Positions 1-33,481 of a stretch of DNA of 33,481 nt are shown in pieces. Origin of the DNA: an uncultured Prevotellaceae bacterium (GTDB taxonomy: Bacteria > Bacteroidota > Bacteroidia > Bacteroidales > Bacteroidaceae). The position numbers and the translations under genes were made by a program. The stretch is taken from NCBI GenBank assembly GCA_945787235.1, contig CALZGT010000001.1, positions 1 through 33,481 on the forward strand. Reading direction: 5' to 3'. Positions within the stretch are counted from its first letter, which is position 1. The number at the start of each line of letters is the position of its first letter. Under the pieces are notes generated by a model. That model made no database searches, was not told where the DNA came from, and worked only from the letters and a program-made list of their open reading frames with translations.

Positions 1-82
1 GTCGCTGTAACTTTATCATGCAGGTATTAGTACCTGTAGTTTATCGAATGCTTACTGTGATTCATCGAATTCACGTTAATTA

Positions 83-2419
83 TTAGTACTGGGGCAGGGG
101 GAAGTACCAGTTCTTGGTGTCGAGCAGCTTGTTGTAGAGTGCACTGTTCACGCTGCCACTGCGCTGGCTCACGCGCTTGGCCAGGTAGCTGGCATCACCG
201 CGGCGGTGGGCCACACGCATCAGGTCAAAGAAACGGGTACCCTCGAAGGCCAGCTCCAGGGCTTCCTCATCGACGATGAGGTCCTCGATGTAGTTCTGGA
301 TCTGTGCATCGTATGCACCGCCGTAGATGTCTGCCTTGCTCAGGGTCAGGCCTTCCTTGGCCGCTGCCTGCTGGATGAGTGCCACGTAGTCATAGACGCT
401 GTTCCTCATCTGGCTGGGAGGTATGACACCGCAGCCACGGGTGTGGATACCCAGGGTGGCATTGTCCTCGCTGGCATCGTAGGTCTCGCCCTTCGTGCTA
501 GCATAGATAACGGAGAGGTCGTTGCTGTAGTGGAACTGGTAGTTCTTCACGTTACCGTTGAAGTTGTTGATGTCGAAGTTCAGGAAAGGAGCCTGCTTCT
601 TCACCTCGCGGGCATCGAGGTAGTACAGCATCACGTCGCTGTTCTCATCCACGTAGTTCTCGTAGCTGACGGGTTCCCATGTATATTGCTCGTTGGAGAC
701 AGCACCGAAGGAACCATTCTCCACCAGGGCTTGGAAGGCAGCCTGAAGTTCAGCCTTGGTGCCGTATTCGCTTGTGCCGGTGGGGAATACTTGCTGCGTG
801 GTCTCGGTGGTGGTGACAGGGTTGCCTTCCTCATCCACGATATCATTGCCTTCCTCATCTACGGCAGGAATCTCGGTGGTCATGTTGAAGGTGACATAGT
901 AGGCGCTGTCCTTCACGGCAAAGTCGCTGTAGATTACGTTGCCGTCGGCATCGAGGATTTCCCTGGGGTACCAGGTATCGTTCTTGCACAGACCATTCTT
1001 GAGGATGGCAAAGGCGTAGCTGGGATAGCCTGCACGGTTCAGGGCCTCGGCATAGCGGAGCCATACCATGGCCTTACGGTAGATCATGGGATAGACGGTG
1101 GTGAAGCTGCCGCCGGGATTCTGCTTGGTGACGAACTTCTCCGTGCTGCTCATGCCGTTGGGATAGTATTGGTAGATATCCTGTACCCAGTACTGGCGTG
1201 CATCGCCGAAGCCTTCCTTGACGCTGAGCGTCATGTTGGCTGCCGTCTCGTTGTCAGCACCGATGAGCAGTTCGTACTGCTGGGCATTGCAGAGGTTGAA
1301 GTAGCCAGTGCTGGCTGCCAGCTGCTTGGCGTTGTACTGGGGAGTCAGGCGCACGGAGGCCGTGGTCAGTGAGTCGTTGGCACCGGTGCTTACGCTGATT
1401 TCAGAGGTATAGCCGAAGAGGTCGTTGACACCACGCAGTACGGTACCCCACAGCTTGTTGGTGGAAGAGGGGATGCAGGTGATGCTCTCCTGCGTACGGC
1501 TCTGGGCACCCTTCTCCGTCCAGGGGGTCCCACCATTCAAACCTGTGTACTCGGGCTTGTCCATGCGGTCAGTCTTGTACGTCATGTAACTGTAGCTGCT
1601 GGGCAGGGCACCACCGGGCTGCAGCTTGCCGTTGCCGCGCGTGTTGCCCAGGTAGTTGTAGTAGTACTGGGCAGCCTTGGCACAGCTGGCGGCATCACCC
1701 TTGGTGAGGTAGAGGTCGCCGAGGATGAGGTTGAGGGGTATCATGGCCTTGGTACTGTGGCACACGGTAGAGGTGAAGCCATAGTTCTCATAGCTGGGGA
1801 ATCCGTACTGTGTCTCGATGGCCAGGGCACGGGTCAGGAAGGGCTCCAGCAGGTCAGCCAGGTTATCGGCGTTGGCCTTGGGGTGATTGGGGTCACTGAT
1901 GAAGTTGTTGATCTTGTCCGTAGTGAGCAGGGGCTCGGTGTAGAAGGGCACTTCCCCATAGACCTGGATAAGCTGAAGGTAGGTCCAGGCACGGATGGCC
2001 TCTACCTGGGCGTACTCCTTCATCATGTAGGGCTGGTTGGTACCTGTCAGCAGGGTGGTGTCAGCCGAGGCCAGGTAGGCGTTGCAGGAGTTGATGACGT
2101 GGTAGAAGTCACTGGCACGCAGATAGCGGTTGCTGCCGTCGGTGGCCTTCTCCATGTCAAAGTCCAGGATGCTCTTGATGCTGTCGCTCAGGTAGGCGGT
2201 ACCATCCACGAGGTCACCGCGGCACTCGCCCAGCACCACATAGCGCTCGCCTATGTTCTGCATCGAGCGAAGGATGCCCCAGTAGGAGTACAGCGTATCG
2301 CCGGCTACCTCATAAGAATGGCGCTCGCTGTCAGGAGAAAGCATGTCCTGGCATGAGCTGAGACCCATGCCCAGGGTGGCGCTTCCCAAAAGTGATAATA
2401 TGATTGCTTTAACTTTCAT
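83..2419 (-). CDS. SusD/RagB-family outer-membrane nutrient-binding lipoprotein, unusually long at 778 aa
   Basis: ATG start confirmed (cat at 2417-2419). Lipoprotein signal MKVKAIILSLLGSATLGMGLSSC followed by QD. SusD-like N-terminal region (YSYWGILRSMQN). Canonical SusD C-terminal motif EEALELAFEGTRFFDLMR. Lies immediately downstream of a SusC-like gene. Confidence 0.9.
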   Translation of the reverse strand: MKVKAIILSLLGSATLGMGLSSCQDMLSPDSERHSYEVAGDTLYSYWGILRSMQNIGERYVVLGECRGDLVDGTAYLSDSIKSILDFDMEKATDGSNRYLRASDFYHVINSCNAYLASADTTLLTGTNQPYMMKEYAQVEAIRAWTYLQLIQVYGEVPFYTEPLLTTDKINNFISDPNHPKANADNLADLLEPFLTRALAIETQYGFPSYENYGFTSTVCHSTKAMIPLNLILGDLYLTKGDAASCAKAAQYYYNYLGNTRGNGKLQPGGALPSSYSYMTYKTDRMDKPEYTGLNGGTPWTEKGAQSRTQESITCIPSSTNKLWGTVLRGVNDLFGYTSEISVSTGANDSLTTASVRLTPQYNAKQLAASTGYFNLCNAQQYELLIGADNETAANMTLSVKEGFGDARQYWVQDIYQYYPNGMSSTEKFVTKQNPGGSFTTVYPMIYRKAMVWLRYAEALNRAGYPSYAFAILKNGLCKNDTWYPREILDADGNVIYSDFAVKDSAYYVTFNMTTEIPAVDEEGNDIVDEEGNPVTTTETTQQVFPTGTSEYGTKAELQAAFQALVENGSFGAVSNEQYTWEPVSYENYVDENSDVMLYYLDAREVKKQAPFLNFDINNFNGNVKNYQFHYSNDLSVIYASTKGETYDASEDNATLGIHTRGCGVIPPSQMRNSVYDYVALIQQAAAKEGLTLSKADIYGGAYDAQIQNYIEDLIVDEEALELAFEGTRFFDLMRVAHRRGDASYLAKRVSQRSGSVNSALYNKLLDTKNWYFPLPQY

Positions 2420-2442
2420 AATGCTTTTGTTTTAGTGGTTGT

Positions 2443-2582
2443 CCAGAGAGGCTGGGGTGGCTAGGGATTTTTAGTTGTTTTAGTTTTTCTAGTTGTTCTA
2501 GTTAAACTAGTTTTTCTAGTTTTTCTAGCTATTCTAGTTAAACTAGTTCTTCTAGTTTTTCTAGTTCTCCAAGCCTCTCTGG
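2443..2582. repeat. 9-bp-periodic CTAG-core tandem array (about 12 units) bracketed by an 11-bp perfect inverted repeat, in the susC-susD spacer
   Basis: CTAG starts at 2461, 2489, 2498, 2507, 2516, 2525, 2534, 2543, 2552 and 2561, with degenerate TTAG at 2471 and 2480. A 36-bp higher-order duplication covers 2498-2533 and 2534-2569 (32/36 identical). Inverted repeat ccagagaggct (2443-2453) pairs with agcctctctgg (2572-2582). Confidence 0.9.
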
Positions 2583-2589
2583 TTTTTGA

Positions 2590-5500
2590 TTAGAGATTGA
2601 TAGAAAGTCCTATGTTGAAACTACGTCCGCGGGGAACGAGGCCATTGTCAATTCCCTGGTAGAGGGTGCTGTTGCGGGCGGACATCTCAGGATCGGTACC
2701 GAGGTACTTGGTGAGGGTCAGCAGGTTGTTGCCTTCTGCCCATACCTTCAGGCCCTGCAGCCAGGAGTTGCTGAAAGGTACAGTGTAGGTGAGACGTACG
2801 TTCTTCAGCTTCAGGTAGCTGCCGTCCTCAATCCAGCGGTCGCTCATGCGCTCGTTGTTGCGCCAGTCATCGCTGTCCAGGTAGCAAACCTTGGGAATGC
2901 TCGTGCGCTGTCCCTCGTAGGTCCAGCGGTTGGTCATGGCCGTGGTCTGGTTGTAGGTGGTGTTGCCACCCTCCAGGATGCTGCGCTGGTAGTTGTAGAT
3001 GTCGTTGCCTAATGAATACTTGAAGTTCACGTCGAGGCGCAGGTTCTTCCAACTCAGGGAGGTGTAGATGTTACCATAGAGGTCGGGGTTGGGATTGCCT
3101 ATCACCACCTTGTCGTTGTCATCAATGACACCGTCACCATTCTGATCTACAAAGCGGACGTCACCGGCCTGGAAGTTTACGTAGGGATTCTCTGCCAGTC
3201 CCGTGGGGTACTTGAGGTAACCCTGGGCACCTGCGGTGCTGGCCTCGGCATCCGTAGAAAGCACGCCGTTGGTCTGCCATCCGTAGAAGCTGCCGGCAGC
3301 GTAACCTACGGCGGTGAGGATGTTCTTATCACCATATACGCTGGACACATAGCCGTTCAGACGGCCCGTCACGTTGCCAGAGGCATCGGTGAGGGTAATC
3401 TGGTTGGCAGCGGGCATCTTGGTCACTTCGTTCTTGTAGTGACCCAGGGTAGCACCTACTTCCCATTTCCAATCCTTCTTGTTGATGATGATGCCGTTCA
3501 GGTTGGCTTCTACACCGCGGTTGGTCATGGCTCCCTCATTGGTCCAGTACTGGCTCATACCGGAGATGTAGGAGAGGTCCTTGATGGTCAGCATGTTGTC
3601 CGTCTTGTGCCAGAAGAGGTCAAGGCCGGCATGCAGACGGTTGTTGAGGAACGAACCTTCGAGGGCTACGTTGTACTTCGTGGTTGTCTCCCACTGGATG
3701 GTACTGTTCTCGATGTTCTTGAGGTAGAGACCGACGGTGTTCTCAGTGACGCGCTGGCTCTCCCAGTAGGTACGTGCGGCATAGTAGTCGAGGTCGTCGT
3801 TACCGCTCTGATCTACACCGGCCGTCAGCTTCAGGTAGTTGACGTTCTTGTTGGTCTTGAACCACTTCTCGTTGCTGAGTACCCAACCCAACTGCAGTGA
3901 GGGGAAGATACCCCAGCTCACACCACCGATGTGGAGGCCGTCCTTGGTGTTGTCACCGAACTTGGAACTGGCCTCGGAACTGAGGGTGAACTGTGCAAAG
4001 TAACGGTTGGCATAGTTGTAGGTGGCATCGAGGTAGTAGGTCATGTCGATCCAGTTGTCCTTGGTACCGCCATAGTTTACGAACTGCATGTTCTTGCTGA
4101 TGTTGGGCAGCTTGTCGTTCTCATTGTTGTAGCCACGAATGTAGCTGTAGCTGTAGGAGTAGTTGTTGTAGCGCCAGCCACCCATGACATCGATGTGGTG
4201 TGCCCCGTACTTGTTCTTCCACTCCAGGGTGAGGTCGTTGTTCACCGTGGTTTCCTTGGTGAACTGTGACTTCAGCACCGAGGTGATGTTGCCCAGGTCG
4301 GTAAGTTCATAAAGGGTAGTACCGTTGATGGGGAGGAAGTACTTCTCGTTGTTGCGGTTCAACTGGTAGTTGAAACGGTCCTGGATGGAGAACTGCTTCG
4401 TAATCTGGTACTTGGGAGCTACGTTGATGTTGATCTGGGTCAGCTCGGCATAGTTCTTGTTCTTGCCCTCACCGTTGCGGACAATCCAATAGGGATTGCG
4501 CAGCGCCTCGTTGATGCCCATGTACTTGGGGAACTTGAAGGGGTTCTGAATCCACGTCGTGCTGCTCTTGGAAGCGTACTTGCCCGCATATTCATTAGAG
4601 AGTGACAGCTGGTTGTTGTTGTTCTCATCCATGTAGTATGCGTAGGGGCTCAGCATGGGAGCAGAGATGAGACCGAGGACATTGGTAGAACCGATGTTCT
4701 GCATGTCGTAGTTCTCGCTCCATCCGTTGTCGAGCACGTTGTAGGCCGTCTGGTTGTAGGCTACGTCAAGGGCTGTGGTAATCTTGTCGGTAATCTTGAT
4801 GTCGGTGTTGAAGCGCAGGTTCAGGCGGCTGTAGTCATTGCCCTTCTGCGTACCGTCTCCCTTGGTGTAGCCTAAGGAGAGCGAGTACATACCGATTTCG
4901 TCACCACCTTCCACATTGATCTTGTAGTTCTGCACGAAGGTATTGTGGTACATGTCCTTCTGCCAGTCGGTGTTGTTGTGGAATACGTTGTAGTAGTAGT
5001 TGGGATTGTCGTTGAGGAAGGCTGTGTTCACGTTGTCCGTGTTGCTCCAGTTCTGTTCGCGGAAATCCTTTACGGTGCTGGCCAGTTCACCCAGGTAGGT
5101 GCGGTACTGGTTACCATTCATCACGTCGAGTTTCTTGGGTACGAACTCCATACCGCCGAAGATGCGCACGTTGATCTTGGTGGCCATGGAGCGTCCGCGC
5201 TTTGTCTTGATGATGATGACGCCGTTGGCACCCTTGGCACCATAGAGGGCTGTCGCATTCTTCAGCACCTCTACGCTTTCCACGTTTTCAGGGTCGAGAC
5301 CCGAAAGGATGTTGTTGTAGAATCCCTCGTGGAGCGAGGTGCGTTCGTACTCAGGGTCGATGATGTTGCCGTCCAGCACGATGAGGGGCTGGGCGTTGGC
5401 ATTGATGCTGTTCACACCGCGGATGGTCAAGTAGGAACCCTGACCGAGCATACCGCTGCGGCTGGTGCTGCGCACGTCGCCTGCCAGGTGGTTCTCAATC

Positions 5501-6003
5501 TCAGTCTCCACGGTGATGCTGCTGGACTGGTCTATCTGCTTGCCGCTGCGGCTGGTGATGGTGGTGCCATCGGTGTAGTAGCCGCGCAACTGGGCACTGA
5601 TGAGGCTTGCGTCCTGGCCTGTCTTGCCCTTGATGGCTAACTGCAGGGGCTGGTAGTCGGGGGCATAGACATAGAGGCTTGTCGTGAAGGTAGGTACGGA
5701 GAGCTTGTAGCTACCGTCCTCCTCGGTCAGACAAGACCAGCGTTCACCGCCCAAGGCCTGTACGCGTACACCGCCCATGGGGTCGCCGGTGGCATTGTCG
5801 GTGATGCGACCGCTCACCTCCATCATCTCATATTTCTTTTCTTCCTTCGCTTTCTGTGCCTTGCGCTTGTCATAGGCGACGCCACTGTTCTCCGTGTTGT
5901 CGTCCTGAGCCATGGCGGGCAGCACGCCTACGCTGGAAAGCATAGCCATGCACAGACCATACTGGAAGGTCTTGTGCAGGAGTCTTTTTGTTGTATCTTT
6001 CAT
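2590..6003 (-). CDS. SusC/RagA-family TonB-dependent outer-membrane transporter (1137 aa)
   Basis: ATG at 6001-6003. Signal peptide ends in PAMAQDD. Carboxypeptidase-regulatory-like N-domain (VSGRITDNATGDPMGGVRVQA...EDGSYKL). Plug motifs TIRGVNSINANAQPLIVLDGNII and NATALYGAKGANGVIIIKTKRG. SusC Ca-binding-like motif GDVRFVDQNGDGVIDDND. No STN domain. Confidence 0.93.
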   Translation of the reverse strand: MKDTTKRLLHKTFQYGLCMAMLSSVGVLPAMAQDDNTENSGVAYDKRKAQKAKEEKKYEMMEVSGRITDNATGDPMGGVRVQALGGERWSCLTEEDGSYKLSVPTFTTSLYVYAPDYQPLQLAIKGKTGQDASLISAQLRGYYTDGTTITSRSGKQIDQSSSITVETEIENHLAGDVRSTSRSGMLGQGSYLTIRGVNSINANAQPLIVLDGNIIDPEYERTSLHEGFYNNILSGLDPENVESVEVLKNATALYGAKGANGVIIIKTKRGRSMATKINVRIFGGMEFVPKKLDVMNGNQYRTYLGELASTVKDFREQNWSNTDNVNTAFLNDNPNYYYNVFHNNTDWQKDMYHNTFVQNYKINVEGGDEIGMYSLSLGYTKGDGTQKGNDYSRLNLRFNTDIKITDKITTALDVAYNQTAYNVLDNGWSENYDMQNIGSTNVLGLISAPMLSPYAYYMDENNNNQLSLSNEYAGKYASKSSTTWIQNPFKFPKYMGINEALRNPYWIVRNGEGKNKNYAELTQININVAPKYQITKQFSIQDRFNYQLNRNNEKYFLPINGTTLYELTDLGNITSVLKSQFTKETTVNNDLTLEWKNKYGAHHIDVMGGWRYNNYSYSYSYIRGYNNENDKLPNISKNMQFVNYGGTKDNWIDMTYYLDATYNYANRYFAQFTLSSEASSKFGDNTKDGLHIGGVSWGIFPSLQLGWVLSNEKWFKTNKNVNYLKLTAGVDQSGNDDLDYYAARTYWESQRVTENTVGLYLKNIENSTIQWETTTKYNVALEGSFLNNRLHAGLDLFWHKTDNMLTIKDLSYISGMSQYWTNEGAMTNRGVEANLNGIIINKKDWKWEVGATLGHYKNEVTKMPAANQITLTDASGNVTGRLNGYVSSVYGDKNILTAVGYAAGSFYGWQTNGVLSTDAEASTAGAQGYLKYPTGLAENPYVNFQAGDVRFVDQNGDGVIDDNDKVVIGNPNPDLYGNIYTSLSWKNLRLDVNFKYSLGNDIYNYQRSILEGGNTTYNQTTAMTNRWTYEGQRTSIPKVCYLDSDDWRNNERMSDRWIEDGSYLKLKNVRLTYTVPFSNSWLQGLKVWAEGNNLLTLTKYLGTDPEMSARNSTLYQGIDNGLVPRGRSFNIGLSINL

Positions 6004-6036
6004 ATTCGTGATATTTGAATTAGGGGTGAGTGTTCG

Positions 6037-7974
6037 TTACTCTGTGGGGGCTTCTGCAGGGTCCTTGGCCACCATGATGATACGGTCGATACAGAGGTTG
6101 TTGGCGAATTTCTTGCCGGGATAGTTCTTGTCCGTACCTTTTCGTTCACTGGATGAACTGTTGGTTCCCAACTCCAGTACAGGCCAGCTGTAGCGCAGGT
6201 TCTTGTAACTGTAGGGGAAGGTGAAGTCCTTGAACAGCCAGATGGTATCTACCTTCAGTCCGTCATATATCACATTGTCCGCCTTGGTAAGGTTCTTCTT
6301 GTCGTTGGTAGCACCCTTGGAGGAACTGTTGTTGTTGCAGTAGTACAGGGTAGCCGTGATACGATGGCACAGTGTGTCGCCCTCGATGGTGTCGCTACTG
6401 GTCTTGTAGAAGTCGGGGACGCAGACTACACCGATGTCATAGGTGCCGCTCATCACCTCGCTTTCGCGGTTTTCACCGTCGGTGCCGAGGAGCTTGAAGA
6501 GGAACTTGATGGAGGTACCATCACCTGTGGGACGGAGTTCATAGAAATTGTTGTAGCTTACGGTACCTACCGTATCTACCCAGTCCTTGGCCACGGCGTT
6601 GCTGAAGGAGTAAGGCTGCGTGCTGCCGCTGAAACTCTGCGAGTCGTACCAGCAAGCCCATCCAATCTCGATGTTCAGGTTGGGCTGGTAGAGCTTCCTC
6701 GGGAAGTTCCAATTGTCGGTCATCACGCCGATACCATTACTCATCTTTATCTGCTTCTTGCCTGCCCAGAGACTCGTCTTGAGCCACTCGTTGTCTGTGC
6801 GGAGGGTATCACCGAAGGTGTTCAGGAGATACTCTATCTCACCGTCACCGGCTGCAATCAGTTCCTCGGTGTTCCAAAGAGGAGCTGAGGTGCTGCGCTT
6901 GGGCTGTCTGCGGGCATTGAACACGGTGGGAGAGATGATGTCCATGTTGATGCTCTGGTCGGTCAGGGAGTCCATCATGTCCTCAGTAATCTCACGGGTG
7001 GCATCCACGTGGCTGTCGCCCTTGTCGCTATCCACATAGTAGTTGGCGTACTTGTAGAGGGGCTTCAGACGGTTGTAGGCTGCCTCCCAGGCGGCATCCG
7101 TGGGAACTATCATCACGAAATCAGAGTCCTCACCCTCGATGTTGGCACCGAAGCTCTCCATGTAGGTCAGGTTCTTGTCTGAGTTGGTCGTAGTGAGGCG
7201 CTTGGTGCTGAAGAACATCTGGTTGGTGTTCGTATAGGCACTATCTACATAGGTGGGGTTGCCGTTGGCATCGGGATTACCCTCGATACTGTTGTACTCG
7301 TTGAAGTAGGTCGTATCGGTGTCCAGAATGTATGCATGATAGCGTGACACGCTGTTCTCGTTGGCATTGTAGCTGTCCTTGAGGTATTCGTACAGGTTGT
7401 ACTTGAAGGGCAGGTTCTCTGCCAGTGTGTGCAGGGTACCGTTGCTGGCCTCGATGTTCTTCTGCTTGATGGCTATCTTCTGCATCGTACCGTTCTTCTT
7501 GTCCAGTTCCAGGCGTTTGCCGTTGATCATCTGCAGGGTGTCGAGCCCCTCACCGATGACGCTGTAGCGCCACAAGGATACGGTGTTGGCCATCAGCTGC
7601 TGGTGAACACCATAGGGATTGGTTTCGAGCATCGATTCCCACTTGGCCACCTCAGCCTCTGTGAGTGCATCGTTCTCGGGGGCAAAGACCGTCATCAGCT
7701 GGGTGCCGCTGAGCATGTCCTTGTAGGTATAGGGCTTTCCTGTCTTGGGATTCGTCAGGGGATGTACCTGATCCTTGTAGTAGGTGGTCTTCTCTGCCAG
7801 AGCTGCATAGCGGCTCAGGTTCGGATTGGCCTTGATGCGCTCCCAGAGCGTTTCGGTGGCAGAGGTGCCTTCCGTAGGATTGTAGTGCTCGTCCCAGGTG
7901 TCGGTACATGAAGCACAGAGCACGAGGGCAGTGGCACCCAATCCCAGTTTTATGTTATTGATGATTCTTTTCAT
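6037..7974 (-). CDS. Surface lipoprotein with an N-terminal fasciclin (FAS1) domain and a roughly 450-aa uncharacterised C-terminal region
   Basis: Lipoprotein signal ...ALVLCASC followed by TDTWDE, where the acidic residues after Cys suggest surface export. FAS1 H1-like motif LMTVFAPENDAL and H2-like motif SNGTLHTLAENLPF. Confidence 0.75.
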   Translation of the reverse strand: MKRIINNIKLGLGATALVLCASCTDTWDEHYNPTEGTSATETLWERIKANPNLSRYAALAEKTTYYKDQVHPLTNPKTGKPYTYKDMLSGTQLMTVFAPENDALTEAEVAKWESMLETNPYGVHQQLMANTVSLWRYSVIGEGLDTLQMINGKRLELDKKNGTMQKIAIKQKNIEASNGTLHTLAENLPFKYNLYEYLKDSYNANENSVSRYHAYILDTDTTYFNEYNSIEGNPDANGNPTYVDSAYTNTNQMFFSTKRLTTTNSDKNLTYMESFGANIEGEDSDFVMIVPTDAAWEAAYNRLKPLYKYANYYVDSDKGDSHVDATREITEDMMDSLTDQSINMDIISPTVFNARRQPKRSTSAPLWNTEELIAAGDGEIEYLLNTFGDTLRTDNEWLKTSLWAGKKQIKMSNGIGVMTDNWNFPRKLYQPNLNIEIGWACWYDSQSFSGSTQPYSFSNAVAKDWVDTVGTVSYNNFYELRPTGDGTSIKFLFKLLGTDGENRESEVMSGTYDIGVVCVPDFYKTSSDTIEGDTLCHRITATLYYCNNNSSSKGATNDKKNLTKADNVIYDGLKVDTIWLFKDFTFPYSYKNLRYSWPVLELGTNSSSSERKGTDKNYPGKKFANNLCIDRIIMVAKDPAEAPTE

Positions 7975-8012
7975 ATCGTTTGTTGTTTGGTCGTTTTCAA
8001 CTATAAAAACAC

Positions 8013-10142
8013 TTACCAGATGTCCTCGGGGGTCATGGGGTTGTCATAAACCTCCTTGGCGCAGTACTCGATGTAGTCCATGTAGAACTGCTTGTTCTTG
8101 TCAGAGAGCACGGTCTTGAACTTCAGGTAATAGGTCTCGTCGGGATTCATCTCCTGACGTACGATGATACGACGGGTGGTGGTCTTCTCGGCACGAGCCG
8201 TCACCGTACCGCTGCCGATGCAGTAGTTCTCTGCACCCTTCATGAACCCGTTGTTACGCATCTTCTTGTCGTTCTCAGCGTTGAGGTCATCATCCGTGGG
8301 ACTGTCGGCCGTCCAGCCAAGAAGTTCGTGGGTACCACCGATGCGGAGATCAAGAGGAATACCTACGGCAGGCATCCTGTTCTTGTCAGAGCCGAAATAA
8401 ACTTGGCACATACCGCGCTGACCTGAGTTGTTCTGTACGGCATAACGGATTTCATAGATACCCTTCATGGGTACGGGAGGCAGACGGAAAATCATCTCGT
8501 AACTGCCTACGATGTTCAATTCGTCACCCTGCCAGTTGTTCCAATAGCGGTTGTAACCACCCAGATAGTAAAAGAGGGTGCCATCCATGATATCTACATC
8601 CTCCAGATAGCGGTACTTGCTGGTCTCGGGTATTCCGACTACGACTGCCTTGACGCGGTTGTCACGGATGTCGTTGTTCATGAACTCGGGGAAGAAGCTG
8701 GACACGTCAAAGCGGAGACGCTGCTTCTGGAAGTTCTCACGGGTAGCCTCATCGTAGGCCAGCACCTCGTTGATGGGGTAGATGTAGGCATTGACGGGGT
8801 TCTCGTACTCCGTGGTGTTCACCTGGATTCCTTCCTTGTCGGCATCGCATGACAGCTCGTGGTAGGTACCGCGGCGCCCGTTGTCCAGTACGGGGAAACG
8901 GTTGATGTAGATACCTGCAGGGGCTCCCTTGCCTCCTTCGTAGAGTTTCATCAGACGGCGCTTGCCCATCGTGGTGTGGAGCTCCCAGGTAGGAATGGTA
9001 TAGGGGTTGGAAGAGGGGTTGTAGCGATAGCCCTTCTCGTTGTAGTGGATGACGAGCTTGTTGGTAGGCAACTTCACGGGCAGGATGTGATAGGTCACAA
9101 ACTGGTTGAGCACGTTCTCGGGGTCGTTGTACTTGCCGTTGTCCTTGGCATTGGGGTACAGGTTCTGGTTCACTACCCAGTCCTTGATGTCCTCTACGGT
9201 GATTTCCGTGGCAGGCTTGCCGATCTTCTTCTCCCATACGTCATTGGTCTCGGCGAAGATGGTGTAACCGTAGTAGCGGTGTTCGGGCAGGAAGTTGTCG
9301 TTGGGCTCCGTGGGATGCTTGGGCAGCTGGGCTACCTCCTCGTTGAGGTACATCTGCTCCCATACCTCATCCTTCACCTTGCTCAGCGTGTCGAAGAGTC
9401 CGCAGGCTTCAATCATCTTGGCTGTAACGAGGAAACGTTCGTCCTTCAGGTCGATGTAGTTCTTCAGGATGTCGGCCACGCTCTCGTTGGAGGGAGCCAC
9501 TACCTGGTGCATCTGATGGATGCAACCATTGATGGCCACGATGTCGCGGTTCTTCAGGTCGATGAGGCTTCCATCCGTAATCTCACCCGTCTTCTTGTCC
9601 TTCTTTCCGTTGACATAGAGGGAGTCGGGGTCTTTGCCGAAGACCACCGTCAGCTTGCGGTCGTAGAGGTTGCTGATGAGCAACTCCTCGCCGTCCTTGA
9701 ACGAACTGGTCTGGTAGGCCTCGTTGTTGTCCTTGCTGTCAATGATACTGTTGAAGACGATGACCTTGCGGATGGAGTCCAGCGTTTCCTGGCTCTGGAA
9801 ACCTTCCCAGGTAGGCTCTGTGATGAGACCCTTGCTGCAAAGGCTGTCCAGGTAGGTCTGGATGGCCTTGTTGGTGGGGGCGAATACGGTGAAGTTACCG
9901 CGGGCACCCATCAACTGCAGTACCGTGGACTGCGAACGTGAACTGATCTTTACCTCACCCAACAGTCTGTAGTATTCGCTGTAGGTCGTGTCGTGTGATG
10001 ACAGGTAACTGCTGACCGTATATTGGGTAAAGGTATAGCGGTCGGACATGTCGATGTCCTCCTTGCAACTCTGGGTCATAGCAAGTCCCAGGACTCCCAT
10101 GAACAGCAGTGCGTATTTTTTCATTTTACTGATTTTTCTCAT
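8013..10142 (-). CDS. Surface lipoprotein with two FAS1 (fasciclin) domains and a C-terminal beta-sandwich-like region
   Basis: Signal ...GLAMTQSC followed by KEDIDMSD. FAS1 motifs FTVFAPTNKAIQTYL with INGCIHQMHQVVAPS, and YTIFAETNDVWEKK with AYIYPINEVLAYD. The true start could be the internal MKKYALLF at 10124. Confidence 0.75.
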   Translation of the reverse strand: MRKISKMKKYALLFMGVLGLAMTQSCKEDIDMSDRYTFTQYTVSSYLSSHDTTYSEYYRLLGEVKISSRSQSTVLQLMGARGNFTVFAPTNKAIQTYLDSLCSKGLITEPTWEGFQSQETLDSIRKVIVFNSIIDSKDNNEAYQTSSFKDGEELLISNLYDRKLTVVFGKDPDSLYVNGKKDKKTGEITDGSLIDLKNRDIVAINGCIHQMHQVVAPSNESVADILKNYIDLKDERFLVTAKMIEACGLFDTLSKVKDEVWEQMYLNEEVAQLPKHPTEPNDNFLPEHRYYGYTIFAETNDVWEKKIGKPATEITVEDIKDWVVNQNLYPNAKDNGKYNDPENVLNQFVTYHILPVKLPTNKLVIHYNEKGYRYNPSSNPYTIPTWELHTTMGKRRLMKLYEGGKGAPAGIYINRFPVLDNGRRGTYHELSCDADKEGIQVNTTEYENPVNAYIYPINEVLAYDEATRENFQKQRLRFDVSSFFPEFMNNDIRDNRVKAVVVGIPETSKYRYLEDVDIMDGTLFYYLGGYNRYWNNWQGDELNIVGSYEMIFRLPPVPMKGIYEIRYAVQNNSGQRGMCQVYFGSDKNRMPAVGIPLDLRIGGTHELLGWTADSPTDDDLNAENDKKMRNNGFMKGAENYCIGSGTVTARAEKTTTRRIIVRQEMNPDETYYLKFKTVLSDKNKQFYMDYIEYCAKEVYDNPMTPEDIW

Positions 10143-10161
10143 GATGTATTCCTCCTAACGA

Positions 10162-12225
10162 TTAGTCATACTGAGACTTGTTCCATACAGGGTTCTGCTC
10201 CAGGTGCTGCACACCATTGGCATCCTTGCTGGCCTGAATCTCCTTATAATAAATAAGGTTGTACAATCCGTAGCGGTTCTTCATGTGGTTGCGCAGCGAA
10301 GCTACCTGTCCACTCTGCAGGGTATTTGACATGAAGGTTTCGAGCATCAGCTTTACACCTGCGGCACCGTTGCCGATAGGACGTGCCTCGGTGTATTCGC
10401 GTACATCCTTCGTGCCATCCATGCCACCGGCGTGACGTTCTGCAAAGCGTACGAGGTCGAACCAACGCTTGCCTTCTGCCAGCAGTTCTATCTGTCGCTC
10501 GTTCAGTACGGCTACCTCCACGGGCTGAATGCTCTTGTCTGGCGTCTTGGGGGCGCAGATGTTACCAGCGGTCTTGGCTATCGTGGCACTGGTGAAGTAG
10601 GCATAGCCATCGTTGTTCATCACATCGGTGGCAGGTACCTCGGGATGGGTGGCATCGGGGCAGTACCAGCGGCGGTGGATGGCATTGACGATGCGGAGGG
10701 CATCCTTGGCGTAGTCATCAGTTGCCTTATTACTCAGGCAAGCCAATGCCTCGGCCTTCTGCAGCATGACATCGCTCATGCGGTAGATGATCCAGTTGCG
10801 GTATGCCTGTTCGTCTGTACTGGTGCTTATCTTCAGACCATTGTCCTCGACCTTGCCGTTCTCGGGGGTGCTTACGCTCGCATCTCTCCACTTGAAGCAG
10901 TAGGCTCCAGGGAGGCTCGTGGTGTAGCTCGTGCTACCCAGTCTGGAAACGTTGCCCATGCAGCTGAACCAGGCACGGGAGTCGTACAGACGGGAACTTC
11001 CGCTGTAGATAGCATCAATGGCAGACTCGCTGATGGCCAGATGTACTTTGTCACCATATCCCCACTGCGCTGTAGCCACTTCATTCTTACGGCTGTCGCT
11101 GCTGTTGAACTGGAGTTCGAAGATGCTCTCGTCACTGTTGCCATTGGTGAAAATCTCATTGTAGGCCGTGAGACTCACGCCACCGCCGTCCTTGAAGTAC
11201 TCATAACGGTTCTTGTACATATCGCAATACTGAAGGCCGTAGTTTTCAGTCTCACTTCGGCTCGAACCATAGTTGCTGTTGTTCAGGATGGTCTGCTCGT
11301 TGAGCTTCTGGAGGGAGAGGTCGGCGTAGTGGATACACATATTGTAGTCACCCTCTACGCTGTGAGGTACGAACATGCTGTCGTTGCGCTCCACAAGGTT
11401 GGCAATGTTACCCTTGTTGATACCGCTTTTCACCCAGACGGTATCCATCTCGATACCACGTCCCTGGTGCAGGGAGGCACGCCACAGGTACATGTCGCTC
11501 AGTAGGGCATAGATGGCCGTGTTGGTCATAAGTCCCTTCGTGTCCTTGAGGGAGGTGTAGCGGTTGGCCGCCTGTCCCTTCACACGCTCCACGTCGATGA
11601 TAAGGGAGTCGAGGACCACGAGCTGGTTCGTAGCATTGAAGTATTCCACTTCCGTATCCTTGTTGATGACCTTCGTGGTGTAGGGAATGTCCTTGAAGGA
11701 ACGGAGCAGGTAGAAATAGTTCAGGGCGCGCAGGGCGGTAATCTCTGCCCTCATCTGGCTCCACTCACTGGAAGTGAACTGCTTGTCGTTGGCAAGTACG
11801 TCAGCTCCATGGTAGAGAATCTTGTTGCAGTAGTTGATGGTTGTGTAGAAACCGCTCCAGTCGAAATACGTATTGGCAGAGTCGCGTTCCAGACGGCCCT
11901 CACGCAGTTCGTTGTAGAAATTCTTGGTACTGGTGCTTTGGTCGGCGGTGGAGAGGACGTAGGTGTCAGAGCGAAGGTCGCCCCAGAGCACCATCTTCTC
12001 CAGCGTGCCGCACATGCTGGTATAGGCAGCATAGCGTACACCCTCAAGGTCATTCTTGTCTTCCCAGAAATTCTCTTCCACAATCTGAGTCTGGGGGTAG
12101 ATGGTCAACCAATCCTGGCAGGAGGTCAGGGCTGCCAAAGCTACAGCCCCCATTCCAACCTTCCCGAGGGAGAAGCCGTGGAATGTCTTGCTGACCATTC
12201 TTGAGATTATGTTGTGTATTCTCAT
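10162..12225 (-). CDS. SusD/RagB-family outer-membrane nutrient-binding lipoprotein (687 aa)
   Basis: ATG at 12223-12225. Lipobox ALAALTSC followed by QD. SusD-type motifs ENFWEDKNDLEGVRYAAY and ELLAEGKRWFDLVRF. Lies downstream of a SusC-like gene. An alternative start at 12198 is possible. Confidence 0.9.
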   Translation of the reverse strand: MRIHNIISRMVSKTFHGFSLGKVGMGAVALAALTSCQDWLTIYPQTQIVEENFWEDKNDLEGVRYAAYTSMCGTLEKMVLWGDLRSDTYVLSTADQSTSTKNFYNELREGRLERDSANTYFDWSGFYTTINYCNKILYHGADVLANDKQFTSSEWSQMRAEITALRALNYFYLLRSFKDIPYTTKVINKDTEVEYFNATNQLVVLDSLIIDVERVKGQAANRYTSLKDTKGLMTNTAIYALLSDMYLWRASLHQGRGIEMDTVWVKSGINKGNIANLVERNDSMFVPHSVEGDYNMCIHYADLSLQKLNEQTILNNSNYGSSRSETENYGLQYCDMYKNRYEYFKDGGGVSLTAYNEIFTNGNSDESIFELQFNSSDSRKNEVATAQWGYGDKVHLAISESAIDAIYSGSSRLYDSRAWFSCMGNVSRLGSTSYTTSLPGAYCFKWRDASVSTPENGKVEDNGLKISTSTDEQAYRNWIIYRMSDVMLQKAEALACLSNKATDDYAKDALRIVNAIHRRWYCPDATHPEVPATDVMNNDGYAYFTSATIAKTAGNICAPKTPDKSIQPVEVAVLNERQIELLAEGKRWFDLVRFAERHAGGMDGTKDVREYTEARPIGNGAAGVKLMLETFMSNTLQSGQVASLRNHMKNRYGLYNLIYYKEIQASKDANGVQHLEQNPVWNKSQYD

Positions 12226-12249
12226 ATTTGTTGTTTTTATGGTTTTGTT

Positions 12250-12351
12250 CTAGTGGGGCTAGGGTAACTCGTGAATGACGTTAGTTACGTTACTATCGTT
12301 AATGATGTCCTAACGTTCTTAGCGTTCTTATCGTTAATCTAGCCGATCTAG
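12250..12351. repeat. 9-bp-periodic array with CGTT/ACGT-core units flanked by CTAG units, in the second susC-susD spacer
   Basis: CTAG at 12250 and 12259. CGTT at 12279, 12288, 12297, 12314, 12323 and 12332. CTAG at 12339 and 12348. Spacing is 9 bp with one 1-nt phase slip. A weak flanking inverted repeat pairs ggctag (12257-12262) with ctagcc (12339-12344). Confidence 0.8.
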
Positions 12352-12362
12352 TTCTCTTTGTC

Positions 12363-15300
12363 TTAGAAGCCGATGTTCACGCTGCAGGTGAAAGACTTGG
12401 CACGAGGTGTCTTGCTGTAGTCCGTGGCCACGGCAAAACCTCCGATACCTACTTCAGGATCCACACCCGTGTACTTGGTCCAGCAGAACACGTTGTTGAG
12501 GGTGGCAGAGAGGTAGAGGGTCTTGATGCCGGCCTTCTTCATCCACTGCTTCTTGTTGTCGAACGTGTACTTCATCTGGATGTACTGCAGACGGAGGTAG
12601 TCACCATTCTCTACGTAGCGGTCGCTGGGCAGTGAGTTGTAGCTCTTGTAACCGTTCTGTGTCGTGAGGGCGCGGGGAATCTCCGTGATGTCACCGTTCT
12701 TGCGCCAGCGCCATGTGGTGGCATAGCTCTGGTTGGTGTTGTCCAGCATGCTCTCGTAGTTGGCACGTGCCATGTTGACAATCTGGTTGCCGATGCGGAA
12801 GTTGAATGAAGCGTTCAGCTCGAACTTGCCGTAGTAGAGGTTTACACCGAAACCACCATAGCACTTGGGGTTGGAGTTGCCCAGATATACCATATCGTAG
12901 CGGTCAATGTTACCATCGTGGTTGATGTCCTCATAGATGGCATCACCACCCTGGAACTGGTAGCGGCTACCCTCGGTGTAGCAGTAGTACATGGGCAGGG
13001 GGTTACCTTTCTGGTCTGTCAGCATGTTGCCCTGGGCATCGAAGGCGATGGGGCAGGTGCTGTTTTCACCACGACGGGCTGCAGCAGCTGCCGTGTTGAT
13101 GGGGTTGCCCTTCTTGTCGTAACCCGTACCCAGGCGGGCTGCCTCATCCGCACTGGAGAAGGTGTTGCCGTTGGCATCCACCTCGGCATATCCGTAGGCA
13201 TTCCATGAGGTGTTGGTATAACCGTTGTGGTCGTAGTCGTAGCGATATACACCCTTTGACCTCAGACCGTAGATGGAACCGAGGGCGTTGTTGATCTGCA
13301 CGCGCTGGTTGAAGGAGAGGTTGGTGGGCTCCCAGGTCTCAGAACCGTTCAGGTTCTCCAGGATGAGCTCGTTCATCTCCTCCACGGTGTTGAAGTTCTG
13401 AGATACGTTACCACGCAGCTTCATTGAGAACTTGCCTGCCTTGGCAAACTTGCCCGTGTTGAAGTTGAGCTCCCATCCCTTGTTGCGCATCCTACCAGCG
13501 TTGATCCAGTTCAGGTTGTTGAAACCGTTGGCAGAGGGGATTCGGAGACCCGTCATGAGCAGGTCGGTGGTCTTCTTGTCATACACCTCGAACTCGAAGT
13601 TCAGCAGGTCATCGAGCAGGCCCAGGTTGGCACCGATGTTCCATTGTGCCGTCTTCTCCCACTTCAGGTTGGTCAGGGAGAGGTTATCGGGACGAACTAC
13701 GGTGTGACCGTTGTAGTAACCGGCAGAGCTGTACTTGTTGTACTGGTTGCCGCCGGCACCGCCCGTGTTACCTGTGATACCCCATGAACCACGTACACCG
13801 AGCATGCTGATGTACTTGCGGGTCTTCTCCATGAATTTCTCATCGATGACGTTCCAGCGTCCACCGAAGCTGGGGAAGGTACCATACTTGTGGCCGCGAC
13901 CGAAGGCTGTACGGCCATCGGTACGAACGGTGACATCCACAGAGTACTTGCTCTTATAAGAATAATGCAGCTGCTCCATGAAAGAATGGCTGCGCCACTC
14001 GCTGTTGCTGGCACCGGCTCCCTTCATCAGGGCCACCACGGTCGGATCGGTGATACCGTTGGGTACGTTCCAGAGTTCCAGGTTCTGGTTGGAAGAAGCA
14101 CCTGTTTCCATCTCGAAGCGGAACATACCGGAGAGGCTGTGGTCAGAATTCTTGAAATGAGAATAGTAGCGAAGGTCATGACGCGTGGTGAATCCCAGTG
14201 ACTTGTATTCGCTGTTGGACACCAGGTTGCGCTCGTTGTTGGCCAGGTTGGCACTGTTGTCACCACCCCATACCCATGACATGGGCTTCAGGTCGGCGGG
14301 ACAGAACTTGTCATCACTGGTGTTGTAGATGTTCAGCTGCACGTCACCCACGTAGTCCAGACGATGGGAGTCGTTGTCCTTGCCCCAGAGCTTGTAGGTC
14401 ACGTCGAACTGGGGAGTCAGGTTGTACTGCTTCATCAGCCACCAGGCACCATAGGCACGTGCTACGGGGTTACCATTCTTGAAGCGGTCACGCAACTCGT
14501 AGCTGGTGTAGTGTCCGTCGTTGGTGAAGCCCGTCGTGTTGCTGCTGCTGAGGGTAGCGGCGATGGGCAGCATGTTGAAGTAGTTACCCGTCAGGCGACC
14601 CGTCTCGTCGTATTCATAGATGCTCATGTTGGGCATGGCACCATAGGCGCGGGCCATGATGTCGTTGCCGTAGTTCTTGTGGTTGTTGGTGAAGGTCATG
14701 TTCACCGTGGCACGGAACTGGATGCGGTCACTCACGTTGTAGTCGATGACGGTAGATTCCGTGAACTGGTCCATCTTCTGGCCAATGACAGAACCCATAC
14801 TCTTGTTGTAACCGGCGCCGATGCGGAAGGTTGCCTTGTCACCACCACCCGTCAGGTTGATATAGTAGCGGTGCTCCTTACCAAACTGAGTCACGGCATC
14901 AATCCAGTCGGTATTGTGCGTGTAGTGGTTGTAGATGTAGGGCATTTCCGTGTTGTAGTCCAACTCAGGAATGGAGGTTGCCGTCTGGTTGGGGTTGAAG
15001 TAAGCCTCCTTGAGCATCATGGTGTAACCGTCACCATTCAGCATTTTGTATCCTTCGGGCTGCCAGGTACCGTTGAACTTGTAGGAGAAGTTCACCTGGG
15101 TAGGACCACGGCGACCACGGCGCAACTTGATTTCGATGACACCGTTGGAACCCTTTACACCCCACTTGGCTGCTGAGGCGGCATCCTTCAGTACCGTGAT
15201 GCTCTCGATGTCCTCCGTGTTCACGTTCAGCAGGGTAGAGAACTGCTCCTCGTTGTCCATGTCCTCGAAGTTGATGGTCTGTGCATCGTCGGGAAGTTCG

Positions 15301-15896
15301 AAGATGTGGTCATTTACAACGATAAGCGGCTGGGCATTACCGTTGATGGTCGTGGTACCGCGCAGACGCATCGTAGTACCTGAACCCAGGTTACCGGAGT
15401 TGGCCACGATGTCCAGACCGGCAATCTGACCCTGCAGTGCCTGATCTACAGACTCGAAGGCCAGACCCTCCATGTCATCCATGCTGAAGTTGGAGACAGC
15501 TCCGGCAAACTCACGTGCAGGAATGTCCAGACCCGTGGTGGGAGCCTTCTTCTTGGCGGTGACGTTCACCACCTTCATCTCCTTCGTGTTGTCCTGCAGA
15601 CGGATCTTGAACACCGTCTTGTTTCCGATGACCTGTACCCACTTGCGGTATCCGATATAAGATACCTCCAGGTTGTTCTTGGGGTCTTTGATGTTCATCG
15701 TAAAGTTACCGTTGAAGTCAGTGACCTGGCTGTTCACGATACGGTTGTTCTTATCGACCTCTTTTACGTTGGCGCCTACTACCACGTCGATATCATCGCT
15801 AACGGTACCAGAGATACGTCTTGTCTGTGCGCTGGTCGTCAGGGTCACCATGAGGCTGACGATTCCGACCCATAATAATTTCATATATCTATTCAT
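12363..15896 (-). CDS. SusC/RagA-family TonB-dependent outer-membrane transporter (1177 aa)
   Basis: ATG at 15894-15896. Signal peptide ends in TLTTSAQ. Carboxypeptidase-regulatory-like domain (ISGTVSDD...NGNFTMNI). Plug motifs RLRGTTTINGNAQPLIVVND and GVKGSNGVIEIKLRRGR. Motif GGDAIYEDINHDGNIDRYD. C-terminal aromatic residue (...SVNIGF). No STN domain. Confidence 0.93.
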   Translation of the reverse strand: MNRYMKLLWVGIVSLMVTLTTSAQTRRISGTVSDDIDVVVGANVKEVDKNNRIVNSQVTDFNGNFTMNIKDPKNNLEVSYIGYRKWVQVIGNKTVFKIRLQDNTKEMKVVNVTAKKKAPTTGLDIPAREFAGAVSNFSMDDMEGLAFESVDQALQGQIAGLDIVANSGNLGSGTTMRLRGTTTINGNAQPLIVVNDHIFELPDDAQTINFEDMDNEEQFSTLLNVNTEDIESITVLKDAASAAKWGVKGSNGVIEIKLRRGRRGPTQVNFSYKFNGTWQPEGYKMLNGDGYTMMLKEAYFNPNQTATSIPELDYNTEMPYIYNHYTHNTDWIDAVTQFGKEHRYYINLTGGGDKATFRIGAGYNKSMGSVIGQKMDQFTESTVIDYNVSDRIQFRATVNMTFTNNHKNYGNDIMARAYGAMPNMSIYEYDETGRLTGNYFNMLPIAATLSSSNTTGFTNDGHYTSYELRDRFKNGNPVARAYGAWWLMKQYNLTPQFDVTYKLWGKDNDSHRLDYVGDVQLNIYNTSDDKFCPADLKPMSWVWGGDNSANLANNERNLVSNSEYKSLGFTTRHDLRYYSHFKNSDHSLSGMFRFEMETGASSNQNLELWNVPNGITDPTVVALMKGAGASNSEWRSHSFMEQLHYSYKSKYSVDVTVRTDGRTAFGRGHKYGTFPSFGGRWNVIDEKFMEKTRKYISMLGVRGSWGITGNTGGAGGNQYNKYSSAGYYNGHTVVRPDNLSLTNLKWEKTAQWNIGANLGLLDDLLNFEFEVYDKKTTDLLMTGLRIPSANGFNNLNWINAGRMRNKGWELNFNTGKFAKAGKFSMKLRGNVSQNFNTVEEMNELILENLNGSETWEPTNLSFNQRVQINNALGSIYGLRSKGVYRYDYDHNGYTNTSWNAYGYAEVDANGNTFSSADEAARLGTGYDKKGNPINTAAAAARRGENSTCPIAFDAQGNMLTDQKGNPLPMYYCYTEGSRYQFQGGDAIYEDINHDGNIDRYDMVYLGNSNPKCYGGFGVNLYYGKFELNASFNFRIGNQIVNMARANYESMLDNTNQSYATTWRWRKNGDITEIPRALTTQNGYKSYNSLPSDRYVENGDYLRLQYIQMKYTFDNKKQWMKKAGIKTLYLSATLNNVFCWTKYTGVDPEVGIGGFAVATDYSKTPRAKSFTCSVNIGF

Positions 15897-15907
15897 GGTA
15901 GTGCGTA

Positions 15908-18889
15908 TTAATGGATTTCGAATCTCTTTATGTATTCACGAGCCTTTGCCTCGTCAGCCCAGGTGCTGTCATGACGGCCGCCTTCCAGTTTTACATGGTT
16001 CAGCGTGTGGGGAATCTGGTGGATTACGGTGAATGAAGATGCCGTAATCTTGATGCCGTTCATGGAGTTCTGTCCCGTGGGGTTCTTGCTCACTACCATG
16101 TCACGTGCCAGCACGTTGTAGCGACCTTCGATGTCCTGCCATTCTCCGTCGTTGACATCCTTGACAGAGAGCGTGCCGTTCTGACGCTTCACGTTGAGCT
16201 TCACGAAGAGGCCCTTCTTGTTGTCGTAGCTTGAACTTACATAGTCAGTAGCATCGAAGTTGCTCTTATCGACAAATACACTGTTGTCGGCAAAGTGGTA
16301 GCGCACGAAGTTGGTCAGATAGGTAATCTGGGCCTGCAGCTTGAGGCTGTCAGCCGTGGTCAGCGCAGGGTTGCCCTCCTCGTCCAGACAACTGTTGTAG
16401 TAGTCCGTGATGCTCTCCCAGGTGGGAAGTCCCTGGGCTACAGCCTCGTCCATGGCCTCATTGGTAGGAACGAAGAGCGTGTAGTGGTAGTTGTTGTAGA
16501 ACTGCACGTTGTAGTCCACGGCATCACCATTGTTCACAAAGAGCATGTACTTCTTCATTTCTGCCTTCTGCTCATTGGTGGTCAGGTTCTTGGTGTCAAC
16601 CAAACCGCAGGACTTGATGATGTTCTCGTCGGGCGTACAGCAGTACTCATAGAACTTGGTATAATAGGGGCTGTCATACTGTCCTCCGTGGGTCAGGTTG
16701 TTATAGACACTCTTGGAAGCGGGGACGATGGGGCTGTCGAGGATGTAGGTAGTACCGTTGTTCATCATGTTTTCGTCTGTGACATTGTTGCACTGGATAC
16801 CTTTGATGTCAGCATATACATTCTTGTTGTCGGGAGAAATCTCACCCACGATACCGGCATCCTCGTTCTCGAGCTGGAATCCACCCTGTACCTTTACCAC
16901 CTTACCATTTTCGCGCGTAACTTTAATAGGTGAATAGTTCTTGGCGATGTAGTACTCGTCCACGTCGCTGTCAATCTCATCCATGCCATCCAGTACGATG
17001 GTGTGGCTCTCCAGAATATCCTTCAGACGGTTCGTAACCTCATCGTTTGAAATGGACTCCAGACCGTAGCTCTTTCCGATGGTACCCGTGGAGGCGTTGT
17101 ATTCATACTTGTCCACCTTGATGGGGAAAGAACCGTTCTTGTAGGAGAGGCTCAACACGCGGGGCTTCTTACTGGTGAAGCTGACGGGGTCATAGTAGTA
17201 AGCCATACCCTTGTCGCTCGGAATCAGGAAGACGAAGCGGCTCTGCATGGCCTTGAGGTAAGCATAATAGTTGAGCTTCATGTAGTCGGTGGCAGAAGTA
17301 GATCCATTATATACGGCCCAGCGCATTACCAGGTTGGTACCGCTGATGTAGGCGGGAGCCGCTACTGAGGTGTAGTCGGCAGGACCATATACCTTGTCAG
17401 TGACGTAGATGACACCGTTGTTGGCCAGCATGGAACGGGTGATGTGCTCCTGGTCGTCAGCATAGAAAATCTGCTCCTGGGCATCGTCTCTCAGCGTGGT
17501 CATCTTGCTGGGAACAGAACCCTTGAAACTGGGGAACATGATGATGTTGAGCAAAGAACGCAGTGTACTCAGGGGAATCTGGTCAATCTGCTTGAAGAGT
17601 TCCTCCTGGGTGGTCGGAGCTACGTAGGGAATCTCGTCGGGAGTGCCCTCCTTCAGGTAGTATGTACGGATGAGCTGCCATCCACCGCCACCTTCCGAGA
17701 AGTACTTCCACATGGTCTCGTCATCGGGAACATACATGGCTGCCATGTCGTATTCTGCGCTGCGGTCCTCGTTGTAGAAGGCGTTCCATCCCGGGTCGAA
17801 CTTCAGCGTGACATCGGTAGATTGAGCGTCGCGGAAGGTTTCTCCGAAGGGATCCCTGTTCAGAGAACCATGTCCCCAGCTTAGGTCGCTGAAGTAACGC
17901 TTGGTGAAGATAGAGTCTTTCCACTCGATGCCGCGTGAAGCCATGATATCGGTGTAGGCACGGGTCACGGTACGGTTGTAGAAAGGTACTGACCAGCGGT
18001 CGAGCATGTGGCTGAAGATGTTTGTCTGTCCATTGGTGCGGAGCAATTCAGCCATGTTGGGGAGGGGCGTGATGACCTTGGAAGTCTTGTTGACGTAACC
18101 ATTCTCGCAGACACCATCCTTCTCCTGCAGGAGAGCATCATATATGTGAACGTCCTCCGTGTTACGCTCCTCGTTCATGAAAGTAGCGAAATCCTCATCT
18201 GTAATCTGGTTCTTCTTCATGTGCTCGTTGGTAAAATGCACCATCATGCTGGCTGAAGAGTCGTTGACCAGATAGAGACCGTTACCTCCGTTCTCGGTAC
18301 GGAAGCGCCACCAGTAGTCTTTTTCCTCGTTGCCGACGTTGTAGTTGGTGGGCAGGGAGTTGCCATCCAGGTAGGTGATGGAGTCGGTGGTCTCCACGTC
18401 GGTGTAGCGTCGCATGAACTCGCCGCGTGTCATCGAACCATTCTCCATGTTGCTGGCCAAGTTCTCCATGACGATGGCGTTGTTCAGCATACTGGTGTGT
18501 ATCAACAGTTTCTTCTGTGATACGGAGAGGTTCTCGTAACTTGTGGCGGTGTGCCAGGGGTCACTCTCGGGGAGTGTGGCATTCTTCTTGAAGAACGCTT
18601 CCCAAGCCTCGTCGTCAGCTACAAACACGGTCTTTGAACCTGTGCGGGAAAGCACCTCGGTAAGAGGTCGTGCGTTGGCTGGATTCACGTCTTTGTCGCC
18701 CAGGAGGCGGATGTAGTACTTGTAGTTACCCTTGGACTCCAGGCTCTCGTAGATGCTGGAATTCAGGAAACCAGGCTTTTCATCGTCCAGTCTGTACTCA
18801 TCCTTGCATGAAGACGTGATGCCGTACGCAGCAAGCAAGACCAGCATCCAGGATGCTGACTTACCCATTTTGCTTAAACGGTTTCTCAT
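15908..18889 (-). CDS. Large surface lipoprotein with at least three FAS1 (fasciclin) domains (993 aa)
   Basis: Lipobox AAYGITSSC followed by KDEYRLDDE. FAS1-like motifs KTVFVADDEAWEAF, MYVPDDETMWKYF with NGVIYVTDKVYGP, and TLFVPTNEAMDEAV with FTVIHQIPHTL. It is the first gene of the SusC/D block. Confidence 0.75.
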   Translation of the reverse strand: MRNRLSKMGKSASWMLVLLAAYGITSSCKDEYRLDDEKPGFLNSSIYESLESKGNYKYYIRLLGDKDVNPANARPLTEVLSRTGSKTVFVADDEAWEAFFKKNATLPESDPWHTATSYENLSVSQKKLLIHTSMLNNAIVMENLASNMENGSMTRGEFMRRYTDVETTDSITYLDGNSLPTNYNVGNEEKDYWWRFRTENGGNGLYLVNDSSASMMVHFTNEHMKKNQITDEDFATFMNEERNTEDVHIYDALLQEKDGVCENGYVNKTSKVITPLPNMAELLRTNGQTNIFSHMLDRWSVPFYNRTVTRAYTDIMASRGIEWKDSIFTKRYFSDLSWGHGSLNRDPFGETFRDAQSTDVTLKFDPGWNAFYNEDRSAEYDMAAMYVPDDETMWKYFSEGGGGWQLIRTYYLKEGTPDEIPYVAPTTQEELFKQIDQIPLSTLRSLLNIIMFPSFKGSVPSKMTTLRDDAQEQIFYADDQEHITRSMLANNGVIYVTDKVYGPADYTSVAAPAYISGTNLVMRWAVYNGSTSATDYMKLNYYAYLKAMQSRFVFLIPSDKGMAYYYDPVSFTSKKPRVLSLSYKNGSFPIKVDKYEYNASTGTIGKSYGLESISNDEVTNRLKDILESHTIVLDGMDEIDSDVDEYYIAKNYSPIKVTRENGKVVKVQGGFQLENEDAGIVGEISPDNKNVYADIKGIQCNNVTDENMMNNGTTYILDSPIVPASKSVYNNLTHGGQYDSPYYTKFYEYCCTPDENIIKSCGLVDTKNLTTNEQKAEMKKYMLFVNNGDAVDYNVQFYNNYHYTLFVPTNEAMDEAVAQGLPTWESITDYYNSCLDEEGNPALTTADSLKLQAQITYLTNFVRYHFADNSVFVDKSNFDATDYVSSSYDNKKGLFVKLNVKRQNGTLSVKDVNDGEWQDIEGRYNVLARDMVVSKNPTGQNSMNGIKITASSFTVIHQIPHTLNHVKLEGGRHDSTWADEAKAREYIKRFEIH

Positions 18890-19010
18890 ACAATTTGAAT
18901 TAGGTTGTTTATTATTTGGTTAATTGTTTTTCGGTATCATTGCATAGTCTCTTTGCCGGCAGGGCGCAGTTCACCCTTTTGCTGTTTGCATACGTTCGTG
19001 ATATTAAGGG

Positions 19011-19018
19011 CAAATTTA
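19011..19018 (-). promoter_or_regulatory. Candidate Bacteroidetes -7 promoter box (TAnnTTTG) for the FAS1/SusC/SusD operon
   Basis: The minus strand reads TAAATTTG. A TTTG (plus-strand caaa at 19041-19044) lies about 22 nt upstream as a possible -33 element. This implies a 5' leader of roughly 120 nt before the ATG at 18889. Based on a motif match only. Confidence 0.4.
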
Positions 19019-19149
19019 GAAAAAAATATCAATACCATCACAAATAACATATAAAAATCCATAAAAAATGCGCAAAAAGTACAAAAAAGCTGCCTGGCGA
19101 TTCCAAATAAGGCATTGAACCCCCAATTATTGTTACTTTTTTAACGCAA

Positions 19150-19198
19150 GAACCGGTCGCAGGCTGTGGTGTGTTTCACCATGCTCTGCGACCGGTTC
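19150..19198 (-). terminator. 13-bp-stem hairpin downstream of the T9SS glycoside hydrolase gene; candidate intrinsic terminator
   Basis: gaaccggtcgcag (19150-19162) is the exact reverse complement of ctgcgaccggttc (19186-19198), with a 23-nt loop. It sits 41 nt after the stop at 19239. There is no clear U-tract. Confidence 0.5.
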
Positions 19199-19238
19199 CA
19201 GTCGTATTGTTCTTCCTTGTAGCTTGCCCAGTGTGGAG

Positions 19239-22106
19239 TTATCTTATGATGACCTTGGTACTCCGATGACCGTTGGTTACCACGTAGATGCCAGGTGCCA
19301 AGGGCTGCCCGATTGCCACCTTCTGTCCTGCTGCATTGAAGGCCTCCACCCCTTCTGCATCACAGGTGATGCGTCCTCCAGCCGTGCTGACGCAGAATTC
19401 ATTTGTTTTCTGCAGTTCGATATCCCTGATGGCCGTGACGAGGGGAGGGTCACTCGTTGAACCATTGGGGTCATTGCTGATGATGAGGTAGCCGACCACA
19501 TCCCCTGTCTCGCTGTTGTTTTTGTCCGTGACGGTGGTGGTAGCATCCATCTGTCGCTTGATGTTGCGTGACTTGATGAAGCCCTCCTCCGTCTTGTCCG
19601 TGCTGGTCGCATTGCCCATGCGGAAGACGCTGGTGGCGGGGTAGTTGTGCGTCTGCGGAGCCGCGATGATATAGGGATTGTCCAGGGCTATCTCCTCGTT
19701 TGCCGTGTTCAGGAAACGTACTTTCTTGTTGGTCGTACCATATACGGGTGTCTCAGGGTCACTGCCTACCGTGAGCAGTTTGCCCCCTCCCAGGGAAACC
19801 TGTCCGGGAGTGCATGCTACGTAGTTGACCGTTTGCGTGCTGAAGGCACCGGTTGTCCCTTCCTGACGCATCAGCTTGATACTGAAACCCTCGTGGGTCA
19901 CGTTCCATACCTTGACTACTACGGGAGGCAGCGTCGTGGAACTGCTCGTCTGCTGGGCTACAACAATGGGAGTCACGCCCACTGGGTAAGGTTCCGGGAA
20001 GGTTACCTTCACTTCGTCCCCCTTGACACGTCCTGCCGTAGCGGTGATGAGCATCATGTCACTGGGCAGGTGTATTACGGTGTCGGAAGGAAGTACTAAG
20101 TAGTCCACGTTTTCAGACTTGTTGAAATCCACGGGAGTGGTCAGTTTCCAAGGGTTGAAACGGAACTTGAAACTGCTCTTGCCCGTCGTGACCAGTTGGC
20201 TGGAAATGCCGTTGGCAGCGTTGTTGTTGGAAATCATGCCCGTGAAGACGTACGGAGCCTTGTCATACTCCTCAATGTCCGTCTGTACCGTTTCCGTGTC
20301 TCCAATCTGGAGTTGGCCATATTGTACCAGTCCCACGCTGCGAGCTGCGGACAAAGTGAACGTTGTCGTCTCGTCCGTGGTGTGTGTGGTACCGTCATAT
20401 TCGTAGTTCTTGACACGCAGCTCATACATCGCAGGCGCATAGTCAGCCACATCGAGCGTGTAGGTCATCTCCTCCTTCTCTGACAAGGGGATGGTGTCCA
20501 GTGCTACCCATTTGGTACCCTCCTTCTGTTCGATGACGGCGTAATCCGTCATGTCCGAGTTGGGATTCGTCCATTTGAGCTCCACCGTCTGGGTGCGCTT
20601 GTTGAGCGTAGCTTCCAGGGAATGAGGCGCATGGTGCTTCCAGGGCATGAAATAGTTGATGCTCCCCTTGTCGCTGTCGTAGGCCAGGTCACTCTCATAG
20701 GCTCCCCATATCTTTCCACCGGCCGTAATCTGTCCGTTGGTGAAGATTTCCCGTCGGCCTTCCACGGCGTTATATACTGCCAGTCGTTCCAGCCACTTGG
20801 TGTTCTCCGGTTTATCTGCACGCCGAAGTACGTCGCGCAGCCATTCTCCGTTCTTGGCGTTGTCATTGCCCGTACCCCAGGTGTACCATCCTGCATCCGT
20901 GCTGAAACCGCTCTCGCCCGACCAGTTGGCACCGTTGTTCCATTCCGTGACCCATACAGGCAATCCCGTGGCATTATAGAGACTCCAGAGACGGTCGATG
21001 CATCCTTGCGGTGACTGTCCTCCAATGTAATAGTGCGTAGCCACAAAGTCGATACGGATGTTGTTCTCACGGCAGTAATCGACATATTCCTTTACCCATC
21101 CTGTGTTAGGATTACAGCAGGCAAAGGTACCAACGCGCTTACCACTGTACAGAAATTCCTTGGCATGGTCTGCCAGGGTCGATGCTGCATGCTTTTCGCG
21201 CGGGTTGTCTGGAATCTTTGTTACGTAGGTATAGACCTCTCCTGCACCGCTGGTGTTGTCAGGCTCGTTCTGTCCCAGTACGTGGGTACATGTCTCGTCG
21301 CCTGCATTGATGTTGTCCCATGACTCCCATGCACCCTTCCAACCTTGTCCGTTACTTTCGCCGGCTTCATGGTGGCGCTGAGGAACGTATTCGTGGTTGG
21401 TACGCTGGGTGCGTCCGGCCCCCCAGTCGTAGTACCAGGTAGCCTTGCAGGTATTCATCATGTTCTCGTCACGTGCGTCCGAGCATCCTTTCTTGGTAGG
21501 CCAGTTCCACTTGAAGACACGCAGCATGGTGGTACGTCCAGCCTGCTCCTTGCGCAGGTCTATCTCTATGTCCTCCCTGTCTGCGATGTAACAGTGGCTG
21601 TAGCCGGTTCCATCGGCGTGGTTGGCCAGCGTGGCCATGTAGCCGCGTTTCAGCCGGATGCTCTGGATGCTGTTGTTCCAAGTGCCGGACAATACCTGCC
21701 TTCCGCCGGGCGAGAAGGTGCGCGACTCGCCTCCGAATCCCTTCTCCGTATAAACCGTCAGAGCCGCAAAGGTACGCCCGTGAGGCAGTACGATGGAGCC
21801 GTGTCCGTAGATGGCCACACGGCAGTTCTCGTTGTGCTTTGCCGCTTCGCCGTGGATGGTTATCCGGGAAAGGTACTTGTCAATGACCGTGGTAGGATTG
21901 GCATTGGCAAAGATGACTGCCGCATTCTCGTTGGCAATGTCGATGCTGCCCGTCAGGGCTTCTTCCTTGTCGGTGATGACGAGGTCAACGGGCGTGATGA
22001 GACTCCGTTCTTCGCTCACCTTTGTCACCCTCTCTTCCTCGTTCCTTCCCCATGCCGTGGCACTGAGTGCCAGCAGCATGGCTGTGGTCAAGACTATCTT
22101 TCTCAT
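19239..22106 (-). CDS. Secreted multi-domain glycoside hydrolase: clan GH-A (beta/alpha)8 Glyco_hydro_cc-like catalytic domain, beta-sandwich/lectin-like modules and a T9SS C-terminal domain (955 aa)
   Basis: Signal peptide MRKIVLTTAMLLALSATAWG. Catalytic-core pattern WYYDWG, EYVPQ, VLGQNEPD (acid/base NEP), FVATHYY and LPVWVTEWN (nucleophile TE), as in PF11790-type enzymes. The C-terminus has type-A T9SS character. Confidence 0.75.
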   Translation of the reverse strand: MRKIVLTTAMLLALSATAWGRNEEERVTKVSEERSLITPVDLVITDKEEALTGSIDIANENAAVIFANANPTTVIDKYLSRITIHGEAAKHNENCRVAIYGHGSIVLPHGRTFAALTVYTEKGFGGESRTFSPGGRQVLSGTWNNSIQSIRLKRGYMATLANHADGTGYSHCYIADREDIEIDLRKEQAGRTTMLRVFKWNWPTKKGCSDARDENMMNTCKATWYYDWGAGRTQRTNHEYVPQRHHEAGESNGQGWKGAWESWDNINAGDETCTHVLGQNEPDNTSGAGEVYTYVTKIPDNPREKHAASTLADHAKEFLYSGKRVGTFACCNPNTGWVKEYVDYCRENNIRIDFVATHYYIGGQSPQGCIDRLWSLYNATGLPVWVTEWNNGANWSGESGFSTDAGWYTWGTGNDNAKNGEWLRDVLRRADKPENTKWLERLAVYNAVEGRREIFTNGQITAGGKIWGAYESDLAYDSDKGSINYFMPWKHHAPHSLEATLNKRTQTVELKWTNPNSDMTDYAVIEQKEGTKWVALDTIPLSEKEEMTYTLDVADYAPAMYELRVKNYEYDGTTHTTDETTTFTLSAARSVGLVQYGQLQIGDTETVQTDIEEYDKAPYVFTGMISNNNAANGISSQLVTTGKSSFKFRFNPWKLTTPVDFNKSENVDYLVLPSDTVIHLPSDMMLITATAGRVKGDEVKVTFPEPYPVGVTPIVVAQQTSSSTTLPPVVVKVWNVTHEGFSIKLMRQEGTTGAFSTQTVNYVACTPGQVSLGGGKLLTVGSDPETPVYGTTNKKVRFLNTANEEIALDNPYIIAAPQTHNYPATSVFRMGNATSTDKTEEGFIKSRNIKRQMDATTTVTDKNNSETGDVVGYLIISNDPNGSTSDPPLVTAIRDIELQKTNEFCVSTAGGRITCDAEGVEAFNAAGQKVAIGQPLAPGIYVVTNGHRSTKVIIR
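19242..19470 (-). other. T9SS (Por) C-terminal sorting domain of the glycoside hydrolase
   Basis: The last ~75 aa read ...IRDIELQKTNEFCVSTAGGRITCDAEGVEAFNAAGQKVAIGQPLAPGIYVVTNGHRSTKVIIR. The G-x-Y-hydrophobic motif and basic/hydrophobic terminal strand are typical of type-A CTDs. Confidence 0.7.
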
Positions 22107-22109
22107 GGC

Positions 22110-23267
22110 TTATTTCTTGTAAAATTCCTGCAGGCGCTTCTGCTGTGCCTGGTAATTCTTGAGGCTGGCTTCTGCTGCCAGGGTAGCCTTGATTTCCTCT
22201 ATCATGGCCTTTCTGTTCTGCAACTGGTAGAGCGTGAGGGTGGGCACAGCCCGCTTCTGCAGGTGCTCTATCTCCAGGCTCAGTTCACTCCATGCCTTCA
22301 GCAGAGCCTCCTCCTCAGCCGTGATGGCGATGACCGTACCATGTCGGGGCGTAAATACCCCCGAGGTCTTGGTGTCCTGTACACGCTTGAAAGTCAACAG
22401 GTCAGCACTCTTGCAGAACTGGTAGTGCCCAGCCATGTAGCAGTCGTACATCAGGCACCAGCTGCCATCGTGCAGGCGGAACACACCGGCTCCCTCTACG
22501 GCATCATTTGTATCCTGGCAGAACCCATCCTGGAGCTTCCACTCCTTATAGTTGTGCAAGTCCTTGGCGATAAACTGCTTGATACCCTTCTGGCGACCGT
22601 TCTCCGTCTTGAAGAAGATGTGGTAGTCCCCGTTATCATCCTTTACGATGTCCGTATCAATGGCAGCGTCACCCGTGTCAAAGAGTACCTTGGGTTCACC
22701 CTCGAAGTCACTGAAGTCACTGTTGGCATAGCAGTAATACACCTTGTCGTAGGGGATGCTGCCATCGTTGGTCAACAGGCTGAAATACACCATGTACTTG
22801 CCCACACTGGCATCATAGATGGTCTGTGGAGCCCATACGCGTGTCACGTTGGCAAAATGCGTACCCTTGTATTTTTCGGGGAAATGGATGGTGTGATGTT
22901 CCCAGTTGATGAGGTTCTTCGAACGCAGGAGTACCATGCCGCGGTTGCTGGCCCATCCCTGGCTGCTGGCCATGTCGGTCACCACCTGGTAGAAATACCC
23001 ATCCTCTCCGCGCAGGATATGCGGGTCACGTACGGCCTTCTTCAGCGCGATGCTGTCACTGGCCACCACGGGATTTCCGTTATTGAGCGGATTCCATGTC
23101 CATCCGTCCTCACTCAGGGCATAGCGTATCTGTTCCTCCTGAGGAGCGTTGCCCGTGAAGTAGGTAAAAAGGTACGATGTGTACTTGCCGCCTTTGGCCT
23201 GCATGCTTGTGGTAGCCGCCATTCCCATGAGCAGGATGGCCGCCATTTTCTTGATGTTGTGATTCAT
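22110..23267 (-). CDS. GH43-like five-bladed beta-propeller glycoside hydrolase with a C-terminal helical tail (385 aa from the revised start)
   Basis: Start revised to MNHNIKKMAAILLMGMAATTSMQA (cat at 23265-23267). This gives a signal peptide and removes the overlap with the upstream helicase gene. GH43-type triad context: VRDPHILRG (base Asp), AAIDTDIVKD (Asp), AVEGAGVFRL (acid Glu). The stop is only 3 nt before the next ATG. Confidence 0.75.
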   Translation of the reverse strand: MNHNIKKMAAILLMGMAATTSMQAKGGKYTSYLFTYFTGNAPQEEQIRYALSEDGWTWNPLNNGNPVVASDSIALKKAVRDPHILRGEDGYFYQVVTDMASSQGWASNRGMVLLRSKNLINWEHHTIHFPEKYKGTHFANVTRVWAPQTIYDASVGKYMVYFSLLTNDGSIPYDKVYYCYANSDFSDFEGEPKVLFDTGDAAIDTDIVKDDNGDYHIFFKTENGRQKGIKQFIAKDLHNYKEWKLQDGFCQDTNDAVEGAGVFRLHDGSWCLMYDCYMAGHYQFCKSADLLTFKRVQDTKTSGVFTPRHGTVIAITAEEEALLKAWSELSLEIEHLQKRAVPTLTLYQLQNRKAMIEEIKATLAAEASLKNYQAQQKRLQEFYKK

Positions 23268-23308
23268 AAGTCTGATATAGTTAGTTTTTTGATTTTCATC
23301 ATTCGTTG

Positions 23309-23316
23309 CAAAGGTA
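23309..23316 (-). promoter_or_regulatory. Candidate Bacteroidetes -7 promoter box (TAnnTTTG) for the GH43/GH-A gene pair
   Basis: The minus strand reads TACCTTTG, about 42 nt upstream of the ATG at 23267, in the 76-bp spacer after the helicase stop. Based on a motif match only. Confidence 0.45.
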
Positions 23317-23343
23317 GGAAAAAGATTAGAAATAACCAAGAAA

Positions 23344-25362
23344 TCACCCTTTATTTTTCTTTTTTCGCAGCTGTTCTGCAATACTCCAGTTCAACTGAGC
23401 CTCTTCTTCCTGTCCATTCCGTGCCAATGCGTCACCCAGCAGTTCGTAGGATCTGGCATGTTCCTGTTTCAGACTGGTGGCATGGCTAAAGTCGTTGATG
23501 GCCATCCCGAACTCGTTCATGGCCAGGTGCAATCGCCCCAGGTTGTACCATCCCTTGAAGTACGCAGGACTCATCTTTGTCACCTTCTTCAGGCATTTCT
23601 GAGCCTCGTGGTAATCCCCCTCGTCCATCAGTGTGACACCTTTTCTCGTCCATGCGTCAATGAAGGTAGGGTAGAGTTCGATGGCCTTGTCGTAGTTCTT
23701 CAGCGCAGCCTGTGCGTTGTGTGCCTCCGTGATACATACGTTACCCATTTCGTAGTACTCCCTTGCATATTTTTGCAGTTGCCTTTGTTGCGCGAGCATC
23801 TCAGCCTTGAGTGCCTTGTTCTCCTCCCTGAGCCGTCGGATGATGCCCAGTTTGTACTGCAGGAATCTGCGTGGCAACGGTTTCTCAATATCATAGCGGG
23901 CGTGGATGGCTACGAAGAAATGGTTGAGAGCCTCCGGGATGTCACCCTCGTTGAAACAGCGTATCGCCGCTTCATACTCAATATCCGCCTTGGCAGTCTG
24001 CAGGGCACGCTGCACCGCTCCCTCGTCATTGAAATGGGAAGCAAACTGTGTCACTTCCGGCCTGACGAAGACCTGCGTATGCGTAACAGGCTGGCAGAGC
24101 GTCATTCCCTCCAATGAACGGCAACGGCTCAGGGCCACGTAGGCTTGTCCCCCGGCGAAAGTCCCACTACCGAAGTCTATGGTAGCCTTCTCGAATGTCA
24201 GTCCCTGACTCTTGTGTATGGTGATGGCCCATGCCAGTCGTACGGGCAGTTGCACGTAGGTTCCCAGTGTCTCCTCCTCTATCTTCTTCTCCTCCTCGTT
24301 GTAGGTATAGCGTACGTTCTCCCATACCTCACGGCCCACCGTGTATTCTTCCCCCCTTTCGGTGATGATACCCAGTTCCTCCTTCTCCTCGTCAATCTCA
24401 GTGATGGTACCCAGCGTCCCGTTCACCCACCTCTTGTCCTGGTCATTCTTGATGAAGATGACTTGTGCTCCCACCTTCAGTTCCAGTTCCATAGGGGTTG
24501 GCATCATGCTATCGGGGAAGTCTCCCTTTACTTTGCCACGGAACACCGAAGGCTTCCCCGGCAGACGGTTCAGTTCCGACTCGTTGATGAAGTCCACGTT
24601 GTCGCGTCGGGTAGCCAACGTAATTCCCATGTTCATGGGTTCTCCCTCCTTAGGTTGCGTGTAGGCAGGTCTTGTGCCTACCCTTGTGTTCAGCAGACGC
24701 AGTTCCGTTTCCGAGATGCTGCCTGTCCTCACGTGATCCAGCGTACGGATGAAGACCGGGTCCTTCTGCCTGTAAACCTTGCTCAGTTCTATGCTGACCA
24801 ATTCCATTTCCCTGAATACGCGTGCTGAGAAGAAAAACGGGTTGGGGTAGAACCGCCTCAGTATCTCCCGTTCCTCTCCCTTCACCACGGGTTCGAGTTG
24901 GAAGACATCTCCTATCAACAACATCTGTTTTCCTCCGAATGGCATCCTGAAGTTGCCCGTATAGGTTCGCAGAATGCGGTCGATGAAGTCGATGATGTCA
25001 GCCCTCACCATGGAAATCTCGTCGATGATGATGAGCTCCAGTTCACGGAGTAGCTTGATGTGCGGCTTGCTGTACTTGAGGAAATCCTTCAGCCTTCTTC
25101 CTGCATAGCGAGTGTCGTCCGGCACCAGGGGATGAAAGGGAAGCTTGAAGAAACTATGCAGCGTCTGTCCCCCCGCGTTGATGGCTGCTATGCCCGTGGG
25201 AGCCAGCACTACATGCTTTTTCTTCGTTACGCTGCATACATAACGCAGGAACGTACTCTTTCCCGTGCCCGCCTTTCCAGTCAGAAAGAGCGAGTGATGA
25301 GTATGTGTAATGAGGTTGAGTGCCTGTTGGAACTCCGCCCCGCTGGTATCTATTTCTTGCAT
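23344..25362 (-). CDS. Pif1/RecD-family SF1B helicase fused to C-terminal TPR repeats (672 aa)
   Basis: Walker A LTGKAGTGKST. Walker B IIIDEISMV. Pif1-type region MPFGGKQMLLIGDVFQLEPV. VYRQKD. C-terminal helicase motif ITIHKSQGLTF. The last ~200 aa resemble TPR repeats (YDKAIELYPTFIDAWTRKGVTLMDEGDYHEAQKCLKKVTKMSPAYFKGWYNLGRLH...). Confidence 0.8.
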   Translation of the reverse strand: MQEIDTSGAEFQQALNLITHTHHSLFLTGKAGTGKSTFLRYVCSVTKKKHVVLAPTGIAAINAGGQTLHSFFKLPFHPLVPDDTRYAGRRLKDFLKYSKPHIKLLRELELIIIDEISMVRADIIDFIDRILRTYTGNFRMPFGGKQMLLIGDVFQLEPVVKGEEREILRRFYPNPFFFSARVFREMELVSIELSKVYRQKDPVFIRTLDHVRTGSISETELRLLNTRVGTRPAYTQPKEGEPMNMGITLATRRDNVDFINESELNRLPGKPSVFRGKVKGDFPDSMMPTPMELELKVGAQVIFIKNDQDKRWVNGTLGTITEIDEEKEELGIITERGEEYTVGREVWENVRYTYNEEEKKIEEETLGTYVQLPVRLAWAITIHKSQGLTFEKATIDFGSGTFAGGQAYVALSRCRSLEGMTLCQPVTHTQVFVRPEVTQFASHFNDEGAVQRALQTAKADIEYEAAIRCFNEGDIPEALNHFFVAIHARYDIEKPLPRRFLQYKLGIIRRLREENKALKAEMLAQQRQLQKYAREYYEMGNVCITEAHNAQAALKNYDKAIELYPTFIDAWTRKGVTLMDEGDYHEAQKCLKKVTKMSPAYFKGWYNLGRLHLAMNEFGMAINDFSHATSLKQEHARSYELLGDALARNGQEEEAQLNWSIAEQLRKKKNKG

Positions 25363-25364
25363 AA

Positions 25365-27602
25365 CTAAAAATGTTCTCTATATCTTGCAAAGGTACTGTC
25401 GCGCAGTACCCGCCCCATGAAACCCGCACAGACAGGCAGAGCTGTCTTGTTGCCCTGCCCCATCTCACCGGTGCGGAAATGTATGCAGCGGTATTCACCA
25501 CCCACCCAGCATCCACATACCAGTCTCGGTGTCACTGCCACAAACCACGCATCACTGTGGTTGTTGCTGGTTCCTGTCTTTCCACCCCAGTCTGTCAGCT
25601 GATAAGTGTCCTGTCCGATGATCGGCCTCAGGTTATAGCTCGTGCCCTTCATACATGCCCGTAGCAGTTCTACCAGTTGTGAAGCAGTCCTCTCCGGTAT
25701 GGCTTGCACCTCCCTGCGTTGTGCCTCAAAGATGACTTTTCCCTCCCGGTCCTCCATGCGTGTTATCAAAATGGGATGGTTGTACCTTCCCTCCTCTATG
25801 GGAGTGCAGTAAGCATTGGTAAGTTCCAACAGCGTTACGTCACTGGCTCCCAGGGCCAGGGACGGTTTGCGCACCATGGGGGTGAGAATGCCCATTGCCT
25901 TGGCTGTTTCGGCAATCCTTTCTATGCCGCATTCATAGCCCAGCAGGACAGCGATACTGTTGATGCTCACGGCAAATGCCTCGTGGAGCGTCACCTCCTG
26001 GTTCGTAAAATGTCCGTCCGAATTATGTGGTGCCCAGAAGCAGGGAACACCCTCTGTCGTGGTGTCCGGGTACTGTCGGTAGCTGTCCATGCGTCGGTCC
26101 TCGGGGCGTAGCCCTTGGTTCAGTGCCTCGGCATAGACGAAGAGTTTGAATGTAGAACCAGGTTGCCGCAAGGCTGTGACCTTGTCGTACTGCCAGGTGT
26201 CAAAGTCCACGTCGCCCACCCATGCCTTCACTTCGCGGGTGTCCGGTTCGATGGCCACCATGCCGCAGTGCAGGAAGGCCACCGCATGCCGTATGGAATC
26301 CATGACACTTATTTCACGCCATTCTCGCCCTTTGTAGGTAAACATCCTGACAGGATGCCTGTCCTCCCGCAGGTGATGGAAGATGCTGTCCTCATTTCCT
26401 CCGTATTTCTTGCTGTAGTATGCATAGTAGCCCGTTTTTCGGGCCAGATTCTCTATGAAGCCAGGCATTTCCCTGAACTGTCCATCCCGCCAGGGATGCT
26501 GTCCCTCCCAATGCTCGTCAAACTTCTCCTGAAGGTATGCCATCTGTTCCCTTACCGCCCCCTCGGCATGTCTTTGCAGACGTGTGTTGAGTGCCGTATA
26601 GATACGCAGTCCCTCCTCCCTGAGGTTGATGGGGTGTTCCTTGTCGTACCCTTCTATGTACCCTTGGTTGCACAATCTGTGGATTTCCTTTTTCACAGCC
26701 TGTACGAAGTAGGGTGCCACCTCCTTATCCTCCAGCCCTGCCGTAGGTTTTGCCAGTTTGAGCGGCAAGGCCTTAAGGGAGTCCAGTTGTGCAGCGGTGA
26801 CCTTTCGCCCCTGCACGCTCAGGTGTCCTTTTTCATAGACCTGTGTCAGCACCGTATTCCTTCTCCTCAGACAGTTTTCCGCATTCGTGCGTGGGTTATA
26901 CAGGGTGGTTCCCTTCAGCAGTCCCACCAGTGTGGCAGCCTCTTCCAGTTTCAGTTCCTGAGGATTACATCCAAAGTACCTGCGGCATGCCGTTTGGATG
27001 CCATATGCATTGCCACCGAAATCCATCGTGTTGAGATAAAGCGTCACGATGTCCTCCTTGCTCAGTACACGTTCCATTTTCAGGGCAATGATCCATTCCT
27101 TCAATTTCTGAACCCACAGCATGTGGCCCCATCGCCCCCTGTCATGTTCCTTCTGTCCTCTTACAAAGAGATTCTTGGCCAGTTGCTGTGTCAGGGTACT
27201 TGCTCCACGTGCCTTGCCTCGCGCCATGTCCCTTCCGGCTGCCAGAAGCCCCATGAGGTCGATGCCCCTGTGGTTATAGAACCTCTCATCCTCCGTGTCA
27301 ATGAGCGTGTGGATGAGCAGGGGAGGCAGGTCTGTGTATTCCACCCAGGTGCGGTCCTCATCGTAGCATCTGTTCAGCAGCACGTTGTCCTCACTGTATA
27401 TCACGCTCGTCTCCTTGTTGACATAACGTGCCCGTCGTATCTCTTCCAGTGAGGGAGAGTGTCCGAACCATCCGAACAGGTTGTTGTCGATGGCAAGCAG
27501 ACCAAGCAGTGAGAGCGTGAAGAAGGTCAGCAACCACATCAAGATGCGTCTGTACCATCGTCCTCCATACAGTCTGTTCCAGGTCTTCTTCCAGTTTTTC
27601 AT
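25365..27602 (-). CDS. mrcA: Class A penicillin-binding protein (PBP1A; GT51 transglycosylase plus transpeptidase)
   Basis: N-terminal TM helix. GT51 motifs EDERFYNHRGID and GASTLTQQLAKN. Transpeptidase motifs STFK (PGSTFKLF), SIN (AVSINSI) and KTGTSN. Confidence 0.9.
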   Translation of the reverse strand: MKNWKKTWNRLYGGRWYRRILMWLLTFFTLSLLGLLAIDNNLFGWFGHSPSLEEIRRARYVNKETSVIYSEDNVLLNRCYDEDRTWVEYTDLPPLLIHTLIDTEDERFYNHRGIDLMGLLAAGRDMARGKARGASTLTQQLAKNLFVRGQKEHDRGRWGHMLWVQKLKEWIIALKMERVLSKEDIVTLYLNTMDFGGNAYGIQTACRRYFGCNPQELKLEEAATLVGLLKGTTLYNPRTNAENCLRRRNTVLTQVYEKGHLSVQGRKVTAAQLDSLKALPLKLAKPTAGLEDKEVAPYFVQAVKKEIHRLCNQGYIEGYDKEHPINLREEGLRIYTALNTRLQRHAEGAVREQMAYLQEKFDEHWEGQHPWRDGQFREMPGFIENLARKTGYYAYYSKKYGGNEDSIFHHLREDRHPVRMFTYKGREWREISVMDSIRHAVAFLHCGMVAIEPDTREVKAWVGDVDFDTWQYDKVTALRQPGSTFKLFVYAEALNQGLRPEDRRMDSYRQYPDTTTEGVPCFWAPHNSDGHFTNQEVTLHEAFAVSINSIAVLLGYECGIERIAETAKAMGILTPMVRKPSLALGASDVTLLELTNAYCTPIEEGRYNHPILITRMEDREGKVIFEAQRREVQAIPERTASQLVELLRACMKGTSYNLRPIIGQDTYQLTDWGGKTGTSNNHSDAWFVAVTPRLVCGCWVGGEYRCIHFRTGEMGQGNKTALPVCAGFMGRVLRDSTFARYREHF

Positions 27603-27623
27603 CTGTTCCTGCTTCCCTTTCTT

Positions 27624-28586
27624 CTACTTTGGTTGGCTCATCTCCTTGTCGATGTATGACATGATGCCCTGAAGGTCATCGGGGTGAAACCAGTGAATGT
27701 CCGGGTCTTTGGCGAACCATGTCATCTGTTTCTTGGCATATACGCGTGTATTCTTCTTTATCCTTTCAAAGGCTTCTTCCAACGTGGTTATCTTTCCCTT
27801 TATCCTCAGAGTCCTCCGTTCCTCTTCTGGTTTGTCCTTGTGGTCAAGGTACTCGAAGATTTCCTTGTAGCCTACCGTATTGAGGGCGTTGAGGTGACGA
27901 TGCTGAAAGTGGCGCATGGCCTCTTCCAGTAGCCCCTCCTCCCTCATCCTATCGACCCGTTGGTTGATACGTGCGAAGAGCTCTTCCCGAGAGCGTTGCA
28001 GTCCAACCTTGATGATGTGGAAAGGGCGTTCCTTGAGGTTCTGCGTGCGGAAGGAAGAGTACGTCCTTCCCGAGGTGTGACAGACCTCCAGGGCATGTAC
28101 CACGCGCCGTGTGTTGTGCCTGTCAACCTGCTCGTAATAGGCAGGGTCGAGTCTTTTCAGTTCTGCCAGCAGACTTTCCAGCCCCTCTTTCTTCAACCGT
28201 TCCTTCATCCATTGACGTGTAGCGTCTCCAATGGTAGGAATATCGTCGATGCCCTTGCACACCGCATCAATGTACATCATGCTGCCTCCCGAGAGGATGA
28301 CGGTGTCCAGTCCCTTTTCCTCGAAGAGTTTCGTCAGGCACTTCATCGCTTCCTCCTCGTAACGTGCTGCGCTATAATAATCATCCAGTGCCAGAGTTCC
28401 CACGAAGTGGTGCTCTGCTCTGGCCAACTGTGCTGAGGTGGGTGCTGCGGTACCTATCTTGAGGTCACGGAACAATTGACGGCTGTCACAATTAAGGATG
28501 GGACAGCCGTAGTACTCGGCAAGCAGCAAACTCAATTCCGTTTTGCCGATACCTGTGGGGCCAAGGAGAACGAGAAGAGTTTTCAA
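27624..28586 (-). CDS. miaA: tRNA dimethylallyltransferase
   Basis: P-loop [13 protein letters not shown] at the extreme N-terminus and IPPT-family similarity throughout. The start codon is TTG (caa at 28584-28586), immediately preceded by an in-frame TAA, so no upstream ATG is available. Confidence 0.88.
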
Positions 28587-28616
28587 TTAACAATGAATAA
28601 TTAACAATTAATAATG

Positions 28617-28792
28617 GTTGTGCGGAAAAGCTAGAATAACTAGTATAGCTAGGTCAGCTAGATTAGCTAGATTAACTAGATTAACTAGATAAACTAGTAG
28701 AACTAGAATAACTAGAATAACTAGACTGACTAGACTGACTAGACTGACTAGCTTGGCTAGCTTAACTGGATAACTAGCTTAACTAGCACAAC
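28617..28792. repeat. 9-bp-periodic CTAG-core tandem array (18 CTAG units plus 1 degenerate) bracketed by a 7-bp inverted repeat, upstream of miaA
   Basis: CTAG occurs every 9 bp without a phase break from 28631 to 28757 (15 sites). Then CTGG at 28766 and CTAG at 28774 and 28783. ctagactga is repeated perfectly 3 times (28721-28747). ctagattaa occurs twice and ctagaataa three times. Inverted repeat gttgtgc (28617-28623) pairs with gcacaac (28786-28792). Confidence 0.92.
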
Positions 28793-28800
28793 TTGCACTG

Positions 28801-29337
28801 TCAATTCTCAATGATATCATACCCTTCGGAGTCAAACTCTTCCTCCTCAAAACCCTCGTCCCCGTAGAATGATTCATCCAGTTCAGTGGTTGTTGTCTGG
28901 GTTGTTGCGTTCTCGGGCTCTTCCGCTTCCAGTGTCTGTGCGGGAGGTACTCCGGCGCGCCGTTTCACTACAGGTTTTTCCTGTCGTGTGCCAAAAGAGG
29001 TCTCTGTAAGTTCCAGGAGGAAGATGCGTCGGTCTTCTGGGTCAAAGCGATATGCCAGTCGTTGTCCCTCATCCTCGAGGAAATCTCCAAGCATAGTGTC
29101 CTCCATGAGATAGATATCCTCATCGGAATGTGATGCTTCCTCTTCCTGCAGGAAAATGCGGTGTTCGGGTCTCCAGTCCTCATCGCAGATGTAGAAGCGA
29201 TGCTTGTCACCCTCTTTGTAGTGACATGCCTGGAGGATAAGCCTGTGCAAATCCAGGAAGGTGGCATTCGCATCAATGAGAATTTCCAGTGCGAAATCCT
29301 CCACCTCTTCCGATGCCAATGTGATTTTTAGATTCAT
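28801..29337 (-). CDS. Small acidic protein, probably pRiA4b ORF-3-like / MM3350-like fold (178 aa)
   Basis: ATG at 29335-29337. The N-terminal ~110 aa (MNLKITLASEEVEDFALEILIDANATFLDLHRLILQACHYKEGDKHRFYICDEDW...) resemble Bacteroidales proteins annotated as the pRiA4b ORF-3 / IS1096 passenger TnpR family. This rests on recall only. The C-terminal tail is acidic and low complexity. Confidence 0.5.
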   Translation of the reverse strand: MNLKITLASEEVEDFALEILIDANATFLDLHRLILQACHYKEGDKHRFYICDEDWRPEHRIFLQEEEASHSDEDIYLMEDTMLGDFLEDEGQRLAYRFDPEDRRIFLLELTETSFGTRQEKPVVKRRAGVPPAQTLEAEEPENATTQTTTTELDESFYGDEGFEEEEFDSEGYDIIEN

Positions 29338-29377
29338 AGTATTATCCTTTCCCCCTCCCTCCCCATCGTGGGGGAAG

Positions 29378-29412
29378 GGGCTGCCTTTCCTGTGGGGGAA
29401 TGGGTGCAGCCC
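29378..29412 (-). terminator. 7-bp GC-rich hairpin after the lpxA stop, within a G/C-tract-rich spacer
   Basis: gggctgc (29378-29384) pairs with gcagccc (29406-29412), with a 21-nt loop. No U-tract. Function uncertain. Confidence 0.25.
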
Positions 29413-29427
29413 TTACTGTAATCCTTA

Positions 29428-30201
29428 CTATCTGATGAATCCCCTCTGTCCTGTCCAGTCTATGAAGTCCAGGATATACTGTATCTCAGGGCTCATGGGA
29501 ATCTCATTCTTCACTCTCTCCAGGTTGTCGGCTAGTTTGCCTCCTCCCAGGATAATCTGGTAAGACTTGTGTATGTTGTTGATGAGTTCTCTGTCGAAGC
29601 CGCGGCGTTTCAGTCCTACGAGGTTCAGTCCGCAGAAAGCAGCCGGGTCTCTTGCCACCATGGAGTAGGGCAGGATGCTCTGGCTGAATCGTGTACCACC
29701 TCCCACCATGGCATGGCTTCCCACACGGCAGAACTGGTGCATGAGCACACCCGCGCTGAGGATGGCATTGTCATCAATGACAATCTCACCTGCCAGCTTG
29801 GTGCTGTTGCCGATGATGCAGCCGTTGCCCACCACGGCATCATGTGCCACATGACATCCCTCCATCAGCAGGTTGTTGCTGCCCACCTTGGTGCGGTTCT
29901 GTGCAGCGGTACCCCGGTTGATGGTCACGTTCTCACGTATCTTGTTGTTGTCACCGATGATGGCCAGTGTATCCTCTCCCTGGAATTTCAGGTCCTGGGG
30001 AACTGCGCTGATGACGGCACCCGGAAAAATGATATTTCCATTGCCGATGCGGGCACCGTACAGTACTGTCACGCTGTTCATCAGCGTGTTGTTGTCTCCG
30101 ATTTCTACATTCTGGTCGATGTAGCAGAATGGACCGATTTCGCAGTTCTCACCGATTTTGGCATCGGGATGAATATAAGCTAAAGGACTGATTTTTGACA
30201 T
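29428..30201 (-). CDS. lpxA: Acyl-ACP--UDP-N-acetylglucosamine O-acyltransferase
   Basis: Start revised to MSKISPLAYIHPDAKIGENCEIGPF (cat at 30199-30201; 257 aa). This removes the overlap with lpxC-fabZ. Hexapeptide-repeat left-handed beta-helix with a C-terminal helical domain. Sits in lipid A gene context. Confidence 0.9.
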   Translation of the reverse strand: MSKISPLAYIHPDAKIGENCEIGPFCYIDQNVEIGDNNTLMNSVTVLYGARIGNGNIIFPGAVISAVPQDLKFQGEDTLAIIGDNNKIRENVTINRGTAAQNRTKVGSNNLLMEGCHVAHDAVVGNGCIIGNSTKLAGEIVIDDNAILSAGVLMHQFCRVGSHAMVGGGTRFSQSILPYSMVARDPAAFCGLNLVGLKRRGFDRELINNIHKSYQIILGGGKLADNLERVKNEIPMSPEIQYILDFIDWTGQRGFIR

Positions 30202-30211
30202 ATCAAATAGT

Positions 30212-31600
30212 TTATTTGTTCTTGGCAATCTGTGCCGTGAAAGTTGCTTCCATGACACACGTCTCTCCTACGAAGGCAAATCCTCTCATGGTGGCTATGT
30301 TGTGGCGGATGGGGGTGACGAAGGCCACCTTGAAGACCAGAGTGTCTCCAGGCACAACCTTGTACCGGAACTTTACGTCATCAATCCTCAGGAAGTATGT
30401 GCTCCATCTCTCCGGTTCCTCCACCCCGTTCAGCACCAACAGACCTCCGCACTGTGCCAGTGCCTCGATTTGCAGTACGCCGGGCATGACTGGTTCCGTG
30501 GGGAAATGACCCTGGAAGAAAGGTTCGTTGGCCGTCACGTTCTTTACGCCCACGATGTACTTGGTACCCATGTCGATGACCTTGTCCACCAACTGCATGG
30601 GGTAGCGGTGTGGCAGGAGTTCGCGGATGCGTATGTTGTCCATGACAGGTTCCTTGTTGGGGTCGTACTTGGGAGCCTGCACGTCGTACTTCTTGATTTC
30701 CTTGCGTACCATCCGTGCGAACTTGTTGTTGATGGTATGCCCAGGACGCGTGGCGATGACCCGTCCCAGAATGGGGCGTCCTATCAGAGCCATGTCTCCG
30801 ATGATGTCCAGCAGCTTGTGACGTGCCGGTTCATTCTCCCACATCAGCGGCTTGTGCTGCAGGTATCCCATGTCCTTGGCATCGTGCTGCTCGGCTCCCG
30901 TCAGTTGGCACAATTTGTCAAGGTTCTCCTGCGGCAGTTCATTCTCATAGATGACGATGGCGTTGTCCAGGTCACCTCCCTTGATGAGTCCAGCCATGAG
31001 CAGCGGTTCTATCTCACGCACGAAGACAAAGGTGCGAGCCTTGGCCACTTCGGTGCTGAACAGGTCCATCTTGTCAAGTGTGGCAAACTGCGTGTTGAGG
31101 ACTTTGGAGTTGAAGGCAATCATCGTGGTGATGCTGAACTCCTCATCGGGAAGCAGCGTGATGCATGACCCCGTCTTCTCGTCCTTCACCTCCATCTTGC
31201 TCTTGATGATGAAGTAATTCTTCTCCTTCTCCTGTTCCTTGATGCCTACCCGGTTTATCTCATCTACATAGAGTTCCGCACTTCCATCCAGGATAGGGAA
31301 CTCAGGTCCATCTACCTGGATAAGTACGTTGTCGATGCCCAGGGCATAGAGTGCCGCCATGGCATGTTCCACGGTGCTACACCGTGCCTCACCCTTGGCC
31401 AGCACCGTGCCGCGTGTAGTCTCCACCACGTTCTCTGCCACCGCATCAAAGATGGGTTGTCCCGGCAAATCGACACGCTGTATCTTGTAACCATAGTCCT
31501 GCTCGGCAGGCAGGAACGTTACGGTGAGTTGCAGTCCCGTGTGCAGTCCTTTTCCGCTGAGTGAGAAACTATCGCATAGTGTACATTGCTTGTTTGTCAT
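30212..31600 (-). CDS. lpxC: Bifunctional UDP-3-O-acyl-GlcNAc deacetylase / 3-hydroxyacyl-ACP dehydratase (LpxC-FabZ fusion)
   Basis: The 462-aa fusion is typical of Bacteroidota. The N-terminal LpxC half reads [10 protein letters not shown]...[10 protein letters not shown]...HKLLDIIGD. The C-terminal FabZ hot-dog half reads [23 protein letters not shown]. Confidence 0.92.
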
Positions 31601-32640
31601 TGTTCCAGTTTTTTCTTTAGGTCATCGATTTCCTTCTTCAGTTGGTTCACCGTGGCATTCAACTCAGGCAGGTTCTTGAATACCACGCTGCTCCGCCAGA
31701 AATTCTTGAAGTCTATGGCTGGACTACCCTGCAGGGCCGTACCCTCCTTCTTCACGCTGTTGGGAATACCCGCCTGTGCGCCCACCTGGGTGCGGTTGGC
31801 TATGGTGGCATGTCCTGCTATGCCCACCTGTCCTCCGAACATGCACCATTCACCCACCTTGGTACTGCCCGCTATGCCCACCTGTGCCGACATCACCGTG
31901 TGACTTCCTATCTCGTCGTTGTGGGCTATCTGTACCAGGTTGTCCAGTTTGACTCCGCTGTGTACGATGGTAGCCCCCATTACAGCCCTGTCGATACATG
32001 TATTGGCACCAATCTCCACGTCATCCTCTATGATGGCAATGCCAATCTGCGGTATCTTCTCATAGCCATTCTCTGTGGGCTGGAACCCGAATCCGTCCGC
32101 TCCTATCACACATCCGGCATGCAGTATGCAGCGGTTTCCTACCTTGCAGTCGTGGTAGATGACAGCGTTGCTGTATATCTCCGTGTTGTCACCCACCTTG
32201 GCATTCCTGCCTATGGTGACATGCGGATGCAGCACACATCCGTCTCCCACCTCCACTCCTTCTGCGATGGCCACGAAGGGACCAATGTAACAGTCCTTTC
32301 CCACCTTGGCTGTCGGGTCGATGAAAGCCAGTTCGCTGATACCCTTGCGCTTGGGTTTCATGCTCTCGTAAGCCTGTAGCAGTTTAGCCACAGCCTCTCG
32401 GGCATCGGACACCTTGATGAGGGTCGCCTTCACCTCCCTTTTGGGTTCGAAATTACTGTTCACCAACACTACGCTGCTTTCCGTCTCGTAGATGTAGTGC
32501 TCGTACTTCTCGTTGGCCAGGAAACTGATGCATCCCGGCTTTCCCTCTTCTATCTTGGCGAAATTGTTCACCTTAGCCCCCGGGTCTCCCACTACGGTAC
32601 CCTCTATGAGGCTCGCTATCATTTGTGCGGTAAATTCCAT
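31597..32640 (-). CDS. lpxD: UDP-3-O-(3-hydroxyacyl)glucosamine N-acyltransferase
   Basis: 347 aa. N-terminal LpxD domain, long hexapeptide-repeat region and a C-terminal coiled-coil helix. There is a 4-nt ATGA overlap with the lpxC-fabZ start (31597-31600). Confidence 0.9.
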
Positions 32641-32659
32641 TCTTTGTTATTAGGTGTTT

Positions 32660-33478
32660 TTATGGTAATAAGGCAGCCATCTGTTCCTGCACCTCCTTGG
32701 CCTTCTGTGCGGCCACCTCGGCAAAATGCTCCGTCTGGTCTGCGTAGATGATGGCCCGGCTGCTGTTCACCAGGAGTCCGCAGTCTGCTGTCATGCCGTA
32801 CTTGCAGACCTCTTCCAGGCTGCCTCCCTGTGCACCTACGCCCGGTACGAGAAGGAATGCGTTGGGAGCCACCTTACGGATGTCCTTGAACATCTCGCCT
32901 CGTGTTGCCCCTACCACATACATCATGTTCTCATCGTTGCCCCATTCCTGGGACTTGCGGATGACCTTTTCAAAGAGGCGTTCTCCCTCCTTGTCCTCCG
33001 TGAGCTGGAAGTCAAAGCTTCCCTTGTTGGAGGTAAGTGCCAGGAGGATGACCCACTTGCCTTCGTACCCCTCCAGGAAGGGAGTCACACTGTCCTCGCC
33101 CATATAGGGAGCCACGGTCAGTGCATCGACATCGTATTCGCCGAAGAAGGTACGTGCGTACATCTTGCTGGTGTTGCCTATGTCTCCACGCTTGGCATCA
33201 GCCACGATGAACTGTTCCGGGTAGTTCTCCTTGAGGTATTTTATCGTCTTCTCGAATGCCATCATGCCTTTCACACCGAAAGCCTCGTAGAAGGCCAGGT
33301 TGGGTTTGTAGGCCACGCAGTAGGGGGCCGTAGCATCGATGATGGCCTTGTTGAAGGCAAAGATAGGATCCTCCTCCTTGAGCAGGTGTTCGGGTACCTT
33401 CTTCAGGTCCGTGTCAAGTCCTACGCAGAGAAAACTCTTCTTTTCGCGTATCTGGTTTACTAATTCTTGTCTGTTCAT
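32660..33478 (-). CDS. pyrF: Orotidine 5'-phosphate decarboxylase (type 2)
   Basis: ATG at 33476-33478. Motifs FLCVGLDTD and [12 protein letters not shown]. 272 aa, the length typical of the long-form PyrF. Confidence 0.88.
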
Positions 33479-33481
33479 ATT

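Follow-up and report, generated by a model that had tools for sequence, protein, structure and literature searches.

A conserved seven-gene cassette of two SusC/SusD pairs and three tandem-FAS1 lipoproteins most likely serves an unusual form of polysaccharide uptake in a pig-gut Bacteroidaceae bacterium

Gene content and layout of the locus

The window, meaning the whole 33.5-kb stretch of DNA analysed, is a complete MAG contig whose end lies 82 nt past the stop codon of SusD2. Positions 83-18889 are occupied by seven minus-strand genes in the order F1 (FAS1 lipoprotein), SusC1, SusD1, F2 (FAS1), F3 (FAS1), SusC2 and SusD2. Genes for a GH128-like and a GH43-like enzyme (P0004 and P0005) lie on the same strand 350 bp upstream. 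From the upstream end, the genes are:

22110..23267, minus strand: P0005, putative secreted GH43-like five-bladed beta-propeller glycosidase, 385 aa (PF04616, PF00251)
19239..22106, minus strand: P0004, putative secreted GH128-like enzyme, 955 aa (PF11790)
15908..18889, minus strand: F1, predicted surface lipoprotein of 993 aa, lipobox ITSSC-KDEY and four FAS1 domains
12363..15896, minus strand: SusC1, SusC/RagA TonB-dependent transporter of 1177 aa (TIGR04056, Plug, CarboxypepD_reg)
10162..12225, minus strand: SusD1, SusD-family lipoprotein of 687 aa, C-QDWLT (PF07980 and PF14322)
8013..10142, minus strand: F2, predicted surface lipoprotein of 709 aa, MTQSC-KEDID, two FAS1 domains and a C-terminal beta-sandwich
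6037..7974, minus strand: F3, predicted surface lipoprotein of 645 aa, LCASC-TDTWDEHY, two FAS1 domains and a C-terminal region
2590..6003, minus strand: SusC2, SusC/RagA transporter of 1137 aa (TIGR04056)
83..2419, minus strand: SusD2, SusD-like lipoprotein of 778 aa, SSC-QDMLSPDSE (PF07980)

The order, strand and coordinates of the seven-gene block are exactly those of a first-pass annotation made from the sequence, which was also right that FAS1 surface lipoproteins are the only accessory genes within the operon. The three FAS1 genes are interleaved with both SusCD pairs, with gaps of 11-38 nt. The same annotation listed no glycoside hydrolase, which is correct inside the seven genes but not immediately upstream of them. 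Its remark that no regulator is visible holds for the window, as no HTCS, ECF sigma/anti-sigma or SusR regulator was found within the 33.5-kb contig. The PUL hallmarks found here are two adjacent susC/susD pairs and the co-located GH128-like and GH43-like CAZymes, which form a separate transcription unit.

Transcription in the pig gut

The seven-gene cassette is its own transcription unit, separate from the GH unit and marked by two features in the gap between that unit and F1:

19144..19205, minus strand: strong terminator-like hairpin immediately past the GH128-like gene (RNA fold)
19011..19018, minus strand: Bacteroidetes-type -7 promoter box TAAATTTG (motif), with TTTG about 21 nt upstream

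The hairpin has a folding energy of -41.7 kcal/mol (z = -6.0), matched by none of 200 shuffles. The seven-gene transcript is predicted to start at the box; because such boxes are not enriched across the window, the call counts as a motif match only. RNA contig depth rises at the box, and position 18970 is where one RNA contig stops.

The cassette is transcribed in vivo in the pig gut. Contigs from four pig-gut metatranscriptomes cover it entirely at ≥95% identity, the long pieces are mostly within 1% divergence of it, and some contigs cross gene junctions. RNA contig depth, which is a poor measure of expression, is 13-60 over the cassette, similar to that of the lpx genes and far above that of PIF1/PBP1a (0-5). 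It is lower over the GH unit than over the cassette.

The separate promoter and hairpin signals and the lower RNA depth over the GH unit would suit an alternative in which the cassette is a stand-alone importer, scavenging oligosaccharides released by the community or by other enzymes of the genome, and in which the upstream GHs are mere neighbours. Transcriptional separation of the GH unit is also an observation that counts against the account favoured below. The genomic neighbourhoods of related cassettes, described below, bear on both points.

Two different SusC/SusD pairs

Both SusC proteins exceed the TIGR04056 cut-off of 368 bits (617.8 bits for SusC1 and 599 bits for SusC2) and contain Plug and CarboxypepD_reg domains according to Pfam. 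The STN domain, already described as missing, is absent from both by Pfam and in a separate scan of the N-terminal 200 residues alone at E ≤ 1. SusD1 matches PF07980 (SusD_RagB, 69.3 bits) and PF14322 (SusD-like_3, 53.4 bits), and SusD2 matches PF07980 (46.1 bits) and has an N-terminus resembling that of SusD1 (E 1e-9).

SusC1 and SusC2 share 24% identity across their C-terminal halves (BLASTP), and orthology is positional across families, with SusC1 best matching SusC1 and SusC2 best matching SusC2. A recent tandem duplication of the SusCD pairs is therefore ruled out. The lipoproteins F1, F2 and F3 are themselves barely alignable to one another.

Tandem-FAS1 lipoproteins

The first-pass annotation had named HMM recovery of FAS1 domains as the check on its domain calls, and all three lipoproteins pass the Pfam gathering score of 22 bits for Fasciclin (PF02469), with 34.9 bits for F3, 29.6 bits for F2 and 26.6 bits for F1. 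Also as it described, the lipobox Cys of each protein is followed by acidic residues (C-KDEY, C-KEDID and C-TDTWDE). These cysteines (C28, C26 and C23) are invariant in orthologues, and Cys and acidic N-terminal motifs are kept even in distant cassettes. From the K/D/E-rich motif after the lipobox Cys we infer that F1-F3 are exported to the cell surface.

The PF02469 HMM sees only one FAS1 domain per protein, and the further domains come from structure prediction and whole-family hhalign. Counts of three, two and one had been proposed for F1, F2 and F3; two stands for F2, but F1 has four (AF2/Foldseek) and F3 has two (hhalign). The tandem FAS1 fold is based on AF2 models and Foldseek for F1 and F2, and on profile-profile comparison only for F3.

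F1 is built from four FAS1 domains, all enlarged (about 40-275, 278-503, 505-723 and 728-965). Foldseek matches its AF2 model (pLDDT 84.4) to TGFBIp and periostin, each with four FAS1 domains, at E of about 1e-15 over ~945-959 columns. F1 has no recognisable binding module besides FAS1, and no C-terminal beta-sandwich like that of F2.

F2 (AF2 pLDDT 82.7) has FAS1 domains at about 40-218 and 219-476, which Foldseek matches to periostin, TGFBIp and fasciclin I at 1e-11 to 5e-8, and a C-terminal beta-sandwich at 477-700. In the AF2 model, the fold of this C-terminal domain resembles CBM4-2 (1k42), CBM6 (2cdo), CBM35 (2w47) and MiXBM (7ehg), with Foldseek E values of 2e-4 to 2e-3 and target TM scores of about 0.5. 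No CBM family matches it by sequence; this, like the absence of a regulator from the window, is a point against the PUL account. Searches for the domain elsewhere found no fusions to CAZymes, and its partners are BspA-type LRR and FGE-like proteins.

F3 has FAS1 domains at about 35-192 and 195-430, followed by a C-terminal 215 residues (about 430-645). Residues 81-185 match a TGFBIp FAS1 domain in a profile search of the PDB (E 3e-12), and hhalign aligns the F3 and F2 families over 363 columns covering both FAS1 domains (probability 96.3%, E 1.5e-9). Region 430-645 was without matches by Pfam, PDB profile search or hhalign to the F2 C-terminus. When FAS1 segments were isolated, Pfam at E ≤ 1 recovered only domain 4 and, weakly, domain 1 of F1, and domain-by-domain hhalign connected only domains 1 and 4 of F1, both domains of F2 and domain 1 of F3.

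FAS1 is a protein or cell adhesion fold, and we know of no FAS1 domain that binds glycans. In the searchable literature, FAS1 lipoproteins are undescribed as PUL components, and we found no experimental study of these lipoproteins. F2 and F3 are encoded directly downstream of SusD1, an SGBP-like position. Because F2 carries a CBM-like beta-sandwich, at least in its AF2 model and by Foldseek, binding need not fall to the FAS1 fold.

Upstream glycoside hydrolases

P0004 has a signal peptide, a catalytic domain at about 206-480 assigned to clan GH-A, and a C-terminal beta-rich region. It matches PF11790 at 61 bits against a threshold of 21. A profile of the P0004 family matches the GH128 structures 6uaq, 6uat, 6ufl and 6uas (E 1e-14); the NEP and TEW motifs line up, and the catalytic Glu pair (E281 and E388) is invariant in the family. 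The single sequence reaches an E value of only 0.007, making P0004 highly divergent from characterised GH128. We describe it as a probable divergent GH128-like enzyme with both catalytic Glu. Sorting by the T9SS through a C-terminal tail is possible. Por_Secre_tail (PF18962/TIGR04183) went undetected by Pfam and NCBIfam; the family profile weakly matches the C-terminal domain of HBP35 (E 0.003), and other CTD matches in the genome are likewise under threshold.

P0005 matches PF04616 at 43.3 bits (gathering threshold 32.2, E 3.7e-11) and PF00251 at E 1e-8. Its score against the NCBIfam alpha-arabinofuranosidase model NF052546, 83.7 bits, is under the cut-off of that model. It aligns with PDB entry 4qqs at E 2e-6, and a PDB profile search gave only matches of E ≥ 1e-4, to GH130, GH43 and GH32 entries. 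Orthologue N-termini fix its true start as the ATG at 23267. An apparent 1289-aa GH43-GH128-like fusion in L058/L059 was ruled out, a stop codon lying between both genes.

Conservation, distribution and neighbourhood

The order F1-SusC1-SusD1-F2-F3-SusC2-SusD2 is exactly repeated in nine further Bacteroidales genomes of other families, at 25-42% identity, and the cassette is ancient. Among its carriers are the complete genomes G648 and G511. F1 has at least 1199 homologues, members of its family are found in at least 577 species genomes, and an order-level profile search placed it in 12 of 209 sampled Bacteroidales genera. That profile search is the informative one; the P0002 sequence alone, run at E 1e-10 against an evenly drawn phylum-wide sample of 400 genomes, recovered only the genome of the window and is too specific a query.

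This conservation bears on a reading in which the FAS1 lipoproteins, as adhesins, attach the cell to plant particles or host surfaces and have no part in SusCD transport. The adhesion role of FAS1 proteins in other organisms would fit, as would the FAS1-only make-up of F1. However, the FAS1 genes are interleaved with both SusCD pairs in one operon, and since that interleaving is kept at 25-42% identity across families, it argues for a shared machine. We consider adhesins divorced from transport highly improbable.

In ~80 gut MAGs, of herbivore or pig gut Bacteroidaceae/Prevotellaceae, the cassette sits at one fixed chromosomal site, after pyrF-lpxD-lpxC/fabZ-lpxA-miaA. All close relatives among the matches listed are MAGs from the guts of livestock or wild herbivores, with rumen, faeces and further gut sites represented. 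Their cassettes stop at the second SusD, and the flanks beyond are unrelated. The genome of the window contains at least one further cassette copy, partly assembled.

The GH pair is upstream in 25 of 67 close relatives, with the GHcc and GH43 genes kept in the closest of them, and neither GH is there in the other 42, which counts against the PUL account and for a scavenging importer. The second cassette in the genome of the window (on contigs C66/C94), with only housekeeping genes upstream, points the same way. Against scavenging, a GH128-like gene also lies immediately upstream of F1 in two other families (G494 and G680) and within 12 kb of the cassette in a further genome (G511), an adjacency far above chance (expectation 0.04, P(≥2) = 8e-4). 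Genes of the same GH43-like subfamily as P0005, with 45-48% identity, are near the cassette in G511 and G610, and retention of both GHs in the closest relatives is again not what mere neighbours would suggest. On balance we think that a stand-alone scavenging importer is unlikely.

Enzymes flanking the cassette elsewhere include GH2, GH127, GH95, GH31, GH43-CBM6, esterases, a lyase-like protein and an M6 peptidase, and glycoside hydrolases are the majority among the flanking genes. Some distant relatives (G588 and L084) have an HTCS-type regulator near the cassette. Given such heterogeneous flanking enzymes, specificity may vary by lineage, or the cassette may be a generic one; this too counts against the account favoured below.

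Peptides are imported by some SusCD homologues, RagAB among them, and the cassette might, as the first-pass annotation suggested, capture a glycoprotein, a proteoglycan or a non-glycan ligand such as protein or peptide. The FAS1 domains would then bind proteins for adhesion, like their eukaryotic counterparts. The adhesion fold itself, the top structural matches to TGFBIp and periostin, and the sharing of the F2 C-terminal domain with BspA-type LRR surface proteins are consistent with such a ligand, as is an M6 peptidase gene that takes the place of the GHs directly upstream of F1 in seven relatives. Yet flanking enzymes across lineages are mostly glycoside hydrolases, a GH128-like enzyme turns up repeatedly beside the cassette, and F2 has a CBM-like fold. 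In addition, PUL 10 of Alkalitalea saponilacus has a laminarin-responsive SusCD where gene spacing would place the second pair of a cassette (PMC13591233). We regard a ligand of any of these kinds as quite unlikely.

Proposed function and significance

What, then, does the cassette import? With a secreted GH pair directly upstream, polysaccharide uptake is the most likely function, and with moderate confidence we favour the seven genes as one outer-membrane module that captures and imports a nutrient, most probably a polysaccharide. TonB-dependent import would run through two distinct SusC barrels, each with its own SusD lid, assisted by the tandem-FAS1 lipoproteins at the cell surface. F2 would present its C-terminal beta-sandwich on a two-FAS1 stalk, in the manner of a SusE/F-type surface glycan-binding protein, and F3 probably has the same arrangement of a two-FAS1 stalk and a C-terminal presenter. 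The four-FAS1 rod of F1 may act as a scaffold or an extended binder. In this genome, depolymerisation would come from the upstream two-gene GH128-like and GH43-like unit. The surface location of the proteins, their assembly into a complex, their parts in binding and the identity of the substrate are all inferred.

The GH128-like and GH43-like unit points to a beta-1,3-linked glycan, dietary or fungal and possibly furanoside-decorated, as the likeliest target, though with weak support; the target is the weakest link of this account. A bolder version of the module has the seven proteins forming an obligate hetero-oligomeric 'twin utilisome', in which F1 bridges or organises both SusCD units, F2 and F3 feed them, and FAS1 contributes to glycan recognition. 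We offer this version tentatively and would sooner bet against it. If it is true, FAS1 arrays would count as a new class of glycan-binding or scaffold protein on the bacterial surface, and an ancient fold would gain a carbohydrate-related role.

Gut Bacteroidota acquire complex nutrients mainly through SusCD systems, and accessory surface proteins determine what is captured. To our knowledge, the FAS1 fold has never been studied in a SusCD accessory role, and here a fixed, ancient cassette that is expressed in vivo employs it. Knowing what the cassette binds and how it is built would extend the PUL paradigm by a new type of glycan-binding or scaffold protein at the surface. It could also explain how uncultured rumen and hindgut Prevotella-like bacteria gain access to a particular fibre or fungal glycan, and it would offer a functional handle on bacterial FAS1 domains.

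Comparison with known systems

The Sus system of Bacteroides thetaiotaomicron comprises SusC/D/E/F/G, and levan and dextran utilisomes are also known from this species. As in these utilisomes, the cassette pairs a SusC barrel with a SusD lid, encodes predicted surface lipoproteins directly downstream of susD, with a modelled C-terminal beta-sandwich in F2, lacks STN domains and has HTCS-type regulators among its relatives. Unlike them, it combines two different SusCD pairs in a fixed seven-gene order, its accessory lipoproteins are tandem FAS1 proteins and not Ig-like/CBM chains, a four-FAS1 protein precedes the first SusC, and there is no lipoprotein glycosidase within the operon.

The chitin locus of Flavobacterium johnsoniae encodes CusCI/DI, CusCII/DII and the T9SS-secreted ChiA (GH18). 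The parallels are two SusCD pairs and a large secreted multi-domain enzyme; instead of a lipobox ChiA has a C-terminal sorting domain, of which P0004 has a weakly supported counterpart in its possible T9SS tail. The cassette differs in its FAS1 proteins and in its non-GH18 enzyme.

In PUL 10 of A. saponilacus, five genes separate a GH128 gene (CDL62_12280) from a SusC/SusD pair (12310/12315) that is induced by laminarin (PMC13591233). An arrangement GH128-F1-SusC-SusD-F2-F3-SusC-SusD would produce exactly this spacing, so that A. saponilacus is a probable carrier of the cassette. PUL 10 also holds GH43, GH16_3, GH2, GH31 and GH97, and its description makes no mention of fasciclin proteins (PMC13591233); GH16_3, GH2, GH31 and GH97 are missing from our locus. 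P0004 resembles the GH128 beta-1,3-glucanases (6uaq, 6uat, 6ufl and 6uas) in its NEP acid/base and TE nucleophile motifs, and at 955 aa differs from them in having extra N- and C-terminal domains.

Finally, the F proteins string two or four FAS1 domains together in a line, as do the eukaryotic matrix proteins TGFBIp, periostin and fasciclin I. Unlike these, F1-F3 are lipoproteins with FAS1 domains enlarged to about 180-260 residues and without a CROPT or EMI domain, and their genes lie within a SusCD operon.

Gene layout of the cassette

Every long open reading frame of the window lies on the minus strand, and the seven-gene order given in the first-pass annotation is real:

15908-18889, minus strand: F1, FAS1 lipoprotein, 993 aa
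12363-15896, minus strand: SusC1, transporter, 1177 aa
10162-12225, minus strand: SusD1, partner of SusC1, 687 aa
8013-10142, minus strand: F2, FAS1 lipoprotein, 709 aa
6037-7974, minus strand: F3, FAS1 lipoprotein, 645 aa
2590-6003, minus strand: SusC2, transporter, 1137 aa
83-2419, minus strand: SusD2, partner of SusC2, 778 aa

The genes are separated by 11-38 nt, except for gaps of 137 and 170 nt, each before a SusD. Both SusCs are clear TIGR04056 members with CarboxypepD_reg and Plug domains and, as first reported, neither has a detectable STN domain, even in a separate scan of residues 1-200 at E ≤ 1. Recent duplication of the SusCD pairs was rejected, given 24% identity between SusC1 and SusC2.

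FAS1 lipoproteins

F1, F2 and F3 are barely alignable with one another. Each exceeds the Pfam Fasciclin gathering score, which bears out their earlier assignment to FAS1, and in each the signal peptide ends in a cysteine, invariant in orthologues, followed by the acidic residues already noted. Domain counts were initially put at three, two and one; the count for F2 stands, and those for F1 and F3 rise to four and two. Pfam shows one FAS1 per protein because the remaining domains are too divergent.

The AlphaFold2 model of F1, built from a 34-orthologue alignment (pLDDT 84.4), predicts four FAS1 domains, enlarged to ~220-240 residues each, and aligns over ~950 columns (E about 1e-15) with TGFBIp and periostin, which have four FAS1 domains each. 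F2 is modelled (pLDDT 82.7) as two FAS1 domains (~40-218 and ~219-476) followed by a beta-sandwich (477-700). The best fold matches of the sandwich are CBM4-2, CBM6, CBM35 and a xylan-binding module, and no CBM family matched it by sequence. The F1 and F2 fold matches included no solved structure of a bacterial FAS1 lipoprotein of this kind. Among 1.84 billion representatives searched, the sandwich was always C-terminal and, beyond F2-like proteins, occurred in BspA-type leucine-rich-repeat proteins and one FGE-domain protein, with no CAZymes. It is a mobile module, ending BspA-type surface proteins of ~960-1180 aa as well as the one protein with an FGE/sulfatase-modifying-factor domain (carriers P0411, P0417, P0452, P0468 and P0467). 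From profile comparison, F3 appears to comprise two FAS1 domains and a C-terminal region of ~215 residues: its family profile matches both F2-family FAS1 domains (hhalign probability 96.3%, E 1.5e-9, 363 columns), and the C-terminal region has no match in Pfam, a PDB profile search or hhalign to the F2 C-terminus.

Conservation and chromosomal site

The F2 family has at least 1970 members and the F1 family at least 1199, named only ‘fasciclin domain-containing’ or ‘hypothetical’. When one genome per species was scanned, at least 577 species proved to have an F1 relative, and the 80 best-matching ones are all uncultured herbivore-gut Bacteroidaceae/Prevotellaceae. These 80 share one chromosomal site, pyrF-lpxD-lpxC/fabZ-lpxA-PRiA4-miaA-(PBP1a)-(PIF1)-(GH43)-(GH128-like)-F1, continuing as F1-SusC1-SusD1-(F2)-F3-SusC2. 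The PRiA4_ORF3-like gene (178 aa; 28801-29337 in the window) keeps its lpxA-miaA position in almost all related MAGs. F2 is absent from 22 of the 80 loci, leaving F1-SusC-SusD-F3-SusC (for example L017, L019, L025-L027, L033 and L036), and in six a second F2-like gene replaces F3; F2 therefore seems dispensable, and F2 and F3 partly interchangeable. Because downstream neighbours are unrelated among relatives, the cassette is taken to end at SusD2.

In an even Bacteroidales sample, the F1 family occurs in 14 of 301 genomes and 12 of 209 genera. Ten loci from other families, with 25-42% identity, have their genes arranged as F1-SusC1-SusD1-F2-F3-SusC2-SusD2, and every gene finds its best match at its own position in the window. 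Judged from these comparisons, the cassette is ancient and its two SusCD pairs are distinct lineages. Post-lipobox motifs are also conserved across families: C-KD(D/E)Y.YD..EP.WLG in F1 (extending to.SIYD), C..D....YYTFTGE in F2 and C.D.W(N/D).HY in F3. The F3 mature N-terminus, C-(T/S)-D-x-W-(D/N)-x-H-Y, is shared by pig-gut Bacteroidaceae and far-removed Bacteroidales families, a conservation that appears to exceed the needs of a simple acidic export signal.

The window’s MAG has one or more additional cassettes, on contigs C66 and C94, with housekeeping genes upstream. On C66 (9150-11438) an F1-like gene runs off the contig end, preceded only by housekeeping genes (AddAB-like, panB). C94 (5-8928) holds an F1-like end, a SusC (1116 aa), a SusD (606 aa), an F2-like protein (700 aa, 28% identical to F2) and an F3-like start reading CTDTWNEHF. 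The two F1 ends overlap, differing by two residues, and the contigs represent either one split locus with strain variation or two loci.

Neighbouring glycoside hydrolases

The first-pass annotation reported no glycoside hydrolase in the seven-gene block. That is correct for these genes but not for the wider locus, since two secreted glycoside hydrolase genes lie on the same strand, 350 nt upstream of F1:

19239-22106, minus strand: P0004, secreted, GH128-like, 955 aa (PF11790, 61 bits)
22110-23267, minus strand: P0005, secreted, GH43-like five-bladed propeller, 385 aa (start codon set from orthologue comparison)

A profile of 24 P0004 homologues matches the GH128 beta-1,3-glucanase structures 6uaq, 6uat, 6ufl and 6uas (E 1e-14). 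Its acid/base (NEP) and nucleophile (TEW) motifs line up with those of GH128, and all family members keep E281 and E388. At its C-terminus P0004 shows a weak resemblance to the HBP35 T9SS sorting domain (E 0.003); Pfam and NCBIfam searches for such a domain were negative. The nearest named relatives of P0005 are alpha-L-arabinofuranosidases, at too great a distance for a subfamily call. Many Prevotella GH128-like homologues (P0349-P0365) bear a type I dockerin (PF00404), and in one relative a dockerin/beta-helix protein is encoded between GH and F1 (L009:8411-9634). No cohesin partner is known for Bacteroidota dockerins.

Are these enzymes tied to the cassette? Among 67 related loci with at least 4 kb of upstream sequence, both GHs precede F1 in 17, the GH43-like gene alone in 8, and neither in 42. 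PF11790 occurs in 32 of the 301 sampled genomes. In two from other families (G494 and G680), a PF11790 gene of ~920 aa directly precedes F1 and has its orientation; 0.04 such adjacencies (≤ 5 kb) are expected by chance (P(≥ 2) = 8e-4). A third genome, G511, has a PF11790 gene within 12 kb of the cassette, and P0005 homologues (45-48% identity) lie near it in G511 and G610. Flanks of other cassettes encode GH2, GH127, GH95, GH31, GH43-CBM6, GH97, esterases and a lyase-like protein, and elsewhere LamG/cadherin-like T9SS proteins and an M6 peptidase; this mixture counts against one universal substrate.

In seven rumen relatives (L045, L046, L048, L049, L052, L054 and L076, about 7100-9560), the place directly before F1 that the GHs have in the window is taken by a gene for a secreted metallopeptidase of ~760 aa, of the M6 (immune inhibitor A-like) type. 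The closest relatives (F1 66-74% identical) have an extra gene, absent from the window, between the GH128-like gene and F1 (L005:6817-9696, L013:6856-9747, L032:6018-8879); its secreted ~960-aa product has no significant Pfam match.

Transcription units and expression

Between P0004 and F1 lies a very stable hairpin (-41.7 kcal/mol, z = -6) followed by a predicted Bacteroidetes-type promoter, a motif match (TTTG-N21-TAAATTTG). This layout suggests that the GH pair and the cassette are neighbouring but separate transcription units. The window comprises one whole contig (33.5 kb) from an 81% complete MAG of 2.25 Mb, and pig-gut metagenomes contain nearly identical DNA. Metatranscriptome contigs from pig guts (n = 4) cover the whole cassette at ≥ 95% identity, the long ones mostly ≤ 1% divergent from the window. 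Word depth over the cassette (13-60) is similar to that of the contig’s lpx genes and far above PIF1/PBP1a (0-5); across the GH unit it is 5-25, and it falls to 2-13 exactly between F1 and P0004. Some RNA contigs bridge gene junctions (for example, 6815-12957), and one stops at 18970, past the predicted promoter but ahead of the F1 ATG. Such a pattern favours RNA origin and a separate, well-expressed cassette transcript, contig depth being a crude measure. The PIF1-family helicase (23344-25362, 672 aa) is fused to C-terminal TPR repeats and is nearly silent in these metatranscriptomes (depth 0-3); among relatives, some loci have it and others lack it in the interval from PBP1a to the GH/cassette region.

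Proposed function and comparison with known systems

So, what might the cassette do? The best-supported reading is a SusCD-type machine for capture and import. In it F2 would be an SGBP-like binder, its two-FAS1 stalk bearing the beta-sandwich, although this domain could equally be a docking module. F3 would probably play the same SGBP-like role on a two-FAS1 stalk, and F1 would be an extended four-FAS1 scaffold or binder. In the window’s organism, depolymerisation would fall to the adjoining GH128-like and GH43-like enzymes.

In a PUL of Alkalitalea saponilacus, five genes separate a GH128 gene from a SusC/SusD pair that is induced by laminarin and not by xylan (PMC13591233). This fits the cassette exactly by gene spacing alone, the intervening genes being undescribed in that paper (PMC13591233). 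A glucan with beta-1,3 linkages, or a related furanoside-decorated glycan, is a tentative and on balance doubtful candidate substrate; the grounds for it are the GH128-like enzyme, itself divergent, and a single RT-qPCR result from outside this analysis.

The locus has the core of a PUL, a SusC/SusD pair with adjacent CAZymes; as noted at first, no regulator is visible. The searchable library yielded no literature linking fasciclin proteins to SusCD systems. The cassette is real, widespread and uncharacterised, yet still inside the PUL paradigm. The Flavobacterium johnsoniae chitin locus has two SusCD pairs, and the cassette may work like that locus and like Sus/utilisome systems. It differs from both in its FAS1-array accessory lipoproteins, its fixed seven-gene twin-pair architecture, and an operon led by a predicted four-FAS1 protein.

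Follow-up and report, generated by a model that had tools for sequence, protein, structure and literature searches.

Bacterial variable-number tandem repeats (VNTRs), minisatellites and contingency repeats are head-to-tail arrays of short units with strain-variable copy number, higher-order duplications and decayed edge units. In ordinary VNTRs, the unit is specific to its locus, and mutations are spread evenly along it. Other repeat classes are more discrete. REP and Rickettsia palindromic elements (RPE) are imperfect palindromes of 35 to 150 bp spread by transposition (REP by the RAYT transposase), and the REP/BIME unit is an imperfect palindrome of 20 to 40 bp with a conserved head. CRISPR arrays have direct repeats of 23 to 55 bp, unique spacers of similar length and usually cas genes, and MITEs have terminal inverted repeats and a target-site duplication, with the same element present at many loci. 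The BrickBuilt repeat of MITE239 in Porphyromonas gingivalis is reportedly a ~23-bp unit inside a defined, many-copy mobile element. Arrays of short sites also serve as protein targets: MetJ, omega and ParG bind short tandem boxes, and the CTAG-centered AACTAGTT is the TrpR operator half-site motif. A further precedent is found in Borg elements (Methanoperedens), whose tandem repeats are pervasive, rapidly evolving, recently formed and A-enriched and are lacking at the orthologous sites of close relatives; they lie in spacers and in frame in open reading frames (ORFs), giving low-complexity linkers, and consist of perfect copies whose unit and period differ per locus (PMC9879509).

The CTAG arrays described here are closest in kind to the bacterial VNTR or minisatellite and, as a phenomenon, closest to the tandem repeats of Borg elements. 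They share all of the VNTR features listed above and are likewise found both between genes and in frame within them. Unlike ordinary VNTRs, they repeat a single 4-bp palindromic core in a single 9-bp register at dozens of unrelated loci across several Bacteroidales families; the remainder of the unit varies, and the core is nearly absent elsewhere in the genome. The arrays resemble Borg repeats in being A-rich, in having in-frame genic copies and in turning over rapidly, but they are imperfect outside the shared core, their period is fixed at 9, and their hosts are bacterial chromosomes. Because the CTAG core is shared and the spacers vary, neither the perfection nor the locus-unique units of Borg repeats are found in them.

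We analyzed a stretch of 33,481 nucleotides (here called the window) in which all large genes lie on the minus strand. Its lineage is found in the pig gut, as represented by metagenome assemblies. The features on which the analysis rests are as follows.

83..2419, minus strand: SusD/RagB-family gene (Pfam), downstream of array 1.
2420..2442, minus strand: A-rich 23 nt immediately 5' of the susD ATG; array 1 lies upstream of it and does not interrupt it.
2420..2589, minus strand: susC-to-susD spacer, 170 bp (20 to 74 bp in orthologs).
2443..2456, no strand assigned: inverted-repeat arm adjoining susD, with the perfect 11 nt at 2443-2453; it ends 23 nt ahead of the susD ATG.
2468..2566, minus strand: array 1, a 9-bp tandem array (Tandem Repeats Finder, CTAG phase and shuffles).
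2569..2582, no strand assigned: inverted-repeat arm adjoining susC, with the perfect 11 nt at 2572-2582; it starts 7 nt past the susC stop codon.
2590..6003, minus strand: SusC-like TonB-dependent transporter gene (Pfam), upstream of array 1.
12226..12362, minus strand: third, decayed array-like spacer at the other SusC/SusD pair, 137 bp with 4 CTAGs.
28631..28798, plus strand for the A-rich AACTAGnnn reading: array 2, of the same CTAG family, with 15 strictly phased CTAGs and 3 further units.

The earlier note had described the 170-bp susC-to-susD spacer as containing a phase-locked 9-bp CTAG repeat, and gene calls, Tandem Repeats Finder and sequence shuffling all bear this out. Tandem Repeats Finder detects 10.6 copies of a period of 9 at 2472-2566 and also scores the array as period 18 and as period 36 (2.6 copies, 89% match), in agreement with the 36-bp higher-order duplication proposed before. 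Nine units are intact, with CTAG in strict 9-bp phase at 2489..2561 (plus-strand coordinates). On the mRNA (minus) strand, which is also the A-rich strand, the unit reads AACTAGnnn, and two decayed AACTAAnnn units stand at the 3' end. The 9-bp array thus stands as first seen, but its length is ~11 units rather than about 12. One additional CTAG, at 2461, is out of phase. The pattern (CTAGN5)2CTAG has 20 matches in the window compared to 0.00 in 100 dinucleotide-preserving shuffles.

Array 1 had been treated as a single case, which overlooked the larger array at 28631-28798. Array 2 is scored with a period of 9 at 28631-28786 by Tandem Repeats Finder, it reads CTAGAATAA, CTAGATTAA, CTAGACTGA and so on, and it occupies the 214-bp spacer from a PRiA4_ORF3-like gene to miaA. 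Its A-rich reading is antisense to the flanking genes, the opposite orientation to array 1, and we found no inverted repeat flanking it. The third, decayed array reads AACTAGATC GGCTAGATT AACGATAAG AACGCTAAG AACGTTAGG, then CCCTAGCCCCACTAG, and the junction that holds it measures 137 bp, compared to 19 and 12 bp in the orthologous junctions. This second susC-susD junction, along with other spacers of 349, 214 and 90 bp in the window, corrects the earlier statement that the remaining junctions span 11 to 38 bp.

The three array-bearing spacers make up 1.6% of the window and contain 31 of its 33 CTAGs, leaving only 2 in the remaining ~33 kb. No tetranucleotide in the window is more depleted than CTAG once the two main arrays are masked, its observed-to-expected ratio (O/E) being 0.09 against a second-order Markov expectation. 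Two related contigs without arrays (L240 and L241; no arrays in 42 kb) have O/E values of 0.04 and 0.06. The depletion is equally strong in these array-free relatives, indicating that it does not depend on the arrays. An extreme depletion of this kind would be expected if the arrays were decoys or safe landing pads that gather, where they do no harm, the targets of a CTAG-specific enzyme that had purged CTAG from genes, such as a BfaI-like restriction enzyme, a Vsr-like nickase or an IS5-type transposase, or if such an enzyme wrote or expanded them. CTAG is the cleavage site of BfaI from Bacteroides fragilis and the preferred target of IS5, and some decayed array cores have become CCAG or CTGG, as very-short-patch-type correction would be expected to make them. 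We nevertheless consider this explanation highly improbable, as the array-free relatives are just as depleted, a search for a transposase or insertion sequence between paired arrays found none, and no target-site duplications were seen. The searchable literature also holds no link of CTAG methylation or restriction to these taxa, and the 9-bp step would be left unexplained.

Copy number differs between strains at both main arrays, as the earlier note had allowed in suggesting a variable-number tandem repeat. The 11 units of array 1 in the window compare with 14 in a second strain that has an identical SusD protein and in which one unit is a base shorter. Array 2 ranges from 10 to 18 units, all different, in seven strain assemblies (the window and six others) defined by an identical flanking 178-aa protein, and scaffold gaps fall exactly at array 2 in two further assemblies (2/8). 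More distant relatives differ in the very presence of the array. In the same syntenic glycan-utilization locus, the orthologous susC-susD spacer at 82% SusD identity is 37 bp long with 0 units. The spacer at 74% identity is 74 bp long and has a 4-unit array, the one at 70% is 20 bp long with 0 units, and the one at 68% is 48 bp long with three AACAAG units and no CTAG.

The spacer around array 1 has a second striking feature, a perfect 11-nt inverted repeat (2443-2453 / 2572-2582) that our analysis confirms. Its longer form pairs 14 nt at 93% (2443-2456 / 2569-2582) with 112 nt between the arms, and the predicted RNA fold of the spacer closes this stem (-45.2 kcal/mol, z = -8.4). The susD-side arm is found also in strain L002, and the inverted-repeat sequence is absent from the four orthologous susC-susD spacers, including that of L238 at 82% identity. 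The 23 nt before the susD ATG can still be aligned with orthologous spacers (window versus L238 and L240). A scan for sigma-70 promoters and terminators returned only weak consensus matches, the sigma-70 consensus being uninformative for Bacteroidota. No Rfam 15 family reaches its gathering score anywhere in the window, and the spacers of arrays 1 and 2 have no match even at E<=1.

To assess how widely the repeat is distributed, we searched one genome per species from 185,579 species for AACTAGN3 x4, which returned at least 115 stretches. Of the 115 listed, 73 are from Bacteroidales of the gut, rumen or mouth. Among the matches listed, metagenome-assembled carriers include Prevotella/Prevotellaceae, Paludibacteraceae, "Bacteroidaceae" and Muribaculaceae, and isolates include Prevotella disiens, P. 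conceptionensis, Hoylesella shahii and Ihuprevotella massiliensis. Several genomes matched repeatedly, with up to three arrays within 8 kb. Array 1 is a member of this family: the Bacteroidales arrays have an invariant CTAG and a varying 5-nt spacer, with 2 to 12 distinct units per array and a size of 5 to 20 units (median 7). The non-Bacteroidales matches listed are mostly perfect single-unit repeats and often coding. A logo drawn from 100 unselected units reads A-A-C-T-A-G-R-W-A. Viral contigs searched with AACTAGN3 x4 yielded variable spacers in 2 of 100 listed stretches, indicating that the Bacteroidales type is essentially absent from these matches; the bare pattern (CTAGN5)x6 gave more than 120 viral matches, mostly perfect coding repeats (collagen-like GXY), and was set aside as unspecific. 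Our full-text literature searches, within what was searchable, did not turn up any account of such CTAG arrays in Bacteroidales.

The confinement of CTAG to arrays extends to the other members of the family. Bacteroidales loci totaling 522 kb contain 895 CTAGs, of which 738 are clustered, and the 157 isolated CTAGs compare to ~1975 expected. Distances between CTAGs of up to 30 bp are dominated by 9 bp (572 of 654), with 10 bp (25) and 8 bp (13) far behind. Among arrays that were not selected by the search pattern, 12 have a period of 9 and one has a period of 10. Since CTAG is purged elsewhere in these genomes, something retains it in the arrays.

We next compared the family with known classes of dispersed repeats. 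The earlier note had set array 1 apart from CRISPR, REP/BIME and MITE, and all three exclusions hold: the unit is 9 bp long (a 4-bp core and a 5-bp spacer), the window contains neither cas domains nor a Y1 transposase, no target duplication was seen, and a flanking inverted repeat of 11 nt occurs at only 2 of 69 arrays. The arrays resemble REP in being genome-wide and in following 3' ends in co-directional and convergent spacers, and they resemble RPE in lying in frame within housekeeping genes. They differ from both REP/BIME and RPE as tandem 9-bp arrays without conserved ends, in which the palindromic part of the unit is CTAG only, or sometimes AACTAGTT.

A mobile, MITE-like element comprising array 1 and its inverted repeat deserves separate consideration, since the perfect 11-bp inverted repeat brackets the array and is missing from the 82% ortholog. 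MITE239 with BrickBuilt (PMC4596501) offers a precedent from the same order, combining intergenic inverted repeats with an internal tandem array as at array 1. That likeness ends with the inverted repeat, which is peculiar to the array 1 locus; what the family has in common is the array. A terminal inverted repeat is lacking at array 2 and at 67 of 69 related arrays, the flanks differ from array to array without conservation, no target duplication was seen, and the exact 22 nt that join the left end to the first unit have 0 matches in the metagenome collection. We therefore regard a mobile element as largely refuted and scarcely credible. The inverted-repeat clamp is local to the array 1 site, and we rejected it as a trait of the family. 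Two of 69 arrays with an 11-nt inverted repeat is still more than the shuffles produce (0 of 1380 at 10 nt or longer), suggesting that hairpins may contribute to the origin of arrays and that arrays may sometimes grow in hairpin loops.

The genomic context of the arrays was examined in the related loci with crude ORF calls. On these calls, 39 arrays lie between co-directional, 7 between convergent and 2 between divergent gene pairs, and 19 lie inside ORFs. When every spacer of these loci is counted, an array is present in 37 of 242 co-directional and 7 of 45 convergent spacers, compared to 1 of 45 divergent ones (Fisher p = 0.017), indicating that arrays are placed after the 3' ends of genes and avoid regions that hold promoters only. 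An array fills its spacer, the median gaps being 31 nt after the upstream stop codon and 45 nt before the following start codon, and in four cases the first CTAG itself supplies the upstream stop codon. Their neighbors are diverse and include era/der, gldL/gldM, gyrB, tRNA synthetases, fumarase and topoisomerase. An enrichment at susC-susD junctions or in any gene class was considered and rejected, as SusD accounts for 2 of 38 downstream genes, one of which is the gene in this window.

In-frame genic arrays occur in GH92 (two arrays), type I HsdR (two arrays), topoisomerase, MutS2, UvrD/PcrA, MetH, a MiaB-like enzyme and a dihydrolipoyl dehydrogenase homolog. They are translated as (T/S)-S-x or L-x-x and mostly lie between Pfam domains, with a few inside a domain match; the array of the dihydrolipoyl dehydrogenase homolog aligns with a hairpin on the surface of 1ebd. 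Array orientation is biased: in 26 of 35 clear cases (p = 0.006), the sense strand is the A-rich one, which hints at selection tied to transcription or replication. Local GC skew predicts orientation about as well as gene strand does (24:11 versus 26:9), so that transcription and replication are inseparable here.

The prevalence of arrays in transcribed, co-directional spacers and the usual placement of the A-rich strand on the sense side (26:9) would suit an action at the mRNA level, as would the predicted stable stem that closes array 1. CUAG repeats, identical in both orientations, could bind an oligomeric RNA-binding protein or mark endonuclease sites, or the A-rich stretch and the stem could tune translation or segmental stability, in each case setting the output of susC versus susD. 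Phased (G/U)AG triplets are the binding sites of TRAP and HutP, and translation initiation in Bacteroidota favors A-rich leaders. Against this, the array is missing from orthologous operons, its number of units drifts from strain to strain, array 2 of this window is oppositely oriented, and convergent spacers are occupied as often (7/45). Arrays also lie in coding regions, the clamp is absent from 67 of 69 arrays, and no Rfam family matches. We consider an mRNA-level function improbable.

The proposal in the earlier note that the array is a module setting the SusC:SusD ratio fares poorly for related reasons. The four orthologous spacers have 0, 4, 0 and 0 units, copy number varies freely between strains, the same arrays adjoin unrelated housekeeping genes and lie in frame inside genes, and the sole positional preference is the avoidance of divergent spacers. 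Scattered arrays, free copy number and array-less orthologs, which that note had itself named as observations against its proposal, are largely what we find. Because orthologs lack the array, strains differ in its length and the same repeat occurs at or in unrelated genes, the array is a poor fit to a conserved SusC:SusD device. The 23 nt upstream of the susD start are intact and the array would be held in a hairpin loop, arguing against a dedicated role in SusC and SusD levels. We infer that array 1 is nearly neutral at this locus, although it may have some effect on SusC or SusD levels.

The part of the unit that does not drift is the core. Between strains, aligned units differ at 25 places in the five spacer positions and at only 3 in the four core positions, where uniformity would predict ~12 (p = 1.4e-4). 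The CTAG core is thus constrained between strains, in support of the special status first given to it. A constrained palindromic core, a fixed 9-bp register and a varying spacer are what a cooperative binding lattice would produce, in which a dimeric DNA-binding protein (ribbon-helix-helix, TrpR-like or nucleoid-associated) occupies each two-fold-symmetric CTAG with a single dimer, at 9-bp intervals, and forms a filament. Its function would be distributed over the genome as chromosome organization, insulation or a roadblock and tied to no single locus, leaving individual arrays free to turn over, and the near-absence of CTAG elsewhere would make the signal clean. The ParB centromere of pCXC100 provides a precedent: its unspaced 9-bp repeats share the register of the CTAG arrays, with binding centers between base pairs. 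Unspaced short repeats are likewise seen in the other ribbon-helix-helix centromeres (ParG/parH and omega heptads), and trp operators share the CTAG-centered AACTAGTT motif.

Several observations speak against such a lattice. No candidate protein was found, and our inspection of array neighbors found no cognate regulator or partition operon, only unrelated housekeeping and glycan-utilization genes. The arrays bound by ParB/ParG/omega, TrpR and MetJ are single and stand beside the genes they control, on plasmids or in promoters, in contrast to the CTAG arrays, which occupy many chromosomal sites, lie inside genes and avoid divergent promoter spacers (1/45). Arrays within cytoplasmic housekeeping enzymes look tolerated rather than used, an orientation bias is unexpected for a symmetric site, and the array-free L240 and L241 are equally depleted of CTAG, so the depletion is independent of arrays. 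Both the filament and a genome-distributed function for it appear unlikely, if less so than the mRNA-level and decoy explanations.

We favor, with a probability of roughly 0.55, the interpretation that array 1 is a member of a lineage-restricted, slippage-driven, hypervariable 9-bp minisatellite family that is tolerated at permissive sites. Such arrays would arise and turn over fast in gut and rumen Bacteroidales, gaining and losing units in 9-, 18- or 36-bp steps, most simply by slipped-strand mispairing. They would persist where added length is harmless, as in spacers 3' of genes, interdomain linkers and surface loops, and genic arrays would be tolerable because the 9-bp period preserves the reading frame. 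Array 1 would then have expanded recently in the susC-susD spacer of a single species-level lineage, with a length that varies by strain, and would be seated in the loop of a local 11- to 14-bp hairpin. In the mRNA, the stem would loop out the array and place the susC stop and susD start ~30 nt apart, near the ancestral spacing.

Plain slippage with neutral mutation leaves three features unaccounted for: a 4-bp core that stays invariant next to a 5-bp spacer that varies freely, a 9-bp register that is nearly exclusive in non-coding DNA, and the strand bias. We take the kept CTAG and the 9-bp register as evidence for a family-wide, CTAG-dependent process, either a binding factor or a core-dependent propagation. 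A more specific version, which we put forward only tentatively, is that the arrays are the footprint of dedicated CTAG-recognizing machinery limited to certain gut and rumen Bacteroidales lineages. This machinery could be a protein that polymerizes in a 9-nt register on DNA (or on CUAG-repeat RNA) or an enzyme that adds or preserves CTAG-plus-5 units. If true, the arrays would constitute a new class of genome-wide cis element in genomes otherwise nearly free of CTAG.

Provided that the family is real and has not been described before, it is a major source of length differences among strains of gut and rumen Bacteroidales, altering operon spacers and adding low-complexity linkers to housekeeping enzymes. 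The arrays could serve as a strain-typing marker, and they probably break short-read assemblies, as suggested by the two of eight assemblies that are gapped exactly at array 2. For glycan utilization, the lesson is that a susC-susD spacer lengthened in this way is not to be taken for a conserved regulatory element. The placement of a nearly forbidden tetranucleotide almost entirely in phased arrays also sharpens the question to what removes CTAG and what keeps it.

The loci that carry CTAG arrays are also rich in other short tandem repeats with periods of 7, 8, 11 and 14, which often adjoin the CTAG arrays. The number of these other repeats suggests that the genomes are generally prone to tandem repeats, and the CTAG nonamers form the largest single tandem-repeat family at these loci.

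Besides array 1, which lies at 2468-2566 in a susC-susD spacer, the window contains a larger CTAG nonamer array, termed array 2, and a decayed array at the other SusC-SusD junction. Array 2 occupies the spacer separating a PRiA4_ORF3-like gene from miaA and, with respect to the genes, points the opposite way from array 1. The relevant features of the window are as follows.

83-18889, minus strand: tandem glycan-utilisation locus, encoding two SusC/SusD pairs as well as three large proteins with fasciclin domains
12226-12362: decayed 9-bp array at the other SusC-SusD junction, with 4 CTAGs
23344-25362, minus strand: PIF1-like helicase with C-terminal TPR repeats fused to it
28584-28615: AT-rich 7/14-bp tandem repeat, CAATTAACAATGAAT x2.2, adjoining array 2
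28631-28798: array 2, with 15 phased CTAGs plus 3 units

The copy number of array 2 in other strains is 10 to 18 units. Two independent metagenome assemblies (L326 and L327) have N runs exactly at this array (the spacer after position 2037), indicating that CTAG nonamer arrays break or gap short-read assemblies. The adjoining CAATTAACAATGAAT repeat overlaps the TTG start of miaA, and the P-loop of miaA is included only if the 320-aa reading is taken.

The junction at 12226-12362 measures 137 bp in the window, in contrast to 19 and 12 bp in the orthologues, and it contains a CCCTAGCCCCA motif similar to the sequence on the right flank of array 1 (CCCTAGCCACCCCA). Outside the arrays, CTAG is extremely depleted, with observed/expected ratios of 0.04 to 0.09 across the whole window and the related array-free contigs L240 and L241; beyond the three array-bearing spacers, the window has CTAGs only at positions 498 and 29532. 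GATC is also depleted (0.23 in the window and 0.34 in L241), albeit more weakly in L240 (0.66).

The Bacteroidales loci that carry CTAG arrays commonly contain other short tandem-repeat families as well (periods 7, 8, 11, and 14), often directly next to the arrays. Examples include GTAAGGA x8.7, CTTTTCAC x14.6, and AAAGGTGA x6.4, and a GTGAAAAG-type tandem repeat was found again in several genomes. Of the arrays that were not picked out by the search pattern, just one, in L202, clearly breaks the 9-bp register.

L172 3082-3142, L177 1179-1295, L194 1217-1267, L140 3946-3984, and others: other short tandem repeats
L202 2377-2490: CTAG array of 12 units with a 10-bp period, CCTAGTTCAA type

In two genomes, a dihydrolipoyl dehydrogenase homologue carries an in-frame array at the same position (L163 5026-5065 and L227 2545-2584). 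An 11-nt inverted repeat composed of conserved coding sequence (CGACGGAAACA / TGTTTCCGTCG) brackets the L163 array; no flanking inverted repeat of this kind was detected at the L227 array. In 2 of 38 cases, one of them L128 7263-7898, the gene immediately downstream of an array is a small one encoding a member of the 23S rRNA intervening-sequence protein family; the gene in L128 sits between two similar arrays.

The synteny of the glycan-utilisation locus is kept in L240 and L241. Plus-strand GC skew is positive over roughly the first 19 kb of the window and negative everywhere beyond about 20 kb, a switch (about 19000-20500) that occurs despite all genes of the window being on the minus strand. 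It could be a replication terminus, or an inversion or acquisition boundary bordering the glycan-utilisation locus. The PIF1-like helicase ORF and its neighbouring GH43-like gene overlap by 38 nt.

Follow-up and report, generated by a model that had tools for sequence, protein, structure and literature searches.

Short tandem repeats of the STRR or Nostoc heptamer type are lineage-specific and scattered over intergenic regions, near start codons or promoters, and a regulatory role is suspected for them. Sub-helical tandem arrays are also familiar as operators and centromeres: MetJ binds met boxes of 8 bp whose core is ACGT, TrpR binds CTAG operators, the omega repressor binds 7-bp heptads, and ParG reads 4-bp boxes with AT spacers. 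Intergenic direct repeats of the heptamer TAACTGA occur in Beggiatoaceae, cyanobacteria and five Bacteroidetes (MacGregor, 2015; PMC4679880). These are mostly in forward orientation and lie a few to tens of nucleotides before start codons. Where close relatives share the gene neighborhood, their spacers are shorter and repeat-free, and contigs often end in the arrays (PMC4679880). A post-transcriptional binder, i.e., S1, Csp or CsrA, has been proposed to recognize them (PMC4679880). The TAACTGA and STRR heptamer arrays are the closest precedents for the spacer described here.

The spacer is located in a window (the whole stretch of DNA analyzed, 33,481 nt) between a SusC-like ORF (12363–15896; Plug and CarboxypepD_reg domains) and a SusD-like ORF (10162–12225). 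susC, susD and the remaining genes here are all on the - strand. Read on the mRNA strand, the 137 bp of the spacer make up a single 9-nt register of 12 units with one -1 slip, in the 5'-to-3' order of two CTAG units, three AACGnnAnn units, an 8-nt slipped unit, three AACGnnAnn units, CACGAGTTA and two CTAG units (Table 1). The spacer starts with GACAAAGAG, which is followed by the first CTAG pair, and the two CTAG pairs base-pair with each other in the predicted RNA fold. The unit is thus AACGnnAnn or nnCTAGnnn at a period of 9 nt, not a heptamer of the TAACTGA or STRR type. The slipped unit is probably AACGTCATT minus one A and with a G changed to A. The A-rich strand is the sense strand and the array ends 21 nt from the susD ATG; the 3' part of the intervening leader, AAAAACAACAAAT, is the counterpart of the array-free 19-nt spacer in the related lineage L004. 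Tandem Repeats Finder reports merely 2.4 copies (12314–12335) because the units differ at four positions.

Table 1. Features of the composite susC–susD spacer and of the other 9-bp arrays in the window.
Feature	Position	Strand	Remark
Whole susC–susD spacer: composite 9-nt-period array and susD leader	12226..12362	-	lag-9 z = 6.5
5' CTAG pair, AACTAGATC GGCTAGATT	12336..12353	-	same in all alleles
AACGnnAnn block 1, AACGATAAG AACGCTAAG AACGTTAGG	12309..12335	-	differs among strains
8-nt degenerate unit, ACATCATT (sole phase slip)	12301..12308	-	found in the window allele only
AACGnnAnn block 2, AACGATAGT AACGTAACT AACGTCATT CACGAGTTA	12265..12300	-	
3' CTAG pair, CCCTAGCCC CACTAGAAC	12247..12264	-	kept in every allele and in both close sister lineages (96% and 89%)
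A-rich susD leader, AAAACCATAAAAACAACAAAT, then ATG	12226..12246	-	
Array 1, other susC–susD spacer	2420..2589	-	lag-9 z = 8.3
Array 3, between a PRiA4_ORF3-like gene and miaA, outside any polysaccharide-utilization locus (PUL)	28631..28798	-	z = 11.5

Several lines of statistical evidence support the 9-bp periodicity that a preliminary description had assigned to this spacer. Autocorrelation peaks at lag 9, where it is 0.55 (z = 6.5), and none of 2000 dinucleotide-preserving shuffles is as high. The counts given in that description, i.e., six CGTT units reading AACGnnA on the mRNA and two CTAG units on each side of them, are confirmed: CGTT occurs six times on the + strand and AACGnnA six times on the mRNA strand (offsets 27, 36, 45, 62, 71 and 80), and CTAG occurs four times in the spacer. 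At least six CGTT within 137 bp have P = 1.5e-4, and the suggested shuffling check on their spacing was passed, as the four adjacent CGTT pairs spaced exactly 9 bp apart were matched in 0 of 20000 shuffles. The statement that several units read AACGTT or TACGTTA was too generous, each being found just once. Periodicity is missing from the same-species spacers at window positions 18890–19238 and 29338–29427 and at L461:7113–7274 (31% GC); 9-bp periodicity is no general trait of AT-rich intergenic DNA in this species.

Comparison of units points to constraint on a short core. The five alleles known from this species (see below) together contain 12 distinct units, in which there are no changes in ACG vs. 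five to seven at each of the nearly free positions 5, 6, 8 and 9 (chi-square P = 0.002). What stays fixed, (A)ACG together with the A of position 7, is asymmetric, non-palindromic and always on one strand; ACGT is present in just three units and AACGTT in one. CTAG units are palindromic, whereas AACG..A units are not. Of the two properties previously held to be maintained, periodicity is therefore upheld and palindromy is not. The strict preservation of ACG and CTAG beside free tails suggests that something reads the core, which might be the slippage machinery itself or a nucleic-acid-binding factor. As regards a possible exchange of units between arrays, the 9-mers common to different arrays are only marginally above the expectation given the degenerate consensus.

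Strain comparison shows the array to be fast-evolving. Twelve same-species sequences, i.e., the window and 11 contigs, fall into the five alleles with six to eight inner units and spacer lengths of 164, 156 and 147 nt, as measured to the downstream ATG used by gene callers, whereas the flanks (3.3 kb compared) diverge by just 0.3–0.9%. The alleles differ by whole units and by some point changes. The 1-nt slip noted earlier is real in the window, but it is private to that allele, and the other strains are in perfect register. Such copy-number polymorphism in unit steps among close strains is that of a minisatellite or VNTR, although the units are not near-identical, as 12 distinct forms and four nearly free positions attest. 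The earlier view that the array goes beyond slippage of one fixed motif is thus borne out by the diversity of units around a fixed ACG, yet slippage is clearly operating, as seen in the whole-unit allele differences and in the lack of the array at orthologous junctions of three related lineages. Whole-unit variation among strains is likewise seen in arrays 1, 3 and 4, e.g., CTAGTCAGT present once vs. three times and a difference of 18 nt in array 4.

Orthologous junctions in related lineages are short: 19 nt in L004, 23 nt in L465 and 19 nt in L466, whose SusD proteins are 86, 79 and 71% identical, respectively. The window SusD with the long start codon is not on record, and the 678-aa version took its place. 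These spacers are A-rich and array-free with unchanged gene order, and in another relative (L006) the susC–susD junction carries an unrelated GC-rich hairpin. Absence of the array from the orthologous junctions of three related lineages indicates that, as read from these sequences, the array is a recent gain in the clade of the window, where it separates the susD leader from the stop codon of susC. In the two closest sister lineages, L248 (96%) and L247 (89%), the spacer reads ...AACTAGATA ATCTAGAAA ATCTAGCCC CACTAGAAC vs. AACGTCATT CACGAGTTA CCCTAGCCC CACTAGAAC in the window. As CTAG units there take the place of ACG units, the AACG units look derived, a polarity based on two sister contigs that begin inside the array and so reveal it in part.

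The same architecture recurs elsewhere. Four 9-bp arrays are present in the ~43 kb examined from this species, three in the 33-kb window and the fourth just past its end, and discrete arrays occupy four of the 10 spacers that are 60 nt or longer. All four are located at tail-to-head gene junctions. Array 1 has a CTAG core (2468–2566, ~11 units) with a 36-bp higher-order repeat, and is bracketed by a 14-nt inverted repeat (2443–2456 and 2569–2582). Array 3 consists of ~17 CTAG units, CTAGTTAnn on the gene strand, in the orientation opposite to array 1. Array 4 is of the AACG type (L461:9580–9633, AACGACAAT/AACGAAATT) and is flanked by a release-factor gene and a small ORF, so that two of the four arrays are outside PULs and one of those two is AACG-type. 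The two susC–susD spacers have the 9-nt architecture and the AAC phase in common, as had been claimed, but their position between susC and susD is no defining feature because non-PUL arrays exist. Descent of the two spacers from one gene duplication was considered and rejected: the adjacent SusC proteins are merely 24% identical, and the spacers are hence not homologous by descent.

Beyond this species, an AACG array with 12 AACG units, three of them identical to units of the spacer, is present upstream of gltX in another Bacteroidales MAG (L229). It is situated between a terminator and gltX, in opposite orientation relative to the neighboring genes, and may therefore go untranscribed. CTAG arrays also occupy several gaps between cistrons in two contigs of phages (L072 and L083); PHROG annotation of the CTAG-array phage gave an amidase as the single assignment. 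Public collections were searched with five CTAG at period 9 (viral contigs), with three AACGNNANN plus AACG (genome contigs) and with AACGNYARK (viral contigs). The matches listed are mostly coding tripeptide repeats, an ordinary form of 9-bp tandem, in actinobacteria, giant viruses and phages, and the informative loci among them are L229, L207, L246, L072 and L083. In more distant Bacteroidales from gut and rumen, 1.06 Mb of sequence has only six non-coding segments with lag-9 periodicity, and TAACTGA-type and other heptamer arrays were found among 80 related loci scanned. In the literature searched, CTAG or AACG arrays of 9-bp period were not found to be described for Bacteroidales.

CTAG itself is unusual in these genomes. 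Outside the arrays, two CTAG are seen vs. 47 expected (~20-fold depletion), whereas the three array spacers of the window hold 31. The depletion is general in gut Bacteroidales, array-free lineages included; the packing of CTAG into arrays amid ~20-fold depletion elsewhere is a pattern not found in the searchable literature.

Taken as a whole, the spacer is probably, with moderate confidence, a hypervariable non-coding variant-repeat 9-bp minisatellite that belongs to a family frequent in this pig-gut Bacteroidales species. The array would have begun with the CTAG core, and the inner AACGnnAnn units would be a derived sub-family; the edge unit CACGAGTTA might derive from CACTAGTTA by a T-to-G change. 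Units would be gained and lost in 9-bp steps by slipped-strand mispairing or unequal exchange anchored on the common core. The array is probably co-transcribed with susC–susD; on the mRNA it would do no more than lengthen the susD leader by an A-rich stretch of weak structure, which the CTAG units on either side would close with a weak stem. Array length may tune the expression of susD or the processing of the mRNA, with no role as a PUL-specific operator. Two observations weigh against this explanation, as neutral slippage alone leaves unexplained both a fixed core amid mutating tails and the persistence of CTAG arrays in a CTAG-depleted genome. The core may also be read by a binding factor.

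Such a factor might act on RNA. On the polycistronic mRNA, words that recur at 9-nt intervals, AAC(G) or CUAG, immediately before the A-rich leader would recruit a single-strand RNA-binding protein, e.g., ribosomal protein S1 or a cold-shock-type, RRM or KH protein, which would govern how the downstream cistron is translated or processed. In accord with this, the A-rich strand is the sense strand in arrays 1, 2 (the spacer itself) and 4 and in L006, with ends 14–55 nt from the start codon, and the AACG parts are weakly structured: that of the spacer is 41–43% A and has an MFE of -8.4 kcal/mol (71 nt) vs. a genomic mean of -15.9, and array 4 has a predicted fold of 0. The whole spacer is predicted to fold at -22.5 kcal/mol (z = -3.5) via its CTAG flanks. 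The location of four of four arrays at tail-to-head junctions, the intercistronic CTAG arrays of the two phages, the conserved core with free tails and the same proposal made for TAACTGA arrays (PMC4679880) also speak for an RNA function. However, array 3 and L229 lack this sense-strand, start-proximal placement. As they are in opposite orientation, a purely sense-strand RNA role cannot cover all members, and L229 may not be transcribed at all. In addition, three related lineages with identical gene order do without the array, the number of units is free to vary among strains, and no binding protein is known. Rfam gave nothing window-wide at the gathering threshold, and a permissive search gave only a chance mir-67 match (E = 0.85). 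Recruitment of an RNA-binding protein is regarded as a tentative and unlikely explanation.

A broader version of core recognition can be formulated. CTAG and its local derivative AACG would be a reserved word in these Bacteroidales, purged elsewhere, gathered into 9-nt-spaced arrays at tail-to-head junctions and read one core per 9 nt by a lineage-specific nucleic-acid-binding protein that polymerizes on the intercistronic RNA or DNA; the arrays would then form a copy-number-tunable genome-wide network that sets expression of neighboring cistrons, including SusC:SusD stoichiometry, and is shared by some phages. This idea seems rather unlikely.

Alternatively, the reader might act on DNA, with a small ribbon-helix-helix, TrpR-like or nucleoid protein recognizing a 4-bp core in every 9 bp, in one major groove after the next, and polymerizing along the array. 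By analogy, a layout in which a short fixed core alternates with free positions at a strict sub-helical period would be that of operator and centromere arrays; the invariance of the core, the occurrence of both orientations and the scarcity of CTAG outside arrays, as for a reserved binding word, are consistent with it. However, AACG is non-palindromic and confined to one strand per array, copy number is hypervariable, close relatives lack the array, CTAG is also depleted in gut Bacteroidales that lack arrays, and there is no candidate protein. The intercistronic sites also have no recognizable promoter, which is a weak point because the scan, by which no sigma-70-type promoter was detected on the gene strand of the spacer, used a model that does not cover Bacteroidetes promoters. 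No terminator-like sites were found within 12100–12500 in a search for intrinsic terminators. A cooperative DNA-binding array is thus considered distinctly unlikely.

The preliminary description leaned toward a cis-element specific to the susC–susD pairs of PULs, with core type matched to the PUL or to a regulator. Two susC–susD spacers in the window do bear 9-bp arrays with differing interiors, but AACG or CTAG arrays also lie between the PRiA4-like gene and miaA, between the release-factor gene and the small ORF, and upstream of gltX; moreover, orthologous PULs with identical gene order have no array, and the sister lineages have CTAG units at the same place. It had been proposed that the finding of 9-bp periodicity in many intergenic regions would undermine the whole pattern: the presence of arrays in four of 10 spacers refutes the PUL-specific element and leaves the reality of the arrays untouched. 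A PUL-specific role is therefore very improbable. A similarly low probability is given to the footprint of a mobile element that repeatedly inserts and excises, in which 9-bp target duplications at a CTAG-centered site would each regenerate the core, or to a landing pad for CTAG-targeting IS5-type elements, to which the arrays would offer the sole available targets in a CTAG-depleted genome. The strict 9-bp step, the extreme concentration of CTAG in arrays and the 14-nt inverted repeat around array 1 would be compatible with such events; however, no transposase or insertion-sequence remnant adjoins any array, allele differences resemble local unit duplications, and bacterial excision seldom leaves both target copies. 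A MITE- or REP-like element was likewise rejected. The flanks of each array pair mutually but differ in sequence among the three arrays; the inverted repeat of array 1 is not dispersed as a terminal repeat would be, the non-coding DNA of the window holding no second copy, and CCCTAGCCnCnC, a 3' motif that the arrays share, is not significant. Finally, a chance or compositional artefact and a small Asn-rich leader peptide (AAC in every third codon) or SusC read-through can be dismissed as extremely improbable: no shuffle is as periodic as the spacer and other AT-rich spacers are aperiodic, and although the AAC frame is open across the AACG block in some alleles and the ORF of a gene caller takes in array 4, frames are inconsistent among arrays, the frame in the spacer follows TAG stops and lacks a standard start codon, the window allele is frameshifted and contains an in-frame TAA, and CTAG arrays have in-frame TAG stops.

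Even as plain fast-evolving minisatellites, the arrays would be useful strain markers for uncultured pig-gut Bacteroidales, and they explain assembly breaks in PULs, as contigs stop or carry N-gaps at 9-bp arrays. If a factor reads the core, natural alleles with 0, 6, 7 and 8 units between two well-understood genes with important stoichiometry make the spacer a tractable test case.

Among known systems, bacterial VNTRs or minisatellites with variant repeats (long simple-sequence repeats) can be compared first. As in VNTRs, units are arranged head to tail, polymorphism is by whole units, edge units are degenerate and identical neighbors are locally duplicated, whereas ordinary VNTRs have neither an invariant core beside nearly free positions nor a concentration at tail-to-head junctions. 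The tandem arrays of MetJ, TrpR, the omega repressor and ParG appear analogous in their sub-helical period, short core (CTAG, ACG(T)) and tolerant spacer, but the present arrays differ in the period of 9, in having up to 20 copies, in hypervariability, in being intercistronic rather than at promoters and in the asymmetry of AACG. Like the cyanobacterial STRR and Nostoc heptamers, they are a lineage-specific, intergenic family of short tandem repeats, although period and sequence differ and STRR units are near-identical. With TAACTGA arrays they share short-period intergenic direct repeats, array-free spacers in relatives and contigs broken within arrays. Unlike TAACTGA arrays, the spacer has a period of 9 rather than 7, non-identical units with a 4–5-nt core and four free positions, and two cores (CTAG and AACG) combined in one array, and the arrays are built on the most avoided tetranucleotide of the genome. 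If a factor does read this core, the 9-bp arrays would be the Bacteroidales counterpart of the TAACTGA and STRR arrays.

On the mRNA strand, the spacer between the SusC-like and SusD-like genes (array 2) reads GACAAAGAG, AACTAGATC GGCTAGATT, AACGATAAG AACGCTAAG AACGTTAGG, ACATCATT, AACGATAGT AACGTAACT AACGTCATT CACGAGTTA, CCCTAGCCC CACTAGAAC and AAAACCATAAAAACAACAAAT, followed by ATG. The feature is real: lag 9 is the best autocorrelation lag (0.55, z = 6.5), with none of 2000 dinucleotide shuffles as high; six CGTT on the plus strand, corresponding to six AACGnnA units, are significant (P = 1.5e-4); and none of 20000 shuffles matched the four neighbouring CGTT intervals of exactly 9 bp. A preliminary description made from the sequence was correct in the 9-bp period, the six CGTT (AACGnnAnn on the mRNA), the two CTAG units on each side and the 1-nt phase slip, which is caused by a single 8-nt unit (ACATCATT). 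Its 'several' AACGTT or TACGTTA were overstated, as each occurs once, and the palindromic core that it proposed is replaced by a conserved AACG with A at position 7, which is non-palindromic; of its interpretation, the periodic array stands, and the palindromic core and the link to the polysaccharide utilization locus (PUL) do not.

Features of the window and of related contigs (L-numbers); percentages for junctions are SusD identities
Feature	Coordinates or length	Strand	Description
SusC-like gene	12363-15896	-	Plug and CarboxypepD_reg domains
Studied spacer (array 2)	12226-12362	-	between SusC-like and SusD-like genes
SusD-like gene	10162-12225	-	
Second SusC/SusD pair	2590-6003 and 83-2419	-	same PUL
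Fasciclin-domain proteins (three)	6037-10142 and 15908-18889	-	large; interleaved with the two very divergent SusC/SusD pairs
Array 1	2468-2566		CTAG core; other susC-susD spacer; z = 8.3
Inverted repeat bracketing array 1	2443-2456 and 2569-2582		14 nt, 93% complementary
Array 3	28631-28798		about 17 CTAG units; PRiA4_ORF3-like gene/miaA junction, outside any PUL; z = 11.5
7-bp/14-bp repeat	28584-28615		CAATTAA / AATTAACAATGAAT; directly adjoins array 3, just upstream of miaA
Array 4	L461:9580-9633		about 1 kb past the right end of the window; AACG-type, AACGACAAT AACGAAATT repeated
Heptamer repeats	L461:9871-10000		small ORF-pyrF spacer; GAGTTGA-type, as abundant in Prevotella-like relatives
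Orthologous susC-susD junction, L004 (86%)	19 nt		
Orthologous susC-susD junction, L465 (79%)	23 nt		
Orthologous susC-susD junction, L466 (71%)	19 nt		
Orthologous susC-susD junction, L006 (79%)	L006:7202-7310		unrelated insert of 109 nt; strong GC-rich hairpin
Inverted pair of 9-bp arrays	L453:284-390 and 426-505		GTTTAATAA; together a long palindrome of repeats
Paired motif, another Bacteroidales MAG	L246:3440-3499 and 5136-5225		TGTGTAACGTTTGTAACGTTTGTAACG...TTTGACAAATA twice, 1.7 kb apart

All genes of the window, whose G+C content is about 53%, lie on the minus strand. The PUL contains both SusC/SusD pairs, the three fasciclin-domain proteins and glycoside hydrolases, and the housekeeping genes PBP1, miaA, lpxA, lpxC-fabZ, lpxD and pyrF are located upstream of it. 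Metagenome assemblies from pig and other guts contain proteins identical or near-identical to those of the window. As the SusC proteins of the two pairs are only 24% identical, neither susC-susD spacer is a copy of the other. Two starts are possible for susD (12196-12225): ATG at 12225 gives 687 aa, and gene callers on other contigs take an ATG 27 nt downstream, giving 678 aa and a spacer of 164 nt.

Tandem Repeats Finder and an autocorrelation scan of the window detected two further 9-bp arrays (arrays 1 and 3, in opposite orientations), and a fourth was found on same-species contigs reaching 10 kb past the window. Array 4 separates a release-factor gene from a small membrane ORF, itself upstream of pyrF, and extends to 18 nt from the likely ATG of this ORF, into which gene callers count it; strains other than that of L461 have 18 nt, or two units, fewer. 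All four arrays are at tail-to-head junctions, and a 9-bp array is present in four of the ten intergenic regions measuring 60 nt or more in the approximately 43 kb of this species examined; the same autocorrelation and shuffle scan detected no periodicity in equally AT-rich, array-free spacers of the species. Array 2 belongs to a family untied to the PUL, and the earlier view that the element is maintained at susC-susD junctions fails at arrays 3 and 4, which sit at non-PUL junctions. The array 1 spacer has a predicted RNA fold of z = -10, and the inverted repeat bracketing the array is lacking in the orthologous L006 spacer.

Array 2 occupies the middle of a spacer whose counterparts in array-less relatives are short and A-rich. 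Judged from these orthologous junctions, array 2 is a recent and dispensable gain. The L006 insert gives the impression that this junction accepts insertions repeatedly. In the nearest lineages, L248 (96%) and L247 (89%), the CTAG units AACTAGATA ATCTAGAAA ATCTAGCCC CACTAGAAC occupy the position of AACGTCATT CACGAGTTA CCCTAGCCC CACTAGAAC in the window, and CACGAGTTA is one T-to-G change away from a CTAG unit. The most parsimonious reading is that the array was originally of the CTAG type and that the AACG units arose later as a sub-family in its interior; the CTAG units at either edge of array 2 agree with this polarity as well. At the L006 junction orthologous to that of array 1, a short counterpart (ACTAGAAAA in four copies) is present, which means that certain arrays are retained between species.

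Among twelve same-species sequences (the window and 11 fetched contigs, with flanking genes differing by 0.3-0.9%), the array 2 spacer has five alleles. The inner block is AACGATAAG AACGCTAAG AACGTTAGG ACATCATT AACGATAGT AACGTAACT AACGTCATT in the window allele, AACGATAAG AACGTTAAG AACGTCATT AACGAAAGT AACGTAACT AACGTCATT in allele B, AACGTTAAG AACGACA(G/A)T AACGACAAT AACGTTAAG AACGTCATT in alleles C and D, and a mosaic of B and D types in allele E; all five share the same CTAG flanks and leader, and the 1-nt slip is confined to the window allele. Array 1 has four alleles (115-196 nt) in five complete sequences. For array 3, all five strains have different alleles (14-20 CTAG), which differ chiefly in that identical adjacent units have been duplicated or lost locally. 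Assembly breaks coincide with arrays: L001 has an N-gap, and the contigs L247, L248 and L229 end in or beside one.

The repeat core is constrained. In the 12 distinct ACG-type units of the five alleles, positions 2-4 (ACG) are invariant (12/12), A occupies position 1 in 10 and position 7 in 11, and positions 5, 6, 8 and 9 are nearly free (between-position heterogeneity, chi-square P = 0.002). The same consensus is found in 12 units, three of them identical 9-mers, at an unrelated locus of another Bacteroidales MAG (L229), where they lie between a minus-strand terminator and gltX in the opposite orientation, the gene strand reading CGTT. Array 3 has 17 distinct CTAG units with free tails, although these were parsed on CTAG, making the core tally circular; even so, only one CCAG variant is present among its units, the same one in two alleles, and edge units of CTAG arrays have decayed to CCAG, CTGG or CTAA. 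Uniform neutral decay of a slipped motif does not account for a constant core beside free tails. The core might be either needed for re-amplification of units by slippage anchored on it or bound by some factor. The earlier suggestion that more than slippage of one motif is involved holds to this extent, although slippage would still account for the changes in copy number.

The joint reading best supported by these data, and a fairly probable one, is that array 2 represents a lineage-specific family of 9-bp minisatellites with variant repeats. It was gained recently at a junction formerly of 19-23 nt, and its copy number would shift in 9-bp steps through slippage. Co-transcription would most likely make it an A-rich, unstructured stretch added to the susD leader, with whatever effect on expression this might have, and it would not be a PUL-specific operator. 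Of these points, the data demonstrate that there is a family with members outside PULs, that the array is hypervariable and a recent gain, and that its core is constrained; slippage, the CTAG-to-AACG polarity, co-transcription and any effect on expression are inferred.

Alternatively, the array could be an RNA-binding platform regulating the downstream cistron, which is possible but considerably less likely. The A-rich strand is the sense strand in arrays 1, 2 and 4 and the L006 array, all of which adjoin the A-rich leader of the next gene; in array 3 and the L229 array the orientation is reversed. The AACG interior (A, 41-43%) is weakly structured, with a predicted -8.4 kcal/mol for 71 nt versus a genomic mean of -15.9, and array 4 has a predicted fold of 0 kcal/mol. 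The predicted fold of the whole array 2 spacer (-22.5 kcal/mol, z = -3.5) consists of 5' CTAG units paired with 3' ones (a 19-nt inverted repeat, 74% complementary). Searches of array 2 for an Rfam family, a terminator or a gene-strand promoter of the sigma-70 type found none.

A cooperative DNA-binding array is rather doubtful; by analogy, the present arrays would resemble the operator arrays of MetJ, TrpR and omega-repressor. Outside the three array spacers, CTAG is the most avoided tetranucleotide of the window, with 2 observed versus 47 expected from a maximal-order Markov model (ratio 0.04). The spacers (521 bp) contain 31 CTAG, and clusters at 9- or 18-bp spacing contain 30 of the 33 in the whole window. 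CTAG depletion is common to related gut Bacteroidales loci (pooled ratio 0.18, median 0.09), and the phage contigs L072 and L083 (IMG/VR 3300045988) are depleted of CTAG, yet have CTAG-core 9-nt arrays in several intercistronic gaps. The units of this phage (49% GC) are GGCTAGATG / GACTAGACG, some readable as tandem ATG-GGC-TAG mini-frames. GATC is also depleted in the window (ratio 0.22), and this composition suggests restriction-modification or repair pressure; the scarcity of CTAG may be due to restriction-modification, to repair of the Vsr type or to a binder for which the word is reserved. A PUL-specific element is very improbable, as array 3 lies between genes unconnected with any PUL, and footprints of mobile elements, or a landing pad for them, are no more credible. 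Chance, or a leader peptide, can be practically dismissed.

Scanning 80 loci of less closely related Bacteroidales from gut and rumen (MiaA identity 55-62%; 1.06 Mb in total) yielded only six non-coding lag-9 segments, whose cores are different (CTATAG and GTTTAATAA, for example), and many heptamer arrays. The latter are abundant in rumen and human-gut Bacteroidales (L417, L419, L431 and others in L379-L458), reaching 5-6 per 20 kb at some loci; their units include (C)AGTTGA(C), GAGTTGA, AATTCCTC and TAACTGA types, and several adjoin a conserved CCGCATGG motif. The L246 pair resembles a repeated operator-type site, unlike a minisatellite.

As a VNTR array 2 is ordinary; what makes it notable is that the core is constrained and that CTAG is concentrated in arrays. 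No description of 9-bp arrays of the CTAG/AACG kind was found in the literature searched. The closest precedent is the TAACTGA heptamers of Beggiatoaceae, cyanobacteria and five Bacteroidetes, of unknown function, for which S1, Csp or CsrA have been proposed as binders (PMC4679880). Like the present arrays, these are intergenic direct repeats in forward orientation close to start codons, are missing from close relatives whose gene neighbourhood is the same, and have contigs ending inside them (PMC4679880). Cyanobacterial STRR and Nostoc heptamer repeats are also similar, their role being likewise unresolved. The present arrays differ from all these precedents in their period of 9, in units made of a core plus a free tail, in the two cores within one array, and in being built on the most avoided word of the genome.

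Follow-up and report, generated by a model that had tools for sequence, protein, structure and literature searches.

The spacer between a PRiA4_ORF3-like gene and miaA is occupied by a tandem array of 9-bp units (array 3), the largest of three such arrays in the window, i.e., in the whole stretch of 33,481 nucleotides that was analysed (Table 1). The sequence-only reading had described a 214-bp gap upstream of a miaA with a TTG start. Both the gap, which extends from the stop codon of the PRiA4_ORF3-like ORF (28801-28803) to the start codon of miaA, and the TTG itself (28586-28584) were confirmed. The leader separating the array from miaA contains a 7/14-bp CAATTAA repeat and the right arm, in the mRNA sense, of a 7-nt inverted repeat (28617-28623).

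Table 1. Arrays, genes and short repeats discussed in the text, with their coordinates in the window.
Feature	Position	Strand	Remarks
Array 1	2471-2587	-	Between SusC-like stop (2590) and SusD-like start (2419)
Array 2	12250-12352	-	Short, decayed; between second SusC-like and SusD-like genes
miaA	27624-28586	-	IPP transferase, 320 aa, TTG start; downstream cistron
AATTGA, first copy	28583-28588	-	Includes miaA TTG start; one copy of the 6-bp direct repeat flanking the spacer
AT-rich leader	28587-28630	-	Array 3 to miaA start; conserved in all alleles
Array 3, core	28631-28765	.	15 units of CTAG + 5 variable bases, 10 distinct, exact 9-bp register
Array 3, decaying edge	28766-28795	.	Adjoins upstream gene; three units, then overlapping decayed unit
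PRiA4_ORF3-like gene	28801-29337	-	178 aa; upstream cistron
AATTGA, second copy	28801-28806	-	Includes PRiA4_ORF3-like TGA stop; second copy of the 6-bp direct repeat flanking the spacer

The core of array 3 comprises, as first read, 15 CTAGs at exactly 9-bp spacing (starts 28631, 28640 ... 28757), with three consecutive perfect copies of CTAGACTGA (28721-28747) and duplicated units CTAGATTAA (28667, 28676) and CTAGAATAA (28703, 28712). The overall count of 18 CTAGs needed correction: there are 17 in 28587-28800, the 18th unit being CTGG. The edge consists of the 8-bp unit CTGGATAA (28766-28773), followed by CTAGCTTAA (28774) and CTAGCACAA (28783), which are overlapped by the decayed unit CACAACTTG (28787-28795; CAAGTTGTG in the minus sense). 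Allele L123 has a regular CTAG unit, CTAGCTGTG, in place of this decayed one, and L122 has yet another sequence there. Tandem Repeats Finder (TRF) reported a period of 9 with 17.4 copies (28631-28786). The units depart from the column consensus 31 times, once within CTAG and 30 times in the spacer (binomial P = 3e-7). Array 3 is a genuine, fast-changing tandem repeat in which CTAG alone is kept every nine bases, and its phasing is not due to chance.

The window contains 33 CTAGs, 31 of them in three 9-bp-phased intergenic clusters; the two outside the clusters compare with 47 expected from CTA, TAG and TA counts and 125 from base composition. Array 1 has nine perfect units (12 in another strain) together with decayed TTAG, CAAG and CTGG units, while array 2 comprises two CTAG-N5-CTAG pairs in inverted arrangement; an allele search for array 2 via the SusD2 protein found none. 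Although the tetramers GTAC and CATG are also abundant in the window, neither of them forms arrays. All three arrays lie within 33 kb, and a SusC-SusD junction carries an array twice in the window, an arrangement that is not general across the family described below.

Strain variation and the orthologous spacer in relatives

The PRiA4_ORF3-like protein is identical in at least 22 pig-gut contigs read, and the suspicion of a slippage or VNTR hotspot was borne out by eight readable pig-gut alleles adjoining genes for this identical protein. Their spacers measure 143-215 bp and carry 10-18 units. The copy-number differences come from short-read assemblies, some of which (L124, L125 and L130) have N gaps in the array, so that part of the variation could be assembly error. 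Depending on the strain, the array adds 143-234 nt of transcribed spacer.

In five relatives with MiaA identities of 83, 75, 72, 71, and 68%, the orthologous spacer measures -4, 112, 11, 17, and 47 bp, respectively, and contains no CTAG; in the closest of them, the upstream stop codon overlaps the miaA start. Array 3 is best read as a young, lineage-specific, hypervariable copy of a dispersed (CTAG+N5)n family.

This distribution bears on the proposal that the array insulates or tunes miaA and PBP1A, which was not borne out. No CTAG array stands at the orthologous position in the relatives at 83-68% MiaA identity, where a conserved operator of the lpx-miaA-PBP1A cluster would be expected, no Bacteroidetes -7 box (TAnnTTTG) occurs in 28560-28800, and the array 3 spacer contains no terminator in the form of a GC hairpin followed by a T run. 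Array 3 is not a conserved regulator of miaA or PBP1A. Gene-specific regulation by the family as a whole was rejected as well, since no gene family was enriched among the 56 upstream and 56 downstream neighbours of arrays whose proteins were scanned with Pfam.

A family of CTAG-anchored arrays

A scan of a genome collection found at least 120 loci with (CTAG+N5)n arrays and variable spacers. Among the matches listed, the great majority of these arrays come from gut and rumen Bacteroidales, joined by gut PVC bacteria, with 96 record titles from Bacteroidota (Bacteroidales-type lineages) and nine from gut PVC bacteria. In 898 kb, arrays of at least four units, at least three of them distinct, numbered 139 for CTAG at period 9, four at period 8 and one at period 10, and no other palindrome formed arrays in the same DNA. 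Related loci totalling 0.9 Mb contain roughly one additional array per 30 kb. A full-text search of the literature found no description of CTAG 9-mer arrays, and the family is apparently both large and undescribed.

The anchor is far better conserved than the spacers. Over 1054 unit steps, CTAG fails to appear in phase only about 29 times, whereas the mean Hamming distance between spacers is 1.99 of 5 positions (0.69 in viral-contig arrays; saturation at 3.45) and reaches at least 3 in 14% of arrays, some of them near-saturated yet with six or more perfect CTAGs. In ordinary CTAG-containing VNTRs of other phyla and viral contigs, units are near-identical. Arrays of one genome have exact spacers in common (22.7% vs. 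5.2%, p = 1e-14), as well as blocks of two units. Array edges contain units decayed by one step (CTGG, CCAG, TTAG, CTAA).

Most arrays occupy the interval from a stop codon to the start codon that follows, between co-directional genes whose functions are unrelated; the neighbours are housekeeping genes. By gene arrangement, 61 arrays are co-directional, 16 convergent and seven divergent. The A-rich form of the unit lies, as first read, on the minus (mRNA) strand in array 1 and on the plus strand in array 3. The conclusion of orientation independence drawn from this pair failed in the wider sample: the mRNA strand is the A-rich one in 44 of the 61 co-directional arrays (p = 7e-4), against A 0.30 / T 0.27 in array-free spacers, and array 3 belongs to the 28% minority of opposite polarity. 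Units within an array keep a uniform polarity (84% vs. 64% at random), and shuffling of 9-bp units by restriction cutting and religation was rejected for this reason.

In 31 of 61 cases (p = 0.014) the TAG of the array shares the reading frame of the upstream stop codon, and TAG stops are enriched beside arrays (36% vs. 20%, p = 0.0025). The in-frame excess fits seeding at TAG stops better than a supply of backup stop codons, which was rejected because two of three frames stay open in a typical unit and one TAA would be more effective. Three further leads, namely base pairing between AGAAA and the 16S 3' tail, Rho rut sites and RbpB sites, were discarded because the spacer positions that they need are not conserved; the RbpB paper gives no CUAG motif.

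About 20 arrays lie in frame inside real enzymes, with Pfam domains that span the array. In these intragenic arrays CTAG is retained even where codon positions are four-fold degenerate, which places the constraint at the DNA or RNA level rather than at the protein level. For example, every unit in the GluQRS orthologues keeps NCT-AGN, with T fixed at the four-fold degenerate site, and the arrays differ in length among members of a clade with at least 79% identity. The sequence-only reading, which favoured a DNA-level role, is supported in so far as the constraint acts on DNA or RNA and not on protein.

Proposed propagation and possible functions of the arrays

The preferred reading, about as likely as not, is that array 3 is self-propagating repeat DNA, which gains and loses 9 bp at a time by CTAG-dependent duplication and persists where insertions of 9n bp are harmless. 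It builds on the observed anatomy of the arrays and on their extent as a family, and is supported by strain polymorphism, the lineage specificity seen as absence in five relatives, the specificity for CTAG and period 9, diverged spacers, in-frame occurrence in enzymes, unrelated neighbours, the scarcity of arrays between divergent genes, the link to TAG stops, decayed edges and spacers shared within genomes. From these we infer the duplication step itself and the lack of a function at the level of the organism.

Under such a scheme, units would be won and lost in 9-bp steps, and duplication would need intact CTAGs. Owing to the palindrome, units might pair in register in any combination when replication slips; alternatively, a CTAG-specific enzyme could nick the T/A steps, which lie exactly 9 bp apart (AG-N5-CT). 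Self-complementarity alone is insufficient, however, since GTAC and CATG form no arrays, and a CTAG-specific factor would be needed. Units without CTAG would cease multiplying, so that CTAG would remain near-perfect while the 5-base spacer drifts. Arrays would tend to begin at or just after stop codons and to survive only where an insertion of 9n bp does no harm, as in spacers between cistrons and in surface loops of proteins. Array 3 would have pushed apart the PRiA4-like gene and miaA, which overlap or are 11-47 bp apart in most of the relatives compared. Two further observations fit self-propagation less well. Purifying selection on CTAG accounts more readily than turnover for near-saturated spacers with perfect CTAGs, and the A-richness of the mRNA strand (44/61), together with uniform unit polarity, points to some selection at the transcript level.

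The next explanation, a functional landing pad, is possible but distinctly less probable. A multimeric host factor would read CTAG in DNA, or CUAG in operon mRNA, every 9 nt, much as TRAP or HutP act on (G/U)AG repeats and MetJ or TrpR on tandem operators, and tune the stability, processing or translation of the downstream cistron, with copy number as a heritable setting. The exact 9-nt phase, invariant 4-mer and free spacers are typical of cooperative binding arrays, and CTAGs stay perfect even where spacers are saturated. The orientation bias relative to transcription, the stereotyped order of stop codon, array, A-rich leader of 10-40 nt and ATG, and the spacer 'dialects' specific to genomes agree with it as well, as does the decay to CTAA of the units nearest to the start codon, as if CUAG were kept out of the ribosome-binding window. 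However, the adjoining genes lack family enrichment, intragenic arrays are equally CTAG-conserved where an intercistronic function makes no sense, array 3 is highly variable among strains and missing in close relatives, and more than a quarter of the arrays, array 3 included, have the opposite polarity. No Rfam family matched above threshold (best sub-threshold E at least 2.1).

A broader proposal, regarded as unlikely, is a genome-wide system of gut Bacteroidales and gut PVC bacteria in which a dedicated CTAG- or CUAG-specific machine creates and/or reads arrays every 9 nt. This machine could be a nickase, a transposase-like enzyme that cuts T/A steps 9 bp apart or a multimeric RNA- or DNA-binding protein, with a possible link to the strong CTAG avoidance of these genomes or to their TAG-recoding phages. 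If true, intercistronic expression and the length of protein loops would come under a heritable control that can vary rapidly.

It is improbable that the arrays act as REP/BIME-like RNA, folding through in-register CUAG:CUAG helices that would shield the upstream cistron from 3' exonucleases or uncouple the translation of neighbouring cistrons. The predicted folds of the array 3 and array 1 spacers reach -59.3 and -45.2 kcal/mol, with flanking stems closing the hairpin, folding exceeds that of dinucleotide shuffles (z = -4.2; -0.31 vs. -0.16 kcal/mol per nt), and co-directional and convergent locations outnumber divergent ones, as for REPs. Against CTAG-preserving shuffles, however, z is only -0.4 to -0.8; the stability is almost entirely that of CTAG itself, and selection for spacer complementarity, i.e., for a real long hairpin, was rejected on this basis. 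In reality, 4-bp helices interrupted by 5x5 loops are marginal; the class as a whole lacks closing stems and makes no use of stronger palindromes, and arrays in coding loops are left unexplained. The arrays were not assigned to the REP/BIME class, given fold stability from CTAG alone, the lack of a class-wide closing stem and no transposase in the neighbourhoods examined.

Still less probable is that the whole spacer of 208-212 bp is a miniature mobile element with AATTGA duplicated as its target site. The 83% relative has a single uninterrupted junction, AATTGAAAAC, resembling an empty site, where AATTGA stands on both sides of the spacer here, and arrays of one genome share spacers and two-unit blocks. 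But four of the six repeated bases belong to the functionally required TTGA stop/start overlap, the copies being merged in the 83% relative, and the CTAG-free spacer of the 75% relative is weakly similar to the right flank in the window, so that the 83% relative may equally well have undergone a deletion. The 7-bp inverted repeat said to bracket array 3 does exist (GTTGTGC, 28617-28623; GCACAAC, 28786-28792), with its left arm in the decayed unit CAAGTTGTG; its bracketing role is at chance level. Flanking inverted repeats of at least 7 nt were found in 7.8% of 128 arrays vs. 6.2% of controls, and the flank-to-flank duplex energy equals that of controls, so such repeats were rejected as part of an element. 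Terminal inverted repeats of the MITE type are at chance level, and the three arrays of the window have no common termini. There are no transposase genes in the window or the neighbourhoods examined, and association with mobile genes was rejected, the ORFs between paired arrays being era, der, sufE, GH26 and similar. Arrays in coding sequence, moreover, expand in situ within a clade.

A plain neutral VNTR, with CTAG conserved by accident of recent amplification, is highly improbable: adjacent identical units (as in the triplicate above), copy-number polymorphism and decayed edges agree with it, but spacers have diverged strongly where CTAG has not, and the same anchored pattern recurs at well over 100 independent loci for CTAG at period 9 only, and these two findings already contradict it.

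Should the family prove as widespread as the scan indicates, a sizeable share of the intercistronic DNA in Prevotella-type gut bacteria consists of this repeat, governed by an unusual rule of fixed 4-bp palindrome, fixed 9-bp period and free spacers that would imply a putative CTAG-specific process. Strain-variable length in operons and enzymes would then be a source of variation in expression and protein loops, and the arrays would serve as a strain-typing marker and be a recurrent cause of assembly gaps.

Comparison with known repeat systems

Like CRISPR, the arrays alternate a palindromic repeat with variable spacers of constant length. CRISPR was nevertheless rejected: repeat and spacer are 4 and 5 bp (23-55 and 21-72 bp in CRISPR), spacers are related by one or two point substitutions rather than acquired, and there are no cas-like Pfam hits in the window.

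Short conserved cores at fixed spacing with free spacers are also found in the RNA sites of TRAP and HutP, where the cores are (G/U)AG triplets, and in the tandem operators of MetJ and TrpR, the trp operator having CTAG-containing half-sites 8 bp apart. These have a fixed number of sites, serve specific regulated genes and are conserved among relatives, whereas CTAG arrays are generic, variable and lineage-specific.

REP/BIME elements of enterobacteria consist of units of about 35 bp with a defined stem-loop and are mobilised by RAYT transposases. They resemble CTAG arrays in being abundant, transcribed, extragenic, located after genes, rare between divergent genes, self-complementary and strain-variable; CTAG arrays differ in that a 4-bp palindrome recurs every 9 bp, with no defined stem and no associated transposase seen. 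HIP1 (GCGATCGC) of cyanobacteria is a dispersed palindrome for which a link to a methyltransferase or to repair has been proposed. It, too, is short, and it is kept at a high genome-wide frequency, contrary to neutral expectation, in both coding and non-coding DNA. HIP1 is not tandem, however, and CTAG is strongly depleted outside arrays. The STRR heptamers of heterocystous cyanobacteria are, similarly, short tandem units dispersed in the intergenic DNA of one bacterial group; they belong to a different phylum, and their 7-mers are conserved over the whole unit and have no palindromic anchor.

With bacterial VNTRs and minisatellites (slipped-strand mispairing, contingency loci), the arrays share head-to-tail units, strain-variable copy number, decayed edges and a unit length divisible by three, which keeps coding copies in frame. 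Tandem units and copy-number polymorphism are both present, and similarity over the whole length of the unit is not, as only four of nine positions are kept and the rest are nearly free. Unlike ordinary VNTRs, CTAG arrays repeat one anchor and one period at many loci in many genera.

Structure and strain variation of the array upstream of miaA

The CTAG 9-mer array in the spacer between the PRiA4_ORF3-like gene and miaA (array 3) is real, hypervariable and lineage-specific. The sequence confirms the 15 CTAG at exact 9-bp register, the 214-bp gap and the repeated units (CTAGACTGA three times, CTAGATTAA and CTAGAATAA twice each) described in the sequence-only reading; its total of 18 CTAG is corrected to 17, since unit 18 carries CTGG. 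The exact-register part is followed by the 8-bp unit CTGGATAA, then CTAGCTTAA and CTAGCACAA, and TRF reports 17.4 copies with period 9. Of the 31 mismatches to the column consensus, the five spacer columns hold 30 and the four CTAG columns a single one (P = 3e-7). The 7-nt inverted repeat said to bracket the array exists, but its left arm is part of a decayed array unit (CAAGTTGTG), which reads CTAGCTGTG in one allele (L123) and differs again in another (L122); thus, the inverted repeat is neither conserved nor separate from the array.

Ten contigs encoding an identical upstream PRiA4-like protein, originating from pig-gut metagenomes, were compared, and the spacer was readable in eight of them: 143, 161, 178, 187, 187, 214 (the window), 215 and 215 bp. 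These alleles comprise 10-18 units, with copy numbers taken from short-read assemblies and N gaps inside the array in three scaffolds. Interior units are gained, lost and substituted; the PRiA4-proximal end unit is the same in most alleles, the last ~4 miaA-proximal units largely agree among the longer ones, and the flanks are identical or near-identical. CTAG is rarely mutated, to CCAG or CTGG. Array 1 is also polymorphic (9 vs. 12 units next to an identical SusD-like protein). Public gene callers vary on MiaA length at the array 3 locus, giving 320 aa (TTG start) or 240 aa.

All large genes of the window are on the minus strand and represent a Bacteroidota gene set, including two SusC/SusD pairs, fasciclin-domain proteins, glycoside hydrolases, a Pif1-TPR helicase, PBP1A, miaA, the PRiA4_ORF3-like gene, lpxA, an lpxC-fabZ fusion, lpxD and pyrF. 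The nearest named MiaA relatives belong to "Bacteroidaceae bacterium" MAGs (72% identity). Array 3 lies within a co-directional gene cluster, and its spacer contains neither a Bacteroidetes -7 box (TAnnTTTG) nor a terminator-like hairpin, so that it is most likely transcribed as an intercistronic spacer; an Rfam search gave no match. In five relatives that retain the local gene order, the spacer between the PRiA4-like gene and miaA measures -4 bp (83% MiaA identity; the TGA stop and the TTG start overlap, AATTGAAAAC), 112 bp (75%), 11 bp (72%), 17 bp (71%) and 47 bp (68%), and none of the five contains CTAG. Array 3 is therefore lineage-specific and no conserved control element for miaA or PBP1A.

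The window contains 33 CTAG, of which 31 form three 9-bp-phased intergenic clusters (arrays 1, 2, and 3); the two outside compare with 47 expected from CTA/TAG/TA counts and 125 from base composition, making a chance origin of the clusters untenable. Besides CTAG outside the arrays, other palindromes are depleted (TTAA, 0.22; GATC, 0.24; CGCG, 0.37; CCGG, 0.42) or enriched (GTAC, 1.74; CATG, 1.59) in the window, a pattern compatible with restriction avoidance.

Coordinates of the arrays and associated features, in the window unless another locus (L-number) or alignment is named
Feature	Position	Description
Inverted repeat at array 1	2443-2456 / 2569-2582	14 nt, CCAGAGAGGCTGGG / CCAAGCCTCTCTGG (93%); predicted RNA hairpin, -45 kcal/mol; no family feature
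Array 1	2471-2587	SusC-like/SusD-like spacer
Second SusC-SusD spacer	12226-12362	Looks like an old, decayed array; between the CTAG pairs, 9-bp CGTT[CA]TTA repeats and perfect 7-nt inverted repeat ACGTTAG/CTAACGT
Array 2	12250-12352	Decayed
CTAG-N5-CTAG pairs	12250-12268 / 12333-12351	One at each end, inverted, 74% complementary
Pif1-like helicase gene	23344-25362	Fused to C-terminal TPR repeats; downstream of PBP1A; same place in relatives L253 and L254
AATTGA	28583-28588 / 28801-28806	Both ends of array 3 spacer
AT-rich tandem repeat	28584-28615	7/14 bp (CAATTAA / AATTAACAATGAAT); directly 5' of and overlapping miaA TTG start; kept in all alleles
Array 3 spacer	28587-28800	
7-nt inverted repeat	28617-28623 / 28786-28792	
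CTAG in exact register	28631, 28640 ... 28757	
der (engA), L009	1361-3123	One array on each side, alike in units, opposite in orientation; era upstream
Array, L010 (Porphyromonas sp. UMGS166)	2586-2721	Between arms of perfect 30-nt inverted repeat (duplex -46 kcal/mol); divergent genes
Starch-binding gene cluster, L099 (Paludibacteraceae)	918-6260	Similar arrays in three successive intergenic regions, each ending in CTAGAAATC, then common module ..ATCTAYCNCCAG..GCCGTTTTTGAAG..
Other tandem repeats, L253	5855-5945	
Second GluQRS insert, alignment A3 (L100, L261-L263)	columns ~280-345	Hypervariable; SPFHPFTF, LPFHLFNL and PKGG..GV motifs

A family specific to CTAG and a period of nine

The arrays are part of a large family, which is specific both to CTAG and to period 9. 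In 898 kb of related loci, CTAG arrays of at least four units, at least three of them distinct, numbered 139 at period 9, four at period 8, one at period 10 and none at periods 6, 7, 11 and 12; no other tetramer came near the CTAG count, save k-mers overlapping CTAG. A CTAG neighbour at +/-9 accompanies 1210 of the 1741 CTAG in these loci, and the in-phase CTAG is missing at ~29 of 1054 steps, being replaced by one-step variants, most commonly CTGG and CCAG.

A GTDB scan (one genome per species, six CTAG at 9-bp spacing) returned at least 120 loci, from which the taxon proportions are a sample. Among the matches listed, 96 are Bacteroidota by record title (Prevotella/Prevotellaceae, "Bacteroidaceae," Muribaculaceae, Paludibacteraceae, Porphyromonadaceae, Alloprevotella, and Sodaliphilus), mostly from rumen, horse, pig and human gut; they include four cultured Prevotella-group isolates. 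Nine are PVC bacteria from gut or rumen (Victivallales, Lentisphaeria, Kiritimatiellae, and one Verrucomicrobia) and four are unlabelled. The 11 listed from other phyla are mostly near-perfect repeats with 1-5 distinct units, most with 1-3, and are thus ordinary VNTRs that happen to contain CTAG. The arrays listed when viral contigs were scanned in the same way are also near-perfect (mean spacer Hamming distance 0.69), while listed genome loci average 1.99, with values of at least 2.5 in 29% and at least 3 in 14% of loci (saturation 3.45).

Arrays are related within genomes. Exact spacers are shared by 22.7% of same-genome vs. 5.2% of different-genome arrays (composition-matched control 5.2%, p = 1e-14), and identical two-unit blocks occur in 4/37 same-genome vs. 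41/7344 different-genome pairs. This sharing indicates genome-specific sub-families, and the sequences imply exchange or spread of arrays between loci. Arrays 1 and 3 of the window have no spacers in common. In the L099 gene cluster array and flank were, judging by their sequences, evidently duplicated together.

Placement between and within genes

Arrays follow stop codons in unrelated operons and also occur in protein loops. By crude, ORF-based gene calls, 61 lie between co-directional, 16 between convergent and 7 between divergent genes. The usual order is stop codon, 0-30 nt, array, A-rich leader of 10-40 nt and ATG, and several spacers consist wholly of this layout. The first CTAG of the array provides the stop codon in 10/61 cases, the array TAG shares frame with the upstream stop in 31/61 (p = 0.014), and TAG stops are enriched beside arrays (36% vs. 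20%, p = 0.0025). Units closest to the start codon frequently show decay to CTAA. On the mRNA strand the spacer has A at position 5 in 62% and at positions 6-8 in ~48%, and T at position 9 in 46%; 44/61 arrays are A-sense, that is, A-rich on this strand (p = 7e-4), compared with A 0.30 / T 0.27 in array-free spacers of the same loci. Units within an array share polarity in 84% vs. 64% at random. Array 3 does run opposite to array 1, as noted earlier, but belongs to the T-sense minority, and its orientation is no evidence that orientation is irrelevant for the family. A Pfam scan of 56 upstream and 56 downstream proteins revealed no enriched family; the neighbours include enolase, tRNA synthetases, riboflavin and Fe-S enzymes, era/der and glycoside hydrolases.

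L009 is thus a case of housekeeping GTPase genes enclosed by inverted arrays. The context in L010 is different, possibly invertible or mobile. Intergenic regions in related Bacteroidales are also rich in other short tandem repeats beside or in place of CTAG arrays (the L017 spacer, L046, and L253), such as GTGGAAC, CTACTCAA, ACTGATA, GGTGAAAA as well as a 30-bp repeat located between PBP1A and the Pif1-like gene.

Some 20 arrays form in-frame parts of long ORFs, where Pfam domains span them or lie on either side (ABC-F ATPases, GH106, DUF6298, BT_1020-like hydrolases, GluQRS, and GH95). In a GluQRS clade of at least 79% identity, the ancestral loop GKILDEMEKNTPAA is replaced by a run of S/R/L-rich tripeptides of widely variable length, homologues among the matches listed ranging from 285 to 355 residues. 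In the DNA of four orthologues nearly all tripeptides are NCT-AGN; the four-fold degenerate T is fixed, while the encoded residue is S, T, P or A, and hence it is the nucleotides CTAG, rather than the protein, that are constrained. This strongly argues that arrays arise and persist by a nucleic-acid-level process without need of an intercistronic function. The second insert in GluQRS homologues, whose length differs greatly even among close ones, may represent a further type of repeat.

Explanations for the arrays

The best explanation, to which we give about even confidence, is self-propagating repeat DNA in which unit duplication needs intact CTAGs, so that anchors would persist while spacers drift. 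Loss of an anchor would end multiplication of that unit, and such birth and death could, by reasoning rather than computation, account for ~3-5% defective units alongside ~40% spacer divergence. The distance from one T|A step to the next is exactly 9 bp, and the 9-mer AG-N5-CT is symmetric; therefore, if an enzyme cut both CTAG dyads with a stagger of 9 bp, exactly one unit would be duplicated and CTAG restored. Slippage helped by register-independent self-complementarity could act without an enzyme; it does not explain the absence of arrays of GTAC and CATG, both abundant in the window.

The main rival, which we consider rather unlikely, holds that the array is functional and that a factor specific for CTAG/CUAG reads it every 9 nt. 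In its favour are the bias in orientation, the stereotyped layout and anchors that stay perfect where spacers are saturated; the copies inside coding sequence, the absence of gene specificity and the lineage specificity speak against it.

A REP-like hairpin is less likely than a functional array and appears improbable. Array RNA is predicted to fold far more stably than dinucleotide shuffles (z = -4.2); the excess over CTAG-keeping shuffles is small (z = -0.4 to -0.8), assigning the stability to in-register CUAG:CUAG pairing. Flanking stems are predicted to close the two large arrays of the window (-59.3 and -45.2 kcal/mol), and flank pairing is not enriched across the family. A MITE, also less likely than a functional array, is quite improbable. 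The AATTGA copies at the ends of the array 3 spacer resemble a target-site duplication, a reading weakened on two counts: 4/6 bases belong to a functionally required overlap, and the spacer of the 75% relative weakly resembles the window's right flank (z 2.4-2.7), which makes a deletion in the relative with 83% MiaA identity equally likely. A plain VNTR is very unlikely and likewise ranks below a functional array.

No published description of CTAG 9-mer arrays was found in the searchable full-text literature, which covers a minority of subscription journals. The element is a tandem and dispersed bacterial repeat whose rule is unusual: the palindromic 4-mer and the 9-bp period are fixed, and the spacers are free.
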